Origin: a virus
Length of the DNA stretch: 64,000 bases
Strand: one strand, 5' to 3'
UHGV virus genome: UHGV-0129253
Part shown: piece by piece, positions 1 to 64,000 of the stretch
Numbering within the stretch: position 1 is the stretch's first letter
Layout: each line of letters opens with the position of its first letter
Program-made: the position numbers and the translations under genes
Notes under the pieces: model-generated
Told to the model about the DNA's origin: nothing
The model's input: the letters and a program-made list of their open reading frames with translations, nothing else
Databases searched by the model: none

Positions 1-11
1 TCAAGTTTACA

Positions 12-650
12 TTGAAAGGTTATGCAGAGGATGCGGTAGGCCAGATCATTATTGATAAAGGCATCGTTAAGTTTGAGGGGGATTTTGATGAATCCGCGAA
101 AACATTCATAGACTTCGTTGCCAAACGTTGGAGCGAGCAATGGAAAGACCTGGAAAAGCGCGCTAGTGAGTTTGATCGGTTCATGGATGCAATGGATACA
201 GCAAAAGAGGCTCTTGCTGCCGGGACTCCGTTAGATCTGGAGTCACTTTTCAACGGCGAAGTGGCCTCTGCGATGTTCGCCACCATGTTCGCGGGTGAGT
301 TCGTCCGCAGCGGTGCCAAAAACTACCTTGAGCTGGATTACAACGTCCCTGCAATTGGCGATTTCGTCGTTACCATCCAACGCAAAGAAGGTAAGACGCC
401 AGGTGAACGCGTCGCAGAGCTTGAGGCCGTTGTGGATCAGCGTAACGGAGAGTGTGACCGTTTGATCAACGAGCTTCATGCACTTCGGGAAGAAAGAATA
501 TGCGCGGGTAGCAATACACGTAATGCAGCGGATATCTACTTCCAGTTAGTTGAGGAATGCCAGATTCCACCAGGCGGCTCTCTTGTCGATTACGTCAGAC
601 ATTTAATGGCGGAAGTTAACTCCAGCCATAAAGATGGTGAGGTGCGCTGA
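12..650 (+). CDS. Hypothetical protein, possibly 5'-partial (TTG at window edge, no upstream in-frame stop)
   Basis: 212-aa ORF; stop overlaps next start (ATGA). Confidence 0.45.
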   Translation: MKGYAEDAVGQIIIDKGIVKFEGDFDESAKTFIDFVAKRWSEQWKDLEKRASEFDRFMDAMDTAKEALAAGTPLDLESLFNGEVASAMFATMFAGEFVRSGAKNYLELDYNVPAIGDFVVTIQRKEGKTPGERVAELEAVVDQRNGECDRLINELHALREERICAGSNTRNAADIYFQLVEECQIPPGGSLVDYVRHLMAEVNSSHKDGEVR

Positions 651-1030
651 TGTTTGGCATTGACGCACAGCGTATAGCCGCTTTTGCAAAAAGCCCTCTT
701 GATAATCCCTTGTCTCGTAGTGAGCAAATGGAGCTGGCAAGGCTTTTTCTTCACATTCAAAAACAGGCAGACATTTTCAATAACATGCCTAATCAACCTA
801 TTCTGGATGGTCACATCCAGATGGTCATTAACAGTCATGAGAAAGGCTGGGCTGCAATCGTCCCCTGCACAATTACATACAAGTTGGCGAAAGAGGTTCA
901 AGAGTTTCGAAAAGCCAGTGTCGAATCGGAGTCTACCAAAGCCGCAATAAACACTCTTATTCGCATGGGGTTCACATGGACCGGTGGAGCCTACTGGCAA
1001 GCACCTCAACCCATTTTATCCGGCAATTAG
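650..1030 (+). CDS. Hypothetical protein
   Basis: 126-aa ORF translationally coupled to upstream ORF; hairpin downstream. Confidence 0.5.
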   Translation: MFGIDAQRIAAFAKSPLDNPLSRSEQMELARLFLHIQKQADIFNNMPNQPILDGHIQMVINSHEKGWAAIVPCTITYKLAKEVQEFRKASVESESTKAAINTLIRMGFTWTGGAYWQAPQPILSGN

Positions 1031-1061
1031 GCGCTACAAATCCTTCTGCATGAATAAATAA

Positions 1062-1080
1062 AGGCCATAACTTATGGCCT
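1062..1080 (+). terminator. Perfect hairpin AGGCCATAA-C-TTATGGCCT after ORF 650-1030 (no clear T-run)
   Basis: 9-bp inverted repeat read directly. Confidence 0.35.
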
Positions 1081-1081
1081 T

Positions 1082-1140
1082 AAATAAATTGTTTTCTACC
1101 TTTTCTTATTTGTGAAAATAAACCAGCACTTGGTAGTGCT
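1082..1140 (+). promoter_or_regulatory. Early-type promoter module: degenerate palindrome AAATAAATTGTTTT, TGTGAAAAT extended -10-like box, palindrome AGCACTtggtAGTGCT
   Basis: Same ~40-bp module (ATTTGTTTTCTACC...TGTGAAAAT) recurs at 8011 and 12461. Confidence 0.35.
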
Positions 1141-1168
1141 TATGTAACAGCAAAGAAGAGAAAAACAC

Positions 1169-1720
1169 ATGAGTAACAAAATCGAAAATCCCGTAGTTCT
1201 CATTCACAAGCGCGAGAACCACGACTCCTATGCGGTGGCGATCACCAATGGGAGTCACGATTTTTACGATGGCCTGCTAATGGCCTCAGTGTCGCCTGAT
1301 GAGGCAGACAACTCTTTTGCCGTCTTCGCTATGGTTGGTTACTACATGGCTGCCGAAATTGAGAAGTTGCGGGCGCAGAGAGACGCATTAGCGGCGGAGA
1401 ATGTGGCATTGCGATCTAAGGCTGCGGAACTGGCACATGAAGCGTCAAAAATTTACTCGGCATATAACGCCACTATCACAGAGCCTGACGGGGATTTTAT
1501 GGACATGCAGACATTGCATGAAATGCAGTGCATAGAAACTCCAGCCACCGATGCTTTTCTGGCTGAAGTACGTGCGCAGGGCGTGGATATGGCTCGTAAC
1601 GCGATGATTGATTTTGTTGATGGTGAAGTTGGGCCAAACAAGAACGTTCCGGGGCTGATTAGAGGCGCAGAGATATGCGTAAGTATTGCTGAACAGCTTC
1701 GCAAAGGAGGCAACCAGTGA
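1169..1720 (+). CDS. Ead/Ea22-like prophage early protein
   Basis: 183-aa ORF; resembles the ead/Ea22-like family of lambdoid prophage early regions (from memory, not searched). Confidence 0.55.
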   Translation: MSNKIENPVVLIHKRENHDSYAVAITNGSHDFYDGLLMASVSPDEADNSFAVFAMVGYYMAAEIEKLRAQRDALAAENVALRSKAAELAHEASKIYSAYNATITEPDGDFMDMQTLHEMQCIETPATDAFLAEVRAQGVDMARNAMIDFVDGEVGPNKNVPGLIRGAEICVSIAEQLRKGGNQ

Positions 1721-2523
1721 GCAAGATTGACTATCAGGCACTGCGTGAAAAGGCAGAGAAAGCAACGTGTGGCGAGTGGGCGCTAGAATATGGAGATGGC
1801 AGATTTGATGGTGATGATGCACTAATTCATCGCGAGGCTGCTGGATATATTCCCATTTGCAGAATTGAAGGAGCGCATCCTGAAAGCGGTTTCGATGAAG
1901 ATTTCCAAATGGAGCAGCAGGCCAATGCTGAATTCATCGCCGCAGCCAACCCGGCTACTGTGCTGGTATTACTGGATGAACGGGAAAGGAACCAGCAATA
2001 CATCAAACGCCGTGACCAGGAGAACGAGGATATTGCGCTAACGGTTGGGAAGCTGCGCGTTGAGCTGGAAGCCGCAGAGAAGCGCATTGCTGAACTGGAG
2101 TCACTGATGGAACCAAAGTTACCGCAGCCAGCGGTGGTTGACAACGATAAGTTCCGAGCGGATTTTGAACGGTGGATGGTTGAGGATGAAAAGTGCATCG
2201 TAGGAAGCTCTGACCCTTATCCAGCTGGGATTGAGTCACGCAACTGGAGAGCATGGAACGCCTGCCGCGCCGCCATGCTTCAGAGTCAAGATAGTGGCAT
2301 TAAGGATAGCTGGATAAGCTGTAGTGAGCGAATGCCGGATACCAAAACAGCCGTTCTTGTTGCCAAGGAGTTTGATAGGAAAGGTGACTGGCGAATGAAA
2401 TGGGCGACTTACATCCCGGGGCATCCTGACGCTAATGATGGGTGGATCATTCCTGGGGCGTCGTGGAAACCGTCACACTGGATGCAGCTACCAGAACCTC
2501 CGCAGGAGTCGCAGAGTGAATAA
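1717..2523 (+). CDS. Ead/Ea22-like family protein with coiled-coil and Trp-rich C-terminal region
   Basis: 268-aa ORF, GTG start overlapping upstream stop. Confidence 0.5.
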   Translation: MSKIDYQALREKAEKATCGEWALEYGDGRFDGDDALIHREAAGYIPICRIEGAHPESGFDEDFQMEQQANAEFIAAANPATVLVLLDERERNQQYIKRRDQENEDIALTVGKLRVELEAAEKRIAELESLMEPKLPQPAVVDNDKFRADFERWMVEDEKCIVGSSDPYPAGIESRNWRAWNACRAAMLQSQDSGIKDSWISCSERMPDTKTAVLVAKEFDRKGDWRMKWATYIPGHPDANDGWIIPGASWKPSHWMQLPEPPQESQSE

Positions 2524-2737
2524 AGCAGAGTTATTTCAGAAAATATCGGCTCTCGCGACTGAATGTCACGCTATAGCATCTGAGCTTGATGTTGGCGGTG
2601 AACGAACCGAGATGTTCGAAATATACAGTGTGCTGCGCAATCTCTGTCGGCGTGGCTACGCCACTCAAGTAGGGCGAATGACTAACCCACTACTCTCATC
2701 CTGTGATGAGGATGACTCGGATGAGGATGACGAATGA
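2516..2737 (+). CDS. Small hypothetical protein with acidic C-terminus (DEDDSDEDDE)
   Basis: GTG start at 2516 with AGGAG ~9 nt upstream; the ORF track's longer start overlaps the upstream gene. Confidence 0.45.
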   Translation: MNKAELFQKISALATECHAIASELDVGGERTEMFEIYSVLRNLCRRGYATQVGRMTNPLLSSCDEDDSDEDDE

Positions 2738-3399
2738 TGCATAAATCAGTAGCCGGTGAGTTTCAGAAGGAAGTCGATAATACTACCGTTCTATTGGACG
2801 ATATTTTAAGCATTCTCGCGCTTCTTGAGGCTGGCGATTGGTCAGAACATTGCACTAAAACGGAGTTAGGCGGTCGGCTTGAAAGAGAGATTACACGACT
2901 TATTGGTGATGCGCAGGAAGCTACAGTCACTAGTTATGAGTTAATCGCTGAAGCCTGGCGTTTGATGGATGGACAAGATCCTAAAACTAGCGATTGGCAT
3001 AGCAAGGCTTCGAAGTATTTAAATTCCGATAGGGTAGAAAAAGTTGATGATGTGAAACCGAAGCCAGTAGACCACGGTTTCCGCGATAACTGCGAATGCT
3101 CTAGTTGCCAGACCACGGCCCGTATTTGTTCCGAATTGACAGATAAGTCCAGCCTAATCTACGAAGTTAATGTAGGCGGTAATACATGGGTCGAATGCAC
3201 AAGAGCTGCATACGTAAGAGCAAAAGACAAGGGTGAATTAACCAGAGTTGTTGCCCATCACCCAAATAATGAGCTTAAAGATCACCAGATTAGAGAACTG
3301 GTGAACGAGTTGCGGGATATTGCGGTTCAGTACCACGGAACGCAGCAATTGCGGGAGAAAATTGCCAGAGCAGTGAACAACTCAGTCCGTAAAAAATAA
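2734..3399 (+). CDS. Hypothetical protein (Cys cluster CECSSCQ)
   Basis: 221-aa ORF, ATGA overlap with upstream gene. Confidence 0.5.
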   Translation: MMHKSVAGEFQKEVDNTTVLLDDILSILALLEAGDWSEHCTKTELGGRLEREITRLIGDAQEATVTSYELIAEAWRLMDGQDPKTSDWHSKASKYLNSDRVEKVDDVKPKPVDHGFRDNCECSSCQTTARICSELTDKSSLIYEVNVGGNTWVECTRAAYVRAKDKGELTRVVAHHPNNELKDHQIRELVNELRDIAVQYHGTQQLREKIARAVNNSVRKK

Positions 3400-3786
3400 G
3401 CAATAGTACGATAAAGAGGCCCCATGCTCTTGATGGGGCCTGTAGCAACTAGCGTTATGGACGCTGGTTTACGTACTCAATGATCGCTTTGATAATCGCG
3501 AACATCGGCGGCACGATTTTGAACAGTAAGTTAACCATAACAGGCCTCACTTAGTTTTATCGCGCCTAGCTGCAAATACCTTTGGGCTTGCCTTTGCAGT
3601 TGCAATATCTGTAGTCGCCAGATACTTACGGCACGATTTCGAGTTAAGGTAAGGTTTTAGAGTCACCAAAAACCTGGACTTAAATCTTCTTTGAGAACAA
3701 CGATGTTTAGTAAATGGTCATTATTACCTGGTATGACCACTCAACGTTTCTTGATGAATCCAGTACATTCGGTTAATCTTAATTCA

Positions 3787-3870
3787 GTCGCCAGATACTT
3801 ATGGCTCAGGAACAGAGCCGCAAACTCTGTTTCCTTTTAAAAAGCCCAGCCTAGTCAACTGGGCTTTTTA
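3787..3870 (+). ncRNA. Candidate small RNA: repeated 16-mer AGTCGCCAGATACTTA, then hairpin AGGAACAGAG/CTCTGTTTCCT, then terminator hairpin plus T-run
   Basis: No ORF; two hairpins and a terminator in ~65 nt; the 16-mer also occurs at 3615. Confidence 0.25.
3843..3870 (+). terminator. Rho-independent terminator (AGCCCAG...CTGGGCT + TTTTT)
   Basis: 7-bp stem, 9-nt loop, T5 run. Confidence 0.55.
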
Positions 3871-4164
3871 ATGTCTATTTTTAACCCAACATACCCTCAA
3901 TACTGCAACATCAGTGTCTTGCGAATTAAGATAGTGTGAATAGATTTTTCATGCAAGTGCATAAGCCTGTGGATAACTCAGGAAGGAAAAAGTGACTTCT
4001 GCGCACTTTAGACAGGACAAGGCGTTCGAAAAAGTCAATGGGAAGAAAAAATTTGTTAAAAATAACGTTTGTTTGAATTGTATATATTTATGCCTTTCAA
4101 TAGTTAGCATCTTATTAACATCTTTTTTAAGAGATAGAGTTCAAAAATATATAGCTTCAATATA

Positions 4165-4184
4165 TACTGTATGTGTATACAGTA
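4165..4184. promoter_or_regulatory. LexA (SOS) box TACTGTATGTGTATACAGTA
   Basis: Perfect CTGT-N8-ACAG, 17 nt upstream of the UmuD'-like start. Confidence 0.7.
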
Positions 4185-4200
4185 TTAAGAGGCGAGTATT

Positions 4201-4590
4201 ATGGGCTTCCCTTCTCCTGCGGCGGATTATGCTGAGAGCCGTATTTCTCTTGATCAGCAGATAATTAGACATCCTTCAGCGACCTACTTCATGAGGGCAG
4301 CTGATAGTCATCATCGTGAGGGAATATTACAGGGTGCATTGCTGGTGGTCGATTCCTCACTTACCCCGGTTGATGGTTCTCTGCTTGTATGCGCTCTGGA
4401 TGGGGAATATCGCGTAAAAAGATACCGGAAGTACCCACGTCAGCATCTGGAGGATTTAAGAACCGGTAAGAAGGAAGCATTGCCAAAGGATGACGATGGA
4501 TGCACGGGCAGCAATGCCGTGTTTGGTGTGATCACTCACATTATCAACGACGCAAGAAGTGGCGAGTTTGATGATTGTCCTGTGATGTAG
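4201..4590 (+). CDS. UmuD'-like SOS mutagenesis protein (S24 LexA-like peptidase fold), HumD-like pre-processed form
   Basis: MGFPSPAADY...HPSATYF... begins at the UmuD Cys24-Gly25 cleavage position; LexA box upstream; no umuC partner in window. Confidence 0.75.
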   Translation: MGFPSPAADYAESRISLDQQIIRHPSATYFMRAADSHHREGILQGALLVVDSSLTPVDGSLLVCALDGEYRVKRYRKYPRQHLEDLRTGKKEALPKDDDGCTGSNAVFGVITHIINDARSGEFDDCPVM

Positions 4591-4601
4591 GAGAACTGTT
4601 T

Positions 4602-4626
4602 AGGTGGTGCAATGCACCACCTTTTT
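4602..4626 (+). terminator. Hairpin AGGTGGTGCA-A-TGCACCACCT + TTTT between convergent humD-like and mrp
   Basis: 10-bp stem plus T-run. Confidence 0.55.
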
Positions 4627-4627
4627 A

Positions 4628-5728
4628 TCACACTGCGCGGAATGCGATTTCGCCAGGTATTACTTCACCTTGCCAATACATTTGGGCAGCAACGCGATCT
4701 GCGAGGTCACGATAAATAGCCGTAAATTCACTATCTGGACGACTAATAACGGTTGGTGTTCCGTTATCCAGATCTTCACGAAGAGAGATATGAAGTGGCA
4801 TTTGGCCTAACAACTGCGTGTTGTATTTCTCGGCCAGTTTCTGTGCGCCACCGGTGCCAAAAATTGGCTCGTGATGACCGCAGTTACTGCAAATATGCAC
4901 ACTCATGTTTTCGACGATACCCAGTACCGGCACTTCGACTTTTTCGAACATCACAATGCCTTTCTTCGCATCGATCAGCGCGATGTCTTGCGGCGTAGTT
5001 ACCACAACCGCACCAGTTACAGGAATGTTCTGCGCCAGCGTCAACTGAATATCACCAGTGCCCGGCGGCATATCGAGAACGAGATAGTCCAGATCAGGCC
5101 ATATAGTTTCCTGCAACATCTGCATCAGCGCCTTGCTGGCCATCGGTCCACGCCACACCATTGCATTGTCGTCGGTGACCAGATAACCAATAGAGTTGGT
5201 TGCCAGGCCATGAGACATGATAGGTGCCATGTGAGTACCGTCAGGTGAGGTTGGACGTTGGTTTTCCGCGCCCAGCATGGTTGGAATTGATGGACCATAG
5301 ATATCGGCATCCAAAATACCAACTTTCGCACCTTCAGCAGCCAACGCCAGTGCCAGGTTTACCGCCGTGGAGGATTTACCCACGCCGCCCTTGCCTGAGC
5401 TGACGGCGATAATGTTCTTAACGCCATTAATGCCTGGTTGGTTTTTGACGCGCTTAAGCGTGGCAATGTTGTACGACAGCTTCCAGTCAATAGCCTTTGC
5501 GCCAGTGATACGGAGCAGATCACCACTACATTGCTCTTTCAGGTCTTCAAAAGGCTTATTCCACACGAAAGGCATGATTAGTTCGACATGCAGTGTGTCA
5601 TCCATCAACGCAACATGGTGTAACGCTTTAAGCGTAGTCAGGTTGTGTTTCAGGGTTGGGTGCTGAAAATTAGCCAGCGTACCGGCTACCATTGCTCTCA
5701 GGGCATCCGGCGATTTGGACTCGCTCAT
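4628..5728 (-). CDS. mrp: Iron-sulfur cluster carrier ATPase Mrp/ApbC
   Basis: 366 aa, P-loop SSGKGGVGKS, near-full-length match to enterobacterial Mrp; divergent from metG as in E. coli. Confidence 0.9.
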   Translation of the reverse strand: MSESKSPDALRAMVAGTLANFQHPTLKHNLTTLKALHHVALMDDTLHVELIMPFVWNKPFEDLKEQCSGDLLRITGAKAIDWKLSYNIATLKRVKNQPGINGVKNIIAVSSGKGGVGKSSTAVNLALALAAEGAKVGILDADIYGPSIPTMLGAENQRPTSPDGTHMAPIMSHGLATNSIGYLVTDDNAMVWRGPMASKALMQMLQETIWPDLDYLVLDMPPGTGDIQLTLAQNIPVTGAVVVTTPQDIALIDAKKGIVMFEKVEVPVLGIVENMSVHICSNCGHHEPIFGTGGAQKLAEKYNTQLLGQMPLHISLREDLDNGTPTVISRPDSEFTAIYRDLADRVAAQMYWQGEVIPGEIAFRAV

Positions 5729-5885
5729 CCCGTCTCCTTTATTTTAATTTGCGCAATTGTCGCCTTGTAGTGTACTCCAGCTACGGCATTTAATCATTTA
5801 TGAGAAATGCTGTTATCACATGGCAGACATAAGGCCATTTTGTTACTATCAAGCCCCTTTTCACTACAAAGAAGTAATGCCTACT

Positions 5886-7919
5886 ATGACCCAAGTCGCG
5901 AAGAAAATTCTGGTGACGTGCGCGCTGCCGTACGCTAACGGCTCAATCCACCTCGGCCATATGCTGGAGCACATCCAGGCTGATGTCTGGGTTCGTTACC
6001 AGCGAATGCGCGGCCACGAGGTTAATTTCATCTGTGCCGACGATGCCCACGGTACGCCGATCATGCTGAAAGCGCAGCAGCTTGGTATCACACCGGAGCA
6101 GATGATTGGCGAAATGAGTCAGGAACACCAGACTGATTTCGCAGGCTTTAACATCAGCTATGACAACTATCACTCGACGCACAGCGAAGAGAACCGCCAG
6201 CTGTCTGAGCTTATCTATACTCGCCTGAAAGAGAACGGTTTTATTAAAAACCGCACTATCTCTCAGTTGTACGATCCGGAAAAAGGCATGTTCCTGCCGG
6301 ACCGTTTTGTAAAAGGCACCTGCCCGAAATGTAAAGCGCCAGATCAATACGGCGATAACTGTGAAGTCTGCGGCGCAACATATAGCCCGACTGAATTGAT
6401 CGAGCCGAAATCGGTGGTTTCTGGCGCTACCCCGGTAATGCGTGATTCTGAACACTTCTTCTTTGATCTACCCTCTTTCAGCGAAATGTTGCAGGCATGG
6501 ACCCGCAGCGGCGCGTTGCAGGAGCAGGTGGCGAACAAAATGCAGGAATGGTTTGAATCCGGCCTGCAACAGTGGGATATCTCCCGCGATGCGCCTTACT
6601 TCGGTTTTGAAATTCCGAACGCGCCGGGCAAATATTTCTACGTCTGGCTGGACGCGCCGATTGGCTACATGGGTTCCTTCAAGAATCTGTGCGACAAGCG
6701 CGGCGATACCACCAGCTTCGATGAATACTGGAAGAAAGACTCCACCGCCGAGCTGTACCACTTCATCGGTAAAGATATTGTTTACTTCCACAGCCTGTTC
6801 TGGCCTGCCATGCTGGAAGGCAGCAACTTCCGCAAGCCGACCAACCTGTTTGTTCACGGCTATGTGACGGTGAACGGCGCGAAGATGTCCAAGTCTCGCG
6901 GCACCTTTATTAAAGCCAGCACCTGGCTGAATCATTTTGACGCTGACAGCCTGCGTTACTACTACACTGCGAAACTCTCTTCGCGCATTGATGATATCGA
7001 TCTCAACCTGGAGGATTTCGTTCAGCGCGTGAATGCCGATATCGTGAACAAAGTGGTTAACCTGGCCTCTCGTAATGCAGGCTTTATCAACAAGCGTTTT
7101 GACGGCGTGCTGGCAGGCGAACTGGCTGACCCGCAACTGTACAAAACCTTTACTGATGCCGCTGAAGTGATTGGCGAAGCATGGGAAAGCCGCGAATTTG
7201 GTAAAGCTATCCGTGAAATCATGGCACTGGCTGACCTGGCTAACCGCTATGTCGATGAACAGGCTCCGTGGGTGGTGGCGAAGCAGGAAGGTCGCGATGC
7301 CGATCTGCAGGCGATTTGCTCTATGGGCATTAACCTGTTCCGCGTGCTGATGACTTACCTGAAACCGGTACTGCCGAAACTGACTGAACGTGCAGAAGCA
7401 TTCCTGAATACAGAACTGACCTGGGATGGTATCCAGCAACCGCTGCTGGGCCATAAAGTGAATCCGTTCAAGGCACTGTATAACCGTATCGATATGAAAC
7501 AGGTGGAAGCACTGGTGGAAGCATCCAAAGAAGAAGTGAAAGCCACAGCCGCACCGGTAACTGGCCCACTGGCTGACGACCCGATTCAGGAAACCATCAC
7601 CTTTGACGACTTCGCCAAAGTTGACCTGCGTGTGGCGCTGATTGAAAACGCGGAGTTTGTTGAAGGTTCTGACAAACTGTTGCGCCTGACGCTGGATCTC
7701 GGCGGTGAAAAACGCAATGTCTTCTCAGGCATCCGTTCTGCTTATCCAGACCCACAGGCACTGATTGGTCGTCACACCATTATGGTGGCTAACCTGGCTC
7801 CGCGTAAAATGCGCTTCGGTATCTCCGAAGGCATGGTGATGGCTGCTGGCCCCGGCGGGAAAGATATCTTCCTGTTAAGCCCGGATGTCGGTGCTAAACC
7901 TGGCCACCAGGTTAAGTAA
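5886..7919 (+). CDS. metG: Methionine--tRNA ligase
   Basis: 677 aa from ATG 5886 ([25 protein letters not shown]...); HIGH-type and KMSKS motifs; the ORF track's 5757 start is an upstream artefact. Confidence 0.95.
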
Positions 7920-7941
7920 TTAAGCAACCATTCTTCACAAT

Positions 7942-7965
7942 GCCCAGCAATACGCTGGGCATTTT
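7942..7965 (+). terminator. metG terminator (GCCCAGC...GCTGGGC + TTTT)
   Basis: Hairpin plus T-run 23 nt after stop. Confidence 0.55.
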
Positions 7966-8003
7966 CATATAGACACAACCCCTTCTGACTTTAACAAACC
8001 CTA

Positions 8004-8018
8004 AAACAATTTGTTTTC
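8004..8018. promoter_or_regulatory. Early-type palindrome AAAACAA-T-TTGTTTT
   Basis: Perfect 7-bp arms; upstream of a GATAAT -10-like box. Confidence 0.4.
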
Positions 8019-8052
8019 TACCTTTTATTGATTGAGATAATAAGCCACATAA

Positions 8053-8068
8053 GAAAACAAATTGTTTC
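8053..8068. promoter_or_regulatory. Early-type palindrome GAAAACAAATTGTTTC
   Basis: 13 nt upstream of ATG 8081. Confidence 0.4.
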
Positions 8069-8080
8069 GGAGTGGTTGAA

Positions 8081-8380
8081 ATGTTGAACATTACCCAAGC
8101 CTACCAGGTGGCATTGATCAGTTCATCTCATACATCAGAGGAAGATGCTCGCCGATTCATGATCGCAAGCAATGAGCTGGATTGGGTTTCACAAATTGAC
8201 GGCGGTTGTATTGTCCACGCTGGGTTACAGGATGATGTCTGGAAAGAGGACTTGCGTCGATATGGTATATCCGAAGGCGCGATTGCTAACATTCAGAAAG
8301 TACTTGATGTAGGCTTTGACTCTGTACATTTTGATTGTGGTGCGCCGGTCGTTGAAGGGCTTGAGTGCTGGAACTGGTAA
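8081..8380 (+). CDS. Hypothetical protein
   Basis: ATG 8081 with GGAG upstream. Confidence 0.5.
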   Translation: MLNITQAYQVALISSSHTSEEDARRFMIASNELDWVSQIDGGCIVHAGLQDDVWKEDLRRYGISEGAIANIQKVLDVGFDSVHFDCGAPVVEGLECWNW

Positions 8381-8425
8381 CAGATATTAAAGCATTGGTA
8401 GTTTGTTTTTAGGATTATCAAAGAA

Positions 8426-9160
8426 ATGAAAAAGTTGAAAAGTTTAGAAATCCCTGGGACTGGTTATAAATTCTTTATGGACAACGCGGAGTGTGCACCT
8501 AACGCGTTGGAAAAAATACAAAGTCTTATCAACAGCCTTACTGAAGAAGCGAAAGAACTGAATAGCGAGGCGACAAAGGACAATACAGCTAAAATCCAAT
8601 GCTTAAATCTCGTTTCTTATTGTTTATATCAAGTGTCCAAGACACTGATTAAAGGCAATATCTATTACGACGATGAAGACACCTCGACACCTGAAGAAAA
8701 AGATAGCGATGAAGAACTCTATGAAGATATCTCTACTAGTGCGGGTCACGCTGCCTTCGATGCTATGGGTAAATCGTCAGGCATCAGATCGTTTGTTGAA
8801 CAGAACAATTCGACAATAATGATTGAGTACTGTGAACAAACAAGCTCCAAGGCCATACATGTTCTTCACGATGTTGCTGCAGGGGTTCGCTGTGAGGCTG
8901 AAGCGGTCAGAAAAGATGTATTTGGTGCAGACAGTAATACCGTGAAAGCGTTCATCAACAGTGCTCTGCTAAATTCTTACTCAAACCTTATCGTCAATGC
9001 GGCACTATGCGCAAATTCTGGTGAAGAACACATTGTCATAACCGAAACCAAATATGAGCATCAACAGTCACCAACCATAGAAGAGGTAACTGCATTGGCT
9101 ATCAAACAGGCGAGTGAAATTAGTGATGAAATTCTCTCTCTGCTAAACAAAACTAAGTAA
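8426..9160 (+). CDS. Hypothetical acidic protein
   Basis: 244-aa ORF with acidic stretches (DDEDTSTPEEKDSDEELYED). Confidence 0.5.
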   Translation: MKKLKSLEIPGTGYKFFMDNAECAPNALEKIQSLINSLTEEAKELNSEATKDNTAKIQCLNLVSYCLYQVSKTLIKGNIYYDDEDTSTPEEKDSDEELYEDISTSAGHAAFDAMGKSSGIRSFVEQNNSTIMIEYCEQTSSKAIHVLHDVAAGVRCEAEAVRKDVFGADSNTVKAFINSALLNSYSNLIVNAALCANSGEEHIVITETKYEHQQSPTIEEVTALAIKQASEISDEILSLLNKTK

Positions 9161-9229
9161 AACATTGATAATGGCGGTCACAATTTGATTCTTTTCTATA
9201 AGAATCCGTTGATCGCCACTACTCCCCTT

Positions 9230-10020
9230 CCATGCCTGGAATCACATCCTTAAATATCAATAGGTTACAGTTGTTTATACCAATAAGAAAACAACTGAAT
9301 AACAGATCAACGAAACATCAACGCTTTCACCCGATTTGGTCTAAAAAATTGACGTTTTCACACATCACTGCTTATACCCGTAATTCTACGCAGCAGACAG
9401 CGCCACAGCGTCCAATTTTCACCACAGACGACCCAACACACTACCAACAAAAACACACGCTCAAAATCGCTCCCGTTGCGTTACACAACCATATAAACAA
9501 CTTATTTTCAGGTATAACGAAACAACTAAATAACACATATGCCATTTCCAAAAACAACCAACCTCTTTATGGCAGGCTACCGAAAAGACCCACCTCTTCT
9601 CCCCAGGCTACCGGACAACCAACCTAACTTTCACAGGCAATCCGAAAACATTCATACGCGCGATACCCACGACACGCCATTACCCAAACAGCGAAGAAAC
9701 ACCAGAATCACTGAACCCCCAACGAAGCCTGTAACCGCAAGGCTTCTCTCAATCCCAAAAGACACGAAACAGAACAATCACGGGAAACGCCATTACCCAA
9801 CACACGAATAACTACAAAAGCCTTTCACACACTCCAGACAAACAACTCAAACACAATAACGAAAGGAATCGCCCACCTGCCATTACTCCATACACGGAGA
9901 AGAACAATCACCAAAACGACGAGAACACCCCATAGAAGAACCACCGCAAAACGAACGAAACCACATACACCGACAGAGAAAACAACACACCCAATTCACC
10001 AACAGAAATAGTCGCCGTAT
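9230..10020. other. G-depleted A+C-rich noncoding tract (~0.8 kb)
   Basis: Plus strand ~12-15% G by hand count on three 60-nt lines; ORFs in it translate to low-complexity sequence. Confidence 0.5.
9551..9653 (+). repeat. Direct repeats of CAGGCTACCG(A/G)A(A/C)AA..CC(A/C)ACCT (3-4 copies)
   Basis: Same family recurs at 13565-13648. Confidence 0.4.
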
Positions 10021-10219
10021 AGAACGTTCTGGAAGGAGTGAGCATTAACGCCTATAGAGAGGTTGAAACAGATAAAACACGAAGAAAACACAACATGTAT
10101 AGCGAACAAGACAGGTATGTATAAGTGGGGAGGGAAGGAGGGGTGTTGCCTCCTTTTTCGTATTTATTCAACTCCTGATTTTATCCCCCGTAACACCCCT
10201 ACGGTCAGCCTTCGGTCCA

Positions 10220-10360
10220 TACAGGGAAAAGGCTGCATCCTGCTACAGAAACGGCTGGGTTGCCTTCGGGGAACGGCTGGGGATTTTCAGGGAAACGGTC
10301 GAGTTGCCTGTGTGGATTTCGGGAAAAGGCTCGATGCCGGTTCAGGAACGGTGGCGTACC
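10220..10360 (+). repeat. Iteron array: six copies of (C)(A/G)GGAAA(A/C)GGCTG at ~21-24 bp spacing, with a DnaA-box-like TGTGGATTT
   Basis: Copies at 10222, 10246, 10268, 10288, 10320, 10343. Confidence 0.5.
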
Positions 10361-10690
10361 GGTATAGCGTGAGGGAGAGTTGCGGCTACCCACCTGTAAT
10401 GTGCGGGAAGAAGAGAGGCGCTCACGTGCAGGCGAACTTACTTACCGCAGGATTCCCTCTGAATGCCCAACTACAGCGTAATTGTGCCAGACAGCCAACG
10501 GGTCACAATCGATTTCAGTAGGTTTTCGGGGAGATGATTATTCTGCCCACCAGCCACCTTCGGCCACTAAATCAGAATAATGTAAAAAGTGTACTCGGTA
10601 CTGAACCTGAAAACTCACTGCCAAAACCACATTCACCGGAATAAAATCCTTTTCCGCCTTTGTCTTATTGCGATAATAACACCAACAAGT

Positions 10691-10704
10691 AAACAACATG
10701 TTTA
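10691..10704. promoter_or_regulatory. Early-type palindrome AAACAACATGTTTA after a GATAAT box
   Basis: Module CGATAAT(A/T)ACACCAACAAG-AAACAA..TGTTT shared with 13180 and 13670. Confidence 0.35.
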
Positions 10705-10735
10705 GACGTTATATAAACGAAGTGAGGATGAAGAG

Positions 10736-10954
10736 ATGATTAAGATGCCTGTGACGGTTGAGGTGTGGGGCGTGGATTCCCTGGCTGAGTGTCTGGATGC
10801 AGTGGGGCCGGAGTTGTACCGCAAGTTGTGGTCGTTCGTCCCGGCAGAAGGGGAATCGCCCAAAGGGAAGGATATCTGGCACCTGCTGAGTGAAGATGAA
10901 AAGCGAGAGCTGGTGGACGCGGTACACAGCGAGTTCCCGGGCGACGAAGATTAA
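10736..10954 (+). CDS. Small acidic hypothetical protein
   Basis: 72 aa; GTGAGGATG upstream; terminator downstream. Confidence 0.5.
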   Translation: MIKMPVTVEVWGVDSLAECLDAVGPELYRKLWSFVPAEGESPKGKDIWHLLSEDEKRELVDAVHSEFPGDED

Positions 10955-10961
10955 GAGTGAG

Positions 10962-10983
10962 GCCACCAGCACGGTGGCTTTTG
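10962..10983 (+). terminator. Terminator hairpin GCCACCAGCACGGTGGC + TTTTG
   Basis: One of a family of AAGGCCACCA...TGGTGGCCTT hairpins (also 11434, 13053, 13525). Confidence 0.5.
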
Positions 10984-11066
10984 TCGCTATTAACCTCCGG
11001 GGCAGCGCAGCACCGTAACGATATACTTTGTGGCCGTTTTCTTACTGGTATTGTTTACGCAATTCA

Positions 11067-11083
11067 GAAAACAACATGTTTAA
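11067..11083. promoter_or_regulatory. Early-type palindrome GAAAACAACATGTTTAA
   Basis: Downstream of a TATTGT -10-like box; module shared with 11520. Confidence 0.35.
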
Positions 11084-11093
11084 GGATTGCGTT

Positions 11094-11423
11094 ATGTTTG
11101 CAAATATCGACATCAACCAAATTAAGAAATTAACTCAAAAAGAGTTTGATCAGTTTTATGAGTTAGAAGGTTGGTCTTCCACTCTGATCAATTCGCGGTG
11201 GGTGCTTGAGCTGATGACTCGTGATGACGCACCTGCTTTGATGATTTGCGACATGGGTGAAGATGCTGACTTTATGGATATGAGCGAATTTTGTGTGGAC
11301 ACATACAACCGCAGCCAGAAGTACTACTTCACATGCGATAGCGAAAATGACGTGATTTCTAAGGTCTATCTTCACCTCGTCCAGCATTGGGACGTTCAGG
11401 AGTTTCTTGAAGTATTCGAGTAA
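11094..11423 (+). CDS. Hypothetical protein
   Basis: ATG 11094 with AAGGA 7 nt upstream; the longer track start lacks an RBS. Confidence 0.45.
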   Translation: MFANIDINQIKKLTQKEFDQFYELEGWSSTLINSRWVLELMTRDDAPALMICDMGEDADFMDMSEFCVDTYNRSQKYYFTCDSENDVISKVYLHLVQHWDVQEFLEVFE

Positions 11424-11550
11424 CCCCAACCAAAGCCAGCAATGCTGGCTTAATTTCTCTATAGCCGCAGGGAAGAACCTGCATATAGCTCATGCACCTG
11501 ATCAATATGCTTTGTAGCCGTTTTCTTACTGGTATTATTTACGCCATTGA

Positions 11551-11567
11551 GAAAACAAGTTGTTTAC
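11551..11567. promoter_or_regulatory. Early-type palindrome GAAAACAAGTTGTTTAC
   Basis: Follows a TATTAT -10-like box. Confidence 0.35.
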
Positions 11568-11576
11568 GGAGTTGTG

Positions 11577-11888
11577 ATGAAAAAATCATTGGTTCTTGGT
11601 CTGGACAAAGACCAGAAGAGAAAAGAGAAGCCTGCACTGGTTGCTCAATTAACTTTGCTAGACATCGTTGCCAATGGAACCTCTATTCGTCTGTTCCGTG
11701 AAACAGCGGTGTCTTTCGATAAAAACACCTTTACTCGTTATGTAATGAATGTTCGTCGCCAGCGTGGAAAAGGCTGGATGGCATTTCAAAGAATGTGGCC
11801 GGAACATCAGCTCGAACTGGCTTTGATGGAAGTTAACCGCGTGGCCCAGCAAGAAATTCAGAGAGCATCAGTGATGGCAATAGCCTGA
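11577..11888 (+). CDS. Hypothetical protein
   Basis: ATG 11577 with GGAG upstream. Confidence 0.5.
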   Translation: MKKSLVLGLDKDQKRKEKPALVAQLTLLDIVANGTSIRLFRETAVSFDKNTFTRYVMNVRRQRGKGWMAFQRMWPEHQLELALMEVNRVAQQEIQRASVMAIA

Positions 11889-11922
11889 TAATGTGCAAGT
11901 GGTAATTAGTCGACAGTACGAC

Positions 11923-11951
11923 AGCCCCGCCATCCTTACGGGGCTTTTTTG
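11923..11951 (+). terminator. Rho-independent terminator (AGCCCCG...CGGGGCT + TTTTTT)
   Basis: Hairpin plus T6. Confidence 0.65.
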
Positions 11952-12014
11952 TATTGTAAGTACATACTTACGATCATAGAATAGAAAAATAACCAATACA
12001 CTACGGAGAGTGAA

Positions 12015-12410
12015 ATGACCATTAAACGCGAAAAACTGACAGTTGATGTTTACTATGCCTCTGAAACCGCCGAAGGTAAGAATGTGGCAAAAATCACCGT
12101 TGTTACGTACAACACCGAAACTGGCGCCGAAGTACAGGCCAGTACGATCGTGCGTAAAGGTGATGCCTCCGACGGCGAGTACGCGATTCAATACCAGTCT
12201 ATTTTCGATGCAACTGACCCGCTGCTGCTGAAAATCGAGAACTACTTCCGCCAGGTTGATGAAGAGGTGTTTGAACCAATGATGAATATGGTTGACACCG
12301 TATTCGCCTCCAACCTGAATACCAACACTGCCTGGATTGGTCAGTACGGCCTGCGCATTACCTCTGGCATTCCTGCCGACACCTTAATCCCTGAAAGCGT
12401 ATTCGCTTAA
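12015..12410 (+). CDS. Hypothetical protein
   Basis: 131-aa ORF with GGAGAG RBS. Confidence 0.55.
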   Translation: MTIKREKLTVDVYYASETAEGKNVAKITVVTYNTETGAEVQASTIVRKGDASDGEYAIQYQSIFDATDPLLLKIENYFRQVDEEVFEPMMNMVDTVFASNLNTNTAWIGQYGLRITSGIPADTLIPESVFA

Positions 12411-12422
12411 TCCTCTTTAAAT

Positions 12423-12446
12423 GGCGCGTAAACCGCGCCATTTTCT
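12423..12446 (+). terminator. Rho-independent terminator (TGGCGCG-TAAA-CCGCGCCA + TTTTCTT)
   Basis: Hairpin plus T-run. Confidence 0.65.
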
Positions 12447-12456
12447 TATGCCCGAT

Positions 12457-12500
12457 AACAATTTGTTTTCTGCCTTATCTGATTTGTGAAAATGATTTCA
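12457..12500 (+). promoter_or_regulatory. Early-type promoter module (AACAATTTGTTTTCTGCC...TGTGAAAAT)
   Basis: Third copy of the module seen at 1082 and 8004. Confidence 0.35.
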
Positions 12501-12527
12501 CTGAAGCAACTTAATAAGGAAACCATC

Positions 12528-12902
12528 ATGGGACTTGATATCTATATCGAGACACAGCCTAAAAACGATCTGAATAACGAGGCATCCAGAAAGCAGGTTG
12601 CTTACTTCCGTAAGTTCAATGCGCTCGTTGGGTGGATGGAGCGCAACGTAGGTGAAGTCGAAAATTGTGAGCTTTTAGAATTAACGATGAATGACATTTG
12701 TTTTCTGAAGGCTCATTTGATGCACATAAACGAAAGCAATTGCGAAGAGTACTTGCCTACCCGGGAAGGTTTTTTCTTCGGCAGTCAGGAGTACGATGAA
12801 GGTTACTGGCATGACGTGGACAAGCTGAAAAAACTTGTGGAAGACCTGATCAGGAACCACGACTTTCACAATAACAGACTGACCTTCTGCGCCTGGTGGT
12901 AA
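12528..12902 (+). CDS. Hypothetical protein
   Basis: ATG 12528 with AAGGA upstream. Confidence 0.5.
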   Translation: MGLDIYIETQPKNDLNNEASRKQVAYFRKFNALVGWMERNVGEVENCELLELTMNDICFLKAHLMHINESNCEEYLPTREGFFFGSQEYDEGYWHDVDKLKKLVEDLIRNHDFHNNRLTFCAWW

Positions 12903-12904
12903 AT

Positions 12905-13036
12905 ATGGGCGATTTCAAGAAACGCCTGAAGGAAAGAGCCGAGATGGTCAGAAAGCAAAACGCCTCTTCTGTCATCAGATACGCAAGGCAGTTTAGTCGC
13001 AACAACAAATCAGTTGAGGAAAAGATCCTTAGCGTA
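12905..13036 (+). CDS. Small ORF (43 aa, basic), translationally coupled
   Basis: ATG 3 nt after upstream stop; below the track threshold; frame checked codon by codon. Confidence 0.3.
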
Positions 13037-13203
13037 ATCGGGCGATAATTATTAAGGCCACCAGCATTGGTGGTCTTAAATGACTTTTAATAACCGAAGG
13101 TTAGTTTGAAACCTGGCTATCAACTTCCAGAACCTTTCTTGTGTATTCAGCCTGTATTAACTTCTTTTATGCCTTATCTACACTGCGATAATTACACCAA
13201 CAA

Positions 13204-13220
13204 GAAAACAACATGTTTAC
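13204..13220. promoter_or_regulatory. Early-type palindrome GAAAACAACATGTTTAC after GATAAT
   Basis: Module shared with 10670 and 13670. Confidence 0.35.
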
Positions 13221-13237
13221 GCAGTGAGGATATGCTC

Positions 13238-13519
13238 ATGACTGATTTCACCATTACCCCTAAAGCACAAAATGTATTCCTTGAATCATGGCTGGACTTG
13301 CCGGAAACAGAACAGCAAGAAATGGATCATGTGGATTATGACGAGCAGGTAAGCACGCGATTCTTCCACTTTGAGGGATGCGTTTACGACATTGCCGACT
13401 TCATGCGAGATGACCGCTTCCCTGAATGGCACGCAAGCTATCCACTAAACGCCTTTGCCATGCTGATGATCCGTGTGGGTGATTCAGGGGATACCATCGA
13501 CATCGGTCTGCTCCACTAA
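13238..13519 (+). CDS. Hypothetical protein
   Basis: ATG 13238 with GTGAGGAT ~9 nt upstream. Confidence 0.45.
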   Translation: MTDFTITPKAQNVFLESWLDLPETEQQEMDHVDYDEQVSTRFFHFEGCVYDIADFMRDDRFPEWHASYPLNAFAMLMIRVGDSGDTIDIGLLH

Positions 13520-13564
13520 AGACTAAGGCCACCAATGCTGGTGGCCTTAAATGACCATCCTGTT

Positions 13565-13648
13565 TCCCGCAGGCTAAAAACACCAACCTCTTACCTCCAG
13601 GCAACCGACAAACCCACCTGTTCCCGTCCGGCTACCGCAACTTTCCAC
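13565..13648 (+). repeat. Direct repeats CAGGC(T/A)A..CGACAAACCCACCT (3 copies), second locus of the 9551 family
   Basis: Read directly. Confidence 0.4.
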
Positions 13649-13688
13649 TTTGACGCCTTATTCGTACAACGATAATTAACACCAACAA

Positions 13689-13703
13689 GAAAACAATTTG
13701 TTA
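13689..13703. promoter_or_regulatory. Early-type palindrome GAAAACAATTTGTTA after GATAAT
   Basis: ~20 nt upstream of ATG 13724. Confidence 0.35.
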
Positions 13704-13723
13704 TTTACGATAAGGAATTAATC

Positions 13724-14206
13724 ATGAATTTTATCGCTACTGTAAACGCACCCGCACATGGCAATATCGCTGTAACGTTCTCTGACATTGAAAAACGAGT
13801 ACTTGGTGCATGGCGCGACAATGAGACGGTAGAACTGTCAGCACAAGAAAAATGCATTATTGCACGCGACATCATTGGCAATCGTCGTTACTCGCGGGTA
13901 TTTGAGAAAGCGTATGTGGTAAATTCTGGGTTCGGAACGTTCGTCTTTCCGGTGCGCTCCGGGCGATTCTGCCAGTCCAAGCTGATTGAGTTCGCTACGC
14001 AGATTTCTGTCTGGATTAAAACTCAATCGTCGTTCAAATTTTCCGACGATGAAGCAGTATCGCAGGGGATGCGGATCGCCAACAATGCAATTAAATGCAA
14101 AAACATTACGTATACCGCTGGCGTTGACACATGGAAACTGTTTTGCGCTAACTTTATGCTGAATGTATACGCAAGCAACCGCATCCACATCCTTGATGGC
14201 GTGTAA
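13724..14206 (+). CDS. Hypothetical protein
   Basis: 160-aa ORF, AAGGA RBS. Confidence 0.55.
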   Translation: MNFIATVNAPAHGNIAVTFSDIEKRVLGAWRDNETVELSAQEKCIIARDIIGNRRYSRVFEKAYVVNSGFGTFVFPVRSGRFCQSKLIEFATQISVWIKTQSSFKFSDDEAVSQGMRIANNAIKCKNITYTAGVDTWKLFCANFMLNVYASNRIHILDGV

Positions 14207-14208
14207 CT

Positions 14209-14237
14209 GAGAAGAGGGCCAGAAACGGCCCTTTCTC
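14209..14237 (+). terminator. Long hairpin GAGAAGAGGGCC-AGAAAC-GGCCCTTTCTC after ORF 13724-14206
   Basis: ~11-bp stem; loop carries the iteron core GAAACGGCC. Confidence 0.4.
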
Positions 14238-14259
14238 TATAGCCACCAGCTGCCGCAGG

Positions 14260-14340
14260 GAAATTTTCAGAAACGGCGAGGAACGCATTCATGAGCCGAC
14301 GGGAAACGGCCAGGATTTTTTCGGGAAACGGCTGCATTCG
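14260..14340 (+). repeat. Second iteron array: 3 copies of (C)GGGAAACGGC
   Basis: Copies at 14268, 14300, 14322; same core as 10220-10360. Confidence 0.45.
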
Positions 14341-14742
14341 CCTTTATGTAGAAAAAAACATCGGGAAGCTGGTGGAATCCAACCAGCGGTTGTCGGACAG
14401 GCGAGCGGGGAAAATTATGATGACTTTCGTCGCCTGAGACATCCAGATTTCTTTCGTAGCGTAATCACATACGTGATTAAGTGGTGTGATTATGTGAAAA
14501 ATCACGCGCACATAATACGCGAGCGGATACGGAACAAAACAAAATGCCGATCCGCGCCGACAATTAAACGCGGATCATAAAGCAAGACTAAAAGCCAATG
14601 ATTAACCACACACCATAGCGCAATATAACGCGTTTTAAGCGCGTTAATGTGTTGAGTAATGGGTATGTACTGGTAAGGATATAAAAGCTCGTCTGTGGCG
14701 TTATTTTGGCGCTTATTTTATGTTGTTGGAGTGAGTCAAAGA

Positions 14743-14772
14743 CAATAAAAAACGCGCCATCATTGGCGCGTT
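14743..14772 (-). terminator. Minus-strand terminator (AACGCGCCATCATTGGCGCGTT, T-run on minus strand)
   Basis: Perfect 8-bp stem; A-run on plus strand. Confidence 0.55.
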
Positions 14773-14793
14773 ATGGTGGAAGTATTAGAAACG

Positions 14794-14816
14794 AAAAAAG
14801 CGCCCATAGTGGGCGC
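14794..14816 (-). terminator. Minus-strand terminator GCGCCCATAGTGGGCGC, copy 1
   Basis: Overlaps the stop of gene 14823-15053. Confidence 0.55.
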
Positions 14817-14822
14817 TTGATT

Positions 14823-15053
14823 TTATTTGTGCAAACTGATTTTAAATCCCATTTCTACAAACGCTTTTAGCATTAAAAATATATCAGCGTCATTCACGTC
14901 TGCTTTTTTCCGCTCCTGGTCGTTCAATAAGTCAATTTTTCGCGTTGTTTCATCGATAAACTCGACTGAGCGCCCAGCGTAACCAGCGATCCCAGCGATG
15001 CGATTAACAAAATAATCATTGCGCACGTTAACGCCAGCGATAAGAATAAACAT
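14823..15053 (-). CDS. Small hypothetical protein, paralog A (76 aa)
   Basis: Paralogous to 15096-15323; AAGGAG RBS. Confidence 0.55.
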   Translation of the reverse strand: MFILIAGVNVRNDYFVNRIAGIAGYAGRSVEFIDETTRKIDLLNDQERKKADVNDADIFLMLKAFVEMGFKISLHK

Positions 15054-15066
15054 GATTAAGCTCCTT

Positions 15067-15087
15067 AAAAGCGCCCATAGTGGGCGC
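15067..15087 (-). terminator. Intergenic hairpin GCGCCCATAGTGGGCGC, copy 2
   Basis: Identical stem-loop between the paralogs. Confidence 0.5.
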
Positions 15088-15095
15088 TATTGTTT

Positions 15096-15323
15096 TTATT
15101 TTTCTAAGTGAATATTAAAGCCAGCGTTTAAAAATTCTTGAAGCATTAAAGTTACATCAGCTTCATGTATTCCTGCGCGCGCTCTATGTTCTACGTCATT
15201 GATGTTTATTTTAAACGTTGTTTCGTCAACCACTTCAGAACTTAGAGCATACCCAGCTAAACCAGCAATATCATAAACAAGAGTATGATTGTTGATATTT
15301 ACGCCAGAGATGAAAATAACCAT
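15096..15323 (-). CDS. Small hypothetical protein, paralog B (75 aa)
   Basis: Tandem duplicate of 14823-15053. Confidence 0.55.
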   Translation of the reverse strand: MVIFISGVNINNHTLVYDIAGLAGYALSSEVVDETTFKININDVEHRARAGIHEADVTLMLQEFLNAGFNIHLEK

Positions 15324-15337
15324 GATTAAGCTCCTTT

Positions 15338-15357
15338 AAAGCGCCCATAGTGGGCGC
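15338..15357 (-). terminator. Intergenic hairpin GCGCCCATAGTGGGCGC, copy 3
   Basis: Identical stem-loop. Confidence 0.5.
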
Positions 15358-15370
15358 AAGATTCCATTAA

Positions 15371-16021
15371 TTACGCTTTAAAAGCATCAGCCAGATAGTT
15401 ATAGAAATCATTTTTAACGAAGCGATATTGCTGAGTGCCAGCTTTCGCGCTCCCAGCTCCTTTGACTTTTTCAACAAGTCCGAGACGTTCGCAAAGATTG
15501 ATCAACTGGTTGGCTTGAGTATAGCCAGCGTCCAATTTAATCTCGCACGCTTTTTTGGCTTCATTCATTAAATCGAAAACAGCGCCATTCGTGAACGTGT
15601 CGATCTCGTCGTTAATCATATCGATTAAAGCGAATACACGAGATCCAGACATATCAGCGACGGAATAAGTGCATTTGCCAGATTTAATTGATTTAACCAG
15701 ATAAACCAGTTTTTCCAGAGAATAACTATTAGTCATTGCATCACGGAAAAAAACTTCTGGCGTTTGTTTGCTTGCTTTGATCGCATAGTAGAAAACAGAG
15801 CACAATTTTTCGTCTTCTACAGCGTTTACAACGTTGTTGATGAAGTAAGCAAGTTTAGTGGTTGCAGCTTGCATATTTGCTTTGTCTGCTTTTGTGTGCG
15901 TACCATTTTTATAATGTTCGTTATATGTTTGAGTTGCCAGATCTGCTTTTTCGCGCAGCTCGTCGGATACAATGGCAGCAGCTTCAACGATGGATTTTTT
16001 AGAAATGATAATGTTAGCCAT
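15371..16021 (-). CDS. Hypothetical protein (216 aa)
   Basis: ORF with AT-rich promoter region upstream (16022-16300). Confidence 0.55.
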   Translation of the reverse strand: MANIIISKKSIVEAAAIVSDELREKADLATQTYNEHYKNGTHTKADKANMQAATTKLAYFINNVVNAVEDEKLCSVFYYAIKASKQTPEVFFRDAMTNSYSLEKLVYLVKSIKSGKCTYSVADMSGSRVFALIDMINDEIDTFTNGAVFDLMNEAKKACEIKLDAGYTQANQLINLCERLGLVEKVKGAGSAKAGTQQYRFVKNDFYNYLADAFKA

Positions 16022-16260
16022 GATAATTTTTCCTTATGTAAATTTAAAATTTATTGTCGTTAGCGTCTTCGCTTTCGACGAGTTCAATTATCGATATGCG
16101 AAAAAAGATTGCAAGTGTTTTTTTAAAATTTTTTGCAGGGATGAAAGTCCTAGAAATAAAAGCGAGATCGTCGAAGGTGTTCCCTAAATAAATAATCGAT
16201 TCCGGCTTTCGACCTTATATATTTAGGTTATTTGATTTGTAGATATAAAGAAGTGATGTG

Positions 16261-16290
16261 AAAAATAATAACCGGACTTAGCCGGTTATT
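16261..16290 (-). terminator. Minus-strand terminator (ATAACCGGACTTAGCCGGTTAT + T-run)
   Basis: 8-bp stem plus T-run on minus strand. Confidence 0.6.
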
Positions 16291-16302
16291 AACCTTATAG
16301 AT

Positions 16303-16611
16303 TTATTGAACAGACTCTACAGCCTTACGATTGGTGTCAAATAGCGCATCAACGAACTGTGCCGATGACTCGCTAGATTCGCAATCCAACATTGCCCGTT
16401 CTTCATTTGCCACTTTCTTACACAGTTCCACACTCTCACCTATCGCTTTTCCTGCTTTTACGGCTGCCGAAAATTGATACATACAAACTGATACATTCTG
16501 AGACGTTGAGCACACGTCATTCATCAGCGACTGAATGACAGGCTTATAGTCCATTGCATTTGCCGCAACTGAGCAAAGTAAAAATAATGGTGGTAACAAT
16601 ATCGATTTCAT
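16303..16611 (-). CDS. Secreted Cys-rich small protein (signal peptide, 6 Cys)
   Basis: N-terminal MKSILLPPLFLLCSVAANA hydrophobic leader. Confidence 0.55.
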   Translation of the reverse strand: MKSILLPPLFLLCSVAANAMDYKPVIQSLMNDVCSTSQNVSVCMYQFSAAVKAGKAIGESVELCKKVANEERAMLDCESSESSAQFVDALFDTNRKAVESVQ

Positions 16612-16614
16612 AAC

Positions 16615-17139
16615 TCAAAAAGGCAAAATTCGTTCAACCCAATCGAACAAAACAACTATTTTTCTACCGTTCTCGACACGTAGTGTAACCTGACAAGCAT
16701 CTGCGCCTGCTGACACCCCCTCAATTTCACGGCCATCCGCCATGTACACCCTTATAGATTTGTTTGCTTTGTAGGCTTGGTTGCAAATTGCAAAAAAATC
16801 GCGGCGTGATGGCCGATTATCGACATAATCAGGGTGAACTGTTAGTCGACCTTTGAAATCGTGAGCGATACTGTCAACCACACCTGATTCAATTGTACTA
16901 ATGCGTTCAAGTGGGAGCCTTATACGATTTTCTTTGTCAAAAGGGGCTGGGCAAAGGTCAACTTTGTTACGAGATGGCATGAGGCCATAAACGTACATGC
17001 AAAACGCCTGGCCATCTTCGAGAGTGACCCTTACAGGAATTTGTTCTCTGCGCCAGAACATCAGTAGTTTTTCAACGTTAGTGTAATCTCGCGGCCAGAG
17101 TTCAGCTTGGATACCGTAGGTAATATCTTTGGTTGTCAT
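16615..17139 (-). CDS. Hypothetical protein; start uncertain (alternative ATG at 17217 would overlap the upstream gene by 74 nt)
   Basis: ORF 16615-17217; internal ATG at 17139 lies 4 nt after the lipoprotein stop. Confidence 0.4.
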   Translation of the reverse strand: MTTKDITYGIQAELWPRDYTNVEKLLMFWRREQIPVRVTLEDGQAFCMYVYGLMPSRNKVDLCPAPFDKENRIRLPLERISTIESGVVDSIAHDFKGRLTVHPDYVDNRPSRRDFFAICNQAYKANKSIRVYMADGREIEGVSAGADACQVTLRVENGRKIVVLFDWVERILPF

Positions 17140-17143
17140 GTCA

Positions 17144-17566
17144 TCACAGAGTTGTTGGCAGAATGTCGATGTCACCAGAATTGCTGGTGAACACCCTGAA
17201 CGCTTTTGTGTCTCCATTCTTCAGAGTCGTTTCTCGCTCTTGACGAGCGGGGTTTAGAGCACATAAACCTGCACCTTCAAGAGATGCACCCACAATTAAT
17301 TCTCCGGCATTTAAATGGAAAGTCGCTTTTTCGCCTGTAGCCAGTTTTGCGACAGTTTCGCCATTGATGAAAATGGAAGCATCACATCCAGCTCCTACAA
17401 AACCTGCGTCTCTCATTACCACCAACGTAGCTGGCGCTGCGCTTTGATACTTGAACACTTTGGCCTGCGGTGCTGGTTTGGCGTCATGGATTGATATTGG
17501 ACGTGATTGGCACGCGGTAAGCATCAACACTGGTAACGTTAGTAGAGGGAGAAGCGAGTATTTCAT
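17144..17566 (-). CDS. Putative lipoprotein (lipobox LTAC); candidate superinfection-exclusion factor
   Basis: MKYSLLPLLTLPVLMLTAC signal/lipobox read directly. Confidence 0.5.
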   Translation of the reverse strand: MKYSLLPLLTLPVLMLTACQSRPISIHDAKPAPQAKVFKYQSAAPATLVVMRDAGFVGAGCDASIFINGETVAKLATGEKATFHLNAGELIVGASLEGAGLCALNPARQERETTLKNGDTKAFRVFTSNSGDIDILPTTL

Positions 17567-17634
17567 GTTAGTTTTAGAACAGAAAGTGAACAGTATGGGA
17601 GACTTCATCTTTGTCTCCCTAATTGATAGCGTGA

Positions 17635-17913
17635 TTATTTTAATCTGCTTAATAGCGTTTCGAGATCTTCCTTTGTCATATTAGAGTTCTCATAGATACG
17701 CATGATTTTCTCACGAGTCTTAGCGGAAGCCCCGACAGAAGATATAACCTTGTCAAAGTCGGCCATTGTCAATTGTTCCAGAATGGTATTTATGACTTCA
17801 GCCTTAGACATTTTGATATTTTTTTCTTTTAGTTTCACTTGAAACTTTCCAAGTTTGTCATTGGCCTTATCAGACAATGCTACCTGACAGTAAGTTGTTT
17901 TCTTTTCACTCAT
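17635..17913 (-). CDS. Hypothetical protein (92 aa)
   Basis: ORF immediately downstream of the helicase. Confidence 0.5.
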   Translation of the reverse strand: MSEKKTTYCQVALSDKANDKLGKFQVKLKEKNIKMSKAEVINTILEQLTMADFDKVISSVGASAKTREKIMRIYENSNMTKEDLETLLSRLK

Positions 17914-17915
17914 AA

Positions 17916-19475
17916 CTAATCTCGTTTCAGAACTCCAAAATCGAATGCTCCATCAATAGGCAATACACCTTCTGCAAAGCCAGGTGTGGTGTCGATGATG
18001 TGTTTTCGCTCATAAGAGTGAGACAACAGGTATTTGTTGCTAATGTCAATGAAATCAGTGATAAAACACACGTTTGCCTGATTTTTTTTGGCTCGTAAGC
18101 CACGACCGACACGCTGTCTCATTTCAACTTCTGCTTTCCCACCACCAGCAAGAATGACCGCACCAACGCTTGGCACATCAACACCAACATCCAGAATAGT
18201 CGAGCCTATTAAAACATCTATTTCACCAGACGCTAAACTATTCAGCTTTGCTTGCCTTGTCGTCTGGTTAGATTCCCCATAGATGAAATCAACTTTAAGA
18301 CCTGACTCCTTCATCATCTCCATCAGGATTTGCCCGTGGCGTTTAAGACGAACCAGAGTCATGCAGTTGAGTGAATGTTGCTTATAAAGCAATGCCTCGC
18401 GCACTATGGCCTCGTTACGTCCCAAATTATACACGATCCCCAACTGATAAGCCTTTTGGTAGGCGGTGCTCATACCAACTCTAAAATTGAGGTGTTTGTT
18501 GGCAAGTTCGGCCTTGATTCTGGTCTCGTCTGGCTTGTAGGCAACTTTATGATAAAGGAAGTACGGCTTTGCCAGAATGCCTCGATCAATCAGGTACTTT
18601 TCTGTGACTTTAATTTCAATTCGCCCGGCCACCGCCATCAGGCGCATGTTGGCTTCCGTCGAATCCTTCATGAACGGCGTGGCTGTAAGCGCCAGACGAT
18701 AGTCTGCGTTCACACATAATCTGGCGATGTCATAGAAATTTGAGCCTGAAGACTCATGCGCCTCTTCCAGAATAAGAAGAGAGACACTTGAAAGGAAGCG
18801 TTTCACCAACTCCCGACGTTTGAGGTGGTAGCTTTTCTTATCTGGTGTTGCATCGCGTGGTGGTTCTTCGAGGAAACTTGCAAGAGTTTGAACTGTAGCG
18901 ACGTTGATATGTCGTGATACCTGGAACTCACCCGAGCCAATGACTCCAACCTTTTGGTCTTTTAACCACGGTTCGCCATTTTCGGCGCGGTAGTCGATGG
19001 ATCTCTGGAAGTTTTCGGCCATTTGAAACATCAGAACAGAGCGGGTTGTTAAAAATAATGTCATTCGACCGATACGTGCAGCTGCTTTGCAGGCAACGTT
19101 AGATTTCCCGCCACCAGTAGCGATCTGCGCAATCATCATTCCCTCTCGAACCAGTGTTTCCACAGTCTGATCCTGATACGCATAATCAGGATTGTATGGG
19201 AATGGGTTAACCGCCGGATTTGGTTTACCAAGCGCCGGGGCTTTGTCTTTGCGGATATGAACACATTTGATGCCCGCCTTGTTCAAGTTCGCCGCTACAG
19301 GCTTGGCAAAGCCAGCAGGGAACGAGTTTTTACTCCAGTTGAACATCGTGCTTGTGCCCTTCCAGTCGCCAGTCTCGACTTCGTAGCTCAACATTTGCTG
19401 CACCAGTTGCTTTACCTTGTCATCTGCGCCAGAAATAAGCGCATTTACTGCGTTAGATACAATCCGAACAGTCAT
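17916..19475 (-). CDS. SF2 DEAD/DEAH-box helicase
   Basis: Motif I ATGGGKS, motif II ILEEAH, motif III LTATP, motif VI QRVGRGLR. Confidence 0.8.
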   Translation of the reverse strand: MTVRIVSNAVNALISGADDKVKQLVQQMLSYEVETGDWKGTSTMFNWSKNSFPAGFAKPVAANLNKAGIKCVHIRKDKAPALGKPNPAVNPFPYNPDYAYQDQTVETLVREGMMIAQIATGGGKSNVACKAAARIGRMTLFLTTRSVLMFQMAENFQRSIDYRAENGEPWLKDQKVGVIGSGEFQVSRHINVATVQTLASFLEEPPRDATPDKKSYHLKRRELVKRFLSSVSLLILEEAHESSGSNFYDIARLCVNADYRLALTATPFMKDSTEANMRLMAVAGRIEIKVTEKYLIDRGILAKPYFLYHKVAYKPDETRIKAELANKHLNFRVGMSTAYQKAYQLGIVYNLGRNEAIVREALLYKQHSLNCMTLVRLKRHGQILMEMMKESGLKVDFIYGESNQTTRQAKLNSLASGEIDVLIGSTILDVGVDVPSVGAVILAGGGKAEVEMRQRVGRGLRAKKNQANVCFITDFIDISNKYLLSHSYERKHIIDTTPGFAEGVLPIDGAFDFGVLKRD

Positions 19476-19520
19476 AAACCTCTTTCCTTAGTGCCTTTTG
19501 TATGTTATTTGGCTATTATA

Positions 19521-19540
19521 ATAAGTAAGTGATTACTTAG
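19521..19540. promoter_or_regulatory. Late-type motif ATAAGTAAGTGATTACTTAG in divergent promoter region
   Basis: First member of the (G)ATA(A/G)GTAAGTA...TACTTA family. Confidence 0.4.
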
Positions 19541-19557
19541 TGGATTGTAGCAATAAA

Positions 19558-20238
19558 ATGGATGTAAAAATCACGATTTTGCAGGTTGATGTTGCCAACC
19601 TTCGCCCGAATACCTGGAACACCAATTCGGTTGGTGCGCAGAATTTTGAAAAACTGAAAGGTTCTATCGAAAAATTGGGCTTTTTTAAGCCAATTTTGGC
19701 TCGTGAACTTGAAGATGGATTTTTTGAAATCCTCGGCGGTGAACATCGCTGGCGTGCTGCTATTGAGCAAGGAATTTCAACGGTTCCGGTGCTTTCTGTG
19801 GGCAAAATTAGCGATGTCGTAGCTAAACAGATGTCACTGGTGGACAACGAGCGATACGGTGAAGACGACCAAATCGCATTGCAACGCTTCATTGAAGAAA
19901 TTCAGTCAGAACTTGACTATCAACTGTCTGAAATCGCCCCGTATGACGACGAAATCTCGATGGTTTTAGCAAAAGAGGCGGCAATCGACCTTGAAGCACT
20001 GGAGGCATTGTCTCGTGGTAGTGATGAGCCTGTCGATACCGACAAACGAGAGAAAACCGAACGTGTGGGTGCGGAACATCAGACCATGCGCTTCAAAGTA
20101 ACTTTCGATGCGTCAGATCGTGTTGCAGAAACCATAAAAAACATCATCAAAGAGCAGGCTATTAACACCGGTAATGAAATGGAGAACGCTGGTGAGGCTC
20201 TGGTGTGGCTGGTCGACTACTACAAGGAGCGTATGTAA
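19558..20238 (+). CDS. ParB/Srx-fold (ParB N-terminal domain) protein 1
   Basis: GxxRxxA motif (EILGGEHRWRAA); start ATG 19558 (track gives GTG 19540). Confidence 0.6.
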   Translation: MDVKITILQVDVANLRPNTWNTNSVGAQNFEKLKGSIEKLGFFKPILARELEDGFFEILGGEHRWRAAIEQGISTVPVLSVGKISDVVAKQMSLVDNERYGEDDQIALQRFIEEIQSELDYQLSEIAPYDDEISMVLAKEAAIDLEALEALSRGSDEPVDTDKREKTERVGAEHQTMRFKVTFDASDRVAETIKNIIKEQAINTGNEMENAGEALVWLVDYYKERM

Positions 20239-20906
20239 TGACCAAAAAGTTTGAAATCGTATATCGCGACCCGGCAGATCTTATTCCCTATGAGATGAAT
20301 GCCAAAAAGCATGATGAACAGCAGATCCGAGATCTGGCCGCAGCCATTAAAAAGCGCGGATTTGACCAGCCAATTACGGTCGATAAGAACGACGTAATTA
20401 TTACTGGCCACGGCCGCCGTGAGGCTGCAATTTTTGCTGGACTTGAGCGCGTACCGGTTATTGTTCGTGATGATCTGAGTGATGACGAGGTACGTGCAAA
20501 GCGTCTTGAAGATAACCGACTTGCCAGCATTGATTACGATGCAATTAAGCTACAGAAAGAGCTTGAGTCGCTTGTTCTGGACGATATCGAGGTTTTCGGC
20601 TTTGAAGAGCGTGAGTTGAATGTTCTCGTTGGCAGTATGACAGAAGAAATGGACACCGACTCGCTAGTTATCGATCTTGGCGAAGAAACTAAACGACAGA
20701 AGGATGAACACACCGAGATCAGTCGTGAAGTTGCAGCGGAAGAAGTACGTGTTGTCGACGTATTGGGCTTTAAAACGCTCCCTGCTGGCTCTGCCATTGT
20801 TGTTGGTGATTTGCTTGCCCATATGGAAGAAATGACGGGAGAAAGCGGGGTAGACGCATTTGTGGCATATGCGGAGAAGATCTCTTCCGGGGAGATGGCT
20901 GCATGA
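20238..20906 (+). CDS. ParB/Srx-fold (ParB N-terminal domain) protein 2
   Basis: ITGHGRREAA motif; start overlaps upstream stop. Confidence 0.6.
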   Translation: MTKKFEIVYRDPADLIPYEMNAKKHDEQQIRDLAAAIKKRGFDQPITVDKNDVIITGHGRREAAIFAGLERVPVIVRDDLSDDEVRAKRLEDNRLASIDYDAIKLQKELESLVLDDIEVFGFEERELNVLVGSMTEEMDTDSLVIDLGEETKRQKDEHTEISREVAAEEVRVVDVLGFKTLPAGSAIVVGDLLAHMEEMTGESGVDAFVAYAEKISSGEMAA

Positions 20907-21568
20907 GCAAATACATCATCAACGTATCGTTTCAGACACGCGTAAATAAAACCACGCGCACGTTGGAAATCGCTGAGTCGTTCGGGCTTGGCCTGGACGA
21001 AAAAGAGTGGACGCTTTACGACAATCTGGAGCTGGAAGTGAAGCAGGGCGATGTGGTGTACATCACCGGCCAATCCGGTTCCGGCAAATCCGTTGTGCTG
21101 CGCGAGTTGCAACGACAGATGAAGGATGAAGGGCTGTCTGTAGCCTCCATCGATGATTTTACCTTCGATAATGAGGTTAACGTCATCGATCAGTTGGGCA
21201 AAACGACCAGTGATGCGCTTGGGTTGTTATCTATGGCTGGTCTGAACGATGCATATCTGTTTGTTCGCAAGCCTTCTGAAATGTCAGACGGCCAGAAATA
21301 TCGTCTCAAGATTGCCAAACTGATTGAGTCAGGCGCTAAAGTGTGGGCTGCTGACGAGTTCGGCGCTGTTCTCGACCGTGTAACCGCTCAGGTTGTGGCG
21401 TCTAACCTCCAGCGTGCCGCTCGAAAGGTTGGTGCGACGGTAATGGTGGCGACGACTCACGAAGACCTGAAGAACGCGCTGCGCCCTGATATGCAGATCA
21501 CCAAGCACTACAAAGAACGCGTGAAGGTGGAATATCACAATGGTAGTCATGATGAGGTCCATTCATGA
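20903..21568 (+). CDS. ABC-type ATPase (stand-alone nucleotide-binding domain)
   Basis: Walker A GQSGSGKS, signature-like SDGQKYRL, Walker B VWAADEF, H-loop ATTHED; ATGA overlap. Confidence 0.65.
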   Translation: MSKYIINVSFQTRVNKTTRTLEIAESFGLGLDEKEWTLYDNLELEVKQGDVVYITGQSGSGKSVVLRELQRQMKDEGLSVASIDDFTFDNEVNVIDQLGKTTSDALGLLSMAGLNDAYLFVRKPSEMSDGQKYRLKIAKLIESGAKVWAADEFGAVLDRVTAQVVASNLQRAARKVGATVMVATTHEDLKNALRPDMQITKHYKERVKVEYHNGSHDEVHS

Positions 21569-22455
21569 CGGACATCATCATTAAACGCTACCGCCCTGAA
21601 GAGTTTCCGCGTCATCTGGACTTTCTGGAGCGAATGACTGTTACAAAGGGAACTGTAGAGGACTGGCACGCTCTTAAGTCGCTTCACTACAAAACAGACG
21701 GCAAACCTTTCGCGCCAACTTACTATCGCTGCGAACTTGATGACCGTCTGGTGGGCGTCGTGGTTATGGCTTACCCGAAACTACTGTTGGCACCTCGCCA
21801 CCGCATGTTTCCTAAGTTGAAACCAACCACTAATACCACCGTGGCTAACCAGTACTGGGGTCGGTACGTGAATAACAACTTTGCGGTGATCAGTCGCTCA
21901 GTTGTGGATACTCAGTATCGTGGCGTAGGCGTCTCTTATCGAATGATTAACCTGGTTAGCAGGATGCATGACCGGCCAATCATTGAGATCCAGTCCTCGA
22001 TGAGCAAATACAATCCCTTCGCCATGAAAGCAGGGTTTAAGTTCATCCGTCCGGAGCGTCCGAAGAGCTATGAGAGTGCGTTGCGCGTCTTCCAGCGTCA
22101 TTTCCGTTCCGACCCTGGCGACAACGAAGCGATCGTCAAAGAGCTGTTTGCCATGAGTGAGTCTCGCCGTCGTCGTGCGCTGCGTGATCTGGTCGCTGAC
22201 TACCACAAGAACAGTTCCCTGGCAAAAGCTGGGCGGAATCGTGGCACGACGATTCAGGACATTGCCGACAGTCTGGTGGACGAGGCCAGCATTGTGAAGC
22301 TGCTCAAGGACATTCACAACCTGAGCTTTACGTCTCCGTTGTATGGTGTGTACCGAAACCCTGACTTTGGCCGTCGACTGCCTGACACGCTGCCACTGCT
22401 GGCATTCGACAAACAACCTTTGGATAAACCGTTAGAAATTGCTTTACCGGCATAA
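21565..22455 (+). CDS. GNAT-fold acetyltransferase-like protein with uncharacterised C-terminal domain
   Basis: Motif A QYRGVGVS and motif B NPFAMKAGFKFI; ATGA overlap. Confidence 0.5.
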   Translation: MTDIIIKRYRPEEFPRHLDFLERMTVTKGTVEDWHALKSLHYKTDGKPFAPTYYRCELDDRLVGVVVMAYPKLLLAPRHRMFPKLKPTTNTTVANQYWGRYVNNNFAVISRSVVDTQYRGVGVSYRMINLVSRMHDRPIIEIQSSMSKYNPFAMKAGFKFIRPERPKSYESALRVFQRHFRSDPGDNEAIVKELFAMSESRRRRALRDLVADYHKNSSLAKAGRNRGTTIQDIADSLVDEASIVKLLKDIHNLSFTSPLYGVYRNPDFGRRLPDTLPLLAFDKQPLDKPLEIALPA

Positions 22456-22464
22456 GGATTTGCC

Positions 22465-22731
22465 ATGACGTTAACCGATAAACAAAAGGACATCATCAAA
22501 ACGCTCAATCTCGGTTATGAGCGAGGTCATCTACTTGACCTGGACGAATTGCTTGAAGTTTTGCCGTACAAGACAACCAAGCAAAGTATCCAGTTCTCAA
22601 TTCGCGCTCTGATAAAAAAGGGGCTGGTGGAGAAAGGGCATACGCGCCAACGCAGTGACAATCGCTATCACCGCCGGACTCTTGGGTTAACCACTTTAGG
22701 TCGAGCCAAAGCGAAGTTACTGGTGATGTAA
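22465..22731 (+). CDS. Small putative winged-helix DNA-binding protein (88 aa)
   Basis: AAGGA RBS; basic C-terminus. Confidence 0.45.
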   Translation: MTLTDKQKDIIKTLNLGYERGHLLDLDELLEVLPYKTTKQSIQFSIRALIKKGLVEKGHTRQRSDNRYHRRTLGLTTLGRAKAKLLVM

Positions 22732-22755
22732 TCGGTCTGGGAGCTTATTTAAAGA

Positions 22756-22810
22756 CCTGCTTCTGTATATATAAATAATAAGTAACTTATTAAATATATA
22801 CGGAAGCAGG
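22756..22810. repeat. 55-bp AT-rich long hairpin CCTGCTTCTGTATATATAAATAATAAGTAACTTATTAAATATATACGGAAGCAGG, copy 1
   Basis: Identical copy at 55785-55839. Confidence 0.6.
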
Positions 22811-22846
22811 CTTCGTAAGACATGCCAGACCTAATTAAACACCCCA

Positions 22847-22861
22847 GAAAACAAGTTGGTT
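22847..22861. promoter_or_regulatory. Early-type half-palindrome GAAAACAAGTTGGTT
   Basis: Upstream of TerS-like gene. Confidence 0.3.
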
Positions 22862-22872
22862 AGCAGATGCAG

Positions 22873-22888
22873 TAAACAAGTTGTTTTA
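22873..22888. promoter_or_regulatory. Early-type palindrome TAAACAAGTTGTTTTA
   Basis: ~40 nt upstream of ATG 22927. Confidence 0.35.
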
Positions 22889-22926
22889 GAGCGCATGGAC
22901 GCGCTCTGTGTGTTTTAGAGGGATCT

Positions 22927-23559
22927 ATGACGGTCGAAAAAGACGAGGTAAAAACTCGCCTGACACCAGCGGAGTGGGCCGAAGCTGAAGCCAAATGGAC
23001 GTCAGGCGAATATACACTCTCAAAGCTGGAGGAAGAGTACGGCATTCGTCGTGAAACACTCTCCAGACATTTCAAAAAGCGAGGATTAGAGAAAGGCGCG
23101 GACTCTGTTGGGAAGATGGTTCGTGAGTCTCTTAAATCTGACGCAGAGCTTCGCGCTAAAGCCCGTGCGGAAAAGATAGAAGAACGTCGTACACGTTATG
23201 ACGGCTGGGCGTATGCGTTGGGGCAGATGGTGATGGTCGAAGTCACTACGGCCAAACGTGAGGGTAAGCCTTTAGGGGCGATTGAGGATTCTCTCAAGAG
23301 CTTACAGAGAGCCAGTAATACCCTTGCAAAATGCTTTGAAGTTTCGTCCAAAGCATTGGGCATGGATCATGCGGAAAATGACGAGGAAGAAATTCCGAAC
23401 CTGGTATTTGGTGAGCTTACGCCTTCCCAGGTGGCGAAATTACGTCAGGAAGACGACGAGCCTGAAATCATCGATGACGAATTGCTTGAGACGTTAGAAG
23501 AAGAAGCTCTAAGCGAATTTGATGCGACAGATGATGGAAGTGAAGGGGAGGACGAATAA
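22927..23559 (+). CDS. Putative terminase small subunit (N-terminal HTH, acidic C-terminus)
   Basis: Directly upstream of and overlapping TerL. Confidence 0.5.
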   Translation: MTVEKDEVKTRLTPAEWAEAEAKWTSGEYTLSKLEEEYGIRRETLSRHFKKRGLEKGADSVGKMVRESLKSDAELRAKARAEKIEERRTRYDGWAYALGQMVMVEVTTAKREGKPLGAIEDSLKSLQRASNTLAKCFEVSSKALGMDHAENDEEEIPNLVFGELTPSQVAKLRQEDDEPEIIDDELLETLEEEALSEFDATDDGSEGEDE

Positions 23560-24815
23560 TGGCAATCCCGTCCTCGCTCAGTCTTGTGCAACTGCATTCT
23601 GGACAGATGAAAGTCTTCCAGTCTCCGCATCGATTTAAAGTTGTTTGTGCTGGTCGACGCTGGGGAAAATCCCGGTTGTCGATCTCCACTATTATTCGTG
23701 CGGCGGCAAAGGAAAAAAAGCAAAGGGTCTGGTATGTCGCTCCTACTTACCAGATGGCTCGCCAGATTTTGTGGGACGATCTACAGGAAGTTCTGCCTCG
23801 TAAGTGGGTTAGGAAAAAGAACGACACCACGATGACAATCGTGTTGAAGAACGGTTCGGAGATCGCCCTCAAAGGTGCTGATAAGCCTGACACTCTGCGC
23901 GGCGTAGCGTTGCATTTTGTAGTGCTTGATGAATTTCAGGATATGAAGGCTGACACCTGGTACAAGGTGTTACGACCTACTCTTTCATCGACACGCGGCG
24001 GTGCACTGATCATTGGTACGCCAAAAGGCTTCTCGGAATTTCACAAACTGTGGACTATAGGCCAGAACGTAGAGCTGCAAAGAAAGGGACAGTGGAAGAG
24101 CTGGCAGTTTGTAACTGCCGATTCTCCGTTTGTGCCTACGGCGGAAATTGAAGCTGCTAAGAACGATATGGACCCCAAATCGTTCGCTCAGGAGTACCTG
24201 GCCAGCTTTGAGAACATGTCCGGGCGCGTTTACTACCCGTTCGATCGTAACGTGCATGTAAAACCGCTTCAGTTCAACCCTCGGTTGCCTATATGGGTAG
24301 GGCAGGACTTCAACATTGACCCGATGTCTTCAGTAATTTTGCAACCTCAGCCAAATGGTGAGCTATGGGCAATTGATGAATTGGTGCTCTTTTCCTCTAA
24401 CACGGCAGAGGTTTGTGATGAGCTTGAGAGACGCTTCTGGCGCTGGAAATCACAGATAACGGTATTTCCAGATCCGGCAGGTGCTTATCGCCAACATGCT
24501 CGCGGGGAGTCTGACGTCGACATATTCAAAGAGAAGGGATTCTTACGTGTCGATTATTCGAAAAAGCACCCGCCAATTGCGGATCGTGTTAATGCTGTTA
24601 ACCGAATGCTGATGACCGCATCTGGAGATATCCGGCTGTATATCGATCCGAAGTGCAAGCATTTGATTGATTCACTGGAAAAAGTCATCTACAAGCCTGG
24701 AACACGAGATATGGATAAGACAGGTGGCATTGAGCATAGTGCAGACGCATTGGGCTATCCAGTACATCGTAGGTATCCAGTCAAAAACCGTGTTATTCTT
24801 GGTGGTTCTCGATAG
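23559..24815 (+). CDS. Terminase large subunit
   Basis: Walker A VCAGRRWGKS, Walker B VVLDEF, C-terminal nuclease-like region; followed by portal. Confidence 0.8.
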   Translation: MAIPSSLSLVQLHSGQMKVFQSPHRFKVVCAGRRWGKSRLSISTIIRAAAKEKKQRVWYVAPTYQMARQILWDDLQEVLPRKWVRKKNDTTMTIVLKNGSEIALKGADKPDTLRGVALHFVVLDEFQDMKADTWYKVLRPTLSSTRGGALIIGTPKGFSEFHKLWTIGQNVELQRKGQWKSWQFVTADSPFVPTAEIEAAKNDMDPKSFAQEYLASFENMSGRVYYPFDRNVHVKPLQFNPRLPIWVGQDFNIDPMSSVILQPQPNGELWAIDELVLFSSNTAEVCDELERRFWRWKSQITVFPDPAGAYRQHARGESDVDIFKEKGFLRVDYSKKHPPIADRVNAVNRMLMTASGDIRLYIDPKCKHLIDSLEKVIYKPGTRDMDKTGGIEHSADALGYPVHRRYPVKNRVILGGSR

Positions 24816-24830
24816 GTAAGTAATTATCTA
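24812..24830. promoter_or_regulatory. Late-type motif ATAGGTAAGTAATTATCTA
   Basis: 12 nt upstream of portal ATG. Confidence 0.4.
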
Positions 24831-24841
24831 AGGTTATTCAA

Positions 24842-26416
24842 ATGGAATTGAACGACAAACAAATTAAGGATCTGGTGGCGCGACGCCACCCGGAATACGA
24901 AAAGAAAAAAGAACATTGGGACTTCCTCGCCAGCACTTACGCTGGCGGGCGTGGTTGGTTTACAGACAATATCTTTCGTTACTTTAAAGAGGGAGATCAG
25001 GAGTTTAAGGAGCGAGTTGAACGTGCTTATCGCTTCAACCACACTCGTGAGGTGGTAAACCTCATCAACAAATATCTCTTTAAAGAAGACATTCATAGAA
25101 ATATCGAAGAGGCACCAGAGCAGATCCGCAATTTCTGGAAACGTGCGACTCGCCAGAATGCCTCTATTGACTCATTTATGGCCGCTATTGATTTGCAGTC
25201 GTCTATTTACGGTCGCATATGGGTTGTTGTCGATAGCACGATGAGTGGTGATGTTGAGTCAGTAGCTGACGAGAAAAAGAAAGATGCTCGCGCCTACGCC
25301 TACTGGATTTCACCTCAGCAAATGCTGGATGTGGCATGGGACGACGACGGGAATATGTTGTGGGCGTTAATTGTGGAAGTCGCTCGTGATGACGCAGATC
25401 CTTTTACTTCTACAGGTCAGGAATACCAACGTTATCGTCTGTGGACACAAAACGAGTGGTATCTGTTCCGCGAGGAAGTGAAGAAGGGCGCTGGTGGAGC
25501 AGGTCGCCGTCAGGCAAAAGTTATTTTAGAGGATAGCGGTGAGCATAATCTCGGCGTAGTTCCTGTGTTTCCTGTTGATTGTATTGGAGAAAGTGAATCA
25601 CCGTATTTCAGCCCATCGTTGATCGATGATATCGCTTATCTTGATCGTGCGGTTGCAAACTATCTGTCAAACCTTGATGCCATTATTCAGGATCAGACAT
25701 TTAGCCAGTTGGCTATACCGGTACAGTCGCTTTTACCTGGTGATGAAAACCACACTAAAGTGCTTGAAATGGGCACAAAGCGAGTCTTCACCTACGATTC
25801 TGAAGGTGGAAACCAGCCGTTTTATCTGTCACCAGACCCGAAACAAGCTCAGATGATCATCACTACGATTAAGACGGTGATTAACGAAATCTACCATTCA
25901 GTTGGTGTAGCTGGTGAGCGAACGAAGCAGGACAACGCACAGGGAATCGATAATTCATCTGGTGCCGCAAAAATGTATGACTTCCAGCGTGTAAATAGCT
26001 TGCTTGTCACAAAAGCAGAGCGTCTGGAAAGGGCTGAACGCCAAATCATGCTACTGGTTGCGAAATGGATGGGGGCAGATCTGGACGAAGACCACTCTTT
26101 AATTGCGTATCCAGAAAGTTTCGATATTCGTGGCCTTACTGATGAATTTTCTGTTGCCGAGAAACTGTCATTACTTCAGGCACCGGACTCTGTACGTCGT
26201 CACCAGATGGAAATGCTTATTGAGAAGATTTTCCCGAACATTACTGAGGCGATGAAAAAGGAATTTGATAAAGATCTCTTGAATTTTCCTCCAAAAAATG
26301 ATCTAAATACCCTTGAAAATAAGTCAGTACTTACTTATGATCGTGGTACGGCCCAAGAAAGCGGGCAAGATCAACCCCGAGGGAATGGGGACTCATCTAC
26401 TCAAGAGAACGAGTGA
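24842..26416 (+). CDS. Portal protein
   Basis: 524 aa, position between TerL and scaffold. Confidence 0.75.
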   Translation: MELNDKQIKDLVARRHPEYEKKKEHWDFLASTYAGGRGWFTDNIFRYFKEGDQEFKERVERAYRFNHTREVVNLINKYLFKEDIHRNIEEAPEQIRNFWKRATRQNASIDSFMAAIDLQSSIYGRIWVVVDSTMSGDVESVADEKKKDARAYAYWISPQQMLDVAWDDDGNMLWALIVEVARDDADPFTSTGQEYQRYRLWTQNEWYLFREEVKKGAGGAGRRQAKVILEDSGEHNLGVVPVFPVDCIGESESPYFSPSLIDDIAYLDRAVANYLSNLDAIIQDQTFSQLAIPVQSLLPGDENHTKVLEMGTKRVFTYDSEGGNQPFYLSPDPKQAQMIITTIKTVINEIYHSVGVAGERTKQDNAQGIDNSSGAAKMYDFQRVNSLLVTKAERLERAERQIMLLVAKWMGADLDEDHSLIAYPESFDIRGLTDEFSVAEKLSLLQAPDSVRRHQMEMLIEKIFPNITEAMKKEFDKDLLNFPPKNDLNTLENKSVLTYDRGTAQESGQDQPRGNGDSSTQENE

Positions 26417-26437
26417 TAAGTAACAAAAGGAATTTTT

Positions 26438-27325
26438 ATGAATCTGTGGCAAATGCTTTTGGCCCGTCGTGGTCTGATGGATGTCGCTGAAGCGCATGAG
26501 CGTGGAGGCGCTGGCGGTGTAGCTGCTGATAATGAGCAGAGTACACAAGATCCTGACAAACAGGGTGAACAAAAAGAGCAGCCGAAGGGCGATGACGAAT
26601 ACGCTGGCATGACTCAGGAAGAGTTACTGGCCGAACTTCGTAAAACCAAGAAAGCTGGTGCTGAACTGCTGAAGGAGAACATGAAGCGCAAAGAGAAAGA
26701 GCGCACATTGGCCGATCAGCTTGCTCAGTACGGTGATATCGATCCGGCTCGTGCTCGCCAGCTTTTAGAAGCTGAACAGGCCGCAGAAAACGCACGTCGT
26801 GAGGCGGAGCAAGCTGAACTGGAGCGTCGTGGTGAGTTCGATGCTGTTAAAAAACAGATGATCGAAGCACACCAGGCAGAGCTGGCACAGCGTGACGAAC
26901 GTTATGCAGCACTGGAAAGTGAAAACGCATCACTGAAATCTCAATTAGTCGAGATGACCGTGGGCGCTTCCTTCAGTAACTCTCTCTTCCTACGTGACAA
27001 AGTTCTGATGACCCCGGCAAAAGCCCGCGTGATCTACGGTTCTCATTTTGAAGTGGGTGAAGACGGTAGCGTAGTGGGTTATGACAAACCGGCAGGTCAC
27101 AAAGAACGAGCTGTTCTGGTTGACGGTGAAGGTAAGCCGTTGCCGTTTGAATCCGCGATTGAACGCATTGTGCGGGCAGATCCGGAAGCTGACGCATTGA
27201 TGCGTAGCGAAGCCAAGCAGGGTGTAGGCTCACATTCCAAATCGACCTACACAATATCCCAACCGAAGAACAAGTCGACTATGGATAAGTTGGCCTCCGG
27301 TCTGGGGAAAATTGGACTTAAGTAA
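26438..27325 (+). CDS. Scaffolding protein
   Basis: Charged coiled-coil-rich 295 aa between portal and capsid. Confidence 0.55.
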   Translation: MNLWQMLLARRGLMDVAEAHERGGAGGVAADNEQSTQDPDKQGEQKEQPKGDDEYAGMTQEELLAELRKTKKAGAELLKENMKRKEKERTLADQLAQYGDIDPARARQLLEAEQAAENARREAEQAELERRGEFDAVKKQMIEAHQAELAQRDERYAALESENASLKSQLVEMTVGASFSNSLFLRDKVLMTPAKARVIYGSHFEVGEDGSVVGYDKPAGHKERAVLVDGEGKPLPFESAIERIVRADPEADALMRSEAKQGVGSHSKSTYTISQPKNKSTMDKLASGLGKIGLK

Positions 27326-27350
27326 CATCTAAATCAAAGGGAATTGATAG

Positions 27351-28226
27351 ATGCCATTACTGCGTGAAGAAGCTGAAAAGCTGTCTAACAACGAACTTGA
27401 ACAGGGCGTGATTGAAACCATCATCGATCGCGATGACCTGTTTGCCATCCTGCCTTTTATGAAAATTAATTCAAAGGCATATCTGTACAACCGTGAAAAA
27501 ACGCTGAGTGAAGCTACCTTCATCGACGTTAACGACACCATCACTGAAGGTGCAGCAACCTTCGAAGAATGCGTTGCGAAACTGCGTATTCTGGCTGGTG
27601 ACGTAGACGTTGATAAATTCCTGGCAACCACTATGGCCGACACCAATAACCAGTTGGCTATTCAGGTTCGTCAGAAAGTTAAAGGTCTGGCTCGTGCGTT
27701 CCGTCGCAACCTGATTTTGGGTGACTCCAGCTCCAACACCAAAGCGTTCGACGGCATTCCACGCCTGATGCACGCAGATCAGAAGATCGATATCGCCGGT
27801 GCATCTATGACTTTCTCTATGTTCGACGAACTGGTCGATGCGGTGAAAGATCTTGGTGCTGACTGCATCATGATGCGTTCAGAGCACCTGCGTGCTTACC
27901 GTGCGCTGCTGCGTACAGTAAACGTAGGTCCGTCTGAAATCATGATGGAGAACTTCGGTCGTCCGATGCTGTGTCATAACGGCGTTCCGTTCATCATCAA
28001 CGACTTCATCCCGACCGATTCTGGCAAAGCAAGCATCTACTGCCTGCATCTGTCAGAAGAGAACGGCGTTACTGGTCTGTATGGCGGCGACAACGCAGGT
28101 ATCGTTGTTGAAAACATTGGTACTGTACAGAACAAAGACGCAGTACGTACCCGTGTGAAGTGGTACTGCTCTCTGGCGAATAAGCACGATAAGGCTATCG
28201 CTGCACTGACCAATGTAAAAATTTAA
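27351..28226 (+). CDS. Major capsid protein
   Basis: 291 aa, canonical position; strong terminator downstream. Confidence 0.65.
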   Translation: MPLLREEAEKLSNNELEQGVIETIIDRDDLFAILPFMKINSKAYLYNREKTLSEATFIDVNDTITEGAATFEECVAKLRILAGDVDVDKFLATTMADTNNQLAIQVRQKVKGLARAFRRNLILGDSSSNTKAFDGIPRLMHADQKIDIAGASMTFSMFDELVDAVKDLGADCIMMRSEHLRAYRALLRTVNVGPSEIMMENFGRPMLCHNGVPFIINDFIPTDSGKASIYCLHLSEENGVTGLYGGDNAGIVVENIGTVQNKDAVRTRVKWYCSLANKHDKAIAALTNVKI

Positions 28227-28233
28227 TCAGTGA

Positions 28234-28254
28234 AGTAGATAAGTAATTATCTAT
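28234..28254. promoter_or_regulatory. Late-type motif AGTAGATAAGTAATTATCTAT
   Basis: Between capsid and Ig-like gene. Confidence 0.4.
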
Positions 28255-28260
28255 GTTAAA

Positions 28261-28286
28261 GGGTGGGCTATACGCCCACCCTTTTT
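28261..28286 (+). terminator. Rho-independent terminator (GGGTGGGC-tatac-GCCCACCC + TTTTT)
   Basis: 8-bp GC stem plus T5. Confidence 0.65.
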
Positions 28287-28299
28287 GTAGGAGCGAGAA

Positions 28300-29220
28300 A
28301 TGCCAGAACAAAAGATGAAGATTACGGAAGAGACATTTTCGGATTTTACGGGGCATATGTGCCGTGCCGGATTTACCAATTCTATCTCCGATGAACCTTT
28401 AACCGAGCGACAACAAAGTCAGCTATCTGCTTGTTTGCAGGCGGTTCCCCTCTCCCAATCCGTAAACATAACCCCGGCTTCACCGTCAGTTTTGGTTGGG
28501 AAAACTGTTCAACTTAGTGCAGGTATTAGTATGGGTAAGAGTGCCAGTTCATTCACCTGGAAGTCAGCGAATGATCAAATTGCAACCGTCAACGGCACTG
28601 GATTAGTAACTGGCGTAGCACCAGGCAAAGTGAAAATTACCGCAACTGATCAGGAAACCCAGCTTTCCGCGTCAGTGGAAGTCACCGTAAATCCGGTAGC
28701 CGTTCAATCCGTAACGGTAACGCCAGACTCAACCTCTGTTGAGAAAGGGAAATCAGTCAGTCTGAAAGCGAATGTTCAGCCGTCAAATGCGACGAATAAG
28801 GCTGTTACCTGGTCTTCAAAAAATGAAGATAAGGCAACGGTAGACCAGAGCGGGAACGTTACTGGTGTAGAAGTTGGCACTGCGACGATTGAGATCGTTT
28901 CCCAAGATGGCAGCAAAAAGGCAACTGCAACGGTGGAAGTAACTGCGCCTGTTGTGGCTGTTACCGGCGTCGAAATCGACCCAAATAGCACAACCGTTGA
29001 GGCAAACAAAACTGTTCAGCTGACCGCAAATGTCGAGCCGGCAGGAGCAACAAATAAAACCGTTACTTGGGAATCCAAAAATACCGAGTTTGCAACGGTG
29101 GATAGCGAAACCGGTGTTGTAACTGGCGTTGCGGCTGGTACTGCCACAATCGAGGTTACTACCCAAGATGGTAGCCACAAAGCGACAGCGACCGTAGAAG
29201 TCACTGCTGCACAGGAATAA
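28300..29220 (+). CDS. Ig-like (Big_2-type) repeat protein, likely head decoration
   Basis: Three repeats of ~80-aa units (e.g. VTPDSTSVEKGKSVSLKANVQP...). Confidence 0.65.
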   Translation: MPEQKMKITEETFSDFTGHMCRAGFTNSISDEPLTERQQSQLSACLQAVPLSQSVNITPASPSVLVGKTVQLSAGISMGKSASSFTWKSANDQIATVNGTGLVTGVAPGKVKITATDQETQLSASVEVTVNPVAVQSVTVTPDSTSVEKGKSVSLKANVQPSNATNKAVTWSSKNEDKATVDQSGNVTGVEVGTATIEIVSQDGSKKATATVEVTAPVVAVTGVEIDPNSTTVEANKTVQLTANVEPAGATNKTVTWESKNTEFATVDSETGVVTGVAAGTATIEVTTQDGSHKATATVEVTAAQE

Positions 29221-29264
29221 TCAATATTGGGCGGCGAAAGCCGCCCATGTAGAGAGAAAGCGTT

Positions 29265-29699
29265 ATGAAACCAGCAAAAATTGTTTTATTAGAACCGCAA
29301 TTTTCCGGTTATTCGGGAATGCTGTGTGGCGTTCAGTTCGAGAACGGGGTATCCGTAGCGGAGTTGCCTTTTATCGATCAGCAGAGGATTTGTGCTTCAA
29401 TGCGAGCGTCAACAGTAGAGGGCAAAAATGTTTCTCCGTCTGCCGCATACAGTGATCGTGGTGAATTGACCGCAGACCTGATTACCGAGCCAGCAGCACC
29501 TGACATTGTGCCAATGAAACGTGGGACACCAGATGAACCGGCCAAACAGATCCAGACTTTCACACGAGAAGAGTTGGAGTCAATTGCAGACAATGAAGGT
29601 ATTGCCGGTCTACGTGTGATTGGTAATCAGGTTGGTGTCAAAGCGAAAGGAATTGTCGAGATGATTGAAGGCATCCTGAAAGCACAAGGCGGTGAGTAA
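29265..29699 (+). CDS. Hypothetical head-associated protein
   Basis: 144-aa ORF in head module. Confidence 0.45.
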   Translation: MKPAKIVLLEPQFSGYSGMLCGVQFENGVSVAELPFIDQQRICASMRASTVEGKNVSPSAAYSDRGELTADLITEPAAPDIVPMKRGTPDEPAKQIQTFTREELESIADNEGIAGLRVIGNQVGVKAKGIVEMIEGILKAQGGE

Positions 29700-30532
29700 T
29701 GGCGCAGATCGACTCGTATCGTAGCGGTGAAGCTGTTTCCCTTTCATTTGCCTTCAACGTGCTGGATATCGAATCTGCTACCTACACAGTAAAGGACAGC
29801 ACCGGGGCTATTCTCGTTGATGGAGAGCCGCTAGAAATTACCAGCGGTCAAATGTCGATTCCGGTTGTCGTGTCGGCTGAATATAACCAGCTCTCTGAGA
29901 AAGAGCGAGATCTGCGGTACGTCATTGTGAAGGCTGTTGCATCGGGTCTGACGCATGAAGAGCGGCAAATGTATGTTCTGCTGAATAGTTTTGAACTGTC
30001 GATACCAGAACAGTCGTTTGCAACTGTCGCTGATGCTCAAATGCAGGCGATCGATATGCTGAATGGGGACACTTTGCTGTCGGATGGTGAAGGCTTAATG
30101 CGCAAGCGTCTCATTGAGGCTACCAGACGAATTAAAACTTTACCGTTCTCAATCCGCAAAATTCTACGTATCGACTTTGACCGATACGATCGCCCTCAAA
30201 ATATGCTGAATGTGTATGACATTCCGTGGGGAGCAGATGGAGCGTACCGGCATGATTTAGTCGATTGGGAAAAGATGACGCAGGAGAAGTTTGAAGAGTT
30301 CCCTGACTACTTCAAAGAAGCGTTGATGCTTGCCGTTGTCAACGAAGCGTGTGAGATCGCAAATGGCAATGATGTTGCCGCAGCACGAGAGGATGGCATT
30401 TTGTCAGAGTCAATCGGTGAAACAACCAACATGTACCGTACCGGTAAAGCTGCAAACGTGCATGTGGCTCGCAGTACCTGGCGCTTGCTGGTCAGTTACA
30501 TCAACAACCGTATGATTGTTCGCCGTGCGTAA
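29699..30532 (+). CDS. Hypothetical head completion/connector-region protein
   Basis: 277-aa ORF overlapping upstream stop. Confidence 0.45.
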   Translation: MAQIDSYRSGEAVSLSFAFNVLDIESATYTVKDSTGAILVDGEPLEITSGQMSIPVVVSAEYNQLSEKERDLRYVIVKAVASGLTHEERQMYVLLNSFELSIPEQSFATVADAQMQAIDMLNGDTLLSDGEGLMRKRLIEATRRIKTLPFSIRKILRIDFDRYDRPQNMLNVYDIPWGADGAYRHDLVDWEKMTQEKFEEFPDYFKEALMLAVVNEACEIANGNDVAAAREDGILSESIGETTNMYRTGKAANVHVARSTWRLLVSYINNRMIVRRA

Positions 30533-30611
30533 CGCCAGTCGCATTATTTACTTTTGGTCTAAAGGGTTTTTGGCCAGTAATGAGAGCGACCGACAACAAC
30601 AGGGAGAGAGC

Positions 30612-30956
30612 ATGAATATTTCATGGCAAACAGAAATTGCGATCTACCGCTTTGGCGCAAAGAACGTTTACGGTGAGGCGCAATTACAATTCGTCAGGAA
30701 GACGAATGTCGGCGTGGTTAAGTTCGAACAGAGTAATGAGAAATCGTCAGTTCGTGCTGATAGCTCTGGTAGTCGTGGTAAGGCGAGTCTGGAGCTGTTT
30801 GATGCTGTGTTAGTTGTCCCTTTAGAAGCGGCTGTACAACTTGATGATGTGCTGATCCTTGAAGGTCAAAAATTAAAGGTGTCCAGTGTTCATCGCCGCT
30901 GGGGGCTACGAGGAAGACCTGGGCATCTTGAAGTAGGGGCGAATATATGGGTCTGA
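30612..30956 (+). CDS. Hypothetical head-tail adaptor-like protein
   Basis: ATG 30612 with GGGAGAG RBS. Confidence 0.4.
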   Translation: MNISWQTEIAIYRFGAKNVYGEAQLQFVRKTNVGVVKFEQSNEKSSVRADSSGSRGKASLELFDAVLVVPLEAAVQLDDVLILEGQKLKVSSVHRRWGLRGRPGHLEVGANIWV

Positions 30957-31420
30957 AATACGATGCGCATCAGTTCAAACGTGCGGGGAATCGACTCAAC
31001 AACAGCCAGAAAGCATTTAAGCGATATCTTATCCGGGACATGGAAAAGCTGGCGCGTTTGGTTGAGCGTCTCAGCCGTGCAATGGCCCCGCTGGAAACCG
31101 GATCTCTGGAGACAGCCATCTTTGCCAGGGTGATTAAAGAAGGTTATTCAGGGCTGCGTATTGAGCTTTCTGTGTCTGGAGCAAAACCACGTCAGGGGCA
31201 TCCGGGCGTAGAAGTAGGTGACTATGCTAAGTACATGGAGCTGGGTAAATACCGACTCGGTTATCTTTCTCGAATGAAGAACGTGACAAACCCACCAATT
31301 GCCGGTGTTAAACCCCGTGTTGGGCCACACTTTCTGGAAAGAGCGGTGGAAATTAGCGAGAAGCAGTTCTCAGAAGCGATTCTTGAGGCTGCCAGAAAAG
31401 CCGGATTTACAAGAGGTTAA
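30947..31420 (+). CDS. Virion morphogenesis protein (HK97 gp10 / lambda Z-like position)
   Basis: 157 aa; position before tail terminator. Confidence 0.5.
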   Translation: MGLKYDAHQFKRAGNRLNNSQKAFKRYLIRDMEKLARLVERLSRAMAPLETGSLETAIFARVIKEGYSGLRIELSVSGAKPRQGHPGVEVGDYAKYMELGKYRLGYLSRMKNVTNPPIAGVKPRVGPHFLERAVEISEKQFSEAILEAARKAGFTRG

Positions 31421-31421
31421 T

Positions 31422-31805
31422 GTGTTTATTGAAGCGTTTGCAAGTTTGATGCAGAAGGCAAAGATTGGCACGGTCGGGACTGACATTTTCTGTCACTACT
31501 TGCCTGCCAATGTGAAATCTGGCGTCCTGCTTATTAACCCAAATACCGGCATCAGCATCGATCATGAGCTACAGGGCTTTTATCACGAATCATTCACAAT
31601 CATTGTGCGTGGTTCGTCAATTACTACGACGGTTGAGAAAGCCAATAAAATCATTGAGATGTTTCCAGTAGAGGAAACGGAATCTGGTGGTGTTTATTTT
31701 CGACTTGTACGACCGATGGCGATGCCAATCATTTATCCCAAAAATGATGGGGCATTAATAGAAGCAGGCATTCCTGTTGAATTTGCTGGCTATTTATTGA
31801 ATTAA
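31422..31805 (+). CDS. Putative tail terminator (lambda U-like position)
   Basis: GTG 31422 with AGAGG 5 nt upstream; track start 31299 overlaps the upstream gene. Confidence 0.4.
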   Translation: MFIEAFASLMQKAKIGTVGTDIFCHYLPANVKSGVLLINPNTGISIDHELQGFYHESFTIIVRGSSITTTVEKANKIIEMFPVEETESGGVYFRLVRPMAMPIIYPKNDGALIEAGIPVEFAGYLLN

Positions 31806-31812
31806 CTCAATT

Positions 31813-31830
31813 GGTAAGTATATACTTACT
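31813..31830. promoter_or_regulatory. Late-type perfect palindrome GTAAGTATATACTTAC
   Basis: Upstream of major tail gene. Confidence 0.4.
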
Positions 31831-31879
31831 ATTAGCGCAATGAATGCGTAGAATTAACGGAAAAAGGAGTTTTCCATCA

Positions 31880-32626
31880 ATGTCTAATACCCATGTAAAA
31901 AACATCAAACTTGGTGCCTGTAAGGTGTCGTTTGGTGGTGTGGATTTGGGTTACACCAAAGGTGGTGTTCAGGTTGAAGTAGCCACTGAAACGCTGAAAG
32001 TCACCGTCGATCAGTTGGGGCAGACCGTAATTTCCGAATTAGTTCAGGGGCGCAACATTACCATCACCGCGCCTCTGGCTGAGTCTGTACTCCAAAACAT
32101 GGTTGACCTGATGCCTGGTTCTACTCTGAGCGAAGATGACAGCTCTGTCACGATCACATCTGCACAGGGCGTTAACCTGATTGATGTGGCGAAGGAGCTG
32201 GTTCTGACTCCGCAGGACACCACCGACTATGTGTTGACCATCCCGAAAGCGGCAACCGCGGGCAACTTCACTATGACCTACCAGTCTGATGATGTTCGTG
32301 TGTTCTCTGTTCAGTTCAGTGCATACCCGGATGATGAAGGCGTTCTGGGCAAAATGAGCGGCCCTAAACCGGTAAAAACCGTGTCGATCAAACCGGAATC
32401 TCCAACCGTAAAAGCTGGAGAAACTGTGCAACTGACAGCCGAAATCACTCCAGCTGATGCCGCAGACAAAACCGGTGTTTGGGAATCCGAAGACCAGGAA
32501 AAGGCCACGGTAGATCAAACGGGTCTGGTACGTGGTGTGGCGCAGGGTTCTACAAATATCTCCTTCACCAGCAATAGCGGTGGTAAGAAGGCAACTAAGT
32601 CAGTAACGATTAACCCCGCAGATTAA
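31880..32626 (+). CDS. Major tail protein with C-terminal Ig-like domain (lambda V-like)
   Basis: ATG 31880 with GGAG upstream; C-terminal Big_2-like repeat; terminator downstream. Confidence 0.7.
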   Translation: MSNTHVKNIKLGACKVSFGGVDLGYTKGGVQVEVATETLKVTVDQLGQTVISELVQGRNITITAPLAESVLQNMVDLMPGSTLSEDDSSVTITSAQGVNLIDVAKELVLTPQDTTDYVLTIPKAATAGNFTMTYQSDDVRVFSVQFSAYPDDEGVLGKMSGPKPVKTVSIKPESPTVKAGETVQLTAEITPADAADKTGVWESEDQEKATVDQTGLVRGVAQGSTNISFTSNSGGKKATKSVTINPAD

Positions 32627-32640
32627 TCAGTAATTAAGCA

Positions 32641-32665
32641 GAGGCTCAGGATGAGCCTCTCTTTT
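32641..32665 (+). terminator. Terminator (GAGGCTC-aggat-GAGCCTC + CTTTT)
   Basis: Hairpin after major tail gene. Confidence 0.55.
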
Positions 32666-32681
32666 AAAAGGATTTTAACCA

Positions 32682-32999
32682 ATGACCAAATTACTCGATC
32701 TCGATTCCATTCTGCCTCCGAAGAAAAGCATCAAATTTGGCGGTCAGGAATATCCCATCGTTGAAATGACGGTAGGTCTGTTCGTTTCCATCAAGCAGAT
32801 GGAAGGCAAAGATCTCATGAACATGTCTCCTGTTGAGCAAGTGACAGCTTATGCAGATCTGGTTCGTAAGGTTATCCCTTCAGTACCTGACGAAGTTCTT
32901 GAAAAACTGACTGTTCCGCAACTCCAGCAGATCTTCACCTTCGCTATGGAAGTGATTGATGAAGAAAACGAAAAAGCGGCTGGCGAAGGGGCAAAGTAA
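32682..32999 (+). CDS. Tail assembly chaperone (lambda G-like)
   Basis: 105-aa acidic protein directly upstream of tape measure. Confidence 0.6.
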   Translation: MTKLLDLDSILPPKKSIKFGGQEYPIVEMTVGLFVSIKQMEGKDLMNMSPVEQVTAYADLVRKVIPSVPDEVLEKLTVPQLQQIFTFAMEVIDEENEKAAGEGAK

Positions 33000-33349
33000 T
33001 TTCCCGCGATGAATCCGGGACAAGGACCGTCTCAATAGATCTCGGATTCTATTTCAGTCGTGTAGTTGCTCACTACGCCGTGTCGCCATTAGAGCTACTG
33101 AACGTTCCTCTCACGATGTTCTGGATGCTCAGTCGCAATATAGACCGTCTGCGTGCGGAAGAGGATGTCCGCAACTTACAAGTCGCTCGTGCGTCCCAGG
33201 CGGATGGCGAGGCTGTGAAGGCGTTCATGGAGGGTTTGCAACTCAGGATTGGAAGACCAGTCGTAACAGATAAAGTCTACGATCCAAGCCAGGATAAGGC
33301 AGACCCTGACGCCAAAGAGCAACTGATGCAAATATTTGGCAGAGGATGA
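32682..33349 (+). CDS. Putative -1 frameshift fusion product (lambda GT-like)
   Basis: -1 frame is open from 32963 to 33349 and ends 8 nt before the tape-measure start; candidate slip site GAAAAAG at 32970-32976. Confidence 0.4.
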
Positions 33350-33356
33350 CAAGGGA

Positions 33357-36300
33357 ATGTCACAAAACGTAGAGTTTATCCTGTCGCTGGAAGACAAACA
33401 GTTTACAGCGTCAATCGATCGTGCGGGGAAACTGCTTACTCGATTTGGTGAGCAGGTAACAAAGCCTGCTCAAAAAATCCAAACCTTTGAACGCTCTTTG
33501 GGTTCGGTCGCCCGTATCATTGGCGTTCTGGAAAGCAAGCTCGATTCTACGGCAGATAAACTACAGGATGTAGCTGCCGGTTTTGAGCTTGCTTCAGATG
33601 CTACGCGTAAAATGCGTGGCAACATCACCAGCCTCAATTCTGGTCTTAAAGCCCTGATTGAGCGCGTCGATACGACAACTTCTTCAGTAGATAAACTCAC
33701 CGCGTCATTACGTAAAGTGCAATCAGAGCTAAATGATTTCTCTGATTGGGCGACCTATGCAAGCAAAAGCGCAAGCCGCTTTGGTACGGAGGTCAAAGAA
33801 GCCTCTGCGTCCGTGAGTGGCATGAATACGCGCCTTAATACCACGACGAAGCGACTCAGTAATTGGGGTGTCACAACGAGTCAGGCTGCCGAGGGACTGA
33901 AAAAGGTTCGTGAGCAGATGGACGAAGTTATCGGACGTCAGCAACTGATTAGCAAGCCGGTACGCGTTCGTACATCTGGAAGTGGCGATGGTGGTAGCGG
34001 GCGGCGTAGCGGCGCTTCTGGCCATAGCGGTAAAAGTAACGAAGGAGGTATGTTCTCTGGCCTTCGTGGCAACATTTTCCTGCTTGGCGAGATCGGAGAT
34101 GCAGCCAGAACGGTTACTGACATCATGTTTGGGTGGCAGAAGCCTATTGTTGAAGCTGCGGCCGAAATGGAACGTATGCGGGTGATGCTTCGAGGGTTGA
34201 ATAAGGAGAAGTCCAACCCGGGCCAGGCTGCCGCTGATGATATGAAGTACATCGTAGACATGGCGCAAAATGCGCCGTTCGCGATGCAGGCGTTAACAGA
34301 TTCCTTCGTGAAGTTTCGTTCTGCTGGCTTAGATCCAACCGATGGTTCTCTGAAGGCGCTGGTGGACTCCGTTGCTCGTTTTGGTGGTGATAGTGAGCTG
34401 TTGAAACGTGCGGCTGTGGCCGTTCAGCAGATGTCCGGTAAGGGCGTTGTGTCAATGGAAGAGCTACGTCAGCAATTAGGTGAAGCCGTTCCTAACGCGA
34501 TGCAGGCAATGGCAGACGCCGCAGGCATCACTATGGGGGAACTGACTAAAGCCGTTGCCAGCGGTACGGTTGAGGCAAAACAGGCGTTGTCTCTGATGTT
34601 TGTTGGTCTGCGTGCGGAGAATGAGAACGCAGCGAAAGACATGATGCAAACCTACACAGGTGCGCTGGCGCAACTTCAGACGTCATTCACGTTATTTGCT
34701 GATCGGGTTGGTCAGGCCGGATATCTGGATTCTCTATCGAAGGGGATGAAAGAACTGGCTTCAATCATGAATAGCGCCGAAGGGATTTCGTTTGCCAATT
34801 CTTTAGGTTCGGGGTTAACAACGGCAATCGATGGGTTGCGTCAGCTTGCTCAATGGTTAGCAAAGAACCAAGAGCTGGTGATTAATCTCGGTAAGGTCGT
34901 GGCCGCGATGGTTGCGTTCAAACTGATGCGAGCAGGGATCATGGGGGTAGTTGGCGCAGGCAGCCAGATGGTTAGCACCTTTGCCACGATGGCGACCGCC
35001 ATACAGACTCCATTTAACCTCGGCGCTACAGCAGTAACCCGATTCAATCGTGCGGCACGTATGGGGCTGGCTCCGATCCCCTCTCTTATTTTCGCCATCC
35101 GTGGGGCGATTACGGGGCTTAAAGGCGCTTTTGCTGGATTAACGGCGTTCATTGCGGCAAACCCTATAGGGGCAGCATTTACAGTCGCCACTGTAGCTGT
35201 TGCTGGCCTAATCACGTACATGACCATGCTCCGCAGCGAAACTTCAAAGGTCGTTGACGAGATTAGGAAAATACCAGAGGCGATGACGGCGGCCAAACGT
35301 GCACAAATGGCCGACCGCGCAGAAAAGCTCGAAAAGCAGATTCTTGCTGATCAACGAGCATTAAAAACTGGTGAGGGTGTTAATTACGTATCTAACTCTG
35401 CCGGTGTTATTACTCACAAAGAGTCGAAGGCTGACATCGAAGCACGCCTGAAAAAAAATCAGGAAGAGTATCAAAAGATAACCGGCACGATAGCTCTTGG
35501 TGACGGCGCTGTAGCAAAGCGTTTGGCTAAAGAGGCTGCCGAATCTCAGATTGAGAAAATTCGAGCGGAAAACCAGATTTTCGCGGCAACATTCGTGAAA
35601 GCCCGGCAGGAGGCTCTGGATAAGATCCAGAAAATCAATGATGACGGTTCACTTTCAGATGACGAAAAGAACAAGCTATTGGCACCGTTACGTGAAACGG
35701 TAAACAAAAGCTATCTGGAGCCTGCGCAAAAACTGGTTGATTCACTTTCTTCTCGTAAGAATGCGACCGAGAAGCAAATCGCGACTCTTAATGATCAGCT
35801 TGAAAAAGCCAAAAAGGATGGCAATACCGAGCAAATCCAGAAACTGCAAGGCAGTATTCGTGGTTATCAGGAGCATTTGGAAGCCGTTGCTCAGGAACTT
35901 ACTCAGGCAGAGTTCGAGAGAGATAACGCGGCCAAAACTGGTAAGGGCGTAATGTCAAACCAGGGGACTGTTCTTGGGTTAGGTACAACTGATAAAGCTG
36001 CTCAGAAGGCGTTGGCGCAATATATGCGAAACCAGATGGATTCTGCGACTTATCAGCGTACTTTGCCTGACGGCACTCCGATGATGGACTTCGAAGGTAA
36101 GCCGATTATTGGGCCTAAACAACTCAAGACGCAGCTTAATTTGCAGAAAGCATCCAGCGCCAGCTCTCTGGAGAAAATGAGCGATGAAGAGCGTGCCGCA
36201 GCCATTGCTGCACTGACTAAAGCTCGTGAACAGGATGCAGCAGCTGCCGAGAAAGCAGCCCAACGATCAGCTAACGCCTCGCAGCGTGCGGCCAAGAAGG

Positions 36301-37928
36301 AACAGGCAGCGCAACAGAAACTGGCAGCCGGATACCAGAAGGCTCTGGACAAAGCCGATCAGCTTATGGGGCAAATGGGTGAAAGCTCTAAGGCTACGGT
36401 ATCGTTTGATCAGTCTCTTCGCGATACAACGAAATCGCTGACAGATTTGGCTAATGCGGTTCCTAACGAGTTCATCACTCAAGAGATGATCGACAAGGCG
36501 AAAAAACGTCTTGAAGACCTCAAAAATGCGACACCTGAATATCGCGAGATGTTTAATCGCCGCAATGTTGAGCAGATGATCTCCACTTGGGCACCGGAGG
36601 CGGATTCCATTATTAGTGCTGGCTATACGCCGTCTCGCGAAGAGAAAGTTGCTGATTTCGAAGACACCTACAACCGCAATCTCAAAGCGTTGATAGAACT
36701 TCGTGATAAGGCGTCTGATCCTAAAGTTGTGGCGCTTTATACAAAGAAAATCAATCAACTGATTGCTGCTGGCAATACCGCGCTTATTAAAGAGACGGGG
36801 ACTGCGACGCAGAAGTTGGCACTGGAATACGAAAATCTGGCAGAGCAGATCGAAAGCACCTGGACTGATTTGTTTAGTGGCTTAACTGATGTCCTGACTG
36901 ATTTCGTTATTAACGGGAAGATGAGCTTCTCCAGCCTATCTCAGTCCATTTTGAAAGATATCACCAATATGGTCGTGAAGTCGCAGATCACGCTGCCTCT
37001 AATGAACATGTTGGGGATGGGAACCACCGCAGCTGGTAGTTCACAGAGTGGTAATTTGCTCACCGGGGTTGCTTCCGCAGTTGCCAATCAAGGTGTGCGC
37101 ATAAGCAACACTGTTAATGGCGACAAGTCGGTAGGAGAAGCCACGAAGGAGACGTCCAGTTCGGTAACTGGATTGGGGCAAACGACACAGCAGACCACCA
37201 GCGCAATTGGCACAGCAACAAATGCGATTGGTAGCTGGGTATCGGGGCTATTTGATAGCACCGAAGCCAAAGATGCTGAGACAAAAGCCGTGAAGGACTC
37301 CATCTTCTCGATGCAGAACCTCAGCTCTGTTACCGGCGCGCTGTCTGCCGCGTTTGCAATGCTTGGAGCTAATGCTTCCGGCTCTGGTAATAAGTGGTTG
37401 AGTTTTGGAGCAACGGTTGCATCTGGTCTTGTTTCAGCTTGGGCTGGCGGTGGATTCGATGGATTGATGTCCGGTTCTTCTGGCTCAACTTCCGGGTTCA
37501 ACAATCTGACCAGTTCTGCTGCCGATGGCACGAATGGTATTCCTGCAATTCCGAAGTTTGCAAATGGTGGCATATTCGGAAAAGACGGCGTGATCCCGCT
37601 CCGGGCATACCAGAAAGGCGGTATCGCCAACTCACCTCAATTGGCGTTGTTTGGGGAAGGCGATATGAATGAGGCGTATGTTCCATTGCCTGATGGTCGA
37701 ACAATCCCTGTAACGCTCAGTACCGATGGTATGAGTGGAGGAGGAAATGTTCTTTCTCCGGTATCAATTGAGATCAACGTCCATAGTGACGGTAGCACAA
37801 CTGAATCCGGCGATACAGAAAGCATATGGAACAATGCCGCTCAACGGATGAAAGCAATCGCGCTTGAGACTATCGCTCAAGAGAAACGCCCTGGCGGATC
37901 ACTCAACCCAAACACTCAACGTAACTAA
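33357..37928 (+). CDS. Tail tape measure protein
   Basis: ~1523 aa, coiled-coil rich, position after G/GT; ATG 33357 with GAGGA upstream. Confidence 0.85.
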   Translation: MSQNVEFILSLEDKQFTASIDRAGKLLTRFGEQVTKPAQKIQTFERSLGSVARIIGVLESKLDSTADKLQDVAAGFELASDATRKMRGNITSLNSGLKALIERVDTTTSSVDKLTASLRKVQSELNDFSDWATYASKSASRFGTEVKEASASVSGMNTRLNTTTKRLSNWGVTTSQAAEGLKKVREQMDEVIGRQQLISKPVRVRTSGSGDGGSGRRSGASGHSGKSNEGGMFSGLRGNIFLLGEIGDAARTVTDIMFGWQKPIVEAAAEMERMRVMLRGLNKEKSNPGQAAADDMKYIVDMAQNAPFAMQALTDSFVKFRSAGLDPTDGSLKALVDSVARFGGDSELLKRAAVAVQQMSGKGVVSMEELRQQLGEAVPNAMQAMADAAGITMGELTKAVASGTVEAKQALSLMFVGLRAENENAAKDMMQTYTGALAQLQTSFTLFADRVGQAGYLDSLSKGMKELASIMNSAEGISFANSLGSGLTTAIDGLRQLAQWLAKNQELVINLGKVVAAMVAFKLMRAGIMGVVGAGSQMVSTFATMATAIQTPFNLGATAVTRFNRAARMGLAPIPSLIFAIRGAITGLKGAFAGLTAFIAANPIGAAFTVATVAVAGLITYMTMLRSETSKVVDEIRKIPEAMTAAKRAQMADRAEKLEKQILADQRALKTGEGVNYVSNSAGVITHKESKADIEARLKKNQEEYQKITGTIALGDGAVAKRLAKEAAESQIEKIRAENQIFAATFVKARQEALDKIQKINDDGSLSDDEKNKLLAPLRETVNKSYLEPAQKLVDSLSSRKNATEKQIATLNDQLEKAKKDGNTEQIQKLQGSIRGYQEHLEAVAQELTQAEFERDNAAKTGKGVMSNQGTVLGLGTTDKAAQKALAQYMRNQMDSATYQRTLPDGTPMMDFEGKPIIGPKQLKTQLNLQKASSASSLEKMSDEERAAAIAALTKAREQDAAAAEKAAQRSANASQRAAKKEQAAQQKLAAGYQKALDKADQLMGQMGESSKATVSFDQSLRDTTKSLTDLANAVPNEFITQEMIDKAKKRLEDLKNATPEYREMFNRRNVEQMISTWAPEADSIISAGYTPSREEKVADFEDTYNRNLKALIELRDKASDPKVVALYTKKINQLIAAGNTALIKETGTATQKLALEYENLAEQIESTWTDLFSGLTDVLTDFVINGKMSFSSLSQSILKDITNMVVKSQITLPLMNMLGMGTTAAGSSQSGNLLTGVASAVANQGVRISNTVNGDKSVGEATKETSSSVTGLGQTTQQTTSAIGTATNAIGSWVSGLFDSTEAKDAETKAVKDSIFSMQNLSSVTGALSAAFAMLGANASGSGNKWLSFGATVASGLVSAWAGGGFDGLMSGSSGSTSGFNNLTSSAADGTNGIPAIPKFANGGIFGKDGVIPLRAYQKGGIANSPQLALFGEGDMNEAYVPLPDGRTIPVTLSTDGMSGGGNVLSPVSIEINVHSDGSTTESGDTESIWNNAAQRMKAIALETIAQEKRPGGSLNPNTQRN

Positions 37929-37970
37929 CTATCGACTGCCCCGACCGGGGCAGTCTCACAAGGATGTGAG

Positions 37971-38306
37971 ATGGAAAGACAAACGTTTAATTGGTATCCA
38001 GATTACGAATCTGAAAAGAGCGTAAAACCGAATGTAACGGTACTTAATTTTGGTGATGACTACGAGCAGCGACAGGCTCAAGGTCTTAATCGTATTAAAG
38101 AAGAATGGTCGTTAACCTTTACCAGATCATACAACGAAATTAATGCAATCGATGACTTCCTGACTGAGCGAGCAGGCGTTGAGTCGTTCTATTGGGTTAA
38201 TCCAAGAGGAAAACGGATTGTAGTTGTATGTGACAGTCATACGGTCAAGCGATATCAGGGGTACTGTGTCTTAACTGCTACATTCAGACAAGTATTTGAG
38301 GCTTAA
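37971..38306 (+). CDS. Minor tail protein (lambda M-like)
   Basis: 111 aa; FGDDYEQR...GLN resembles lambda gpM. Confidence 0.6.
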   Translation: MERQTFNWYPDYESEKSVKPNVTVLNFGDDYEQRQAQGLNRIKEEWSLTFTRSYNEINAIDDFLTERAGVESFYWVNPRGKRIVVVCDSHTVKRYQGYCVLTATFRQVFEA

Positions 38307-38312
38307 GTATCT

Positions 38313-38335
38313 GGATAAGTAAGTACTAATTTACT
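38313..38335. promoter_or_regulatory. Late-type motif GGATAAGTAAGTACTAATTTACT
   Basis: Between M-like and L-like genes. Confidence 0.35.
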
Positions 38336-38388
38336 ATCATTGTGGCGCTGACAGGATGTTAGCGCCTACTTATTTCAAGGATGAAACA

Positions 38389-39087
38389 ATGGGAATTAAA
38401 GCTGATATTCAGAGCTTATCTCCCTCTGCACTCATTGAGTTGTTCGTACTGGATATGTCGAACACAACTTCAGGGGGGAAGTTATTCTTCCACGCCGGAA
38501 CAAACGAACTGATGCAACCTGTCGTCTGGCAAGGAGTGACATACGAGCCGTGGCCAATCAAAGCATCAGGCTTTGACAAAACTGGCCAGGGAACGTTGCC
38601 ACGTCCAAAAATTCAGGTATCGAACTTTGCCGGAACCGTCTCTGCGGAAGTTCAGGCGAACGACGATCTTGTTGGCTGCCGCATTATTCGCAAGATGACG
38701 CTGGCTCGCTTCCTCGATGCCGTTAATTTTAAAGACGGCAACCCAACAGCAGATCCAAACCAACATTTCCCGGATGAAATGTGGTTTATCGAACAGAAAA
38801 CTCTCGAAACTCATCAGGTTGTCGAGTTTGAATTGTCCAGTGTGTTCGATTTGATGGGGGTGCAACTGCCGTATCGTCAGATCATTAAAAACACCTGCCC
38901 GTGGAAATACCGAGGGCCAGAATGCGGCTATACCGGTCCATATTTCGACAAAAATAACCAGCAGACGTCTATGTCTGGTGCTGATTACTGCACAAAACGT
39001 TATGACGCCTGTAATGCGCGTCGGAATTATTTTGCCAACGGAGTGATCCATTTTGGCGGGTTTATTGGAGCTACGCGATATGGGTAA
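38389..39087 (+). CDS. Minor tail protein (lambda L-like, Cys cluster)
   Basis: RFLDAVNF and CPWKYRGPECGYTGP...C..C match lambda gpL signatures. Confidence 0.8.
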   Translation: MGIKADIQSLSPSALIELFVLDMSNTTSGGKLFFHAGTNELMQPVVWQGVTYEPWPIKASGFDKTGQGTLPRPKIQVSNFAGTVSAEVQANDDLVGCRIIRKMTLARFLDAVNFKDGNPTADPNQHFPDEMWFIEQKTLETHQVVEFELSSVFDLMGVQLPYRQIIKNTCPWKYRGPECGYTGPYFDKNNQQTSMSGADYCTKRYDACNARRNYFANGVIHFGGFIGATRYG

Positions 39088-39877
39088 TAAAGCAATCCCT
39101 GAGCTTGGCTCTGATGTTATGCAGCAAATCTATCTCTGCGCCATAAATCGCTACCCTAATGAAGCGTGTGGCTTTCTGGTGAGAACTAATGGCGACAAAT
39201 ATCGCTTTATGGAAGCGCGAAATGTTTCGGAGAACCCGCAGAACACTTTTGTAATGCACGTTGACGACATTATGGCGGCGGAGGATGCAGGTGACGTAAT
39301 CGCAATCTGGCATTCACATACTGATGAATCAGCAGAAGCATCTGATGCCGATCGTGCAGGCTGTGAAGCGACGGAAGTTCCGTGGATGATTCTGGCTATT
39401 CGCAAGAATGTTGAGGGAGATGCCCCTTTCCATTTTAGCGAGATGAATGTGATCACACCTGATGGTTTCGAAATGCCATACCTGGGTAGACCGTATGTAT
39501 TTGGCGTATTCGATTGCTGGATGTTGTGTCGGGACTATTTGAAGCGTGAGTTTAACGTCGAGCTTAACCCGAACGCACACCTGCATATTCCATCGTGGTA
39601 CACCGGCGATAACGACATTCTCGACCAGAACTACCGAAACGAGGGATTGGTACGGCTTGCGCCTGGAACAGAGCCTCAACGTGGGGACGTCTTCTTTATT
39701 CAATACGGGAAAATGCCAGATCACTGCGCGGTTTATATCGGCGATGGAATGATTCTTCATCACCAGATCGACCGTCTTAGTTGTCGTGCTTATTACGGCG
39801 GAATGTATCAGAAACATACGACGCATCACTTGCGTCACAGAGACTTGCTCAAGGGAGATGAGACGTGTCTGAGTTAG
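39080..39877 (+). CDS. Tail tip assembly protein (lambda K-like, JAB/MPN plus NlpC/P60)
   Basis: ACGFLV... and HSH(T)DESAEASDAD JAB-like motif; start choice between 39080 and 39119 uncertain. Confidence 0.75.
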   Translation: MGNKAIPELGSDVMQQIYLCAINRYPNEACGFLVRTNGDKYRFMEARNVSENPQNTFVMHVDDIMAAEDAGDVIAIWHSHTDESAEASDADRAGCEATEVPWMILAIRKNVEGDAPFHFSEMNVITPDGFEMPYLGRPYVFGVFDCWMLCRDYLKREFNVELNPNAHLHIPSWYTGDNDILDQNYRNEGLVRLAPGTEPQRGDVFFIQYGKMPDHCAVYIGDGMILHHQIDRLSCRAYYGGMYQKHTTHHLRHRDLLKGDETCLS

Positions 39878-40458
39878 TTCATGTGCAGCTTGGCGGCCCT
39901 ATGGCCAAACATTTTGGCCGCCACTGGCATCTAAAGGTGCGCAATACAAAACAGGCTCTGGATTTAATTGAGGCCAACAAGCCTGGGTTTAAAGCATGGA
40001 TGAAGCGCAATATAAAAACCTATGACCGTTACCACATCCAGATCACCAATAAACAGGGCCACAAGTGGTCTGTTGACGAAAGTGAATATCAGATGATGGG
40101 GCAGTCTGACAACATTGCCAAAATCCGCATTACACCTGTTCCGCGAGGAAGCGGTGGATCTGCTTTTGGGTGGTTTCAGACGGTAGTAGGGGCCGCTTTG
40201 TTGGTTGTATCGGCGGTAGTGATGCCTGCTTTAGCACCTCTCGGTTTGTCACTGATGATGGGCGGCATATCACAAATCATATCGCCGCAAGCCACTAACG
40301 AAAGTGTGAGACAGGCAGATAACTCGAACTCTTATTATTTCGACGGCCCTCAAAATACAGAAAACCAGGGCAACCCAGTACAACTTATCTATGGCGAGGA
40401 AATTCTGGTTGGCTCACAGGTTGTGAGTTCTTCAATCACGATTGACCAGCTAATGTAA
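39865..40458 (+). CDS. Tail assembly protein (lambda I-like)
   Basis: VPRGSGGSA, hydrophobic segment, LIYGEEILVGSQVVS resemble lambda gpI. Confidence 0.75.
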   Translation: MSELVHVQLGGPMAKHFGRHWHLKVRNTKQALDLIEANKPGFKAWMKRNIKTYDRYHIQITNKQGHKWSVDESEYQMMGQSDNIAKIRITPVPRGSGGSAFGWFQTVVGAALLVVSAVVMPALAPLGLSLMMGGISQIISPQATNESVRQADNSNSYYFDGPQNTENQGNPVQLIYGEEILVGSQVVSSSITIDQLM

Positions 40459-40475
40459 ACAAGGATTTTTTGAAC

Positions 40476-43400
40476 ATGGAACAGTTCAAGAAGAAAAAGC
40501 TACCGCTGTTTATTGCCGGTGCGGGTGGTAAAAAAAGCAGCAAAAGCTCCAGCCGTACACCGGTTGAAGCCGACGATACCGTAAATTCTCGTGCAATGGC
40601 CGCTATCCTCGATCTTCTTGGGGAAGGGGTAATTGGCGGCTTAGTAAATGGCGCAAGATCTATTTTTATCGACGATCTGCCGATTGTAAATGAAGACGGT
40701 TCCTCCAACTTCAGCGGAATCACATGGGATTTTCGCGACGGTTCACAAGACCAGACTCCAATGTCTGGCTTTGATTTCGTTGAAACGCCTAAATCCGTCA
40801 ATATCCAGTTAAAAAAAACACATTATGTAACGGTTTCAATCGATAACGATGAAGCTGATCGGGTTCGTGTCATCATGAAGTTTCCTTCTTTGCGAAGCAT
40901 AGATAAAAAAACTGGTGACACGAACGGTACGACTGTTGAGTACAAGTTCCAGATAGCAAATGGCGACTCAACATTTGTAGATGTGGTCGCTGAAGGTGAA
41001 AAAAGCGTTGGCATTAAGCTAACAGCAAAGAAGACCGGCGTTTATTACCGTAGCTATGAGCTGAAGCTGCCTAAGCCTGGACGAGCATACAAGGTTCGTG
41101 TGGTCCGTATTACCGATGATAACAGCAGCCAGTATCTCTATAACGATACATGGGTGGACTCAATAGGTGAGATTGTAGATACACCGATGAACTACCCAAA
41201 CTCTGTGCTGGTGGGTCTGAAGGTTAATTCTGAGCAGTTTGGTAGCACCATGCCATCTCGTTCGTATTTGGTACGTGGATTAAAAATTCGCGTGCCGTCA
41301 AACTACAACGAGGCCAGCAACACTTATGATGGTGTATGGGATGGCACTTTTAAGCTGTTGTCTTCTTCAAACCCCGCGTGGATTCTCTTTGATTTGCTGA
41401 CCAATGCTCGATATGGCCTTGGTCAGTATGTGTCGGAATCTATGATTGACCTTGGCCAGTTGTACCAGATTGGTCGATATTGTGACGAAGAGGTCGATGA
41501 TGGCTTTGGTGGCAAAGAGAAACGCTTTGCAATCAATACGCAGATCACCAGTCGACAGGACGCATACCGGCTAATTCAGGATATTGCCGGAGCATTCCGC
41601 GGCATGGTGTTTTGGGCTGGTGGGATGGTCAACATCATGCAGGATAGCCCATCAGATCCGGTAATGATGTTTACCAACTCTAACGTCAAAGATGGATTGT
41701 TTACCTATAAAGGTTCTGCGCGTAAAGATCGCCCATCCGTTGCGCTCGTAACCTACAACAACAAGGAGGACGGTTATAAGCAAAACATCGAGTACGTCGA
41801 AGATCAGGACGCAATGCGCCGTTATGGTGAGCGTAAAACAGAAGTCGTAGCATTTGGCTGTACAAGCCGAGGGCAGGCTCACCGAGTTGGTTTGTGGCTT
41901 TTATATACCGCCAGAATGGAGTCGGATGTAATTACATTTACTGCCGGCTTAGACGCGTCATTTCTGATGCCTGGTGAAACCGTTCTGATTCAGAACAAAT
42001 ATCGCGCAGGCAAACGTAACTCAGGTCGAATTGTGGCGTTTACCAAAAACAGCGTCACACTCGATGCGCCTGTGTCGTTAGCCAAAGGCGGCTGCTTTAT
42101 TCGAATACTGAATCAGGAAGGCAAAATCGTTGAACGCGATGTTCTTGAAACTGGCGAAAATATAACAAAAGTTACGTTTTCAAAAGACCTGTCTTCGGCT
42201 GAAACGCCTGTTTTGAACGGCGTCTGGACTATTACAGAACCAGACCTCGAACCTATGCGCGTTCGCATCGTTAACATCGCGCAGGGGGAAACGCCGGGTA
42301 GCTTTGACATCACCGCTGTTGAGAACAATCCGTCTAAATATGAGGCAATCGACAATGGTGCAACGCTGATTCCGCAGAATACGACGGTATTGGACCCAAC
42401 TTACTCCAAGCCATCTAATTTGCAAATCACTGAAGGGACTTATCTCTCAAGCCCGGGCAACCTGTCAGTAAAACTGACTGCAACATGGGAAGGGAAATCT
42501 CCAGAGTATTGGATCAGTTGGCGACGTTCTGATGAAAACAATGTATCGAACTGGCAATCGGCGCGTGTAACCGAAGAGCAATACGAAATCGTTAATGTCG
42601 CGGAGAATGGACGCTACGACTTCCAGCTGTATGCGGTTTCATTCAACGGTAAAAAAACAGAGATTATCAGTGCCGTTTATCAGGTGTTGGGCACAATGAC
42701 ACCGCCGGATTCCCCAACGTCATTAACGGCCGTTGGAGACTATCGTAATGTGATACTGAATTGGGTTAATCCAGATTCGGTAGACCTTGATCACATTAAT
42801 GTTTACGCATCCCAGACCAACAATCTGGATACGGCGAAACTGATCGCAGAGTCTGCAAGCACCACCTTTACACATGCTGGTCTTGGGGATAGCGAAACGT
42901 GGTATTACTGGGTTCGAGCATCGAACAAGCGAGGTATGTTAAGTCCTCCGAACTCAAACTTGGGTACAGAGGCGACAACTCGCGATGTACTGTCGTTCCT
43001 GACTGGCAAAATTACATCTTCCGAGCTTGGTCAGGCTCTGCTTGAGGACATCAACAGCAAAGCCTCTCAAGAAGCAGTTGACGAGTTAAATGAGCATATC
43101 AACCAGAGCGTCGAATCTTTGGAGGGGGCGGTAAACGACGTTAAGGAAGATATAGCTGAATTAGATAAGCAGTTCAGCGATAACCTCGCGGATTTTGAAA
43201 TAAAATTCAACGAGCGTAGCGATGCTTTGGAGAACGCACAAACCGAGCTTAAAGGTGAGGTTTCGGCAACGATTGACAAGGTCAATGAAGCGTTTGAAAA
43301 AATTGATGCTACTGATGCTGCAATTGTTGAAATCGAAAACACCGTATCTGAACACGATAAAGCTCTCGCTAATACAGTCGAGGCAATAAAGGCTGCAAGA

Positions 43401-45203
43401 GATGAAGCGGCGGCTCTTATTGCTAAGGAAAGCGAGGCTCGTGTTGAAGGCGATGCTGCAAACGCTAAACAACTGGAAGTGTTGCAGTCAACGGTAGAGG
43501 AAAGCTCCGCTGCCGTTGAAGAAATGAAAAAGACGGTTGCAGAGGTCGATCGTGCCAGTGCAGAACTGACTACGAACATTGAGGCGTTAGCCAAAACAAA
43601 TATTGACCTGGCTCTTCGTCAAGATGAAGACCAGCACAAGCAGATGGTCAATAACGCGAAGATCGCAACAACACAGAAAACCTTTGCTGATGATATGTCT
43701 GCAATGGCCACGAAGGTTGAGGAAATTCGCGTAGAAATTGGCGAAGACATTAAGGCCAGTATTCTGGAAGAGTCCACCGCTCGTGCCGATGGCGATGAAG
43801 CGTTGGCAAAGCGTGTCACTCAGCTGCAATCTAAGTTTGAAGGAGATATCAGCGCGGCGATTAGTACAGAGCAGGAGGCTCGTACATCTGCCGATGAAGC
43901 TCTGACGACACAGATCACTCAGCTTGAGTCGAAAGTAAGCAACGATATCGTCGCAGCTATTAAGGAAGAACAAGAAGCCCGAGCAACGGAAGATTCGGCT
44001 CTGGCAAGCCAGATCACCCAACTTCAGGCAAAGGTTGATGATGATATTTCTGCTGCAATACGTAGTGAGCAGGAGGCCCGAGCAAGCGGGGACTCTGCGT
44101 TAGCCAAACAAATAAACCAGCTTCAGTCAAAGGTTGACGGTGATATATCCGCTGCCATCACTCAGGAGCAGGAGGCCAGAGCAAGTGCTGACCAGGCGCT
44201 CTCACGAGAAATTAACAGCCTGCGAGCACAAACCGGAACTGATATTGCCGCAGCGGTTGCTGTAGAGACAAAAGCAAGGACTGATGCCGATAGTGCATTG
44301 TCTACCCAGATTACGTCTCTTACAGCAAAAGCTAATGATCTCGAGGCGTCTCTTGCCAGAGAAACAACGGCTCGTGCAGATGGTGATACCGCTTTAACAA
44401 AAGAGGTTTCAAGTTTAAAAGCACAGACAGCGAAAGATATTAGTGCGGCCGTTGCAGTTGAAACGCAGGCTCGAACTGATGCTGACTCGGCGTTGTCGTC
44501 TCAGATCACCAAGCTGACCTCTCAATACAAAGAGGATATTAAAGCGGCTGTAGCAACCGAAACGAAAACGCGTACAGAGCAAGATGCTGCATTGGCGACT
44601 CAAATCACAAACTTAGAGTCTCAAACGGCAGCCAACATTTCCGCGGCGGTAACAACTGAAACGACAGCGAGAACGCAGGCAGATAATGCTCTGAGTGGGC
44701 GAATCGATACTCTGAAAGCAGAGGTGGATGGAAATACCGCGACAATTCAACAGCAGGCAACAGCTATTGCTGATACCAACAAAAAAGTATCAACCGCGTG
44801 GACGTTGAAAATGGAGACTTCAACGAGCGGAGGGCAGAAGTATGTTGCCGGTATTGCGCTTGGTATTGACACCACTGGGCTATCTCAGTTTTTGGTTCAG
44901 GCGGACAGGTTTGGTTTGGTCAACTCTGTTAACGGGAAGATCACAACGCCATTTGTTATCGAAAACAGTATCGCCTATATGAATGGAGCGTATATCAAGG
45001 ATGGCACAATCACCAATGCAAAAGTAGGCGATCTGCAATCTACCAATTTTGTTAGCGGTAGATCTGGATGGCGGTTCGGCAAAAATGGAACGCTTGAGAT
45101 CAACGGTAATAGCGGCGGCAATGGGCGATTGGTTATAAATGGTCAGCGGATTGACGTTTATGACGATAACAACGTCCTACGAGTAAGAATTGGCCGTCTG
45201 TGA
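40476..45203 (+). CDS. Central tail fibre / host specificity protein (lambda J-like)
   Basis: NYPNSVLVGLKVNSEQFG, AFGCTSRGQAHRVGLWL match gpJ; ~1575 aa. Confidence 0.85.
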   Translation: MEQFKKKKLPLFIAGAGGKKSSKSSSRTPVEADDTVNSRAMAAILDLLGEGVIGGLVNGARSIFIDDLPIVNEDGSSNFSGITWDFRDGSQDQTPMSGFDFVETPKSVNIQLKKTHYVTVSIDNDEADRVRVIMKFPSLRSIDKKTGDTNGTTVEYKFQIANGDSTFVDVVAEGEKSVGIKLTAKKTGVYYRSYELKLPKPGRAYKVRVVRITDDNSSQYLYNDTWVDSIGEIVDTPMNYPNSVLVGLKVNSEQFGSTMPSRSYLVRGLKIRVPSNYNEASNTYDGVWDGTFKLLSSSNPAWILFDLLTNARYGLGQYVSESMIDLGQLYQIGRYCDEEVDDGFGGKEKRFAINTQITSRQDAYRLIQDIAGAFRGMVFWAGGMVNIMQDSPSDPVMMFTNSNVKDGLFTYKGSARKDRPSVALVTYNNKEDGYKQNIEYVEDQDAMRRYGERKTEVVAFGCTSRGQAHRVGLWLLYTARMESDVITFTAGLDASFLMPGETVLIQNKYRAGKRNSGRIVAFTKNSVTLDAPVSLAKGGCFIRILNQEGKIVERDVLETGENITKVTFSKDLSSAETPVLNGVWTITEPDLEPMRVRIVNIAQGETPGSFDITAVENNPSKYEAIDNGATLIPQNTTVLDPTYSKPSNLQITEGTYLSSPGNLSVKLTATWEGKSPEYWISWRRSDENNVSNWQSARVTEEQYEIVNVAENGRYDFQLYAVSFNGKKTEIISAVYQVLGTMTPPDSPTSLTAVGDYRNVILNWVNPDSVDLDHINVYASQTNNLDTAKLIAESASTTFTHAGLGDSETWYYWVRASNKRGMLSPPNSNLGTEATTRDVLSFLTGKITSSELGQALLEDINSKASQEAVDELNEHINQSVESLEGAVNDVKEDIAELDKQFSDNLADFEIKFNERSDALENAQTELKGEVSATIDKVNEAFEKIDATDAAIVEIENTVSEHDKALANTVEAIKAARDEAAALIAKESEARVEGDAANAKQLEVLQSTVEESSAAVEEMKKTVAEVDRASAELTTNIEALAKTNIDLALRQDEDQHKQMVNNAKIATTQKTFADDMSAMATKVEEIRVEIGEDIKASILEESTARADGDEALAKRVTQLQSKFEGDISAAISTEQEARTSADEALTTQITQLESKVSNDIVAAIKEEQEARATEDSALASQITQLQAKVDDDISAAIRSEQEARASGDSALAKQINQLQSKVDGDISAAITQEQEARASADQALSREINSLRAQTGTDIAAAVAVETKARTDADSALSTQITSLTAKANDLEASLARETTARADGDTALTKEVSSLKAQTAKDISAAVAVETQARTDADSALSSQITKLTSQYKEDIKAAVATETKTRTEQDAALATQITNLESQTAANISAAVTTETTARTQADNALSGRIDTLKAEVDGNTATIQQQATAIADTNKKVSTAWTLKMETSTSGGQKYVAGIALGIDTTGLSQFLVQADRFGLVNSVNGKITTPFVIENSIAYMNGAYIKDGTITNAKVGDLQSTNFVSGRSGWRFGKNGTLEINGNSGGNGRLVINGQRIDVYDDNNVLRVRIGRL
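43780..44770 (+). repeat. Tandem in-frame ~87-bp repeats (>=10 units) encoding coiled-coil motif (D/S)AL(A/S)xQITxLxSKVxxDISAAIxxEQEAR
   Basis: Read directly in J-like translation. Confidence 0.6.
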
Positions 45204-45234
45204 TGGTGGAAAAAAAATTTTATATCGGTAAAAA

Positions 45235-45254
45235 TAGGTAAGTAATTACTTAAT
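45235..45254. promoter_or_regulatory. Late-type perfect palindrome GTAAGTAATTACTTA
   Basis: Upstream of tail fibre gene. Confidence 0.4.
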
Positions 45255-45296
45255 GGCGGGCAAGGATAACCCGCCAAATCAAGGAGCATATTCAAC

Positions 45297-48200
45297 ATGT
45301 GGTACAGGGAAGGTACTATCACATTTACACAGGGTAGCAATACTCTGGTTGGGGCAGGGACAGCCTGGAACGTAACAGCTAATGGTGTGTTGCCGGGGAT
45401 GATCGTCATTGGCCCCGACAATAAGCTGTATGAGATCAAGCGCGTAATAAGCGATACGAATATTGTTCTCTCAGAACCTTATACCGGCGAAACTCAGTCT
45501 GAAGTTCCGTGCCGAATCATTACGACCTATGAAGGCGACTTAACACAGTTTAGCGCGCGCTTTACTGCGCTAATGTCGCGTATGTCGGCTGATTCCAAGT
45601 CTATGCGCAGTTGGTTGACTGCGCTGGATGAGGTGACAATCGAGCGTGAAGACGGTACAGAAGTGGCCGTTAAGCCGCTGATGCAGATCGTCAACGAGCA
45701 CAACGAAAACGTTGAGTGGTATAAAAATAACACTGACGCGATTGATGCCGCTGGCGACAAAGCTCGTGAGGCGGCGGCCAGTGCTGCCGCAGCGGCAGAA
45801 AGCGCCAATACCGCTGGAGAAAAAGCCTCTCAAGCGTCTCAAAGTGCATCCGCTGCGGCATCCTCACAAAGTGCCGCAAGTGCGAGTGCAACTGCTGCGA
45901 AAAAATCTGAAACGAATGCTGCAGCGTCACAAAAATCTGCAGCCACTTCTGCATCCACCGCGACCACGAAAGCGTCAGAAGCTGCCACCTCAGCCAGAGA
46001 TGCGTCGGCTTCAAAAGAGGCGGCAAAATCATCAGAAACGAGCGCAGCCTCGAGCGCCAGTAGTGCAGCCTCCTCGGCAACAGCGGCAGGCAATTCCGCG
46101 AAGGCGGCAAAAACGTCCGAGACGAACGCCAGGTCTTCTGAAACGGCAGCGGGACAGAGTGCCTCGGCTGCGGCAGGCTCAAAAACAGCGGCTGCGTCGT
46201 CTGCCAGTGCCGCGTCAACAAGTGCCGGGCAGGCCTCAGCCAGTGCCACCGCCGCCGGAAAATCGGCAGAAAGTGCCGCATCGTCTGCTTCAACAGCCAC
46301 AACGAAGGCTGGCGAAGCCACTGAACAGGCCAGCGCAGCAGCGAGGTCTGCTTCCGCAGCGAAGACATCCGAAACGAACGCGAAAGCGTCGGAAACCAGC
46401 GCAGAATCCTCAAAAACGGCTGCCGCATCGTCCGCCAGTTCGGCGGCGTCATCGGCATCATCGGCGTCTGCTTCAAAAGATGAGGCGACCAGACAAGCGT
46501 CCGCAGCGAAGGGCAGCGCCACGACAGCATCCACGAAGGCGACAGAGGCAGCTGGCAGTGCGACGGCGGCAGCACAGAGCAAAAGTACGGCGGAATCCGC
46601 GGCAACGCGCGCCGAGACAGCGGCAAAACGGGCAGAGGATATTGCATCCGCCGTGGCGCTTGAGGATGCAAGTACGACGAAAAAGGGGATAGTACAGCTC
46701 AGCAGTGCGACCAACAGTACGTCTGAAACGCTGGCCGCAACGCCAAAAGCAGTTAAAGCAGCCAATGACAATGCGAATAGCAGGGTGCCATCTAACCGAA
46801 AAGTTAACGGAAAAGCACTGACTGCGGATATAACATTAACGCCGAAAGATATTGGTACTTTAAATTCAGTAACGATGTCTTTCTCTGGCGGGGCTGGGTG
46901 GTTCAAACTGGCTACGGTTACCATGCCACAAGCGAGTTCCATCGTTTACATCGCATTGATTGGTGGCGCTGGTTACAACGTCGGTTCCCCACATCAGGCA
47001 GGCATTTCAGAACTGGTTCTACGAGCAGGCAATGGAAACCCCAAAGGAATTACCGGGGCTTTGTGGAAGCGTACAGCCGTCGGATTAACGAATTTCGCCT
47101 GGATCAACACATCCGGCGATACATATGATATTTACGTTGAGATTGGCAATTATGCGACGAGTGTAAATATCCATTGGGATTGTACTGCAAATGCGTCAGT
47201 TTCTGTTTATACCTCGCCAACATATTCAGCGAGTAAGCCTTCCAGCGTTACCGATGGTGTTGTTTATACGATGTATAGCACACATCAGAAACCGACGCCG
47301 TTAGATATTGGAGCACTGCCAACAACCGGAGGAACAGTTTCAGGTCCGTTGTCTGTTACAGGTGGATTAACTGGTTCATTGAATGGTAATGCAAGTACAG
47401 CCACGAAATTGCAGACGGCAAGATCTATCGGTGGAGTTGTTTTCGACGGTTCTGCAAATATTAATTTGCCAGGTGTTAATACGACTGGTAATCAGAATAC
47501 AACGGGCAACGCTGCAACCGCTACAAAACTACAGACAGCGCGTACAATCAACGGTGTTAAGTTTGATGGTTCTGCGGACATAACGCTGACTCCTGCGAAC
47601 CTTGACGTATACAGCAAAAGCGAAATAGACAATAAAAAAGGGATGAGAAAATACACTTTTTCAGCGCCTGCAAATGCAGTAAGCGGTAAGTGGTATCCTA
47701 TAGTCTTTCGCCGATCTGGAGGCAGTACCGATGAATTAGCCTCACGAGTTGTGATAACTACTTATTCCTCAGCTGGCGGATACGCCATGAATAATTGTGA
47801 ATTTAATGGGTTTGTTATGCCTGGCGGTTGGTCTGATCGCGGTTCATATGCGGCTGGTTTTTTCTCAATATATTCTACTGCTGAGCGAGCTATACACTCG
47901 ATTATTTCAAGTGTGAAAGATGACGATTTGTGTAGTGTATTTTACGTTGAAGCCAGAGCATTCCCTATCAAGATATTTGCTGAGGAGGGCTTGAACGTAA
48001 TTGTTCCAACGGCTGATTATGCAGTTGGTCAAACCACTTATAAGTGGGGGGCAACTGATCCTTTATCAGAAAGTACGAATGCACAGATAATTTTGGACTT
48101 TAAAAATGGACGAGGTTATTACTGTTCACATCCATTTATTTCAAGTCTTTCAGGAAATGCTGCTACAGCAACGAAATTGCAGACTGCAAGAACTATCGGC

Positions 48201-50333
48201 GGCGTGGCCTTCGATGGATCTGCGAACATAAATTTGCCTGGTGTAAACACGGCAGGTAATCAGAATACAACGGGCAACGCGGCTACTGCTACGAAGTTGC
48301 AAACAGCGAGAAACATCAATGGTGTTAAGTTTGATGGCTCAGGCGATATCAACATTAATACACTGGTATCTCGTGGCCGAGTTACGGCGTTAAGCGGCTC
48401 TACTCAAGGCACTGCTGGCATTCAAATGTATGAGGCGTACAACAATAGCTACCCGACCATGTATGGCAACGTATTGCACATGAAAGGTGCGAGTGCTTCT
48501 GGTGAGGGCGAGATGCTTGTTGGCTGGAGCGGAACGGATGGTGCTCATGCACCGGTTTATGTTCGTTCACGCCGTGATACTTCGACAGCGAATTGGTCTG
48601 GTTGGGCGCAGGTCTATACCACTGCTCATAAACCCACAGCGAAAGATGTTGGGGCTGCACAGACGTTTAGCGCGTCATACAGTACTGGGGCTGGCAACTG
48701 GACTACCGCTGAATTTATCGCATGGCTGAAGGAGCGTGGTGCTTTCGCCGTACCGTATTGGATGATGAAAGGCTCTTGGTCATATGCCGACAATAAAATT
48801 ATCACTGATACAGGTGTCGGCAATATTTGTCTTGCTGGTGCGGTTATCGAGGTTTTAGGTCACGAAGGCGCAATGACCATCCGAGTTACTACGCCTACAA
48901 CGACAACCGGAGGTGGTATTGCCAGTGCTCAGTTCACCTATATTAATCACGGTAGCGCGTATGCCCCTGCCTGGCGCAGAGATTACAACACGACTCTCAA
49001 ACCCACTGCGGCTGATGTCGGTGCGTTGCCGAGCGGTGGCGGCACACTTTCCGGCGCACTCACATTATCTATGGCTGCGCCAAGTGTCCAGTTACGAGGG
49101 CAAGGTACGGACACCAGACAGTACATCATGGCTTACAGAACCGATGGCGCTACATCATGGTATGTGGGCAAGGCTAACAACGGCTCCGATAATGCGATGT
49201 TCTGGAACTATACCGGCTCCAACGGAATTGAATTGGCTGCCGATGGCAATGTGCGTATTAATGCGAAGGGTAAACAGTTTACGTTCGCAAACAATGGGAA
49301 CTTAGGTCTTGTTGCTTCGTTAGATCAGAGTTCAGTTCCACAGGGTACTTACCATCAAGTAGCTCTTAACACTGGCACTGTTGGTGGTAAATCGTACCTT
49401 CGAAAATTCCGCGGCGGCAACACAGACACCATTTGGCATGAGACGGTTCAGGGCGGCTTCCTTCGTTGGGCAACCGGCAATGCTGATGAGCAAGAAGAAC
49501 TGTCTATCAGTACTGGCTATGGTGTTCGAGCAAGAGGTGAAATCACTTCCCTTAGCGCCAATGGTCTAAGAGTGGCTTACGGGAATTACGGCTTCTTTAT
49601 TCGCAATGATGGCGGAACAACTTACTTCTTGCTGACTGCTTCTGGCGACAAGTTCGGAAGCTGGAATGCTTTGCGTCCAATGTACATTAACAACGCTTCA
49701 GGCGCGGTTACGATGGGGAACGGGTTGTCGCTTGCCGGTGGCTTAAATGTCACGAGCGGAAATATCCGAATCCCGACGTCGAGTACATCTTGGATCGACA
49801 TGAGAAACAATGCCGCTCTGTCTAACAGTTCTGCGGTTGCCACTTCCTCTGCATCGGCCATTATTCGTCAGGAGCACGCCGATCGTCATTATTTTGTTGG
49901 TGGTTTAGGCAACTCTCAGTTCGGGTTCTACATGATTAACAAGTCACGAACCGCGAACGGCACGGATGCGAACGCATACCTCCAGAATGACGGTACTTGG
50001 GTTTGCGGCGGTAATGGCAGCTTTAATGACGTTTATATCCGTTCTGACCGCCGTAGTAAGCGCAATATTCGCAAGATTGACCGGGCGCTCGACAAGCTGG
50101 AGCAGATCGAAGGTGTTCTCTACGAGATTCAGGTCTGTGGCCGTTATGAGCAGTCTGGTGGCCTCATCGCTCAGGATGTCCAGAATGTTCAACCTGAACT
50201 GGTAACGGTCGACCATAACGATCAGTCAGGAGAGCCTCGTCTGCGTCTTAACTACAACGGCGTTATCGGCATGTTGGTTGAGGCTGTCAAAGAGTTGCGC
50301 GAGGAAGTGCGCGAACTGAAGGCAAAAATGTAA
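45297..50333 (+). CDS. Side tail fibre with Ala/Ser-rich region, tail-fibre repeats and C-terminal S74 intramolecular chaperone domain
   Basis: Repeats GNAATATKLQTAR.I.GV.FDGS; C-terminal SDRRSKRNI...LREEVRELKAKM typical of endosialidase-type chaperone. Confidence 0.8.
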   Translation: MWYREGTITFTQGSNTLVGAGTAWNVTANGVLPGMIVIGPDNKLYEIKRVISDTNIVLSEPYTGETQSEVPCRIITTYEGDLTQFSARFTALMSRMSADSKSMRSWLTALDEVTIEREDGTEVAVKPLMQIVNEHNENVEWYKNNTDAIDAAGDKAREAAASAAAAAESANTAGEKASQASQSASAAASSQSAASASATAAKKSETNAAASQKSAATSASTATTKASEAATSARDASASKEAAKSSETSAASSASSAASSATAAGNSAKAAKTSETNARSSETAAGQSASAAAGSKTAAASSASAASTSAGQASASATAAGKSAESAASSASTATTKAGEATEQASAAARSASAAKTSETNAKASETSAESSKTAAASSASSAASSASSASASKDEATRQASAAKGSATTASTKATEAAGSATAAAQSKSTAESAATRAETAAKRAEDIASAVALEDASTTKKGIVQLSSATNSTSETLAATPKAVKAANDNANSRVPSNRKVNGKALTADITLTPKDIGTLNSVTMSFSGGAGWFKLATVTMPQASSIVYIALIGGAGYNVGSPHQAGISELVLRAGNGNPKGITGALWKRTAVGLTNFAWINTSGDTYDIYVEIGNYATSVNIHWDCTANASVSVYTSPTYSASKPSSVTDGVVYTMYSTHQKPTPLDIGALPTTGGTVSGPLSVTGGLTGSLNGNASTATKLQTARSIGGVVFDGSANINLPGVNTTGNQNTTGNAATATKLQTARTINGVKFDGSADITLTPANLDVYSKSEIDNKKGMRKYTFSAPANAVSGKWYPIVFRRSGGSTDELASRVVITTYSSAGGYAMNNCEFNGFVMPGGWSDRGSYAAGFFSIYSTAERAIHSIISSVKDDDLCSVFYVEARAFPIKIFAEEGLNVIVPTADYAVGQTTYKWGATDPLSESTNAQIILDFKNGRGYYCSHPFISSLSGNAATATKLQTARTIGGVAFDGSANINLPGVNTAGNQNTTGNAATATKLQTARNINGVKFDGSGDININTLVSRGRVTALSGSTQGTAGIQMYEAYNNSYPTMYGNVLHMKGASASGEGEMLVGWSGTDGAHAPVYVRSRRDTSTANWSGWAQVYTTAHKPTAKDVGAAQTFSASYSTGAGNWTTAEFIAWLKERGAFAVPYWMMKGSWSYADNKIITDTGVGNICLAGAVIEVLGHEGAMTIRVTTPTTTTGGGIASAQFTYINHGSAYAPAWRRDYNTTLKPTAADVGALPSGGGTLSGALTLSMAAPSVQLRGQGTDTRQYIMAYRTDGATSWYVGKANNGSDNAMFWNYTGSNGIELAADGNVRINAKGKQFTFANNGNLGLVASLDQSSVPQGTYHQVALNTGTVGGKSYLRKFRGGNTDTIWHETVQGGFLRWATGNADEQEELSISTGYGVRARGEITSLSANGLRVAYGNYGFFIRNDGGTTYFLLTASGDKFGSWNALRPMYINNASGAVTMGNGLSLAGGLNVTSGNIRIPTSSTSWIDMRNNAALSNSSAVATSSASAIIRQEHADRHYFVGGLGNSQFGFYMINKSRTANGTDANAYLQNDGTWVCGGNGSFNDVYIRSDRRSKRNIRKIDRALDKLEQIEGVLYEIQVCGRYEQSGGLIAQDVQNVQPELVTVDHNDQSGEPRLRLNYNGVIGMLVEAVKELREEVRELKAKM
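45760..46650 (+). repeat. Low-complexity Ala/Ser/Thr-rich coding repeat (GC-rich) inside the tail fibre gene
   Basis: Generates long spurious ORFs in other frames and on the minus strand. Confidence 0.6.
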
Positions 50334-50399
50334 TCAAGGTGAATGGTGAGGGGCCACCCTCACCAATTCAGGATATTCACATCAAAAAGGAGATTAGAT

Positions 50400-51182
50400 G
50401 TGCCAATTGTCGGTGTTCCCGGTTGGATTGGGTCTTCGGCTGTCAGTGTGACAGGCCAGAGATGGATGAGTGCGGCTCGAACGGCGGTGCAACTGCCAGC
50501 GGCTGGTTCAATGTCTCAAATGGCCGGGCGATCTAAAGAAGTTCAGTACAGCATCGGTGCGAATCATAACTACAACAAAGACACACTGATCAACTATTTA
50601 AAATCCCAGGGGGCGACGCCAGTCGTTGTTACCATTACAGGGGATCTGGTGTCGTCCAGTAGCGGCGTGCCATGTTTAGATTTCCCGAGTTCACTTACCA
50701 ACTCTTATATCAGCCTTGTAATCAACGCAGGTGTGACTGTCTATGGACGCGGTGGCAATGGTGGTAGTAACGCTGCCGGTGCTGCTGGTGGTAACGCAAT
50801 TAATAATGGCATCGGTACACGCTTGCGTATTACGAATAATGGTGCAATCGCTGGAGGTGGTGGCGGCGGTGGCGGCGGTAACAGGGGTCGACTAGTATTT
50901 GGTGGTGGCGGTGGGTGCCCATTCGGTGCTGGTGGGTCTTCCTCTCATATGAGTTCCGGTGCAACTGCTGGTACTATTTCCACTCCTGGTAAGGGATCTG
51001 TTGGTGAGGGGTCTCTTAGTGCATATACAGGCGGTTCGGGTGGTAATGTCGGTGCTGCTGGAGGAAGATGTAATACTCAAGGTAACGGTACAGAATATAA
51101 CGGCGGAGCAGCTGGTAAAGCTGTTACTGGTAATGCTCCAACTTGGACTAAAGTTGGGGCAATTTACGGCGCTCATGTGTAA
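50400..51182 (+). CDS. Glycine-rich protein, possibly tail fibre-associated
   Basis: GTG 50400 with AAGGAG 7 nt upstream; poly-Gly tracts. Confidence 0.45.
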   Translation: MPIVGVPGWIGSSAVSVTGQRWMSAARTAVQLPAAGSMSQMAGRSKEVQYSIGANHNYNKDTLINYLKSQGATPVVVTITGDLVSSSSGVPCLDFPSSLTNSYISLVINAGVTVYGRGGNGGSNAAGAAGGNAINNGIGTRLRITNNGAIAGGGGGGGGGNRGRLVFGGGGGCPFGAGGSSSHMSSGATAGTISTPGKGSVGEGSLSAYTGGSGGNVGAAGGRCNTQGNGTEYNGGAAGKAVTGNAPTWTKVGAIYGAHV

Positions 51183-51195
51183 GTACTTACCTACC
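51177..51195. promoter_or_regulatory. Late-type palindrome GTAAGTACTTAC
   Basis: Upstream of lysis cassette. Confidence 0.35.
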
Positions 51196-51256
51196 AAGTG
51201 TGGGCGTTTTATGATATAAAACCGCCATCCCGATTTGACTTTTCATGGAGGAAAAC

Positions 51257-51580
51257 ATGTCGAACGAGATGGCGGGCGTTACAACAGAGCAAGTTGAGCG
51301 TATTGCCGCGATCGTTGCTCGGGAGGTTGTTGGCAAATTAGGTAAAGAGCTACGTGAAGAAATTGGCCAGGAGGTCAATGATCAGCTGAAAACCTACTTT
51401 GGTGATATGACCCCGGCGCAACATAGTATTCAACACTCCAATCTGGACAAACTCCTTAACCGGTTAGATTCCATCTCAAGTGGGTTCTTTGGCGGCATTG
51501 TTTCTAAAATAACGTCGTTCATTATTACCGCACTGCTTTTGGGGTTAGCCGCGTATGGCGTAAAAAGTGGACTGCAATAA
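51257..51580 (+). CDS. Putative holin or membrane lysis protein (single C-terminal TM)
   Basis: Hydrophobic FIITALLLGLAAYGV; first gene of lysis cassette. Confidence 0.4.
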   Translation: MSNEMAGVTTEQVERIAAIVAREVVGKLGKELREEIGQEVNDQLKTYFGDMTPAQHSIQHSNLDKLLNRLDSISSGFFGGIVSKITSFIITALLLGLAAYGVKSGLQ

Positions 51581-51593
51581 CAGGAGATCAAGG

Positions 51594-52286
51594 ATGAAAA
51601 CTCCGAGAGGCATTCGTAATAACAACCCTGGCAACCTCGACAAAGGTTCGCCGTGGCAGGGGCTAATCGACAACCCTGCCGAACCGCGCTTTTGCACGTT
51701 TAAAGACCCTGTTTGGGGGATTCGTGCGCTGGCGGTGACTCTAATTACCTACCACGACAAACGTCGCGCAAAAGACGGCTCAAGTATCGATACCATTCGT
51801 GAAGTTATTGAACGTTGGGCACCGCCGAATGAAAACAATACTGACGCCTACATTAATGAGGTGTCTAAAGCCGTTGGTGTAACCGCAGACATGATTATCG
51901 ATCTGCATGATTACGACATTCTTCGACCTTTGGTTGAGGCAATCATTCGCCATGAGAATGGGCGAGGTCCGCTAAAAACGCTGAACACCTGGTATGCGGC
52001 AGAAGTTATTGAGGAAGGTCTGCGTCGAGCTGGCGTTGTTAAGCCGGCGAAAACCGTGAAGGCTGTTCCTGTAACTAAAGAAACCGCAGGCGCAACTGTT
52101 ACAGCAGGTATTGGTCTGGCGCAGCTGGCCGATGTTATGCCGCAGGTTTCCGCTGCTATGGATAAAGCACAAGGTCATATCTCTAGCGGGGATACAGTAC
52201 GCATCATCTTCGGTATTGCCACCATTGTTGTGGCAGGATTCATTGCCTGGTCGCAGGTAAGAAAACACCAGAAAGGGATGGTCTAA
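51594..52286 (+). CDS. Putative endolysin / lysis protein (by position), with C-terminal TM segment
   Basis: 230 aa between holin-like and spanin genes; function not recognised from sequence. Confidence 0.35.
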   Translation: MKTPRGIRNNNPGNLDKGSPWQGLIDNPAEPRFCTFKDPVWGIRALAVTLITYHDKRRAKDGSSIDTIREVIERWAPPNENNTDAYINEVSKAVGVTADMIIDLHDYDILRPLVEAIIRHENGRGPLKTLNTWYAAEVIEEGLRRAGVVKPAKTVKAVPVTKETAGATVTAGIGLAQLADVMPQVSAAMDKAQGHISSGDTVRIIFGIATIVVAGFIAWSQVRKHQKGMV

Positions 52287-52287
52287 T

Positions 52288-52539
52288 ATGCTAGGCAGCC
52301 TGATGACAAAGCTAAAAGTTGCTTTGATTACGCTGGCTGCCGTTCTTTTCGTTCTTGTCGGCGCTTACACGATGGGCGGGAATGCGGCGCGACGAGCAAT
52401 GGAAGAGAAGGCAAAACAGGAAGACAGAAAACGACTTCAAAACACAGTGAAAGTGGTGAATGAGACGAACAGTGAAATACGTCAGAAAGATGCTTCTGCC
52501 ATTCATCGTGAGCTGCATGATAAGTGGATGCGTCATTAA
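52288..52539 (+). CDS. i-spanin (Rz-like): N-terminal TM plus charged coiled coil
   Basis: MLGSLMTKLKVALITLAAVLFVLVGAY then EEKAKQEDRKRLQ. Confidence 0.55.
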   Translation: MLGSLMTKLKVALITLAAVLFVLVGAYTMGGNAARRAMEEKAKQEDRKRLQNTVKVVNETNSEIRQKDASAIHRELHDKWMRH

Positions 52540-52675
52540 GCCACAAACCACTAGCGTGTTGTTCTGCGATGGCGCTGAACCTATTTATATCAGCAATGAC
52601 GATGTAATGACCGAAGAAACCGAACGCCAAATCCTTTTTCACAATACGATGGGAGAGAGAGTTTGCGGTTGGTGA
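52490..52675 (+). CDS. o-spanin (Rz1-like) lipoprotein, +1 frame overlapping the i-spanin 3' end
   Basis: Signal MLLPFIVSCMISGC with lipobox ISGC; overlaps 52490-52539. Confidence 0.55.
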   Translation: MLLPFIVSCMISGCVIKPQTTSVLFCDGAEPIYISNDDVMTEETERQILFHNTMGERVCGW

Positions 52676-52707
52676 TGTCGAAGTTCCCCTCAAATGAGGG
52701 GGACACA

Positions 52708-53229
52708 TTATTCTTCGAACAATTTTTCGATAGATTTTGTTGGATAGAACAAAGAACGATCGTTGTTACCAACCAGCTGGATAAAGCCCAAACTTTTATA
52801 AAACGCCCTGGCTTTATCGTTCAACGCCTCAACGAAAAGCCCATGAATGCCTACCGCAAGAGATGCATTGTACACAACACGCATTGCGTGAGTTACAAGC
52901 ATTGAGCCAAGCCCCTGACCTTGAAGAGATTTGTCCAAAGCCAGTCTGCCTAAAGTGATACTTGGGACATTCCGATAAGGCACTTTCTTTTGCTGACTCT
53001 TTGAAGGTAAGGTTTCTTTCTCAAAGCAGCTGCCTGACAAAGTGTAATAACCTAATACCTTTGGTATTTCTTCTTTAGTGCAAAGCACATAAGCGCGAAG
53101 AATTTTTCCTTCATGCTGTCTTTTTAAGTGGTTGGTCAAAAATGCGTTTAGTGACTCTTCGCCGCAATCAAAACCGTTTAGATCATAATCGTTCTCTCCA
53201 GAGAAAATCTCGATCGTCGTATTGCTCAC
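52708..53229 (-). CDS. GNAT-family toxin (TacT/AtaT/KacT-like type II TA toxin)
   Basis: 173 aa GNAT; paired with upstream DUF1778-type antitoxin. Confidence 0.75.
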   Translation of the reverse strand: MSNTTIEIFSGENDYDLNGFDCGEESLNAFLTNHLKRQHEGKILRAYVLCTKEEIPKVLGYYTLSGSCFEKETLPSKSQQKKVPYRNVPSITLGRLALDKSLQGQGLGSMLVTHAMRVVYNASLAVGIHGLFVEALNDKARAFYKSLGFIQLVGNNDRSLFYPTKSIEKLFEE

Positions 53230-53236
53230 GAGTAAA

Positions 53237-53506
53237 TTACTCCATGCTTTTCAGACGATTGGCAGCTCGTTTCAGCTTGTCGTTCGGTGCCGGAGGATTG
53301 CTTATAGCATCCATAACCAGATTCCAGGACTCTTCACTTAGAACCAGTCTACGGTGTTGCTCTATCACCTTCACGGCACGTTCGGATGCACTGCTAACCA
53401 TGAACTGGGTAATGCTCTGGTTAGACATTGCGGCAGCTTCCTCGATGATGCTTTTATCGTCATCGGTTAATCTCAAATCGATGCGCTGCTTTTTCAGTGC
53501 GGACAT
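53237..53506 (-). CDS. DUF1778 / RHH antitoxin (TacA/AtaR-like)
   Basis: 89 aa, 7 nt upstream of the GNAT gene on the same strand. Confidence 0.75.
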   Translation of the reverse strand: MSALKKQRIDLRLTDDDKSIIEEAAAMSNQSITQFMVSSASERAVKVIEQHRRLVLSEESWNLVMDAISNPPAPNDKLKRAANRLKSME

Positions 53507-53775
53507 GTGTACCCCCTGATGGCCGGTGATGTAGGAAGGCCATCATTGCTCTCTATTTAAACTGAGTTTTCGACTCAAAGGTTATTTAACTGGGCTATAG
53601 CCCATTGCGTATGTGTCATCAAATTGTGTACGGCAATTTACCGTACTCGTAATATAGAGATGATTGTCACTTTTTTCAACAGACAAATGAAAACAGTTAC
53701 TAGCAATAGGCAATAACAACCTACTAAATAACCTTTACACCGCAGCCGTAGGCATTTAGGCTATATCACATATAA

Positions 53776-53791
53776 GAAAACAAGTTGTTTC
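53776..53791. promoter_or_regulatory. Early-type palindrome GAAAACAAGTTGTTTC upstream of the ParA-like gene
   Basis: 35 nt upstream of ATG 53826, followed by GATAAT. Confidence 0.4.
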
Positions 53792-53825
53792 AGACGATAA
53801 TTATATACGCAAAGGGAACTCTCCA

Positions 53826-54494
53826 ATGACCAAGATCTTTGTGGTTGGCGGCACAAAGGGCGGGCCTGGCAAATCCACTGTTGCCCAGCAAATTGCCGTT
53901 TGCCTGAAAGTCAAAAAGAAGAAGAAGGTTTATATCACTGATATAGATATTCAGCGCACGACAACAAGCTGGTGTGAAGACCGTAGACAGAACGAAGACC
54001 TTGAGCTGATTCCTTTTGCATACGTTCAGGATGACATCATTAAGCACCTAAAATCGCTTCAGGGTAGAGCTGAGTTTGTAGTGGTAGATGCTGGTGGCTT
54101 TGACTCCGAAATTCAGCGACAAGCGATGCTGATGGCCGACGTTATCATTATCCCGCTTCGTCCCAAGCGTCGTGATTTGAAATCTCTGCGTGACATTGAT
54201 CCTATTATCGACAATGTTCGTAATGTAAACGATAAAGTGAAGGTCCGCGCGGTCATGAACCAGTGCCCGGCTTTGCCATCACAAGTGTCTCGCATTCTGG
54301 CGGCTAAAGAGATTGTTGAGACGTTTGGCATCGAGTCTGCGCCAGTCAATTTATATAACCGCAACGTCTATGATGATGCGGAAGAGTCTGGTCGTTCTAT
54401 CTTTGAAATGACCGGTAGCGAGCGCGACAAAAAGGCGGAAGCCGAGTTTGAAGAATTTGTAGATTATCTGTTGAGTCTGGAGGAAGAAGAATAA
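53826..54494 (+). CDS. ParA/ParF-type partition ATPase
   Basis: Deviant Walker A GGTKGGPGKST; 222 aa. Confidence 0.8.
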   Translation: MTKIFVVGGTKGGPGKSTVAQQIAVCLKVKKKKKVYITDIDIQRTTTSWCEDRRQNEDLELIPFAYVQDDIIKHLKSLQGRAEFVVVDAGGFDSEIQRQAMLMADVIIIPLRPKRRDLKSLRDIDPIIDNVRNVNDKVKVRAVMNQCPALPSQVSRILAAKEIVETFGIESAPVNLYNRNVYDDAEESGRSIFEMTGSERDKKAEAEFEEFVDYLLSLEEEE

Positions 54495-54853
54495 TGTCCA
54501 TGAAAATGGGTGACCTAGCAAAGCGCAAAGAGCCTGATGCACCGGCCAAGAACACAACTCCTTTGCGCCAACCAGTCAGACCACAGGGACGCCCGACTCG
54601 TGGCAAAGAGAAAATTAAAAGCCGCACAATGTCACTGGAGGACGAATACTTCGAACTGCTGGAAATGATGAAGTTCATCCCTCGTTTCGAGAAGTTCACC
54701 CGTTCTGACGTGATTCGCGCAGCCATTTTCCATCTGGCAGAGAAGTCACCGCAGGAAATCGAGGACATCGTGAAATTGAATGAGGCGATCACCGCTGCCG
54801 ATGTCACGATGCGTACCGATGAAATCAAACGAGAGTTGATGAAGAAAGGTTAA
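54494..54853 (+). CDS. Putative partition partner (ParG/ParB-like, basic N-terminus)
   Basis: 119 aa, start overlapping ParA-like stop. Confidence 0.5.
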   Translation: MSMKMGDLAKRKEPDAPAKNTTPLRQPVRPQGRPTRGKEKIKSRTMSLEDEYFELLEMMKFIPRFEKFTRSDVIRAAIFHLAEKSPQEIEDIVKLNEAITAADVTMRTDEIKRELMKKG

Positions 54854-54858
54854 AAATC

Positions 54859-54889
54859 ATGCATTGGCGCGTACATTGCGCCAATGCAT
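54859..54889. terminator. Perfect palindrome ATGCATTGGCGC-gtacatt-GCGCCAATGCAT between convergent genes
   Basis: 12-bp arms; bidirectional terminator or centromere-like site. Confidence 0.45.
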
Positions 54890-54905
54890 AACTACAGTGT
54901 CAGCT

Positions 54906-55673
54906 TTATGCCGCGCTAACACTATGTTCAGTCCTAACCACCCCAACCTTCACAAAAGGGCTACCGTAGCTTGGTGGCTTCTTGATTAATTTGCCTACAT
55001 ACAGTTTTCTAATATGCTCATCGGCTATTCTGCCAACAAATTCATAACGTTTTGTGTCGGGGCCAAGAGCTATATCCCTTGTAAAGTACTGCTGAGAACC
55101 GGCTTTGACCCAGCATTCAATCTGATAAACTTCCATTATTAGCCCACCATATGTAGCGTAGGCATATTTGAGATTCTCGTCTCTTGGAACCTTTGCCCAT
55201 ACGCCACGCGTAGCTTCATATAATGCCAGAGCGGACATTCCTGACTTGTAGGTGCTGTTTAGCAGGAAGGCAAGACCGGCGTGCTCAGGAGCAATTTCAG
55301 TTTCCTCTTGCAGCACTAAGTGATGGTAGGCGTCCAGTGATATTCTGCCCATCATGGAACCACTTCCTCGTACCTTATTCGTAAGCTCTCCGACCCCCAT
55401 AAGGTCGATGCATGTCGCCTCAACAAGTTTGGCTGTGGTTTCATCCATACCATGACGAAGAATATCTATGCCTAATTTTTTATTAGCCAAAAGTTCTTTG
55501 ATCCGCATGGATTTGGGAGAGTCATCGGGATACTTGATGTGATCGAGACAACGAGTCGATTTGCCTTTTCCTATGTAAAACGGTCTTTTCATCTTGTCTT
55601 CTGTATCATAGAGGCAGTAAACATAGTATTTAGCCTTATCCAATGATCTCGCGTATACCGATAAATCGTCCAT
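54906..55673 (-). CDS. GIY-YIG nuclease-domain protein
   Basis: N-terminal YYVYCLYD...RPFYIGKGKSTR motif; 255 aa. Confidence 0.6.
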   Translation of the reverse strand: MDDLSVYARSLDKAKYYVYCLYDTEDKMKRPFYIGKGKSTRCLDHIKYPDDSPKSMRIKELLANKKLGIDILRHGMDETTAKLVEATCIDLMGVGELTNKVRGSGSMMGRISLDAYHHLVLQEETEIAPEHAGLAFLLNSTYKSGMSALALYEATRGVWAKVPRDENLKYAYATYGGLIMEVYQIECWVKAGSQQYFTRDIALGPDTKRYEFVGRIADEHIRKLYVGKLIKKPPSYGSPFVKVGVVRTEHSVSAA

Positions 55674-55784
55674 TATTGCATCTCTTTGCTACTGACTAAT
55701 GCGTTCTATTTTACACATAAGTTTTTAATCAATTTAACAGGCTCAAAGTGTAGAGCTTCTGGGCGTCTAAGACGACAAGTTATG

Positions 55785-55839
55785 CCTGCTTCTGTATATA
55801 TAAATAATAAGTAACTTATTAAATATATACGGAAGCAGG
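55785..55839. repeat. 55-bp AT-rich long hairpin, copy 2 (identical to 22756-22810)
   Basis: Exact repeat read directly. Confidence 0.6.
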
Positions 55840-55922
55840 TCTTTTAAAAGACACCACCAGAACAACTCCCTTCCGTTTCCACTTCCAAAAACTGCCACCA
55901 GTCGCTATCATCCGCTCATCGT

Positions 55923-55944
55923 GATAAGTAAGTAACTACCTACC
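55923..55944. promoter_or_regulatory. Late-type motif GATAAGTAAGTAACTACCTACC
   Basis: Upstream of gene 55956. Confidence 0.35.
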
Positions 55945-55955
55945 AGGTGAGCCAC

Positions 55956-56696
55956 ATGAGCCAGATCTTTTTCGATACCATCGACAACGACCAGTACGAC
56001 TTCATGACAGAGTGGAATACCGCTGTTATGGACAAGTGGGTCGCTGAAAACATTGGTTTGTCGCGCTGTAAAGACGAGGCTGAACTCTTCGAGACGAAGT
56101 GGTTTGATTACCGCGACATGCATCCTCTCATGGCCACCTGTCTTTTTACGGAGGCATACAAACGTCAGTACTCAAATATCATGCTGACGCACGGTCGCGA
56201 ACACTTTGAAACAGCTCCGTTCACCACCGGGTTAAAACGCCTGCCTTATCAGGAGTTGTCGACTGCCAATAAAACGTCGCTATGGAAAGCGCGCCAGTTT
56301 GCGGATCGCTATTGCTGCTCATACGACTACTTTATCTCCACCGTTCTTTCCGCAGCTGCACGACGGCTGTGGGACAAGCTGCCGCGCCCACAGCATTTAT
56401 GGCAGCAAGAACTGATTGAGATATTCGAAGAGAAATTAGCCAGACGCGCAACAACCCGTCTGGATGACTCTCTGGTTAGCTTTAAGCATATGGGGGACAT
56501 GCAGTTCAACCCGATTCAGGAAAGCTATTTTGAGTGGATTCTGGAGCGTTTACGCACCATCCCTCGCAGCAAGCGCATACGCGCAATTTTCTCCGCTATC
56601 TGGCTAATGGAAATCGTTCCAGAGCGCCTTATTTCCGCCCACTTTCCAGAAGAACTGGAAGAAGCACGGCGGTTTATTGATCCCCTATCTAATTAA
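55956..56696 (+). CDS. Hypothetical protein, first gene of the replication module
   Basis: ATG 55956 (track gives GTG 55947). Confidence 0.45.
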   Translation: MSQIFFDTIDNDQYDFMTEWNTAVMDKWVAENIGLSRCKDEAELFETKWFDYRDMHPLMATCLFTEAYKRQYSNIMLTHGREHFETAPFTTGLKRLPYQELSTANKTSLWKARQFADRYCCSYDYFISTVLSAAARRLWDKLPRPQHLWQQELIEIFEEKLARRATTRLDDSLVSFKHMGDMQFNPIQESYFEWILERLRTIPRSKRIRAIFSAIWLMEIVPERLISAHFPEELEEARRFIDPLSN

Positions 56697-56705
56697 CTAA
56701 TACTA

Positions 56706-56721
56706 GAAAACAATTTGTTTA
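56706..56721. promoter_or_regulatory. Early-type palindrome GAAAACAATTTGTTTA
   Basis: 19 nt upstream of helicase ATG. Confidence 0.4.
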
Positions 56722-56739
56722 AAAAACAAAGGAAAGCAC

Positions 56740-58080
56740 ATGACCGAACTTTGCCATACAGGACGCGGGCTGTCCGAAGAGTTTGATGAAGATTTTCAGA
56801 ACAGATTGACGGCCTATTTTTGTCGTGATCACGAGTTTCTTACTCGTGCTGGAGATCTGGTTGTACCTAGCCAATTTGCCAATGCGGCCAATGCCATATT
56901 GGTTAATATGGTTTCGGGCTATTACCGTATGTACAAGAGCGCGCCCTCTTCATCTGCGATTCTGGATATGCTTAAGCGTGCGAAACGCGATAAGACTATC
57001 CGTGAGGAACTATTCGCCGATGTTGTTGCTGCGTTTAAGCGCATCCTTGCAGAAAAATTGTCTGATACCTCGTACATGGTTGACCAGGTATCAACCTTCG
57101 CAAAAAGCGTAGCGTTTGATGATGCTCTGATTAAGGCTGCTGAACTGAAAGAGAAAGGCGACTTTCAGGGGGCGATGGCAATCATGGCCAAGGTTCAGCA
57201 GATTGGATCGAACGAAGCGACCGGAATCTATGACTACTACACCTCCGCAAGTGAGCGATTGAAAGCGCGTGAATATGAGGCTTCAGAGGAGTATGTACCA
57301 AACAGTATTACAACTGGACTCCCTCTTCTCGATAGGTTGCTGTACCAAAAAGGCTGGGCAAAGCGCGAAATGGTGCTCTTCATGGGGTTCGCTAAATCCG
57401 GTAAATCGACCGCAATGGGTGAGTTTTCCATAAACGCAACGCTTGCTGGCTACAATGTTCTGTATCTCTCGCTGGAGGTTCACACCACCATTTTATCCGA
57501 CCGTTTTGATGCAAGATTGTCGGAGACAGAAATGTCCAAGCTGGTGGAACGGCGCGATGAGGTTCATCGTAAGTTGGCAGAGTTGGGAGCCACGAAGGGG
57601 ATTGGTAGTTTGTGGGTTGTTGAGCGTCCGTCAGGAAGTATGTCACCGGCAGATCTGGATCGTATGCTTAACAGCATGAAAGCCAATGGCATGGTGCCTG
57701 ACATGGTTGTTGTCGACTATGCAGATTTGATGCGTGCCAGTTATGACCTTCGTGATGATCGCGCCAACATACGTAGTATCTATACCGACTTACGTGCTCT
57801 TTATGACAAACACAACGTTGCTGGTATCACAGCATCGCAAACAAACCGTGAAGGTGGCGCGTCAGAAGTTGCCACAATGATGCACGCTGCCGACAACATC
57901 GAAAAAGTACGTATTGCTGACCTGGTAATAACGATCAACAAAACCGAAGAAGAAGAAGCGAAAGGAGAGGCTCGTCTCTACTTTGCTGGTTCACGTAACC
58001 AGCAGGGAGGGATCAGCATTCGCGTTAAACAAAACCTCGAACAAATGCGCTTCATTGAGCGAATCTTAGACGTTACCTAA
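56740..58080 (+). CDS. DnaB-family replicative helicase
   Basis: Walker A GFAKSGKST, Walker B VVVDYADLM, SQTNRE motif. Confidence 0.7.
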   Translation: MTELCHTGRGLSEEFDEDFQNRLTAYFCRDHEFLTRAGDLVVPSQFANAANAILVNMVSGYYRMYKSAPSSSAILDMLKRAKRDKTIREELFADVVAAFKRILAEKLSDTSYMVDQVSTFAKSVAFDDALIKAAELKEKGDFQGAMAIMAKVQQIGSNEATGIYDYYTSASERLKAREYEASEEYVPNSITTGLPLLDRLLYQKGWAKREMVLFMGFAKSGKSTAMGEFSINATLAGYNVLYLSLEVHTTILSDRFDARLSETEMSKLVERRDEVHRKLAELGATKGIGSLWVVERPSGSMSPADLDRMLNSMKANGMVPDMVVVDYADLMRASYDLRDDRANIRSIYTDLRALYDKHNVAGITASQTNREGGASEVATMMHAADNIEKVRIADLVITINKTEEEEAKGEARLYFAGSRNQQGGISIRVKQNLEQMRFIERILDVT

Positions 58081-58161
58081 AAAATAAGCGTGGAGAACAC
58101 CTCCACGCTTGATTCATTGGTGAAACAACTTTTCTTTTGCCAAACCACAAAAGAAAAACAC

Positions 58162-59343
58162 ATGAGCCTTTATGTTATATCAACATTTAGGTTGGTCACA
58201 ATATTGCCTGTTAAAAGTGGAATTATCGTGAGCGAGCTGAAAGAGCTAATTACCGAATTAGATTTTGAACAATGGTTGGATACTGAAGGTATCGTTTATC
58301 GACGTGGAGGCGTGAGTACTCGCGGTCGTGAAGTGAATATCAAGGAGTGTCCGGTATGTGGCAGCTCCAACTGGAAGGTATATTTCAATCTGACCAGTGG
58401 CGTCGGTAAATGCTTCGCTGGTGATCATCCCGAAGAGATTCAGTTCAATAAGCTGGTCTTCCTCAAGCACTACAGCGGCAAATCACGACGACAGTTCGAG
58501 GAATATGTGCAGAACGCCCTTCTTTCCCAGGGGTGGGCACCAAAGAAAGAAGAGATAGTGCTTGCAAGCACAGTCGAGTTAGAGGGACCACTTGCACTCC
58601 CTCGTCATTACGAACTTCCTATAGATGGCCGTCTTCCAGACTATCTGGTTGAACGAAACATATCGCCTGAAATGGCAAAGTATTTTGACCTACGATACTG
58701 CGTCGAAGGCAAGCACGCTTATGTAGATCCGTATACAGATCAGGTTAAAGGACAGATATTCGATATGCGAATACTGATACCGGTTTACGATCTGGATGGG
58801 GTAATGAAGACATTTCAGGGGCGAGACATTACCGGTACAGCAGAACGCCGCTACCTCTTTCCTATGCAGCTTCCAGCTTCAGGTAAGTTTCTCTACAACG
58901 GCCATAATGCGGTCGGCAAACAGACTGTAGTTGTCTGTGAGGGGGCGTTCGATGTTATGGGAGTTAAACGAGCTATTTTTGATGAAGAAACATTACGTGA
59001 TTACGTGGAACCGATAGGAACGTTCGGGATGCATCTATCTGGTAACACCACTCAGGATGCAGAAGATCAGTTGGGCGCGTTCCTGACGCTCAAGGCGCGT
59101 GGATTACGTAATGTGATCATGATGTGGGATAGTGAAAAGCAAGCTATACGCAACACTATGGCCGCAGCCAGGCGACTGACCAGTATTGGTCTTAATGTCA
59201 AAGTAGCATGTTTGGGCGAGGAAGGACTCGACCCAGGCGATGCAACGCCAGAACAAATTATCAAAGCCTATTATCGGGCAAAACCGTATACCAAACAGTT
59301 GGAGTTGCAAAGCAAGGTTTTGGGCATTAAGGCGCTATCGTAA
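58162..59343 (+). CDS. DNA primase (zinc ribbon plus TOPRIM-like); start uncertain (58090 to 58230)
   Basis: CPVCGSS...CFAGDH zinc-binding motif; VVVCEGAFD and MWDSE acidic motifs. Confidence 0.5.
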   Translation: MSLYVISTFRLVTILPVKSGIIVSELKELITELDFEQWLDTEGIVYRRGGVSTRGREVNIKECPVCGSSNWKVYFNLTSGVGKCFAGDHPEEIQFNKLVFLKHYSGKSRRQFEEYVQNALLSQGWAPKKEEIVLASTVELEGPLALPRHYELPIDGRLPDYLVERNISPEMAKYFDLRYCVEGKHAYVDPYTDQVKGQIFDMRILIPVYDLDGVMKTFQGRDITGTAERRYLFPMQLPASGKFLYNGHNAVGKQTVVVCEGAFDVMGVKRAIFDEETLRDYVEPIGTFGMHLSGNTTQDAEDQLGAFLTLKARGLRNVIMMWDSEKQAIRNTMAAARRLTSIGLNVKVACLGEEGLDPGDATPEQIIKAYYRAKPYTKQLELQSKVLGIKALS

Positions 59344-59355
59344 CAAGTGCCGCTA

Positions 59356-59378
59356 AAATAAGTAGATGATTACTTATC
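59356..59378. promoter_or_regulatory. Late-type palindrome ATAAGTAgatgaTTACTTAT
   Basis: Upstream of gene 59419. Confidence 0.4.
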
Positions 59379-59418
59379 TTTCTGTAAGAATACTTTCATC
59401 TGTTAGCTAGGAGTTGGT

Positions 59419-60195
59419 ATGAAAGACGAAATTCAGAAATTAGCCTGCGACATCATTGATAAAACTGGTTTAGAAATCAGCGAGAGCAATCGACTAGACA
59501 TCATTGAAAAAGCGGTAAAAACAGCAATGGATCATATCGCCACTCGTTTGGTTGAGATCCCGCTACCAGGGCTACCTTATCTGAAAGTTGAGTTACACGT
59601 ATGGGGTGAACCTTCTTGTGCACGGCGTTCTGCATTAGTTGTTTTTATTAGCAAAGAAAACCCGCTCAGTCTTAAAGTGCAGGTTGGTGCATGGATGGAT
59701 GGCAAAGTGATCTACACAAATACCGTTTTTTGTCTTTCAAACGACGAAACTATTGAAGCGGCCATTCAAGAAGCAGTTCTAGCAATGCGCAGCAGCGGTT
59801 TGATGAAGAATAACTACGAAGAGTACTTGCGTTCGATAAGTGGTGAAAAGACATTATCTCTGAAAGCAGATTTCGTTACCCCGAAAAATCTGTTGGAAGT
59901 CTTGCTTAATAAAGGGGCTAATGATGCCGTAAATGTAATCAGAGAGAGTGAGTATGCGTCTCTTTGCGACATGTGCAAAAGCCAGTTGGATCTGGTGCAT
60001 ATCGTTATTGATGCTGGGAAGGCATGTGATGGCGTAATGGCGGAATTTGCTTGGAAGGTGGTCAGGATTGCTAACGAATTACCGATGATAGAGCAAGAGG
60101 CCAAATCATACGCCACCAATCATGTCACAGAGCTTCTTGCCCCCTATCGCTTAGAAAGCAATCAGCGCAAGATGGTTAGCTGGGGAAGTTGGTAA
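59419..60195 (+). CDS. Hypothetical protein (258 aa)
   Basis: ORF with GGAG RBS. Confidence 0.5.
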   Translation: MKDEIQKLACDIIDKTGLEISESNRLDIIEKAVKTAMDHIATRLVEIPLPGLPYLKVELHVWGEPSCARRSALVVFISKENPLSLKVQVGAWMDGKVIYTNTVFCLSNDETIEAAIQEAVLAMRSSGLMKNNYEEYLRSISGEKTLSLKADFVTPKNLLEVLLNKGANDAVNVIRESEYASLCDMCKSQLDLVHIVIDAGKACDGVMAEFAWKVVRIANELPMIEQEAKSYATNHVTELLAPYRLESNQRKMVSWGSW

Positions 60196-60227
60196 TCTCT
60201 CCGCGCGTCGTTTTTTACGCAAATAAC

Positions 60228-60253
60228 GATAGGTAAGTACAAGATTATTTATG
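60228..60253. promoter_or_regulatory. Late-type motif GATAGGTAAGTACAAGATTATTTATG
   Basis: Overlaps start of gene 60251. Confidence 0.3.
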
Positions 60254-60733
60254 GCGGTAGTTGTGAAAGCTGATTTGTCAAAAATCCCTTCTATTTCAGG
60301 AAATAACGGTTATTCACTTCGTTGTGAGGAAGTAAAGATAAACGGTGAGTCGGCATATTGCAGCTATTCCGTTTGCCAGCACACCATTCTTGCCTTCAAA
60401 GAAAACCGTCTTCCTCGAACTTCTTTCCAGTCGTGCGCAACCGCTATTAAAGCAGGCAAATGCAAGGCGTTAAAAATGATGGTTGAAGAGATTCGTAAAG
60501 GAGAATCTCTGTATTTCGAAGATATGACCGCGCTCATTAAGGAGGTTGAAGAACGGAATAAACAAGCCAGAACTATAAAACGAAAACGTGACAGTGTAAC
60601 GATTAATAGCATGGTTAAGAAGAGCACCACATCACAAACAGCGATCACTGACGTGTATGCGGCGTTGCTTGAAGAAACAACAAAAGAAACACATGAGCAA
60701 ATCGATCAACATATGGAGGCAAAACAACAATGA
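60251..60733 (+). CDS. Hypothetical Cys-containing protein (160 aa)
   Basis: ORF. Confidence 0.45.
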   Translation: MAVVVKADLSKIPSISGNNGYSLRCEEVKINGESAYCSYSVCQHTILAFKENRLPRTSFQSCATAIKAGKCKALKMMVEEIRKGESLYFEDMTALIKEVEERNKQARTIKRKRDSVTINSMVKKSTTSQTAITDVYAALLEETTKETHEQIDQHMEAKQQ

Positions 60734-62052
60734 AAAAGTTGATCGCACTTAAGCATAAGCTGGACGAAATGAAAGCTATGGGAACCAATGCAAAAAAAGA
60801 GGCATTGACCAACATGGATGACTTCGAGCAAAGCATGGTTTCATTGATGCTCAACCCTTTCATCCGTTTTGGGGTAAAGAAATACAAAGTGGCAGAGCCG
60901 CTTAGTGAGTCCGTCCCAAGTGACGAAAAAGCCATTGATGTACTGAATAAGCTGGCCTCTCGCGAGCTGACGGGGAACGCAGCAATAGAAGCTGTTGAGT
61001 CTATCGTGGCGTCAATGTGCGCCGATGGGCAGGACGTGTTCCGTCGTTTCCTCTTAAAAGACCCGAAAGCAGGTGTTGGGATTAGCCTATGCAACAAGGT
61101 TTTTGAAAATCCCATTCCGAAATTCGAGGTGCAGCTGGCGTCACCGTATAAAGAAAAAGGCGACAAATACCCCTTCAAGCCAAATCCTAAAGCAAAATGG
61201 CCGATGATTGGCAGTCTTAAGCTCGATGGTTTGCGAGTAATTTGTGAGGTTATTGTTGACGAGGAAGAGGTGAACTTCCTTTCTCGTACTGGTAATCCAA
61301 TCACGTCTCTCGATCACCTAAAGCCAGCCATGCTCGAATTAGGCAAACTTTCAGGCCACAAACACATCTTCTTCGATGGTGAAGGAACAGCCGGTTCATT
61401 TAACCAGTCCGTATCTGCATTGCGCAAAAAGAACGTGCAGGCAATTGGCGCTATTTATCATGTTTTCGACTTCTTCCTACCGGAATGGCGGGCACAGGCT
61501 AAATCCAAAGAGTATGCAAAGACAGGTATGAAGCTGAAAGAGCGCCTGGCTATTCTCGTGGCGTTGTTCAAAAACGATCGCAGTGAAGACTACGCGCAAG
61601 ACATTCACCTACATCCGTTCTACATCATCCATAGCCACGAAGACTTCATCGAACGCTTCATGAAACGCCTGGACGATAACGAAGAAGGGGAGATGGGCAA
61701 AGATCCGAACTCTGTTTACGAGTTTAAACGTACCCGCAGCTGGTGGAAGTTAAAAGACGAAGATTCAGAAGATGGTGAAATTATCGATTTTGAGCCTGGC
61801 GACCCGGACTCTGGTTTTGCCAACACGCTTGGAAAAATTGTTATTCGTCTTGAAAACGGCGTCATCGTTCGTGCGAGCGGCATTAAGCATAAATATCTGG
61901 ACGAGATCTGGAACAACAAAGAGAAGTACCGTGGTCGTATTGTCGAGGTTCATTGTCACGAGAAAACGCCTGATGGCAGCTTACGCCACCCACGACTGAA
62001 ATGGCCGCGTTGCTTACGCGATACCGAAGATCGAATCGGAGATAAAGAATGA
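60730..62052 (+). CDS. ATP-dependent DNA ligase
   Basis: Adenylation motif I KLDGLR, motif III FFDGEG; 440 aa. Confidence 0.7.
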   Translation: MKKLIALKHKLDEMKAMGTNAKKEALTNMDDFEQSMVSLMLNPFIRFGVKKYKVAEPLSESVPSDEKAIDVLNKLASRELTGNAAIEAVESIVASMCADGQDVFRRFLLKDPKAGVGISLCNKVFENPIPKFEVQLASPYKEKGDKYPFKPNPKAKWPMIGSLKLDGLRVICEVIVDEEEVNFLSRTGNPITSLDHLKPAMLELGKLSGHKHIFFDGEGTAGSFNQSVSALRKKNVQAIGAIYHVFDFFLPEWRAQAKSKEYAKTGMKLKERLAILVALFKNDRSEDYAQDIHLHPFYIIHSHEDFIERFMKRLDDNEEGEMGKDPNSVYEFKRTRSWWKLKDEDSEDGEIIDFEPGDPDSGFANTLGKIVIRLENGVIVRASGIKHKYLDEIWNNKEKYRGRIVEVHCHEKTPDGSLRHPRLKWPRCLRDTEDRIGDKE

Positions 62053-62264
62053 TCGTATTAAGTAAAAGGGAGAAAGAAACGCTTCATGAAATCAGTAAGT
62101 GGCCGGAGTTCCCTGAGTACTGGAAGCCTAAAACGCGAGCTAAGTTAGAGCGTTTAGGGTTGGTTGCAAACGTTTCTGAAACGTGGTGCTCGGCCAACTA
62201 CCAGTTAACTGATAAAGGGAAAGTATTGCTACAGCAATTAGTAGAATCAGGAGTGTTAAAATGA
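62049..62264 (+). CDS. Hypothetical small protein (71 aa)
   Basis: ATGA overlap with ligase stop. Confidence 0.45.
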   Translation: MIVLSKREKETLHEISKWPEFPEYWKPKTRAKLERLGLVANVSETWCSANYQLTDKGKVLLQQLVESGVLK

Positions 62265-62413
62265 TTCCATACATCTCATTAGCTTTTATGGGTGGCTTCC
62301 TTATCGGCTTCGGCATCTGTCGTGATTTAATTAAGCAGGAACTTAAAACCAAAACACTGTGCATCGGAAAGCGTGTGTATCGGGTAGTTCATGAAACAAA
62401 GGTGAAAAAATGA
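62261..62413 (+). CDS. Small membrane protein (50 aa, one TM), translationally coupled
   Basis: ATGA overlaps at both ends; frame verified codon by codon; below track threshold. Confidence 0.3.
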   Translation: MIPYISLAFMGGFLIGFGICRDLIKQELKTKTLCIGKRVYRVVHETKVKK

Positions 62414-62700
62414 GCAATTTAACTTCTTGGGAATGGTGGTTGGCCACCTATTTCTTAGCGGCCGGAGTCGCATTCGCCTTTTACGTAGGTCAGTTAGTCG
62501 TAAAACTGTTGCTGATTAAATTTGCTAGTCATAAACGTATCGATGATGGTCTGTGGCGTCTTGGCACCCTGGTGGAAACTCGCTACGGGCAACTTAAGGA
62601 GAACGAAACCATTACTATCCAAGCGAAACGATTCACTGCCACCATCACAAGAACACCTAGTCGTAGAGTGGCCTTGATCATAAAAGTCACAACCGAATAA
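62410..62700 (+). CDS. Small membrane protein (96 aa)
   Basis: N-terminal TM WWLATYFLAAGVAFAFYVGQLVV. Confidence 0.5.
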   Translation: MSNLTSWEWWLATYFLAAGVAFAFYVGQLVVKLLLIKFASHKRIDDGLWRLGTLVETRYGQLKENETITIQAKRFTATITRTPSRRVALIIKVTTE

Positions 62701-62709
62701 AAACATGAT

Positions 62710-62731
62710 GATAAGTATTTACTTACTTATC
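62710..62731. promoter_or_regulatory. Late-type motif GATAAGTATTTACTTACTTATC, possibly driving the tRNA region
   Basis: Last member of the family; no plus-strand CDS follows before the tRNAs. Confidence 0.3.
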
Positions 62732-62937
62732 TTTTATGTATAAGATGACTTTGTTTTCGTTGAGACGCGACTGTTTGAACTTAAATACAAGTGCAAACGA
62801 AGAAGTCTATCTGGCAGTAGCCTAATAAGCCAAACACCAGCGAGGTCAGTTTCCAGCCTCGTTACCGAAATGGGACACACTGAGCGAGTGTGATTGCAGA
62901 ACGCAGGAGGGAACATTCATGTTCCCTCCGATGAAGT

Positions 62938-63014
62938 AACAGAATGGGCGGTTGGTATATTTTCAACTCCATATGACTCCCGGATTCTTAGCCACTGACC
63001 GCCCATCCTGTTAC
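62938..63014. repeat. Long hairpin element (arms ACAGAATGGGCGGT / ACCGCCCATCCTGT)
   Basis: ~14-bp arms around a ~45-nt interior containing a second palindrome GGGAACATtcATGTTCCC nearby. Confidence 0.35.
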
Positions 63015-63090
63015 GTCATTTTGTTCAATTATGTCGTTTATACTGGGTTAAAAAGCGGCGACGTAGCCCGGCTGGTATGGTTAGCCAGCA

Positions 63091-63212
63091 CACAACGTTG
63101 AGGCCATTACATTTTTATCAATTCTAAGGTTCTATTCACAGAGATACCGGCGAGCGTTGATATGTAACATGTTGGGCAAACATTCAATCGGAGTAGTGGC
63201 CTCAACGTTGTG
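63091..63212. repeat. Long hairpin element 1 (20-nt arms CACAACGTTGAGGCCATTAC / GTAGTGGCCTCAACGTTGTG)
   Basis: One G-T position, ~82-nt loop. Confidence 0.5.
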
Positions 63213-63478
63213 AAGACAGGATTGTTGTGTAGGTTTAACCACTGTTGCCATTGGTGCCTGTTTTCACAACAAATGATTCCATACATCACATTGTATAAAT
63301 TACAAAGTAGGTGCTGTCCTCAGAAACATCATCTACTTAAAGATTTTGCCTTCTACTATTGAGCGAAGTCGAAAGCGTCTGGCACTAACGAAAAGTGCAA
63401 GTAGCGGTGCGTTTCCTGGCAGAAACTAAACCGTCGCGATTGGCACTGTTGAGTAATAAATACTGGCAGTGCTGAATT

Positions 63479-63553
63479 GATGGTGTAGCTCAGCGGTAGA
63501 GCAGTTGGCTGTTAACCAACTGGTCGGTGGTTCGAATCCACCCACCATCGCCA
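63479..63553 (+). tRNA. tRNA-Asn (anticodon GUU)
   Basis: Hand-folded cloverleaf: acceptor GATGGTG/CACCATC, D-stem GCTC/GAGC, anticodon loop CTGTTAA, T-arm GGTGG-TTCGAAT-CCACC, encoded CCA; unlike the enterobacterial tRNA-Asn as I recall it. Confidence 0.8.
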
Positions 63554-63558
63554 ATTTA

Positions 63559-63645
63559 GGGGAGTTAGTCCGTAGGGGCAGCGGGGTAGACTGTAAATCT
63601 ACTGTCATTGCGACTCGGGTGGTTCGACTCCATCACTCCCCACCA
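63559..63645 (+). tRNA. tRNA-Tyr (anticodon GUA), type II with long variable arm; D-arm non-canonical
   Basis: Acceptor GGGGAGT/ACTCCCC, anticodon arm GTAGA-CTGTAAA-TCTAC, variable-arm hairpin GTC-ATTGC-GAC, T-arm GGTGG-TTCGACT-CCATC, encoded CCA. Confidence 0.6.
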
Positions 63646-63649
63646 AATT

Positions 63650-63725
63650 GCCGGTTTAGCTCAGTTGGTAGAGCGCCTGCCTTGTAAGCAGGATGTCAGC
63701 GGTTCGATCCCGTTAACCGGCACCA
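63650..63725 (+). tRNA. tRNA-Thr (anticodon UGU)
   Basis: Acceptor GCCGGTT/AACCGGC, D-stem GCTC/GAGC, anticodon arm CCTGC-CTTGTAA-GCAGG, T-loop TTCGATC, encoded CCA. Confidence 0.8.
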
Positions 63726-63726
63726 A

Positions 63727-63815
63727 CACAACAGGTAAGAGCATTGGGCGAATCGGCGATACTGACCCACAAGCCCGTAAATCGATAGAGTCAGACCAGT
63801 GCTCTTACCGTTGTG
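63727..63815. repeat. Long hairpin element 2 (arms CACAACAGGTAAGAGCATTGG / CCAGTGCTCTTACCGTTGTG)
   Basis: Starts immediately after tRNA-Thr CCA; paralogous to 63091 and 63868. Confidence 0.5.
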
Positions 63816-63867
63816 AGGAAGTGCAGCTCTTTGAAGCAACCAGAAGATAAGCATCTGGCTTCACAAC

Positions 63868-63944
63868 ACAACGATAAGATCATTACGGTTAATCGTCGTT
63901 CATGTGCACAATGACTGGTCGAAAGTAGTGATCTTACCGTTGTG
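63868..63944. repeat. Long hairpin element 3 (arms ACAACGATAAGATCATTAC / GTAGTGATCTTACCGTTGTG)
   Basis: Same terminal CACAAC...CGTTGTG signature with compensatory changes. Confidence 0.5.
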
Positions 63945-64000
63945 ATGAATGCACAGGCTGATGTGCCGCAACTACAGTAGTGCGCGCTTTGCGGGGCTTG

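Follow-up and report, generated by a model that had tools for sequence, protein, structure and literature searches.

A dispersed 20-bp palindrome in an SSU5-like phage-plasmid as a candidate operator of its lysogeny repressor

Short palindromic sequences recur just ahead of replication, morphogenesis and lysis genes in a stretch of 64,000 nt from UHGV-0129253 (the window), and this raises the question of which protein reads them and with what effect. The first-pass annotation described a motif (G)ATA(A/G)GTAAGTA..TACTTA and viewed it as a separate regulon, possibly of late promoters recognised by a phage activator. The window derives from an SSU5-like phage-plasmid, to which E. coli phage Cyrano/pLF82 is 99% identical; the whole element is roughly 108 kb in size, with about 27 palindrome copies scattered over its intergenic regions. 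Whole genomes were compared for Cyrano (E. coli), SSU5 (Salmonella) and pJN2-26 (Klebsiella), while further lineages were represented by K. pneumoniae OW968253, a divergent Klebsiella plasmid, and by the Acinetobacter plasmids A. baumannii CP155459 and pDD520.

The motif is a genuine, non-random and conserved family of cis-elements. The sequence described earlier is real, although it was overlooked that the whole repeat unit is a 20-bp palindrome, ATARGTAAGT|ACTTAYCTAT, with its axis between motif positions 9 and 10. The window contains 12 full copies and one core-only copy, nearly all intergenic. Here, GTAAGTA occurs 18 times versus 4.8 expected, and ATARGTAAGTA with at most one mismatch 12 times versus 0.86 expected, a number attained in 0 of 100 shuffles. 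When up to 5 mismatches to the 20-mer ATARGTAAGTACTTACYTAT are allowed, the window has 14 matches, two of them part of another, longer inverted repeat, as compared to 1.14 on average and no more than 3 in shuffles. The enrichment also holds relative to an AT-rich background: the intergenic DNA of Cyrano (14.25 kb, 40% GC) has 11, 17 and 22 matches at up to 3, 4 and 5 mismatches, versus 0, 0.07 and 0.42 after within-segment shuffling. In Cyrano, 26 of the 27 sites are intergenic, though the genome is 87% coding. The genomes of the relatives have 31-36 matches each versus 0-4 in shuffles, and Klebsiella pJN2-26 carries the perfect 20-mer ATAGGTAAGTACTTACCTAT.

All eleven copies claimed earlier were found at their coordinates, and their gene assignments are right: ParB_N operon, terL/portal junction, portal 3' end, MCP/Ig-like, tail completion/major tail, M/L, J/tail fibre, upstream of holin, helicase operon, 160-aa/ligase operon and ligase operon end. 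Two further copies were added. Both quoted perfect palindromes exist, each 1-3 nt away from the position given: TAAGTAATTACTTA is at 45239-45252 and GTAAGTATATACTTAC at 31814-31829. The separation from the "early family" is also borne out, as the latter is of the distinct AAACAA-N-TTGTTT type. Overall, a position just upstream of the named genes and a behaviour like that of a regulon signal are supported.

The individual sites differ in their setting. The copy ATAAGTAAGTGATTACTTAG (19521-19540; plus strand, as for all others unless stated) lies 17 nt 5' of the ATG (19558) of the first ParB_N gene; a TATAAT hexamer (19517-19522) abuts and overlaps its left edge, and orthologs are present at Cyrano 105107, SSU5 99798 and pJN2-26 34775/34779. 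Within the 26-nt gap between terL and the portal gene, ATAGGTAAGTAATTATCTAA (24812-24831) contains the terL stop codon, with the portal ATG 10 nt downstream. Because a classical promoter does not fit into this gap, the copy is a candidate roadblock-type site. It has orthologs at SSU5 2031 and pJN2-26 40580 (0 mismatches), and the same junction in the Acinetobacter plasmids holds their lineage-specific palindrome too. The copy ATAAGTCAGTACTTACTTAT (26319-26338, one mismatch) lies within the portal gene, at its 3' end, where it takes up precisely the 17-bp spacer of a near-consensus predicted sigma-70 promoter (TTGAAA 26313-26318, TATGAT 26336-26341). This TTGAAA-17-TATGAT promoter scores 13.9 bits and is kept in Cyrano, SSU5 and pJN2-26; the palindrome itself is 20/20 identical in both relatives.

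Further into the structural region, GTAGATAAGTAATTATCTAT (28235-28254) is found 8 nt past the MCP stop codon, followed by a terminator-like hairpin with a T-run (28261-28281) and then by the Ig-like gene. Between the tail-completion and major-tail genes, the centre of ATTGGTAAGTATATACTTAC (31810-31829) coincides with the -10 of a predicted promoter, TTGAAT (31797) -18- TATACT (31821-31826). Across the ortholog of this site, Cyrano RNA-seq goes from 5.98 (CYRAN_11) to 8.49 log2 (CYRAN_12) (PMC9928086). The copy ATAAGTAAGTACTAATTTAC (38315-38334), between tail genes M and L, is associated with a predicted promoter TGGATA-17-TATCAT (38312-38340), after which a GC hairpin is present at 38344-38366; a GC hairpin (about 45255-45275) also lies 3' of ATAGGTAAGTAATTACTTAA (45234-45253), between the J-like and tail-fibre genes. 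The copy ATGTGTAAGTACTTACCTAC (51175-51194), which reads about equally on both strands, overlaps the end of a 279-aa ORF, with the holin gene about 50-62 nt downstream.

In the replication region, ATAAGTAAGTAACTACCTAC (55924-55943) lies 12 nt 5' of ATG 55956, where the helicase/primase operon begins with its first gene, and has orthologs in 3/3 relatives (Cyrano, SSU5 and pJN2-26). The first of the two added copies, ATAAGTAGATGATTACTTAT (59358-59377, no strand assigned), is located between the primase gene and a 258-aa ORF, upstream of the latter; its outer arms are perfect and its centre has diverged, with orthologs at Cyrano 34730 and SSU5 38178. The copy ATAGGTAAGTACAAGATTAT (60229-60248), with a degenerate right half, ends 2 nt before ATG 60251 of the 160-aa ORF of the ligase operon. 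Finally, ATAAGTATTTACTTACTTAT (62711-62730, no strand assigned; ATAAGTAAGTAAATACTTAT on the minus strand) lies 10 nt past the last ligase operon gene and before the tRNA cluster. Its right arm forms the -35 of a predicted plus-strand promoter TTTACT-17-TAAGAT, and it is 20/20 identical in SSU5. The other added copy is core-only, GTAAGTACATACTTAC at 11956-11971 (feature 11952-11971, no strand assigned), in the "early" region that is otherwise motif-free; it lies between a terminator and a 131-aa ORF (12015) and is conserved at SSU5 93165 and pJN2-26 28031.

The complete relatives from E. coli, Salmonella and Klebsiella contain 25-30 copies each, at orthologous positions. The genes downstream are not only involved in morphogenesis and lysis, but also in replication, recombination, nucleotide metabolism and methylation: in Cyrano, SSU5 and pJN2-26 the palindrome also precedes the genes for the gp32-like SSB, nrdA, thyX, dam, RNase H, sbcD and the repressor, and the proposal of a late-gene regulon is therefore abandoned. 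The fixed geometry of an activator-dependent promoter is missing as well. Predicted sigma-70 promoters overlap the palindrome in varying registers (-35, spacer, -10 or +1), each register being kept within an orthologous site group and different between groups. The enterobacterial sets have no directional -10 at a constant distance from the palindrome; in them, TAnnnT at offset +7 is equally frequent on the distal and gene sides. The predicted promoters are probably real.

The evidence is better explained by a repressor operator than by a late promoter. With slightly better than even confidence, we propose that the palindromes are dispersed operators of the element's own lysogeny repressor, like the C1 operators of P1 or the stoperators of L5. 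The probable binder is a 128-aa CI-like helix-turn-helix protein, homologous to CYRAN_45 of Cyrano. Its gene should by synteny lie about 2.6 kb past the right end of the window, and we infer its presence in UHGV-0129253 from relatives that are 97-100% identical. The protein matches the PHROG 8 transcriptional regulator family (E = 1e-11), while its Pfam matches to HTH_19/HTH_3 are weak, below the curated cut-offs. Directly 3' of the predicted promoter of the repressor gene, TTTACA-17-TAATAT, there is a core copy GGTAAGTGCTTACC that overlaps +1. This copy is kept in pJN2-26, where the repressor is 56% identical and has a conserved recognition helix; in the Klebsiella lineage of OW968253, which has a different palindrome, the recognition helix differs. 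In each of three further lineages there is a homologous palindrome peculiar to that lineage, with about 20-30 dispersed copies and a presence 5' of the lineage's own repressor gene too: ATCAGTCAGTACTGACTGAT in A. baumannii CP155459, with three copies in the immunity region, TAGTAAGCGCTTACTA in pDD520, and ATAAGTAAnnnnTTACTTAT in K. pneumoniae OW968253, with two tandem copies upstream of the repressor gene. The int-rep-46 segment is carried by plasmids that are 98-99% identical to SSU5 and is missing from SSU5 itself, which is known as a lytic phage.

RNA-seq of the LF82 lysogen (PMC9928086, S1 table) has CYRAN_45 at about 10x background and the genes downstream of palindromes at background; no expression is seen for the 88-aa, ParB_N and CYRAN_37 genes. 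Several observations count against the operator reading: the RNA-seq steps at palindromes are mixed, up at some and down at others (PMC9928086), a good -35 is missing at most sites, and A. baumannii CP155459 displays a pattern that resembles P1 Lpa-type activated promoters.

Known systems provide partial parallels. P1 is likewise a plasmid-prophage in which one repressor acts on many operators over a roughly 100-kb genome (P1 record). Its C1 operators overlap sigma-70 promoters that serve replication and further lytic functions, with copies at the repressor's own gene. They are, however, asymmetric 17-mers, C1 is unrelated and has no homolog here, and the structural genes of P1 are under separate Lpa control, whereas here the same site also precedes structural and lysis genes. 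The gp71 repressor of mycobacteriophage L5 reportedly has about 30 stoperators in short intergenic gaps of early and late operons, asymmetric 13-mers that act in one orientation and are said to prevent both initiation and leaky read-through. The location of many repressor sites in short intergenic gaps throughout operons is shared; the site here, in contrast, is palindromic, spans 20 bp and shows no significant orientation bias, and the two systems have unrelated proteins and hosts from different phyla. As in the lambda-type CI/Cro systems (XRE HTH), the gene for a small HTH repressor neighbours that for the integrase and diverges from a small first lytic gene, the half-site cores of the palindromic operators are spaced by about 9-10 bp, and the repressor promoter is proposed to be autoregulated. 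Lambda-type operators are limited to the immunity region, while about 95% of the copies lie outside it here.

An unlikely alternative is that the palindrome is an activator box, at which a phage-encoded dimeric activator turns on -35-less promoters as P1 Lpa does; in lytic growth, repressor synthesis would then be stopped through the copy at the repressor promoter. The late promoters of P1 combine a 9-bp inverted repeat at -22 with a -10 (PMC10695390; P1 record). About 11 copies of this box, AAGTnACTT, lie upstream of morphogenesis and lysis operons, and it is similar to the palindrome centre AAGT|ACTT. At most sites the -35 location is A-rich and not TTGACA-like, and in CP155459 a -10-like hexamer directly follows the palindrome on the gene side at 16/29 sites, versus 2 on the other side. 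The candidate activators are the small CYRAN_46 beside the repressor, which reaches 10.8 log2 in macrophages simultaneously with a rise of some palindrome-linked genes (PMC9928086), and the 88-aa protein (22465-22731, plus strand) put forward in the first-pass annotation. The gene of the latter lies just upstream of terS, as lpa lies immediately 5' of the packaging genes in P1. Its winged-helix fold is upheld (AF2 core pLDDT about 86; best fold matches to the LexA DNA-binding domain and other wHTH repressors). As a palindrome binder it is not favoured, being silent in the lysogen and having a recognition helix that is identical in Cyrano, pJN2-26 and OW968253 despite the altered palindrome centre of OW968253. 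Covariation does not cleanly exclude it, because this protein also evolves fast (36-45% identity between lineages). More generally, Lpa action is characterized by a fixed -22 geometry, a restriction to late genes and a requirement for Lpa (PF25716), and 0/3 of these features are found here: the enterobacterial sets lack directional geometry, the palindrome regulon mixes replication and structural genes, and no homolog of Lpa or PF25716 was found. Furthermore, several sites overlap +1 or -10 or make up the spacer of a near-consensus promoter, which should need no activation, and the terL/portal junction is too short to hold both a transcription start and a Shine-Dalgarno sequence.

It is very improbable that the motif acts in RNA, as a small AU-rich hairpin in polycistronic transcripts serving as a processing site or translational operator, for which the FljA-like protein encoded at 16615-17217 (PF03614, Hfq-like), conserved across the enterobacterial elements as an FljA-family RNA-binding repressor, could be the binder. 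Copies do lie 2-60 nt 5' of start codons, several within long operons, and the E. coli lineage tends to conserve the upstream half better (10 versus 26 mismatches in the window). However, symmetric positions exhibit no Watson-Crick covariation beyond independence (pair 3/16 is GC 16, AC 16, AT 15 and GT 12), folding is weak (-4.4 kcal/mol, z = -0.8) with no hairpin at all for the 55924 copy, and there is no Rfam match. Both orientations occur, also in divergent promoter regions, without significant bias (p = 0.17-0.79), and the Acinetobacter elements keep the palindrome system with no FljA homolog detected by tblastn.

RK2 KorB, a ParB-family protein with an HTH, exerts promoter-acting global silencing from about a dozen (12) palindromic OB sites dispersed over the plasmid, and N15 SopB acts on dispersed centromeres. 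A comparable role here for the two ParB_N proteins (19558-20906), whose operon directly follows a palindrome copy, deserves little credence despite the likewise dispersed copies at promoters, as the matches of both are confined to the N-terminal domain of ParB, with no detectable HTH, the lysogen, in which the targets are repressed, does not express their operon (PMC9928086), the ParA partition operon is expressed yet has no palindrome, and the sites follow promoters and start codons, unlike a centromere.

If the palindromes are indeed operators of the CI-like repressor, a repressor dimer would bind the 20-bp unit, and binding at sites that overlap a sigma-70 core promoter (-35, spacer, -10 or +1) would block initiation, whereas in very short gaps such as terL/portal the palindrome would more likely be a roadblock to read-through. 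Through the copy at its own promoter, the repressor would regulate itself negatively. One operator would be common to replication and structural genes, which leaves temporal control unexplained and is a point against this reading. In the plasmid-prophage state, the sites would jointly silence the replication, nucleotide-metabolism, morphogenesis and lysis operons, and all of the sites would be released simultaneously once the repressor is lost or inactivated.

By megablast, the window falls in the SSU5 group of phage-plasmids. In the structural region it shares 99.3% identity with Escherichia phage Cyrano (pLF82 of E. coli LF82), about 82% with Salmonella phage SSU5 and about 79% with Klebsiella elements such as pJN2-26, and the annotation of Cyrano, whose genes are designated CYRAN_n, transfers directly to the window. 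The region from 19.5 to 62.7 kb consists of a ParB_N/ABC/acetyltransferase operon, the last gene of which encodes an 88-aa winged-helix protein (22465-22731), followed by terS, terL, portal, MCP, tail, tail fibre and lysis genes, a toxin-antitoxin pair with ParA, a helicase-primase operon and finally a ligase operon. The products of the first of these operons (19558-22455) are two ParB_N-only proteins, an ABC-type ATPase and an ATPase with a fused acetyltransferase-like domain. The operon, silent in the lysogen, is conserved out to the Acinetobacter relatives, which have a thioredoxin and a Gp49 protein in addition. Two arrays about 4 kb apart (9551-9647 and 13548-13641), each with three tandem repeats of about 30 nt (..ACCAACCTCTT....CAGGCTACCG..), look like iterons or a centromere.

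All eleven copies of the motif family that the first-pass annotation reported upstream of morphogenesis and replication genes are confirmed. The heptamer GTAAGTA occurs 18 times in the window against 4.8 expected, and ATARGTAAGTA with at most one mismatch 12 times against 0.86, a count reached by no shuffle. In the aligned copies the left part is strongly conserved and the right part, TACTTA, more weakly. A PWM scan adds one full copy (59358-59377) and one that consists of the core alone (11956-11971), which brings the window to 12 full copies and one core copy. Whole-genome scans of the relatives reveal that the unit is a 20-bp palindrome, ATARGTAAGT/ACTTAYCTAT (written out, ATAGGTAAGTACTTACCTAT; E. 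coli type, GGTAAGTACTTACC), perfect at several Klebsiella sites, for example at 14621, 40580 and 44026 in pJN2-26. This palindromic structure and the whole-genome scope go beyond the initial observation.

With up to five mismatches, the 20-mer has 14 hits in the window against a shuffle mean of 1.14, and 31, 36 and 32 hits in Cyrano, SSU5 and pJN2-26 against 0 to 4 in shuffles. The intergenic DNA of Cyrano (14.25 kb, 40% GC) holds 11, 17 and 22 hits at up to three, four and five mismatches, compared with 0, 0.07 and 0.42 in shuffles. The motif is enriched over its AT-rich background, and these counts from the window, the whole relatives and the Cyrano intergenic DNA rule out chance as its origin. 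Furthermore, 26 of the 27 collapsed sites in Cyrano are intergenic in a genome that is 87% coding, and orthologous positions carry palindromes in the E. coli, Salmonella and Klebsiella elements. The upstream half tends to be better conserved, an orientation bias that is not significant. An exact-pattern scan of 185,579 species genomes gives 13 single hits in unrelated MAGs, near the chance level. The motif is real and functional. Searches of the literature by sequence, full text and topic found no description of it or of an SSU5 repressor, operator or promoter, and none of the control of the plasmid-virus switch in SSU5-type elements, the full-text sequence search returning nothing relevant; the word "repressor" does not occur in a 2026 preprint on an SSU5-like plasmid. 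Two palindromes, at 60229-60253 in the window and at 59399-59422 in Cyrano, end 1-2 nt before an annotated ATG that has no Shine-Dalgarno sequence. In the second case a predicted promoter, TTTACA-17-TAGTAT, would place the transcription start at about the ATG, and the arrangement suggests leaderless mRNAs.

The proposal that the motif defines a late-gene regulon is not borne out, as non-late genes also lie downstream of the palindrome. Outside the window it precedes the genes for a gp32-like SSB, sbcD, nrdA, thyX and dam, a membrane-protein operon after recA, the gene after RNase H and the gene after a DUF4942 methylase; it is also found upstream of the helicase operon and of the repressor gene. 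The region matching window positions 1-19.5 kb is almost free of the motif and contains a different palindrome family, of the AAACAA-N-TTGTTT type. This corresponds to the early family of the first-pass annotation, which was rightly held to be separate. In the window the early family lies at 1071-13700 (e.g., 1071, 7993, 10636, 12445 and 13151), and in Cyrano at 82, 29259, 32080, 58595, 80549, 81278, 93114 and 96286. Each member combines a promoter-like repeat, TTGTTTTCTACCTTTTCTTATTTGTGAAAAT, with the palindrome AAGAAAACAA-N-TTGTTT behind it, about 20-50 nt ahead of a start codon. Exact copies number 9 in Cyrano and 15 in the Klebsiella pneumoniae element OW968253, and one copy precedes cobT, downstream of CYRAN_46.

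On the available evidence the 20-bp palindrome is probably a dispersed operator to which the CI-like lysogeny repressor of the SSU5-type phage-plasmids is predicted to bind. The putative repressor, CYRAN_45, has 128 aa and matches the PHROG 8 "transcriptional regulator" family (E = 1.3e-11); its matches to the Pfam families HTH_19, HTH_37 and HTH_3 are all below the curated cut-offs (E = 8e-4 to 0.06), and a sequence search of the PDB gave no match. Its gene adjoins the integrase gene about 2.6 kb past the right end of the window, and tblastn found no repressor gene inside the window. In its control region, GGTAAGTGCTTACC directly follows a good predicted promoter, TTTACA-17-TAATAT, and therefore the palindrome covers the predicted transcription start of the repressor gene; further half-sites are found near the divergent gene CYRAN_46. 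The same arrangement is kept in pJN2-26, where the repressor shares just 56% identity yet keeps the recognition helix GYKN.N.LSLIK.G. The palindromes at the repressor control regions, all outside the window, lie at 42603 in Cyrano, 90499 in pJN2-26, 23979/24368 in the Acinetobacter baumannii element CP155459 and about 55965-56030 in OW968253; the control region in the Acinetobacter element pDD520 contains related half-sites, likewise outside the window. Also near the integrase gene of Cyrano, a hypothetical gene for a 184-aa protein (CYRAN_43, 40268-40822, outside the window) is expressed in the lysogen about 720-fold above the prophage background (PMC9928086, S1 table).

Members of the repressor family occur in 995 PLSDB plasmids, 154 of which are from Acinetobacter. 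The comparison was extended to three further syntenic elements, CP155459, pDD520 and OW968253, each of which has its own variant of the palindrome, also upstream of its own repressor gene. CP155459 carries about 30 copies of ATCAGTCAGTACTGACTGAT, three of them in the immunity region; pDD520 has about 25 copies of TATTAGTAAGCGCTTACTAATA, its related half-sites lying in the interval that separates the repressor gene from the first lytic gene; and OW968253 has about 20 copies of ATAAGTAAnnnnTTACTTAT, two of which stand in tandem upstream of the repressor gene. The half-sites are clearly homologous across the lineages (AT-n-R-GT-M-AG-Y) and differ at few positions. The OW968253 palindrome lacks the conserved GTAC centre, and the repressor helix differs in this lineage (GYKNANNLSLIK versus GFENANNISLIK), while the recognition helix of the 88-aa protein, TTKQS(I/M)QFS(I/L)RALIKKG, is identical in Cyrano, pJN2-26 and OW968253. 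An unchanged helix in the one protein and a changed helix in the other, together with a changed palindrome, modestly favour the repressor over the 88-aa protein as the predicted binder. No virulent relatives with the 88-aa gene but without the repressor were found in the phage collection.

Integrase, repressor and CYRAN_46 are absent from SSU5, in which about 30 good palindromes remain. The missing segment, repressor gene included, is present in Enterobacter plasmids with 98-99% identity to SSU5 across the flank, and because such near-identical plasmids retain it, the deletion must be recent. Judged from these sequences, SSU5 seems to be a virulent derivative of a phage-plasmid, formed by a recent deletion of the repressor, and its retained palindromes can therefore be dismissed as evidence against the repressor. 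The loss of the repressor fits the behaviour of SSU5 as a lytic phage.

Published RNA-seq of the Cyrano lysogen LF82 (PMC9928086) provides information on expression. In LB culture, all palindrome-linked genes are at the prophage background (median 9.8 normalised counts), including some behind near-consensus predicted promoters (CYRAN_4, 10.9; MCP, 7.4). The 88-aa gene at 7.8, the ParB_N genes at 5.0 and 9.5 and CYRAN_37 at 6.4 are at background too, versus 96 for CYRAN_45 (PMC9928086). The palindrome-linked predicted promoters must be silenced by something that is expressed in the lysogen, and the repressor is the sole candidate regulator expressed there. At 6 h in macrophages, the recovered bacteria show a step up in transcript level exactly at four palindromes (PMC9928086): from CYRAN_11 to 12 (5.98 to 8.49, log2), CYRAN_55 to 56 (4.06 to 7.61), CYRAN_59 to 60 (4.84 to 8.77) and CYRAN_3 to 4 to 5 (4.75 to 5.97 to 7.35). 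These sites are four of the five top-scoring conserved predicted promoters, the nrdA site (12.5 bits) showing no step up. Other palindromes coincide with a step down, as from CYRAN_5 to 6 and from CYRAN_16 to 17, and GC hairpins follow the palindrome there. The steps are suggestive only. GC-rich hairpins occur 1-10 nt after several palindromes (window 28261-28281, 31835-31849, 38344-38366 and 45255-45275), two of them with T-runs (after MCP, and before nrdA in Cyrano). In SSU5 and pJN2-26 the one that precedes the major tail gene differs in sequence but is preserved in structure. A function of the hairpins as terminators, 5' stabilisers or processing sites is conceivable.

Sigma-70-like matches are scarcer in the window than in shuffles, with 12 found against 20.7 expected at 19001-39000 and 9 against 24.1 at 44001-64000; three of the former 12 coincide with palindromes (26313, 31797 and 38312). 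Promoter scoring around all 65 sites yields at least six predicted registers, constant within orthologous groups and differing between groups. The palindrome can form the spacer (portal-internal TTGAAA-17-TATGAT, 13.9 bits; TTGAAA-17-TATCAT downstream of recA; SSB), its left edge can be overlapped by the -35 (TTGATA-17-TAACAT of nrdA; the L gene), its centre can hold the -10 (TTGAAT-18-TATACT of the major tail gene) and so can its left half (TTTACA-17-TAGTAT of CYRAN_60), it can lie at +1 (dam; the repressor promoter), or its right arm can supply the -35 (TTTACY). Such variable overlap with the core promoter is the behaviour of an operator, whereas activator boxes such as that of P1 Lpa keep a fixed position. 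In CP155459, a -10-like hexamer stands immediately downstream of the palindrome, and on no side but that of the gene, at 16 of 29 sites, and this lineage may have a fixed promoter architecture. At the terL/portal junction the genes are 26 nt apart and 10 nt separate the end of the palindrome from the portal ATG, and this copy therefore cannot be a promoter; both Acinetobacter elements have their lineage-specific palindrome at this junction too. Copies in such very short gaps would act as roadblocks, by an analogy that is based on the stoperators of phage L5.

This geometry bears directly on the idea that the palindrome is an activator box of the Lpa type, which we regard as unlikely. The P1 box, AAGTnACTT, resembles the palindrome centre and the -35 is poor at most sites, but the P1 inverted repeat has a fixed place (-22) upstream of the -10, on the gene side, and serves only late (morphogenesis, lysis) operons, whereas here the position relative to promoters is variable and the regulon mixed. 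The absence of an Lpa homolog also speaks against such a box: tblastn with Lpa in the whole genomes of Cyrano, SSU5 and pJN2-26 gave a best E of 0.29, and PF25716, for which Lpa itself scores 3e-57, matched neither the weak-hit protein nor other candidates. The activator could be the 88-aa protein; the place of its gene, directly upstream of terS, suits this reading, as does its fold. The winged-helix fold earlier ascribed to this protein is supported by modelling as a LexA-like winged helix (AF2 mean pLDDT 72.5, core about 86; top Foldseek hit LexA, probability 0.99), the PDB sequence search being uninformative. Its suggested role as regulator of the motif is disfavoured by the comparison with the repressor helix and by its background expression in the lysogen.

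Some further features deserve mention in their own right. A 58-bp inverted repeat, CCTGCTTCTGTATATATAAATAATAAGTAACTTATTAAATATATACGGAAGCAGG, occurs in identical copies at 22755-22812, between this gene and terS, and at 55784-55841, upstream of the helicase operon, as well as in Cyrano at 31166, 78091 and 108349. The arms are similar to LexA-box halves (CTGTATAT...ATATACAG in Cyrano) and the centre, AAGTAACTT, fits the P1 Lpa box AAGTnACTT. This repeat may be the true element that controls late functions or replication, and the LexA-fold 88-aa protein might bind it. The terS leader (22850-22926) contains two palindromes of the AAACAAGTTGTTT type and, just before the terS Shine-Dalgarno sequence, a terminator-like hairpin (22887-22908) with a T-run; entry into the late operon may therefore need antitermination or attenuation control. 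In the Acinetobacter elements, a gene for a sigma-70-family sigma factor lies in the early operon between a cobS-like gene and dnaE (pDD520 78810-79475; CP155459 19397-20080), and tblastn found no homolog in Cyrano, SSU5 or pJN2-26.

It could also be imagined, as a still more doubtful extension, that the palindrome is a genome-wide toggle that serves first one phage protein and then another. In the plasmid state, each of the about 27 sites would be filled by the CI-like repressor, as operator and roadblock, and after induction a second small protein, either the 88-aa LexA-fold winged helix or a CYRAN_46-type protein, would drive the -35-less promoters. Changes in the half-site (GTAAGT, GTCAGT, GTAAGC) and in the repressor helix would then define immunity groups across the SSU5, pHCM2 and pMT1 phage-plasmids of Enterobacteriaceae and Acinetobacter.

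Other explanations were tried and rejected. The motif itself is no classical sigma-70 promoter, since its conserved hexamers are unlike TTGACA/TATAAT and the -10-like flank is symmetric. TAnnnT at offset +7 is found downstream at 14, 14 and 14 sites in Cyrano, SSU5 and pJN2-26, versus 9, 13 and 15 upstream; as it shows no preference for either side, it belongs to an extended palindrome and is no directional -10. Binding of the ParB/KorB type is rejected, as the ParB_N domain alone is detected and its operon is at background in the lysogen. An RNA hairpin element is dismissed, as each of the 10 position pairs has the Watson-Crick count expected from independence (positions 3/16: GC 16, AC 16, AT 15, GT 12), predicted folds are weak, Rfam gives no hit, and an RNA element acting through FljA would not account for the palindrome system in Acinetobacter elements without an FljA homolog. 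The FljA-family protein, of 200 aa, is encoded at 16615-17217 on the minus strand (PF03614, "repressor of phase-1 flagellin", E = 2.5e-84; weak Hfq-like match). Enterobacterial SSU5-like elements conserve this protein and the Acinetobacter relatives lack it; post-transcriptional regulation, of host flagellin or of phage mRNAs, may be its role.

The proposed repressor operator is one more case of a known kind of system, itself previously undescribed in the searchable literature. Features of a master repressor found here are many dispersed, nearly all intergenic copies (Cyrano, window), copies at the control region of the repressor gene itself, and targets that are silent while the repressor is expressed in the lysogen (published LF82 RNA-seq). 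The palindrome would work like the P1 C1 operators and the L5 stoperators and belongs to neither family. Homologs of P1 Lpa, C1 and Coi were not found, and the likeness to C1 is one of mode of working, not of family; the L5 site is asymmetric and orientation-dependent, whereas the present one is a palindrome with no significant orientation bias.

SSU5-type phage-plasmids are common. The 995 plasmids with the repressor family belong to Klebsiella, E. coli, Enterobacter, Salmonella, Yersinia pestis and Acinetobacter, and resistance genes are present in some. In a poorly annotated genome, the palindromes flag where promoters and operon boundaries are likely. Immunity groups could, as the lineage-specific operator variants suggest, be typed from sequence alone. 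A defined operator with a candidate repressor offers a testable model of lysogeny maintenance, induction and superinfection immunity between related elements.

Follow-up and report, generated by a model that had tools for sequence, protein, structure and literature searches.

The 64,000-nucleotide stretch of virus genome UHGV-0129253 analysed here, referred to as the window, is an SSU5-like phage-plasmid. Nearly all genes of the genome lie on one strand, and they are grouped in modules bordered by three sites, A, B and C. The segment from C to A holds regulatory and maintenance genes, that from A to B the genes for packaging and the virion together with par and cargo genes, and that from B to C genes for replication and nucleotide metabolism. 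Sites A and B carry copies of a hairpin in direct orientation, and site C, a diverged third member of the family, is located about 6.6 kb before the start of the window. The copies sharing the clamps of A are 29 and 33 kb away from it. The first-pass annotation had described the element as present twice, which holds for the window but not for the genome, which contains three orthologous sites.

The gene context given by that annotation, with A before the terminase genes and B between the GIY-YIG gene and the replication module, is reproduced (Table 1). Hairpin A lies between an 88-aa open reading frame (ORF) and the TerS-like gene, 25 nt past the stop codon of the former and 116 nt before the start codon of the latter. 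In SSU5, A, B and C each occupy a gap between two plus-strand genes, 22–27 nt past the stop codon of the first. The present genome keeps this distance at A and C, whereas B follows an inserted minus-strand gene. The GIY-YIG gene is part of a mobile island (about 54600–55900) in the hypervariable slot to the left of B. Each site precedes the next module by about 110–140 nt, and a primase gene is also close to B, besides the genes of the 246-aa protein and the DnaB-like helicase. A structural search with the 246-aa protein gave no informative match. The AlphaFold model of the 88-aa protein has a pLDDT of 81.6 and is matched by Foldseek to MepR, MarR, and ZitR with TM scores of 0.7–0.76. The protein is a candidate DNA-binding partner of the hairpins.

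Table 1. Hairpins, flanking elements and associated genes (positions in the window)
Feature	Position	Strand	Remarks
Hairpin A, 55 nt	22756..22810	+	CCTGCTTC-T-GTATATAT, AT-rich centre, ATATATAC-G-GAAGCAGG
Hairpin B, 55 nt	55785..55839	+	same sequence as A
Outer arm left of A (GGTCTGGGAG)	22734..22743	+	directly 3' of the stop codon of the 88-aa ORF; kept in relatives
Outer arm right of A (CCAGACC)	22825..22831	+	pairs with the left arm in the DNA fold
Outer arm left of B (TTCTGGG)	55757..55763	+	in many, not all, left-flank variants of site B
Outer arm right of B (CCAGAAC)	55857..55863	+	
T-tract TCTTTT abutting the 3' clamp of B	55840..55845	+	sense strand
88-aa MarR-like winged-helix protein gene	22465..22731	+	PHROG 900; ends 25 nt before A
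TerS-like DNA-binding protein and TerL genes	22927..24815	+	first virion-module genes downstream of A
GIY-YIG endonuclease gene	54906..55673	-	Pfam PF22945, 30.1 bits (cut-off 27)
246-aa all-helical protein and DnaB-like helicase genes	55956..58080	+	first replication-module genes downstream of B
ParB-like genes (two)	19540-20906		
ParA-like genes (two)	4628-5728 and 53826-54494		

Structure of the hairpins and their flanks

Hairpins A and B are identical in 55 of 55 nt, as established by a repeat search and direct string comparison, so that the earlier claim of identical copies stands. An exact repeat of this length in 64 kb cannot arise by chance, and A and B are the only GC-clamped, AT-rich hairpins of their type within the window. 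Both form an imperfect palindrome with an RNA fold of about -31 kcal/mol and a z-score of about -7.7. Specifically, the sense-strand RNAs have energies of -30.5 and -30.8 kcal/mol with z-scores of -7.5 and -7.9, and none of 200 shuffled sequences was as stable. The stem of about 25 bp starts with an 8-bp GC-rich clamp, followed by a T·G pair and 8 bp of GTATATAT/ATATATAC. Above this helix, a 3×1 internal loop leads to an upper stem of 7 bp that is closed by a loop of 3 nt. The clamp base CCTGCTTC/GAAGCAGG consists of eight pairs, five of which are G-C, and the fold thus agrees with the geometry and GC clamps proposed from the first inspection. A search of Rfam with the hairpins returned only sub-threshold miRNA-precursor models (about 20 bits, with cut-offs of 70–211).

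The late-motif core that had been noted at the hairpin centre did not prove to have a functional role. The motif TAAGTAAGTA is enriched (20 hits at ≤1 mismatch, 1.95 expected), yet none of these hits falls on a hairpin centre. At site C the centre differs and reads CTACATATTAATTATT. Conservation within the hairpin family does not extend to the late-motif core.

Outer inverted repeats extend the palindrome to about 100 bp, namely GGTCTGG/CCAGACC at A and TTCTGG/CCAGAA at B. The DNA fold of positions 22728–22838 has an energy of -24.6 kcal/mol and a z-score of -8.0. Each site is framed by conserved outer boxes, GGTCTGGGAG/CTCCCAGACC, whose distance to the hairpin ranges from 15 to 27 nt among variants. 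The tracts next to the clamp vary between the sites. At B, the right flank exists in more than 40 distinct variants, which nearly all begin with TCTTT(T) and without exception have 4–7 T in the first 9 nt. Site C has a sense-strand T-tract 3' of the clamp in most lineages, the E and F lineages lacking it, and the T-tract of site A is weak at best (2–4 T of 9). Many variants also contain an A-rich tract 5' of the hairpin.

Conservation and distribution

Conservation in relatives, which the first-pass annotation had put forward as a check, is confirmed: orthologues of A, B, and C are present in each sampled relative from Escherichia, Salmonella, Klebsiella, Yersinia, and Kluyvera, with 105 orthologous occurrences for A and 106 for B. 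In the more distant Morganella and Xenorhabdus, no significant hairpin was found at the corresponding positions. The element is present in 800 PLSDB plasmids and in 258 of 5,426 complete E. coli genomes, where its 402 places are all on plasmids. No chromosomal copy exists in these 5,426 genomes, which does not fit a host REP/BIME-like or MITE-like repeat with many copies on host chromosomes. The element appears to be undescribed so far.

Across lineages, the layout is that of two inverted 14-bp boxes around an AT-only spacer of 23–29 nt. The 14-bp clamp is almost invariant at the three paralogous sites, even in lineages whose flanks are merely 68–80% identical, which points to a sequence that is read specifically or to homogenisation, and not to structure alone. 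The interior is variable: against a background of fixed clamps, the centre changes or unpairs in other lineages, and in many lineages its pairing is no better than that of shuffled AT-rich sequence. Slippage of (TA)n gives total lengths of 49 to 57 nt and shifts the spacing of the clamp boxes by up to 8 bp. Covariation is nearly nil, with a compensated change in one of 12 consensus pairs and a covariation term of -0.22, and pair 9/47 acts as an independent Y and R. Of the 31 unique variants of site B, 27 fold more stably as sense-strand RNA than as the opposite strand, and positions that are not Watson-Crick pairs are G·U-compatible on the sense strand in 34 cases versus 3 of the C·A type. At site C, sense-strand C·A mismatches occur in several lineages.

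Owing to the direct orientation of A and B, recombination between them would delete the intervening segment and not invert it. Such exchange, which had been raised earlier, was not detected: none of 251 matching PLSDB plasmids has a junction of A-left with B-right, and the 230 hairpin occurrences in IMG/VR include no chimeric junction. A and B do share lineage-specific substitutions, indicating occasional gene conversion. In this lineage, their identity is best explained by common descent and gene conversion, and not by a functional need for identical copies.

Site B is a sharp mosaic junction, where more than 20 unrelated left flanks meet a conserved right flank. The hairpin travels with the right flank, the left being hypervariable. 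Nine mosaic loci have 97–99.7% identity on the left and 82–87% on the right. The GIY-YIG island is 95–100% identical between lineages whose flanks are about 82% identical, and of four loci that were profiled, two have a high-identity island that spans the hairpin and runs about 60 nt beyond it. Sites A and C show little mosaicism.

Possible roles at module borders

The hairpins are tentatively read as transcriptional insulators or terminators at module boundaries, with chances just short of even. On a circular genome with a near-single-strand gene layout, transcription would otherwise run round the circle. From the observed anatomy, three-site orthology, border position, T-tract and conservation patterns, we infer an RNA hairpin that would stop transcription. 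The sense-strand transcript would fold into the hairpin, and the GC-rich base would abut a U-rich tract. Together, these could terminate the read-through from the upstream module, or cause strong pausing followed by processing. The lytic replication and virion modules would thereby be insulated from genes of the plasmid-prophage state, e.g., par and cargo genes, and the promoter region of the next module would lie within about 110–140 nt past the hairpin.

This terminator reading draws on the stability of the hairpins (-28 to -31 kcal/mol, z about -7.7), a stable stem-loop with a GC-rich base, and the short distance of 22–27 nt past the stop codon of a co-directional gene. Rho-independent terminators, partly bidirectional ones included, likewise have a GC-rich stem base shortly past the stop, and B and, in most lineages, C share their T-tract. 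Retention of the T-tract at B next to unrelated left flanks counts in favour of termination, as do the sense-strand stability and G·U bias at this site and the occurrence on plasmids only. Tolerance to (TA)n length changes fits paired clamps and would not be expected if a rigid dimer of a protein sat on two half-sites in duplex form. A shield of the downstream module would be kept with that module while upstream cargo is exchanged, as is the case for the hairpin at B. In contrast to Rho-independent terminators, the stem of about 25 bp consists mostly of A-T pairs and falls below the classical discriminant. With a d'Aubenton-Carafa-type formula, which penalises long AT-rich stems by construction, all six hairpins tested score from -20 to -73, versus +32 for a canonical GC-rich terminator at position 28261 of the window. 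Further differences, which count against the terminator reading, are the weak T-tract at A, the additional outer inverted repeats, which are superfluous for a simple terminator, and a stem sequence conserved at three sites in several genera with near-absent covariation. The C·A mismatches on the sense strand at site C and the lack of a significant hairpin at these positions in Morganella and Xenorhabdus also speak against it.

A clamp that is nearly invariant without covariation at three paralogous sites, despite deep divergence, can also be attributed to a protein. It is a doubtful but substantial option that the clamp, perhaps with the outer GGTCTGGGAG boxes, is read sequence-specifically, and that the sites are conditional insulators or dispersed centromere-like or origin sites. 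The form that is read may be hairpin, cruciform or duplex. If true, the insulators would be shut while the element is a plasmid-prophage and open once it is induced, with transcription then rounding the circle, and a new class of cis-elements would organise the plasmid-versus-phage programme of the SSU5/pHCM2/pMT1 group. Binding of the palindromes as duplex or extruded cruciform by a phage-plasmid protein, through which they would act as dispersed operators, roadblocks or centromere-like sites, is unlikely; plasmid maintenance would in this case be linked to the silencing of the lytic modules. Candidate binding proteins are the 88-aa MarR-like protein, the two ParB-like proteins, and the TerS-like protein. 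Such DNA sites are favoured by the conserved outer boxes at each site, the restriction to just three copies dispersed at module borders, the winged-helix gene ending 25 nt from A, the presence of two ParB-like and two ParA-like genes, and the poor scores of the hairpins as classical terminators. The shifts in clamp spacing of up to 8 bp and in outer-box spacing (15–27 nt) are awkward for a fixed dimer on B-DNA, however, and the sense-strand T-tract and wobble asymmetry at B are left without explanation. Furthermore, the window has no isolated half-sites outside the hairpins, and the IHF consensus is absent at A and B. The sites of ParB, KorB, and SopB are contiguous palindromes of 13–16 bp. 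The SopB centromeres of N15 and the KorB O_B operators of RK2 resemble the hairpins as small sets of palindromes at operon borders of a plasmid-prophage with ParA/ParB-like genes, but they are contiguous, whereas the two 14-bp hairpin boxes are split by a variable AT spacer of 23–29 nt and do not form a short palindrome of this type. The hairpins do not fit a P1/P7-type parS, with a central IHF site flanked by box A and box B, as WATCAANNNNTTR is found neither in nor near either hairpin.

The structure is also reminiscent of RNase III sites in T7 (R0.3 to R18.5), which are several related hairpins with a common sequence. By this analogy, read-through RNA would be cut within a hairpin of about 25–45 bp, separating the module transcripts and leaving protective 3' hairpins that stabilise the mRNA. 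The predicted fold offers at least about 20 bp of double-stranded RNA with an asymmetric internal loop, extended to about 45 bp by the outer repeat, in intergenic positions between co-directional modules, and the copies share sequence as imperfect T7 hairpins of 50–60 nt do. Processing is nevertheless distinctly unlikely: unlike the T7 sites, the hairpins are three in number, AT-rich and followed by T-tracts that processing does not need, their interior pairing is not kept in all lineages and is often no better than in shuffled sequence, and Rfam gave no match above threshold. Of very low probability are lytic replication origins or single-strand initiation sites, envisaged as inverted initiator boxes around an AT-rich centre that melts readily. 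The inverted conserved boxes, the AT-only spacer of 23–29 bp and the three dispersed copies recall, in layout only, oriS/oriL of herpes simplex virus, and B adjoins the 246-aa, DnaB, and primase genes. Unlike oriS/oriL, the hairpins match no initiator and coincide with no skew signal. A GC-skew inflection is absent at all sites, iterons are missing, the five IHF-consensus matches in the window all lie outside the sites, and A and C are not beside replication genes. Equally improbable is a mere recombination linker, in which the palindromes provide short homologies for module exchange between phage-plasmids and have no role in expression. The mosaic junction at B and the changes common to A and B would fit, and PeSL cassettes and the boundary sequences of mosaic phages are likewise conserved intergenic stem-loop elements where mosaic segments meet; in the present family, cargo and the GIY-YIG homing-endonuclease gene have a hot spot in the slot left of B. 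PeSL elements of T4-type phages are numerous and carry an early promoter, whereas the hairpin family has three copies and no promoter was detected inside. As the high-identity island extends past the hairpin in two of four loci, the breakpoint is not in the hairpin. The scarcity of mosaicism at A and C and the lack of A×B recombinants in the plasmids and IMG/VR occurrences searched also speak against a linker, which would leave the T-tract and the fixed stop-codon distance without explanation. Least credible of all is a cos or pac site cut by terminase in or beside A. Hairpin A is just upstream of terS, and the linear records of SSU5 and Cyrano start inside it, at window position 22793/22794. 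Two further copies with the same clamps nevertheless lie 29 and 33 kb away, and joining the ends of the SSU5 record restores an intact hairpin without overlap. Draft contigs often break at these repeats, with L084 and L095 starting inside B, and many 88-aa proteins are on record as "partial". The start of the SSU5 and Cyrano records is thus plausibly an assembly break that was copied by later depositors.

Structure of hairpins A and B

The two 55-nt hairpins A and B match at all 55 positions (CCTGCTTCTGTATATATAAATAATAAGTAACTTATTAAATATATACGGAAGCAGG), as the first-pass annotation had reported. The GC-clamped imperfect stem described there is likewise present, with an 8-bp GC-rich clamp at the base and an AT-rich stem beyond it. 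From the base upwards, the clamp is followed by a T.G pair, 8 bp (GTATATAT/ATATATAC), a 3x1 internal loop, a 7-bp upper stem and a 3-nt loop. The sense-strand RNA, including flanks, folds at -30.5 kcal/mol for A and -30.8 kcal/mol for B (z of -7.5 and -7.9), and none of 200 shuffles folds as well as either copy. The antisense RNA of the two copies is weaker (-26.4 and -23.8). A search of the window for further hairpins of this type returned none besides A and B.

The gene context assigned earlier also stands. Hairpin A is flanked by an 88-aa ORF on one side and precedes the TerS-like and TerL genes on the other, while B lies between the minus-strand GIY-YIG gene and a 246-aa gene, which is followed by the DnaB-like helicase gene.

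A third copy and a family of three sites

By its sequence, the window is an SSU5-type phage-plasmid, because it shows 97-99% identity to the Escherichia phages CMS-2020a, PhiR41_1 and Cyrano, and ~80% to Salmonella phage SSU5. The complete genome CP053388.1, to whose minus strand the window corresponds, carries a third copy, C, ~6.6 kb ahead of the window start in window orientation. Copy C has the clamps and polarity of A and B (CCTGCTTCTGTATATATAAATAA...TATACGGAAGCAGG) and a different centre (CTACATATTAATTATT). The late-motif core that had been placed at the hairpin centre did not withstand this comparison: the hairpin centres are absent from the TAAGTAAGTA matches, and the centre is missing at C and in other lineages. 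This centre is not a defining part of the hairpin family. Beyond the clamps, each site carries outer inverted repeats, KTCTGG(GAG) ... (CTC)CCAGAM, at a variable distance of 15-27 nt; at site C of SSU5 they read GTCTGGGAGTT and AACTCCCAGAC. DNA folds of ~110 nt pair these repeats at all three sites, with energies of -24.6, -21.0 and -18.9 kcal/mol and z of -8.0, -6.5 and -5.0.

Hairpins of this type were extracted from 297 fetched loci and their flanks mapped to the genome. Site A accounted for 105 occurrences, site B for 106 and site C for 19; among the 297 loci, neither a fourth context nor a locus with two flanks from different sites was found. A 14-mer scan of IMG/VR gave 120 loci, 47 of them chance matches and the remainder all at A, B or C. 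The A and B sites, together with C, recur across SSU5-type relatives, which answers the question of conservation raised earlier. A 71-nt query matched 800 PLSDB plasmids from Klebsiella, Escherichia, Enterobacter, Yersinia, Salmonella, Citrobacter and Cronobacter. Matches occurred in 258 of 5,426 complete E. coli genomes (~5%) and were always plasmid-borne. A host REP-like element was ruled out, as no chromosomal place was found in these 5,426 genomes.

Among distant TerS relatives in GTDB genomes, no significant hairpin occupies the A position in Xenorhabdus or Morganella, nor the B position in Morganella. Both genera share a different motif upstream of terS, TATGGGAGCA(C/A)GG, which in Morganella additionally occurs upstream of the homologue of the 246-aa gene. 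It may be the equivalent signal of these lineages at the same borders between modules.

Position at module borders

In the annotated SSU5 map, the three sites divide the circle into functional blocks. Nearly all genes lie on one strand, and GC skew is positive almost throughout. At each site, the hairpin starts 22-27 nt past the stop codon of the upstream gene and ends ~107-137 nt before the next start codon.

Blocks, hairpin sites and other features, with window positions unless a record or locus is named
Feature	Position or length	Content
Block A to B	~33 kb in this genome	packaging and virion genes, then par and cargo genes
Block B to C	~45 kb in this genome	DnaB, primase, ligase, DNA polymerase, SSB, recombinase, NrdAB, ThyA, a DNA methyltransferase
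Block C to A	~29 kb in this genome	RNase H, Ant, repressor-like proteins, many small genes, helicase, two ParB-like proteins, two ABC-type ATPases, 88-aa protein
Hairpin A	22756-22810	
Hairpin B	55785-55839	
Site A in SSU5	junction of record ends	
Site B in SSU5	33458-33513	
Site C in SSU5	78304-78360	
88-aa protein gene	22465-22731	
Island of high identity	~54600-~55900	GIY-YIG gene and hairpin B
AAAACAA-N-TTGTTTT	7986-13702 (cluster), 22846-22890, 53775-53794, 56705-56724	
TAAGTAAGTA	19522, 24813, 26320, 28240, 32596, 38316, 45235, 51184, 55925, 60230, 62716	
Hairpin upstream of terS	22887-22918	GC-rich, with a T-run
Genes upstream of terminase genes	19540-22455	two ParB-like nuclease-domain proteins, then two small ABC-type ATPases
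Region of ~800 nt	3400-4200	no sizeable ORF
ParA-like gene (366 aa)	4628-5728, minus	
Tandem units	14797-15368	three units of ~270 nt
TATGGGAGCA(C/A)GG	L169 2941-2960; L297 2856-2875; L167, L168	in L167 and L168, upstream of terS

Conservation and flanking T-tracts

Conservation was assessed in an alignment of 46 unique variants from all three sites, in which counts refer to sequences rather than independent events, the IMG/VR sample being redundant. The 14-bp clamp CCTGCTTCYGTATA/TATACRGAAGCAGG is nearly invariant, and the clamps are constant in lineages whose flanking coding DNA is just 68-77% identical. RNAalifold retained 12 pairs with a covariation term of -0.22, and a compensated change was seen at one of these pairs, in one sequence. 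Pair 9/47 occurs as U.G (21), C-G (11), U-A (7) and C.A (7), which, as aligned, is the pattern given by independent Y and R positions. The interior is AT-only and variable in sequence, with length shifts via (TA)n slippage, so that total hairpin length ranges from 49 to 57 nt. The varying distance between the clamps argues that they pair with each other as an RNA or DNA hairpin rather than serving as two duplex half-sites. The missing covariation would also be compatible with a sequence-specific reader, or with homogenisation of the copies. The interior pairs better than shuffled interiors in some lineages only, with z of ~-3.5 to -4 for A and B of E. coli and ~0 for Salmonella-type B and site C. 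The sense-strand RNA is the more stable one in 27 of 31 variants at B, 9 of 20 at A and 3 of 9 at C.

The left flank of site B exists in more than 20 unrelated versions. Its right flank opens with TCTTT(T) in nearly all variants and has four to seven T within the first 9 nt in all of them. Site C is followed by CTGTTTT or CTTTTT in most lineages, two lineages lacking either, and the T-tract of site A is weak (2-4 T). The ancestral element looks like a symmetric unit of A-tract, hairpin and T-tract, because many variants have an A-rich run just ahead of the hairpin. In the window, A has TTTAAAGA as its left flank and B has TCTTTTAA as its right flank, and these two sequences are complementary.

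Possible functions

Transcriptional insulation by an RNA hairpin, through termination and possibly with processing, is proposed tentatively, at somewhat less than an even chance. This proposal is based on the position of the sites just past stop codons at module borders, the one-strand layout, the sense-strand T-tracts of B and C, the asymmetry of wobble pairs at B and the way the hairpin goes with the downstream block. Several observations speak against a simple terminator, namely the weak T-tract of A, the lack of covariation, the unexplained outer repeats and the C.A mismatches on the sense strand of some C variants. A classical discriminant points in the same direction, as it gave -20 to -73 for six hairpins and +32 for the canonical terminator at 28261. 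The hairpins were not called by a promoter/terminator scanner, which also detected no sigma-70 promoter in their flanks. That the hairpins serve as RNase III sites in their own right appears improbable. Comparisons with T7 R sites, N15 and RK2 sites, PeSL and HSV origins belong to general background.

The sites could also be bound by a protein as DNA, acting as operator, roadblock or centromere-like elements, which is unlikely but deserves more weight than RNase III cleavage. One possible binder is the 88-aa protein, whose gene ends 25 nt before A. It has no Pfam match. Its model (pLDDT 81.6) shows a MarR-like winged helix with Foldseek TM of 0.7-0.76 to MepR, MarR and ZitR, and the protein is predicted to bind DNA. 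Its tie to the hairpins is one of proximity, and an IHF consensus is absent at the A, B and C sites. The 246-aa protein beside B is all-helical and gave no informative structural match. Origins or single-strand initiation sites are a decidedly improbable reading, as the GC-skew profile is flat at the sites and lacks the inflection that would signal an origin. A role as recombination linkers only is given the same low probability.

The least probable reading, a cos or pac packaging site, is very hard to sustain. In its favour, the SSU5 and Cyrano records begin inside hairpin A. However, joining the SSU5 ends restores an intact hairpin, two more copies are present, and draft assemblies often break at these repeats. 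Two IMG/VR contigs (L084 and L095) start inside B, and many 88-aa proteins in databases are "partial" because their contigs end at hairpin A. The simpler reading of the record start is an assembly break copied by later depositors.

Relationship between A and B and the mosaic at site B

Salmonella-type genomes show several differences between A and B. Both of their copies contain AATACT, and both E. coli copies contain AATAAT; furthermore, B of E. coli has an A-type 3' half. These shared lineage-specific features point to common descent with occasional gene conversion as the source of the A/B identity. Recombination between the two direct copies, which the first-pass annotation had suggested checking, would delete the 33-kb segment, and no such products were found: none of 251 matching PLSDB plasmids has a junction of A-left and B-right, and no chimeric locus was seen among the IMG/VR loci. 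Concerted evolution of the clamp mismatches of A and C was rejected, since one C-type clamp accompanies different A-type clamps.

The hairpin variant at B tracks the right-flank lineage rather than the left-hand cargo. As the variant does not track the presence of the GIY-YIG endonuclease either, the idea that this enzyme homogenises A and B was rejected. In twenty loci the left flank is unrelated and the right flank is at least 95% identical; in nine loci the left flank reaches 97-99.7% identity and the right flank 82-87%. In windowed comparisons of two of these lineages, L124 and L128, the island around the GIY-YIG gene and hairpin B is 95-100% identical, and both flanks, which hold par and replication genes, are ~82% identical. 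Such an island between diverged flanks bears the signature of a mobile homing-endonuclease cassette in a cargo slot.

Novelty and relevance

An Rfam scan of 22400-23100 gave nothing above threshold, and no description of the hairpin element was found in the full-text literature on SSU5, pHCM2 and pMT1. The element is most suitably classed as an apparently undescribed form of known kinds, either intergenic terminator/insulator hairpins or conserved boundary palindromes. Phage-plasmids of the SSU5/pHCM2/pMT1 type are common in clinical Enterobacteriaceae and carry resistance genes and other cargo. A highly conserved border element in three copies offers a concrete, easily mutated handle on how they express maintenance and cargo genes and yet keep the lytic replication and virion modules silent. 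The element also marks the cargo slot left of B, which holds the homing-endonuclease cassette and other variable genes, and accounts for short-read assembly breaks in these plasmids, probably including the SSU5 reference record.

Other motifs in the window

The region without a sizeable ORF lies beside the 366-aa ParA-like gene, which is not followed by a ParB gene, and may act in cis in replication or partition. A ParB domain (PF02195) is present in some TerS-like homologues elsewhere. Each of the three tandem units contains a hairpin, AAAGCGCCCATAGTGGGCGC, and they flank small minus-strand ORFs.

TAAGTAAGTA has 20 matches with at most one mismatch in the window against 1.95 expected, a tenfold enrichment. 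The copies are located in short intergenic gaps, mostly of the late operon, and include stop codons in all three frames. Several form small hairpins, TAGRTAA-GNRA-TTAYCTA (e.g., 28236-28253). After some of them comes a GC-rich hairpin, with a T-run at 28261. The motif is reminiscent of stoperator-like or processing signals.

The palindrome AAAACAA-N-TTGTTTT (AGAAAACAAGTTGTTT) is present in at least nine copies, usually just ahead of the ribosome-binding site of small genes, and resembles an operator that a dimeric regulator would bind. Two copies lie between hairpin A and terS. Directly upstream of the terS ribosome-binding site, the GC-rich hairpin with its T-run (TAGAGCGCATGGACGCGCTCTG TGTGTTTTAG) is kept in SSU5 and suggests that the late operon is under attenuation or antitermination control.

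Follow-up and report, generated by a model that had tools for sequence, protein, structure and literature searches.

A side tail fibre with a Peptidase S74 chaperone domain and a T2/S16-type gp38 adhesin in an SSU5-like phage-plasmid of Escherichia coli

The combination of an intramolecular chaperone with the adhesin gp38 is standard for the long tail fibres of most T-even phages (PMC9569957, PMC7917993). Once the chaperone of an S16 or RB49-like phage has cut itself off, the bared gp37 tip receives a gp38 monomer; known cut sites are DLNVS^SDRRIKK in S16 and DVYIR^SDGRLKI in fPS phages (PMC7917993, PMC9569957). Docking involves the Trp 'prongs' of gp38 (PMC7917993), a protein that has been described as a feature of the Straboviridae (PMC12032242). 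The locus described here resembles the S16/T2-type tip (PDB 6F45) in that a fibre ending in an S74 domain with an SDRR.K cut site is directly followed by gp38, which has a Trp-bearing docking domain, a central domain and a polyglycine sandwich. The host virus, however, is a Straboviridae myovirus in the case of S16/T2 and a temperate SSU5-like phage-plasmid here, and the fibre body is gp37-like there, whereas it is Stf-, Mu-S- and gp34-like here. The two gp38 proteins are 41% identical, and the last 300 amino acids of the fibre share only about 40-46% identity with any T-even gp37.

By its sequence, the window (the whole stretch of DNA that was analysed, 64,000 nucleotides of virus genome UHGV-0129253) represents an SSU5-like phage-plasmid of E. 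coli whose tail genes are lambda-like. Its relatives are non-mobilizable elements of 106-120 kb and of the IncFIB or rep_cluster_488 type. The fibre gene is preceded by lambda-like tail genes M, L, K, I and J, a tape-measure gene is also present, and the neighbouring genes include one that is ParA-like and a toxin-antitoxin pair; an Rfam scan of the window returned three tRNAs and nothing else. The window thus has an SSU5-like backbone with lambda-like tail genes and not the T4-like genome with gp34-gp37 genes that would mark a member of the Straboviridae. The J-like gene ends at 45203, and an AAGGAG motif (45281-45286) is located 10 nt ahead of the ATG of the fibre gene, which occupies the position of stf, while gp38 occupies that of tfa. 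The fibre gene comprises the following features:

45297-50333, plus strand: side tail fibre gene, an open reading frame of 1678 aa that immediately follows the J-like central fibre gene, as stf does in lambda
45297-45743, plus strand: N-terminal ~150 aa, lineage-specific, putatively anchoring the fibre to a tail tip of the SSU5 type
45744-46661, plus strand: Ala/Ser-rich low-complexity shaft by composition, aa ~150-455, common to lambdoid Stf genes
46608-46802, plus strand: conserved 'collar' motif KKGIVQLSSATNSTSETLAATPKAVKAANDNANSRV, aa 438-502, aligned with Mu gpS 91-156 (5yvq)
47364-47627, plus strand: first GNAxTATKLQTAR...FDGS repeat pair, aa 690-777 (regex search)
48132-48395, plus strand: second GNAATATKLQTAR...FDGS repeat pair, aa 946-1033 (regex search)
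48636-49028, plus strand: Mu S/S'-like domain, aa 1114-1244 (PDB 8ju3_A, domain E 1.8e-50)
49089-49265, plus strand: gp37_trimer-like domain, aa 1265-1323 (Pfam PF20744, 25.4 bits, cut-off 21.7)
49431-50042, plus strand: distal shaft and tip, aa 1379-1582, Mu gpS/T4 gp34-like (5yvq_A, domain E 3e-56)
50043-50333, plus strand: intramolecular chaperone Peptidase_S74, aa 1583-1678 (96 aa plus stop; Pfam PF13884)

The 1678-aa protein, whose reading frame is also intact in the closest relative, pF404-2, matches tail-fibre PHROG families at E=0, and its sequence matches identify it as a mosaic of a lineage-specific anchor, a lambdoid Stf shaft, trimeric shaft domains that resemble Mu/P1 S and T4 gp34/gp37, and an S74 chaperone. 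The first 524 nt of the gene match only SSU5-like elements (CMS-2020a, Cyrano, SSU5), and matches to lambdoid phages begin only at nt 525, a distribution consistent with the N-terminal ~150 aa anchoring the fibre to an SSU5-type tail tip. A preliminary description of this DNA had noted an Ala/Ser-rich low-complexity region and lambda Stf-like fibre repeats, and both observations were borne out. Ala and Ser account for 40-66 of every 100 residues in the blocks covering residues 101-500, with strong enrichment at ~150-455, and for 13-23 elsewhere. The repeat GNA(A/S)TATKLQTAR.I.GV.FDGS..I occurs in four copies, arranged as two pairs at residues 702/742 and 958/998. The term 'Stf-like' holds because nt 525-2328, including the Ala/Ser shaft and the first repeat pair, are 90-95% identical to lambdoid genes annotated as 'side tail fiber'. 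In Pfam, the ATKLQTAR repeat segments matched no family, and Phage_fiber_2 was confined to the collar motif (22.5 bits, cut-off 22). Further downstream, the distal shaft also matches T4 gp34 (4uxe, 1e-21) and Pfam Gp34_trimer (5.8e-25).

The locus shares its position behind J with lambda Stf/Tfa; a Tfa-type gene is absent here, however, and the built-in S74 chaperone would see to folding, and gp38 to binding of the receptor. In comparison with Mu gpS/gpU and P1 S/U (5yvq, 8ju3), aa 1114-1244 and 1379-~1572 are clearly homologous, but the convincing alignment with Mu gpS ends near WVCGG (fibre residue ~1572, gpS residue ~426), and the chaperone takes the place of the rest of gpS. This remaining C-terminal part of Mu gpS is the chaperone-binding, receptor-binding tip. 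The closest counterpart in lineage and locus is gp21/gp22 of Salmonella phage SSU5, where a fibre that likewise has Gp34_trimer and S74 domains, and shares 73% identity over its final 300 aa, is followed by a 'tail fiber adhesin' that begins with a Gp38_N docking domain; the SSU5 fibre is shorter (1260 aa), however, and its adhesin of 178 aa lacks the polyglycine GP38 domain.

The preliminary description had also reported that the fibre ends in an intramolecular chaperone signature, SDRRSK, and this is supported. Pfam PF13884 matches residues 1583-1637 (5.9e-11, 42.9 bits, cut-off 22), and S16 gp37 (6f45_A) matches the chaperone at 8e-13, with SDRRIKK aligned to SDRRSKR. A profile built from six aligned chaperone C-termini of such fibres (profile A3) and searched against the PDB recovered S16 gp37 (7e-16), 8jov (1e-8), MYRF (7dc3, 1e-6) and the GA-1 neck appendage (3gud, 3e-4). 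The alignment with endosialidase and T5 chaperones, which had been proposed as a check, succeeded in part: the profile reached the L-shaped fibre of T5 weakly (8hqz, E 0.035) and did not recover endosialidase NF from the PDB, and a single-sequence phmmer search of the PDB found S16 gp37 and 8jov without reaching endosialidase or T5. By these matches, the last 96 of the 1678 residues, behind the Gp34_trimer/Mu-S-like shaft, belong to the Peptidase S74 intramolecular chaperones (endosialidase/T5 pb1/S16 gp37 type). SDRRSK starts at residue 1583, and the putative dyad consists of Ser1583 and Lys1588, five residues downstream, both of which are invariant in all six chaperones of the profile. The cut is predicted between R1582 and S1583 (DVYIR^SDRRSK), and by analogy with S16 the chaperone would be released by autoproteolysis. 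The tip sequence before the predicted cut reads ...GNGSFNDVYIR; DVYIR is also the motif of the fPS phages (PMC7917993), and VYIR that of Bas45 gp37.

The fibre stop (50333) and the start of the next gene (50400) are neighbours, and the features of this second gene are as follows:

50344-50365, plus strand: perfect 9-bp hairpin TGGTGAGGG gcca CCCTCACCA, located after the fibre stop codon and ahead of the ribosome-binding site of gp38
50387-50392, plus strand: Shine-Dalgarno sequence AAGGAG for gp38, 7 nt before GTG 50400
50400-51182, plus strand: gp38 tail-fibre adhesin, 260 aa, GTG start (Pfam GP38 and Gp38_N)
50400-50525, plus strand: gp38 N-terminal docking domain, aa 1-42 (Pfam Gp38_N; Trp9, Trp22)
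50760-51179, plus strand: gp38 polyglycine receptor-binding region, aa ~121-260, with glycine-rich motifs and four hypervariable segments

The length of 260 aa, which had already been given for this Gly-rich protein, depends on the GTG start at 50400; read from ATG 50343, the open reading frame comprises 279 aa. M1 at the GTG lines up with the start in 49/49 aligned homologues, in an alignment that was trimmed to a common start and in which database entry P0004 has the same long-ORF call (280 aa), and the PGAP calls in relatives give 260 aa. The ATG at 50343 was rejected: its AAGGTG is only 1 nt away, it overlaps with the hairpin, and homologues begin at the Met equivalent to the GTG.

Matches to Pfam GP38 (PF05268, 2.7e-69, 233.8 bits, cut-off 25), Gp38_N (PF21721, 1.2e-14, 54.5 bits, cut-off 25), PHROG 2056 (2e-91) and S16 gp38 in PDB 6F45_D (2.2e-46) identify the protein, both by sequence and by model, as a T2/S16-type gp38 receptor adhesin. 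Glycine makes up 23% of its residues and includes runs of nine (G9) and five (G5). A structure prediction, as suggested in the preliminary description, yielded an AlphaFold (AF2) model with a pLDDT of 91.6, which Foldseek aligned to 6f45_D at E 3.9e-21 (TM 0.81/0.85, rmsd 2.6); the PDB matches of the model were gp38 structures alone, namely those of S16 and of PP01 (TM 0.76/0.88). The predicted fold is therefore the polyglycine-II sandwich of S16 gp38. W9 and W22 are invariant across 50 homologues, as are the glycines of the glycine motifs, and the variable positions all lie in the segments that separate the motifs. The role of the Gly-rich protein, which had been called unknown, was already answered, because the protein belongs to a well-characterised, named Pfam family with a crystal structure and because the chaperone-gp38 pairing is standard in T-even fibres; all of this had been overlooked. 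Two roles had been suggested, an adhesin tip or a second fibre component, and the first of these is correct. The annotation of the protein needs no new hypothesis, and the fibre can be described as the chaperone-then-adhesin type. An NCBIfam scan of the fibre and gp38 gave zero matches, although PGAP names the protein of relatives 'receptor-recognizing protein', the gene name found in 87 plasmid records at NCBI.

The position of the gene in place of tfa, and the database name 'distal long tail fiber assembly catalyst' that some homologues carry, could suggest a mere fibre assembly factor of the T4 gp38/lambda Tfa kind, which would be neither a virion component nor a receptor binder. This reading is hardly credible: the family is that of the T2/S16 adhesins and not of Tfa/T4 gp38, the fibre has a chaperone of its own, allele variation clusters in the hypervariable segments as expected of a receptor binder, and amber mutants in T6 gp38 form normal-looking virions that are unable to adsorb (PMC3157838). 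Downstream of the fibre, there is also no Tfa-type assembly chaperone, in agreement with the preliminary description; gp38 is followed by a match to the putative holin of SSU5, then by an endolysin-like gene and an Rz-like spanin. By analogy with S16, gp38 would be a tip-bound monomer in the virion and decide the receptor.

Very probably, the locus is the module by which an SSU5-like siphoviral phage-plasmid recognises its host; its trimeric side tail fibre and separately encoded tip adhesin would act as follows. The S74 chaperone would seed trimer folding of the distal shaft and then remove itself by a Ser1583/Lys1588-catalysed cut after Arg1582, thereby laying bare a hydrophobic trimer tip (aa 1379-1582), the predicted docking surface. 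One gp38 monomer would plug into this tip via its Gp38_N domain (Trp9, Trp22), and the loops of the polyglycine-II sandwich, which the four hypervariable segments form, would bind an outer-membrane protein, most probably OmpA. Since the residues just before the cut are Mu-S-like, and unlike the S16 and T-even gp37 tips apart from the last five, we infer docking from the co-occurrence of Gp38_N and the chaperone, not from a conserved interface. Phage-plasmids are often defective, the window by itself is silent on inducibility, and residue 173 of gp38, within a conserved glycine motif, is Cys, where at least 90% of aligned homologues have Arg; the locus could thus be in decay on a defective plasmid prophage and have lost its functional fibre. 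Such decay is quite improbable, however, as both reading frames are intact, including ~900 nt of low-complexity sequence prone to frameshift breakage, the ribosome-binding sites of both genes are preserved, a full structural and lysis module is present, Cys173 is shared with the infectious phage FL18 (and with P0003), and SSU5-like phage-plasmids are inducible and packaged into virions (PMC9600943).

The assignment of OmpA within this host-recognition module is based on experimentally typed T-even phages: they carry the same allele in the receptor-binding half of gp38, so that the receptor of an uncultured phage-plasmid can be predicted from them. Over residues 151-260, identity to gp38 of Bas45/PaulHMueller (Tequatrovirus), FL18 (Mosigvirus) and JSE (Krischvirus) amounts to 93-95%, with 93-94% for Bas45 and FL18, and the last 333 bp of the gene are 91.6-94.2% identical to those of Bas45, FL18 and JSE. 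Of the four hypervariable segments, two are the same as in Bas45 and FL18, and the other two differ by R164K, V166I and T195A only, all of which are conservative. Bas45 requires ompA, as demonstrated by knockout and complementation (PMC8594841), and FL18 was independently found to be OmpA-dependent (PMC12032242). By this comparison, gp38 of the phage-plasmid most probably binds OmpA. The assignment is not secure, because one exchanged residue in a hypervariable segment can be enough to alter receptor choice (with Q206L, OmpF gives way to OmpW) and because RB49-type gp38, with 88% nucleotide identity in the receptor-binding region, uses O-antigens besides OmpA (PMC9569957). The same architecture could hence serve Tsx, another porin or O-antigen; OmpA 'type 2' adhesins such as that of FL18 have been described as near Tsx binders (PMC12032242), and the sister allele P0004 carries T6-like, Tsx-type loops on the same scaffold. 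In view of the near-identity to two OmpA-dependent phages, a receptor other than OmpA is nevertheless rather unlikely; T6, which uses Tsx, is 67% identical in the region and differs by a four-residue deletion and a four-residue insertion.

Outside the receptor-binding region, the likeness to these T-even phages is lost. Identity to Bas45, FL18 and JSE falls to 28-67% in aa 1-60 and to 51-84% in aa 61-150, where gp38 has phage-plasmid-type domains, and the fibres underneath are unrelated except for the VYIR^SD junction. Nucleotide identity to Bas45 is 53-75% upstream of nt ~360 of the gp38 gene and 92-100% downstream (nt 361-720), an abrupt change that marks a recombination breakpoint at the first of the glycine motifs, the 5' edge of the receptor-binding region. 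Because of this breakpoint, temperate siphoviral elements and virulent T-even phages can be said to share receptor-binding alleles, and together with the occurrence of OmpA-type and Tsx-type alleles on an identical phage-plasmid scaffold, it documents past gp38 exchange at the sequence level. The breakpoint and the allele sharing between temperate and virulent phages are mildly new, whereas the gp38 family itself is already well characterised. It is conceivable, with chances somewhat below even, that SSU5-like phage-plasmids and at least one chromosomal siphoviral prophage family share one actively exchanged gp38 allele pool with virulent T-even phages, in which the glycine motifs act as crossover points. 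If so, a superinfecting T-even phage could obtain a new receptor specificity from a resident phage-plasmid, or supply it with one, as a natural counterpart of the laboratory crosses of T-even phages with plasmid-borne g38 (PMC3157838; bioRxiv 10.64898/2026.04.02.716166). A profile search of genome contigs with the gp38 alignment gave two marginal loci among the matches listed, as the glycine pattern swamps the search. Since gp38 is found on the 87 plasmid records and in chromosomal prophages, gp38-based tools for receptor prediction and host-range engineering could be extended to temperate elements, which should count within the gp38 allele reservoir and some of which bear antibiotic-resistance genes (PMC9600943).

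Several smaller features were noted at the DNA level. The intergenic hairpin is identical in pF404-2 and has no T-run; the terminator scan did not call it, and it does not qualify as a canonical terminator. Between 44800 and 52000, the scans for promoters and terminators gave no excess over shuffled expectation. Long open reading frames that run in alternative frames or on the minus strand within 45691-46942 were dismissed as artefacts of low-complexity, GC-rich codons. According to Tandem Repeats Finder, the Ala/Ser-rich region of the fibre is not a DNA tandem array, and the sole match of the program is a 9-nt unit, GGTGGCGGC, repeated 2.3 times inside the G9 run of gp38.

The fibre and gp38 genes (45297-51182) matched 543 plasmid records in nucleotide comparisons, the best of which are non-mobilizable E. 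coli plasmids of 106-120 kb. The closest relative, pF404-2, is 96.6% identical across the whole region, and Salmonella phage SSU5 and Escherichia phage CMS-2020a also match. Genes for terminase, portal and Ig-domain structural proteins are located upstream of the region, as are those for a tape-measure protein of 1530 aa and the lambda-like tail proteins M, L, K, I and J. Downstream of gp38, a gene matching the putative holin of SSU5 is followed by an endolysin-like gene, an Rz-like spanin gene and, further on, a GNAT/DUF1778 toxin-antitoxin pair and a ParA-like gene. Based on the plasmid and SSU5 matches, the lambda-like tail genes and the downstream genes, the window is an SSU5-like phage-plasmid with a lambda-type tail tip, in which the fibre gene holds the position of stf and the glycine-rich gene that of tfa.

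Features of the window
40470-45203: J-like central fibre protein, 1577 aa
45297-50333, + strand: fibre, 1678 aa, ATG start behind AAGGAG
50400 (GTG start): gp38, 260 aa, supported start
52708-53506, - strand: GNAT-family toxin and DUF1778 antitoxin, plasmid-maintenance/accessory
53826-54494, + strand: ParA-like partition ATPase, plasmid-maintenance/accessory
63479-63725, + strand: tRNA-Asn/Tyr/Thr cluster, plasmid-maintenance/accessory

The 1678-aa fibre reading frame could be confirmed, and its Ala/Ser-rich N-terminal third spans residues ~150-455 by composition. The fibre is a mosaic: nucleotides 1-524 have matches in SSU5-like elements only, while nucleotides 525-2328 are 90-95% identical to the side-tail-fibre genes of many lambdoid phages, which bears out the proposed likeness to lambda Stf. 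Four repeats (GNAxTATKLQTAR...FDGS) are arranged as two pairs. A collar motif common with Mu gpS (Phage_fiber_2) is located at residues 438-502, gp37_trimer and Gp34_trimer domains are present at residues 1265-1323 and 1399-1464, and homology to the Mu S/S' structures 8ju3 and 5yvq extends over residues 1114-1244 and 1379-~1572. The Ala/Ser-rich part of the gene (45691-46942) also contains reading frames of 300-370 aa in another plus-strand frame and on the minus strand. In the distributed annotation of pF404-2, the fibre is shortened to 1226 aa, even though the 1678-aa frame is intact, and a minus-strand 'hypothetical protein' is annotated within the Ala/Ser-rich part (6395-7396 of the pF404-2 stretch); this mis-call is probably a recurrent annotation error.

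The downstream frame would encode 279 aa if read from the ATG at 50343; however, the GTG at 50400 is supported by an AAGGAG 7 nt upstream, by all 49 aligned homologues, which begin at the equivalent position, and by the 260-aa product called by PGAP in the closest relative. The protein contains 23% glycine, including G9 and G5 runs. The preliminary description considered its role unknown and guessed at an adhesin tip or a second fibre component; the first guess was right, and the role is that of a known adhesin family (Pfam GP38, 2.7e-69, 233.8 bits, cut-off 25; Gp38_N, 1.2e-14). It also matches PHROG 2056 'tail fiber protein; host specificity' (2e-91) and chain D of the S16 gp37-gp38 crystal structure (2.2e-46). 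The suggested structure prediction, an AlphaFold2 model built from 50 homologues, reached a mean pLDDT of 91.6, and its PDB matches were gp38 structures only, namely 6f45_D (TM 0.81/0.85, rmsd 2.6 Å) and PP01 gp38 (9v85). Trp9, Trp22 and the glycines of the glycine motifs are invariant in the family alignment. The glycine-rich protein is thus gp38, a textbook adhesin; the earlier reading was essentially right and the finding is real, and fibre plus gp38 is an already known type. Residue 173 (50916-50918) is a cysteine in the motif GGGGG-C-PFG, where at least 90% of the aligned homologues have arginine; the cysteine also occurs in FL18 gp38 and in the gp38 sequence cluster P0003. The ribosome-binding sites of gp38 and the fibre gene are each closely preceded by a short, perfect intergenic hairpin without a T-run (50344-50365 with a 9-bp stem, and 45255-45276, GGCGGG...CCCGCC, respectively), and a weaker inverted repeat (50378-50402) flanks the Shine-Dalgarno sequence and start codon of gp38. 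The hairpins might tune a 3:1 ratio of fibre to gp38.

The proposed C-terminal chaperone signature corresponds to the final 96 residues of the fibre, which start with SDRRSK at residue 1583 and form a Peptidase_S74 intramolecular chaperone (42.9 bits, cut-off 22). A profile was built from six C-termini: those of the window fibre, SSU5, a further phage-plasmid, gp37 of Bas45 and two prophage fibres. Ser1583 and Lys1588 are invariant in all six, and the profile matches S16 gp37 (7e-16), 8jov (1e-8), the MYRF domain (1e-6) and the GA-1 neck appendage chaperone (3e-4); the L-shaped fibre of T5, named for comparison in the preliminary description, was reached, but weakly (0.035). Once gp37 of S16 has trimerised, it cleaves off its own C-terminal 113 residues, which uncovers a hydrophobic surface where gp38 docks via its N-terminal tryptophans (PMC7917993). 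According to PMC9569957, RB49 and 'the vast majority of T-even-like bacteriophages' have the same arrangement. The S16 gp37 construct aligns with the fibre chaperone (SDRRIKK in S16, SDRRSKR in the window), and the known cut sites are DLNVS^SDRRIKK in S16 and DVYIR^SDGRLKI in fPS phages (PMC7917993); the fibre junction, with the predicted cut, reads DVYIR^SDRRSKR. From these sites, we infer by homology a pathway of four steps: the chaperone would help the trimer to fold, the fibre would be cut after Arg1582, the exposed tip would take up one gp38, and the polyglycine-sandwich loops of gp38 would bind the receptor.

The identity of gp38 to other gp38 proteins varies sharply between regions.

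Amino acid identity of the window's gp38 to other gp38 proteins
Phage-plasmid allele P0004: aa 1-150, 100%; aa 151-260, 75%
Bas45/PaulHMueller (Tequatrovirus): aa 1-60, 67%; aa 61-150, 84%; aa 151-260, 93%
FL18 (Mosigvirus): aa 1-60, 28%; aa 61-150, 51%; aa 151-260, 94%
JSE (Krischvirus): aa 1-60, 63%; aa 61-150, 84%; aa 151-260, 94%
T6 (Tsx): aa 1-60, 57%; aa 61-150, 47%; aa 151-260, 67%

Of the four hypervariable segments, two are shared unchanged with Bas45 and FL18, and R164K, V166I and T195A are the only differences in the remaining two. Bas45 depends on ompA, as shown by knockout and complementation (PMC8594841), FL18 is OmpA-dependent as well, and gp38 variants that are closely related share their receptor (PMC12032242). 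The near-identity of these segments makes OmpA the best prediction for the receptor, one that we regard as fairly probable from the sequence. However, the receptor can be switched by single substitutions, and RB49-type adhesins also use O-antigens (PMC9569957).

Along the gene, nucleotide identity to Bas45 gp38 rises from 53-75% (nucleotides 1-360) to 92-100% (nucleotides 361-720) before declining to 80% in the final 60 nt. The breakpoint falls at the first glycine motif, YGRGGNGGSN, and divergence at third codon positions drops from 0.55 to 0.17 across it. Over its final 333 bp, the gene resembles several T-even phages (93-94% identity) about as closely as it does the fellow phage-plasmid CMS-2020a (95%), and one phage-plasmid scaffold carries two allele types, with either the OmpA-type region or the T6-like one (P0004). 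Module shuffling mediated by glycine motifs is known within T-even phages (PMC3157838); in these alignments, the same shuffling crosses between virulent myoviruses and temperate siphoviral elements. There is clear evidence that receptor-binding alleles are common to temperate phage-plasmids and T-even phages. The order of fibre, gp38 and putative holin genes (50400-51580) equals that of g37, g38 and t in Bas45 (3898-5368 of the stretch L003), despite unrelated backbones. This is probably a coincidence, but it would put the exchanged module beside lysis genes in both backbones.

The papers retrieved regard gp38 as a feature of the Straboviridae and contain no discussion of gp38 in phage-plasmids; the receptor prediction and the allele sharing between temperate phage-plasmids and T-even phages are what the present analysis adds. 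PGAP gives the gene the name 'receptor-recognizing protein' in 87 records of plasmids (40 from Enterobacter, 30 from Escherichia and 13 from Citrobacter), and 758 records of the phage collection match gp38; the 60 sampled were all T4-like (155-178 kb), except CMS-2020a and one incomplete genome. At least 80% of the exact locus is present in 9 of 5426 complete E. coli genomes. The downstream gene of SSU5, annotated as 'tail fiber adhesin', has Gp38_N but lacks the polyglycine domain. A chromosomally integrated, siphovirus-like prophage family of E. coli (assemblies L005/L006/L007; chromosomes NZ_AP027634, NZ_CP071263, NZ_CP122768) also pairs an S74 fibre with gp38. Its fibre (1166-1179 aa, Gp34_trimer and Peptidase_S74 domains) is followed by a tail-tube gene and a gp38 that is 83% identical to the window's, and a 5.6-kb stretch of the prophage tail region had no near-identical (megablast) match in the phage collection. 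Since gp38 is found in the phage-plasmid, in T-even phages and in this distinct prophage family, at least three virus backbones carry gp38 cassettes. In the sister SSU5-like plasmid pRHBSTW-00180_3 (L004, 5001-9961), the first 3262 nt of the fibre gene are 98% identical; past this point the fibre, of 1345 aa, diverges, still with the S74 chaperone at its end. Reading frames of 84 aa and 202 aa, which had no Pfam match, take the place of gp38 and are an alternative tip cassette.

Two further regions of the window stand out. Between the J core and the Phage_Tail_Tip domain, the J-like protein contains an Ala/Glu/Gln-rich stretch (residues ~830-1400) of repeated ...DISAAI..EQEAR...D.AL..QI..L... 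units, and the J homologue of SSU5 is ~190 aa shorter. At 9230-10000, ~800 bp show extreme strand asymmetry, with a plus strand almost purely of A and C; over 9001-10000, the GC skew is -0.37 and the AT skew is +0.34. An Rfam scan of this region gave no match, and its sole reading frame is a doubtful one of 131 aa (9232-9627). It contains degenerate direct repeats (GCCATTACCCAA...) at 9676, 9789 and 9879 and 31-nt units at 9552-9643, and it is possibly an origin, iteron-like or regulatory region.
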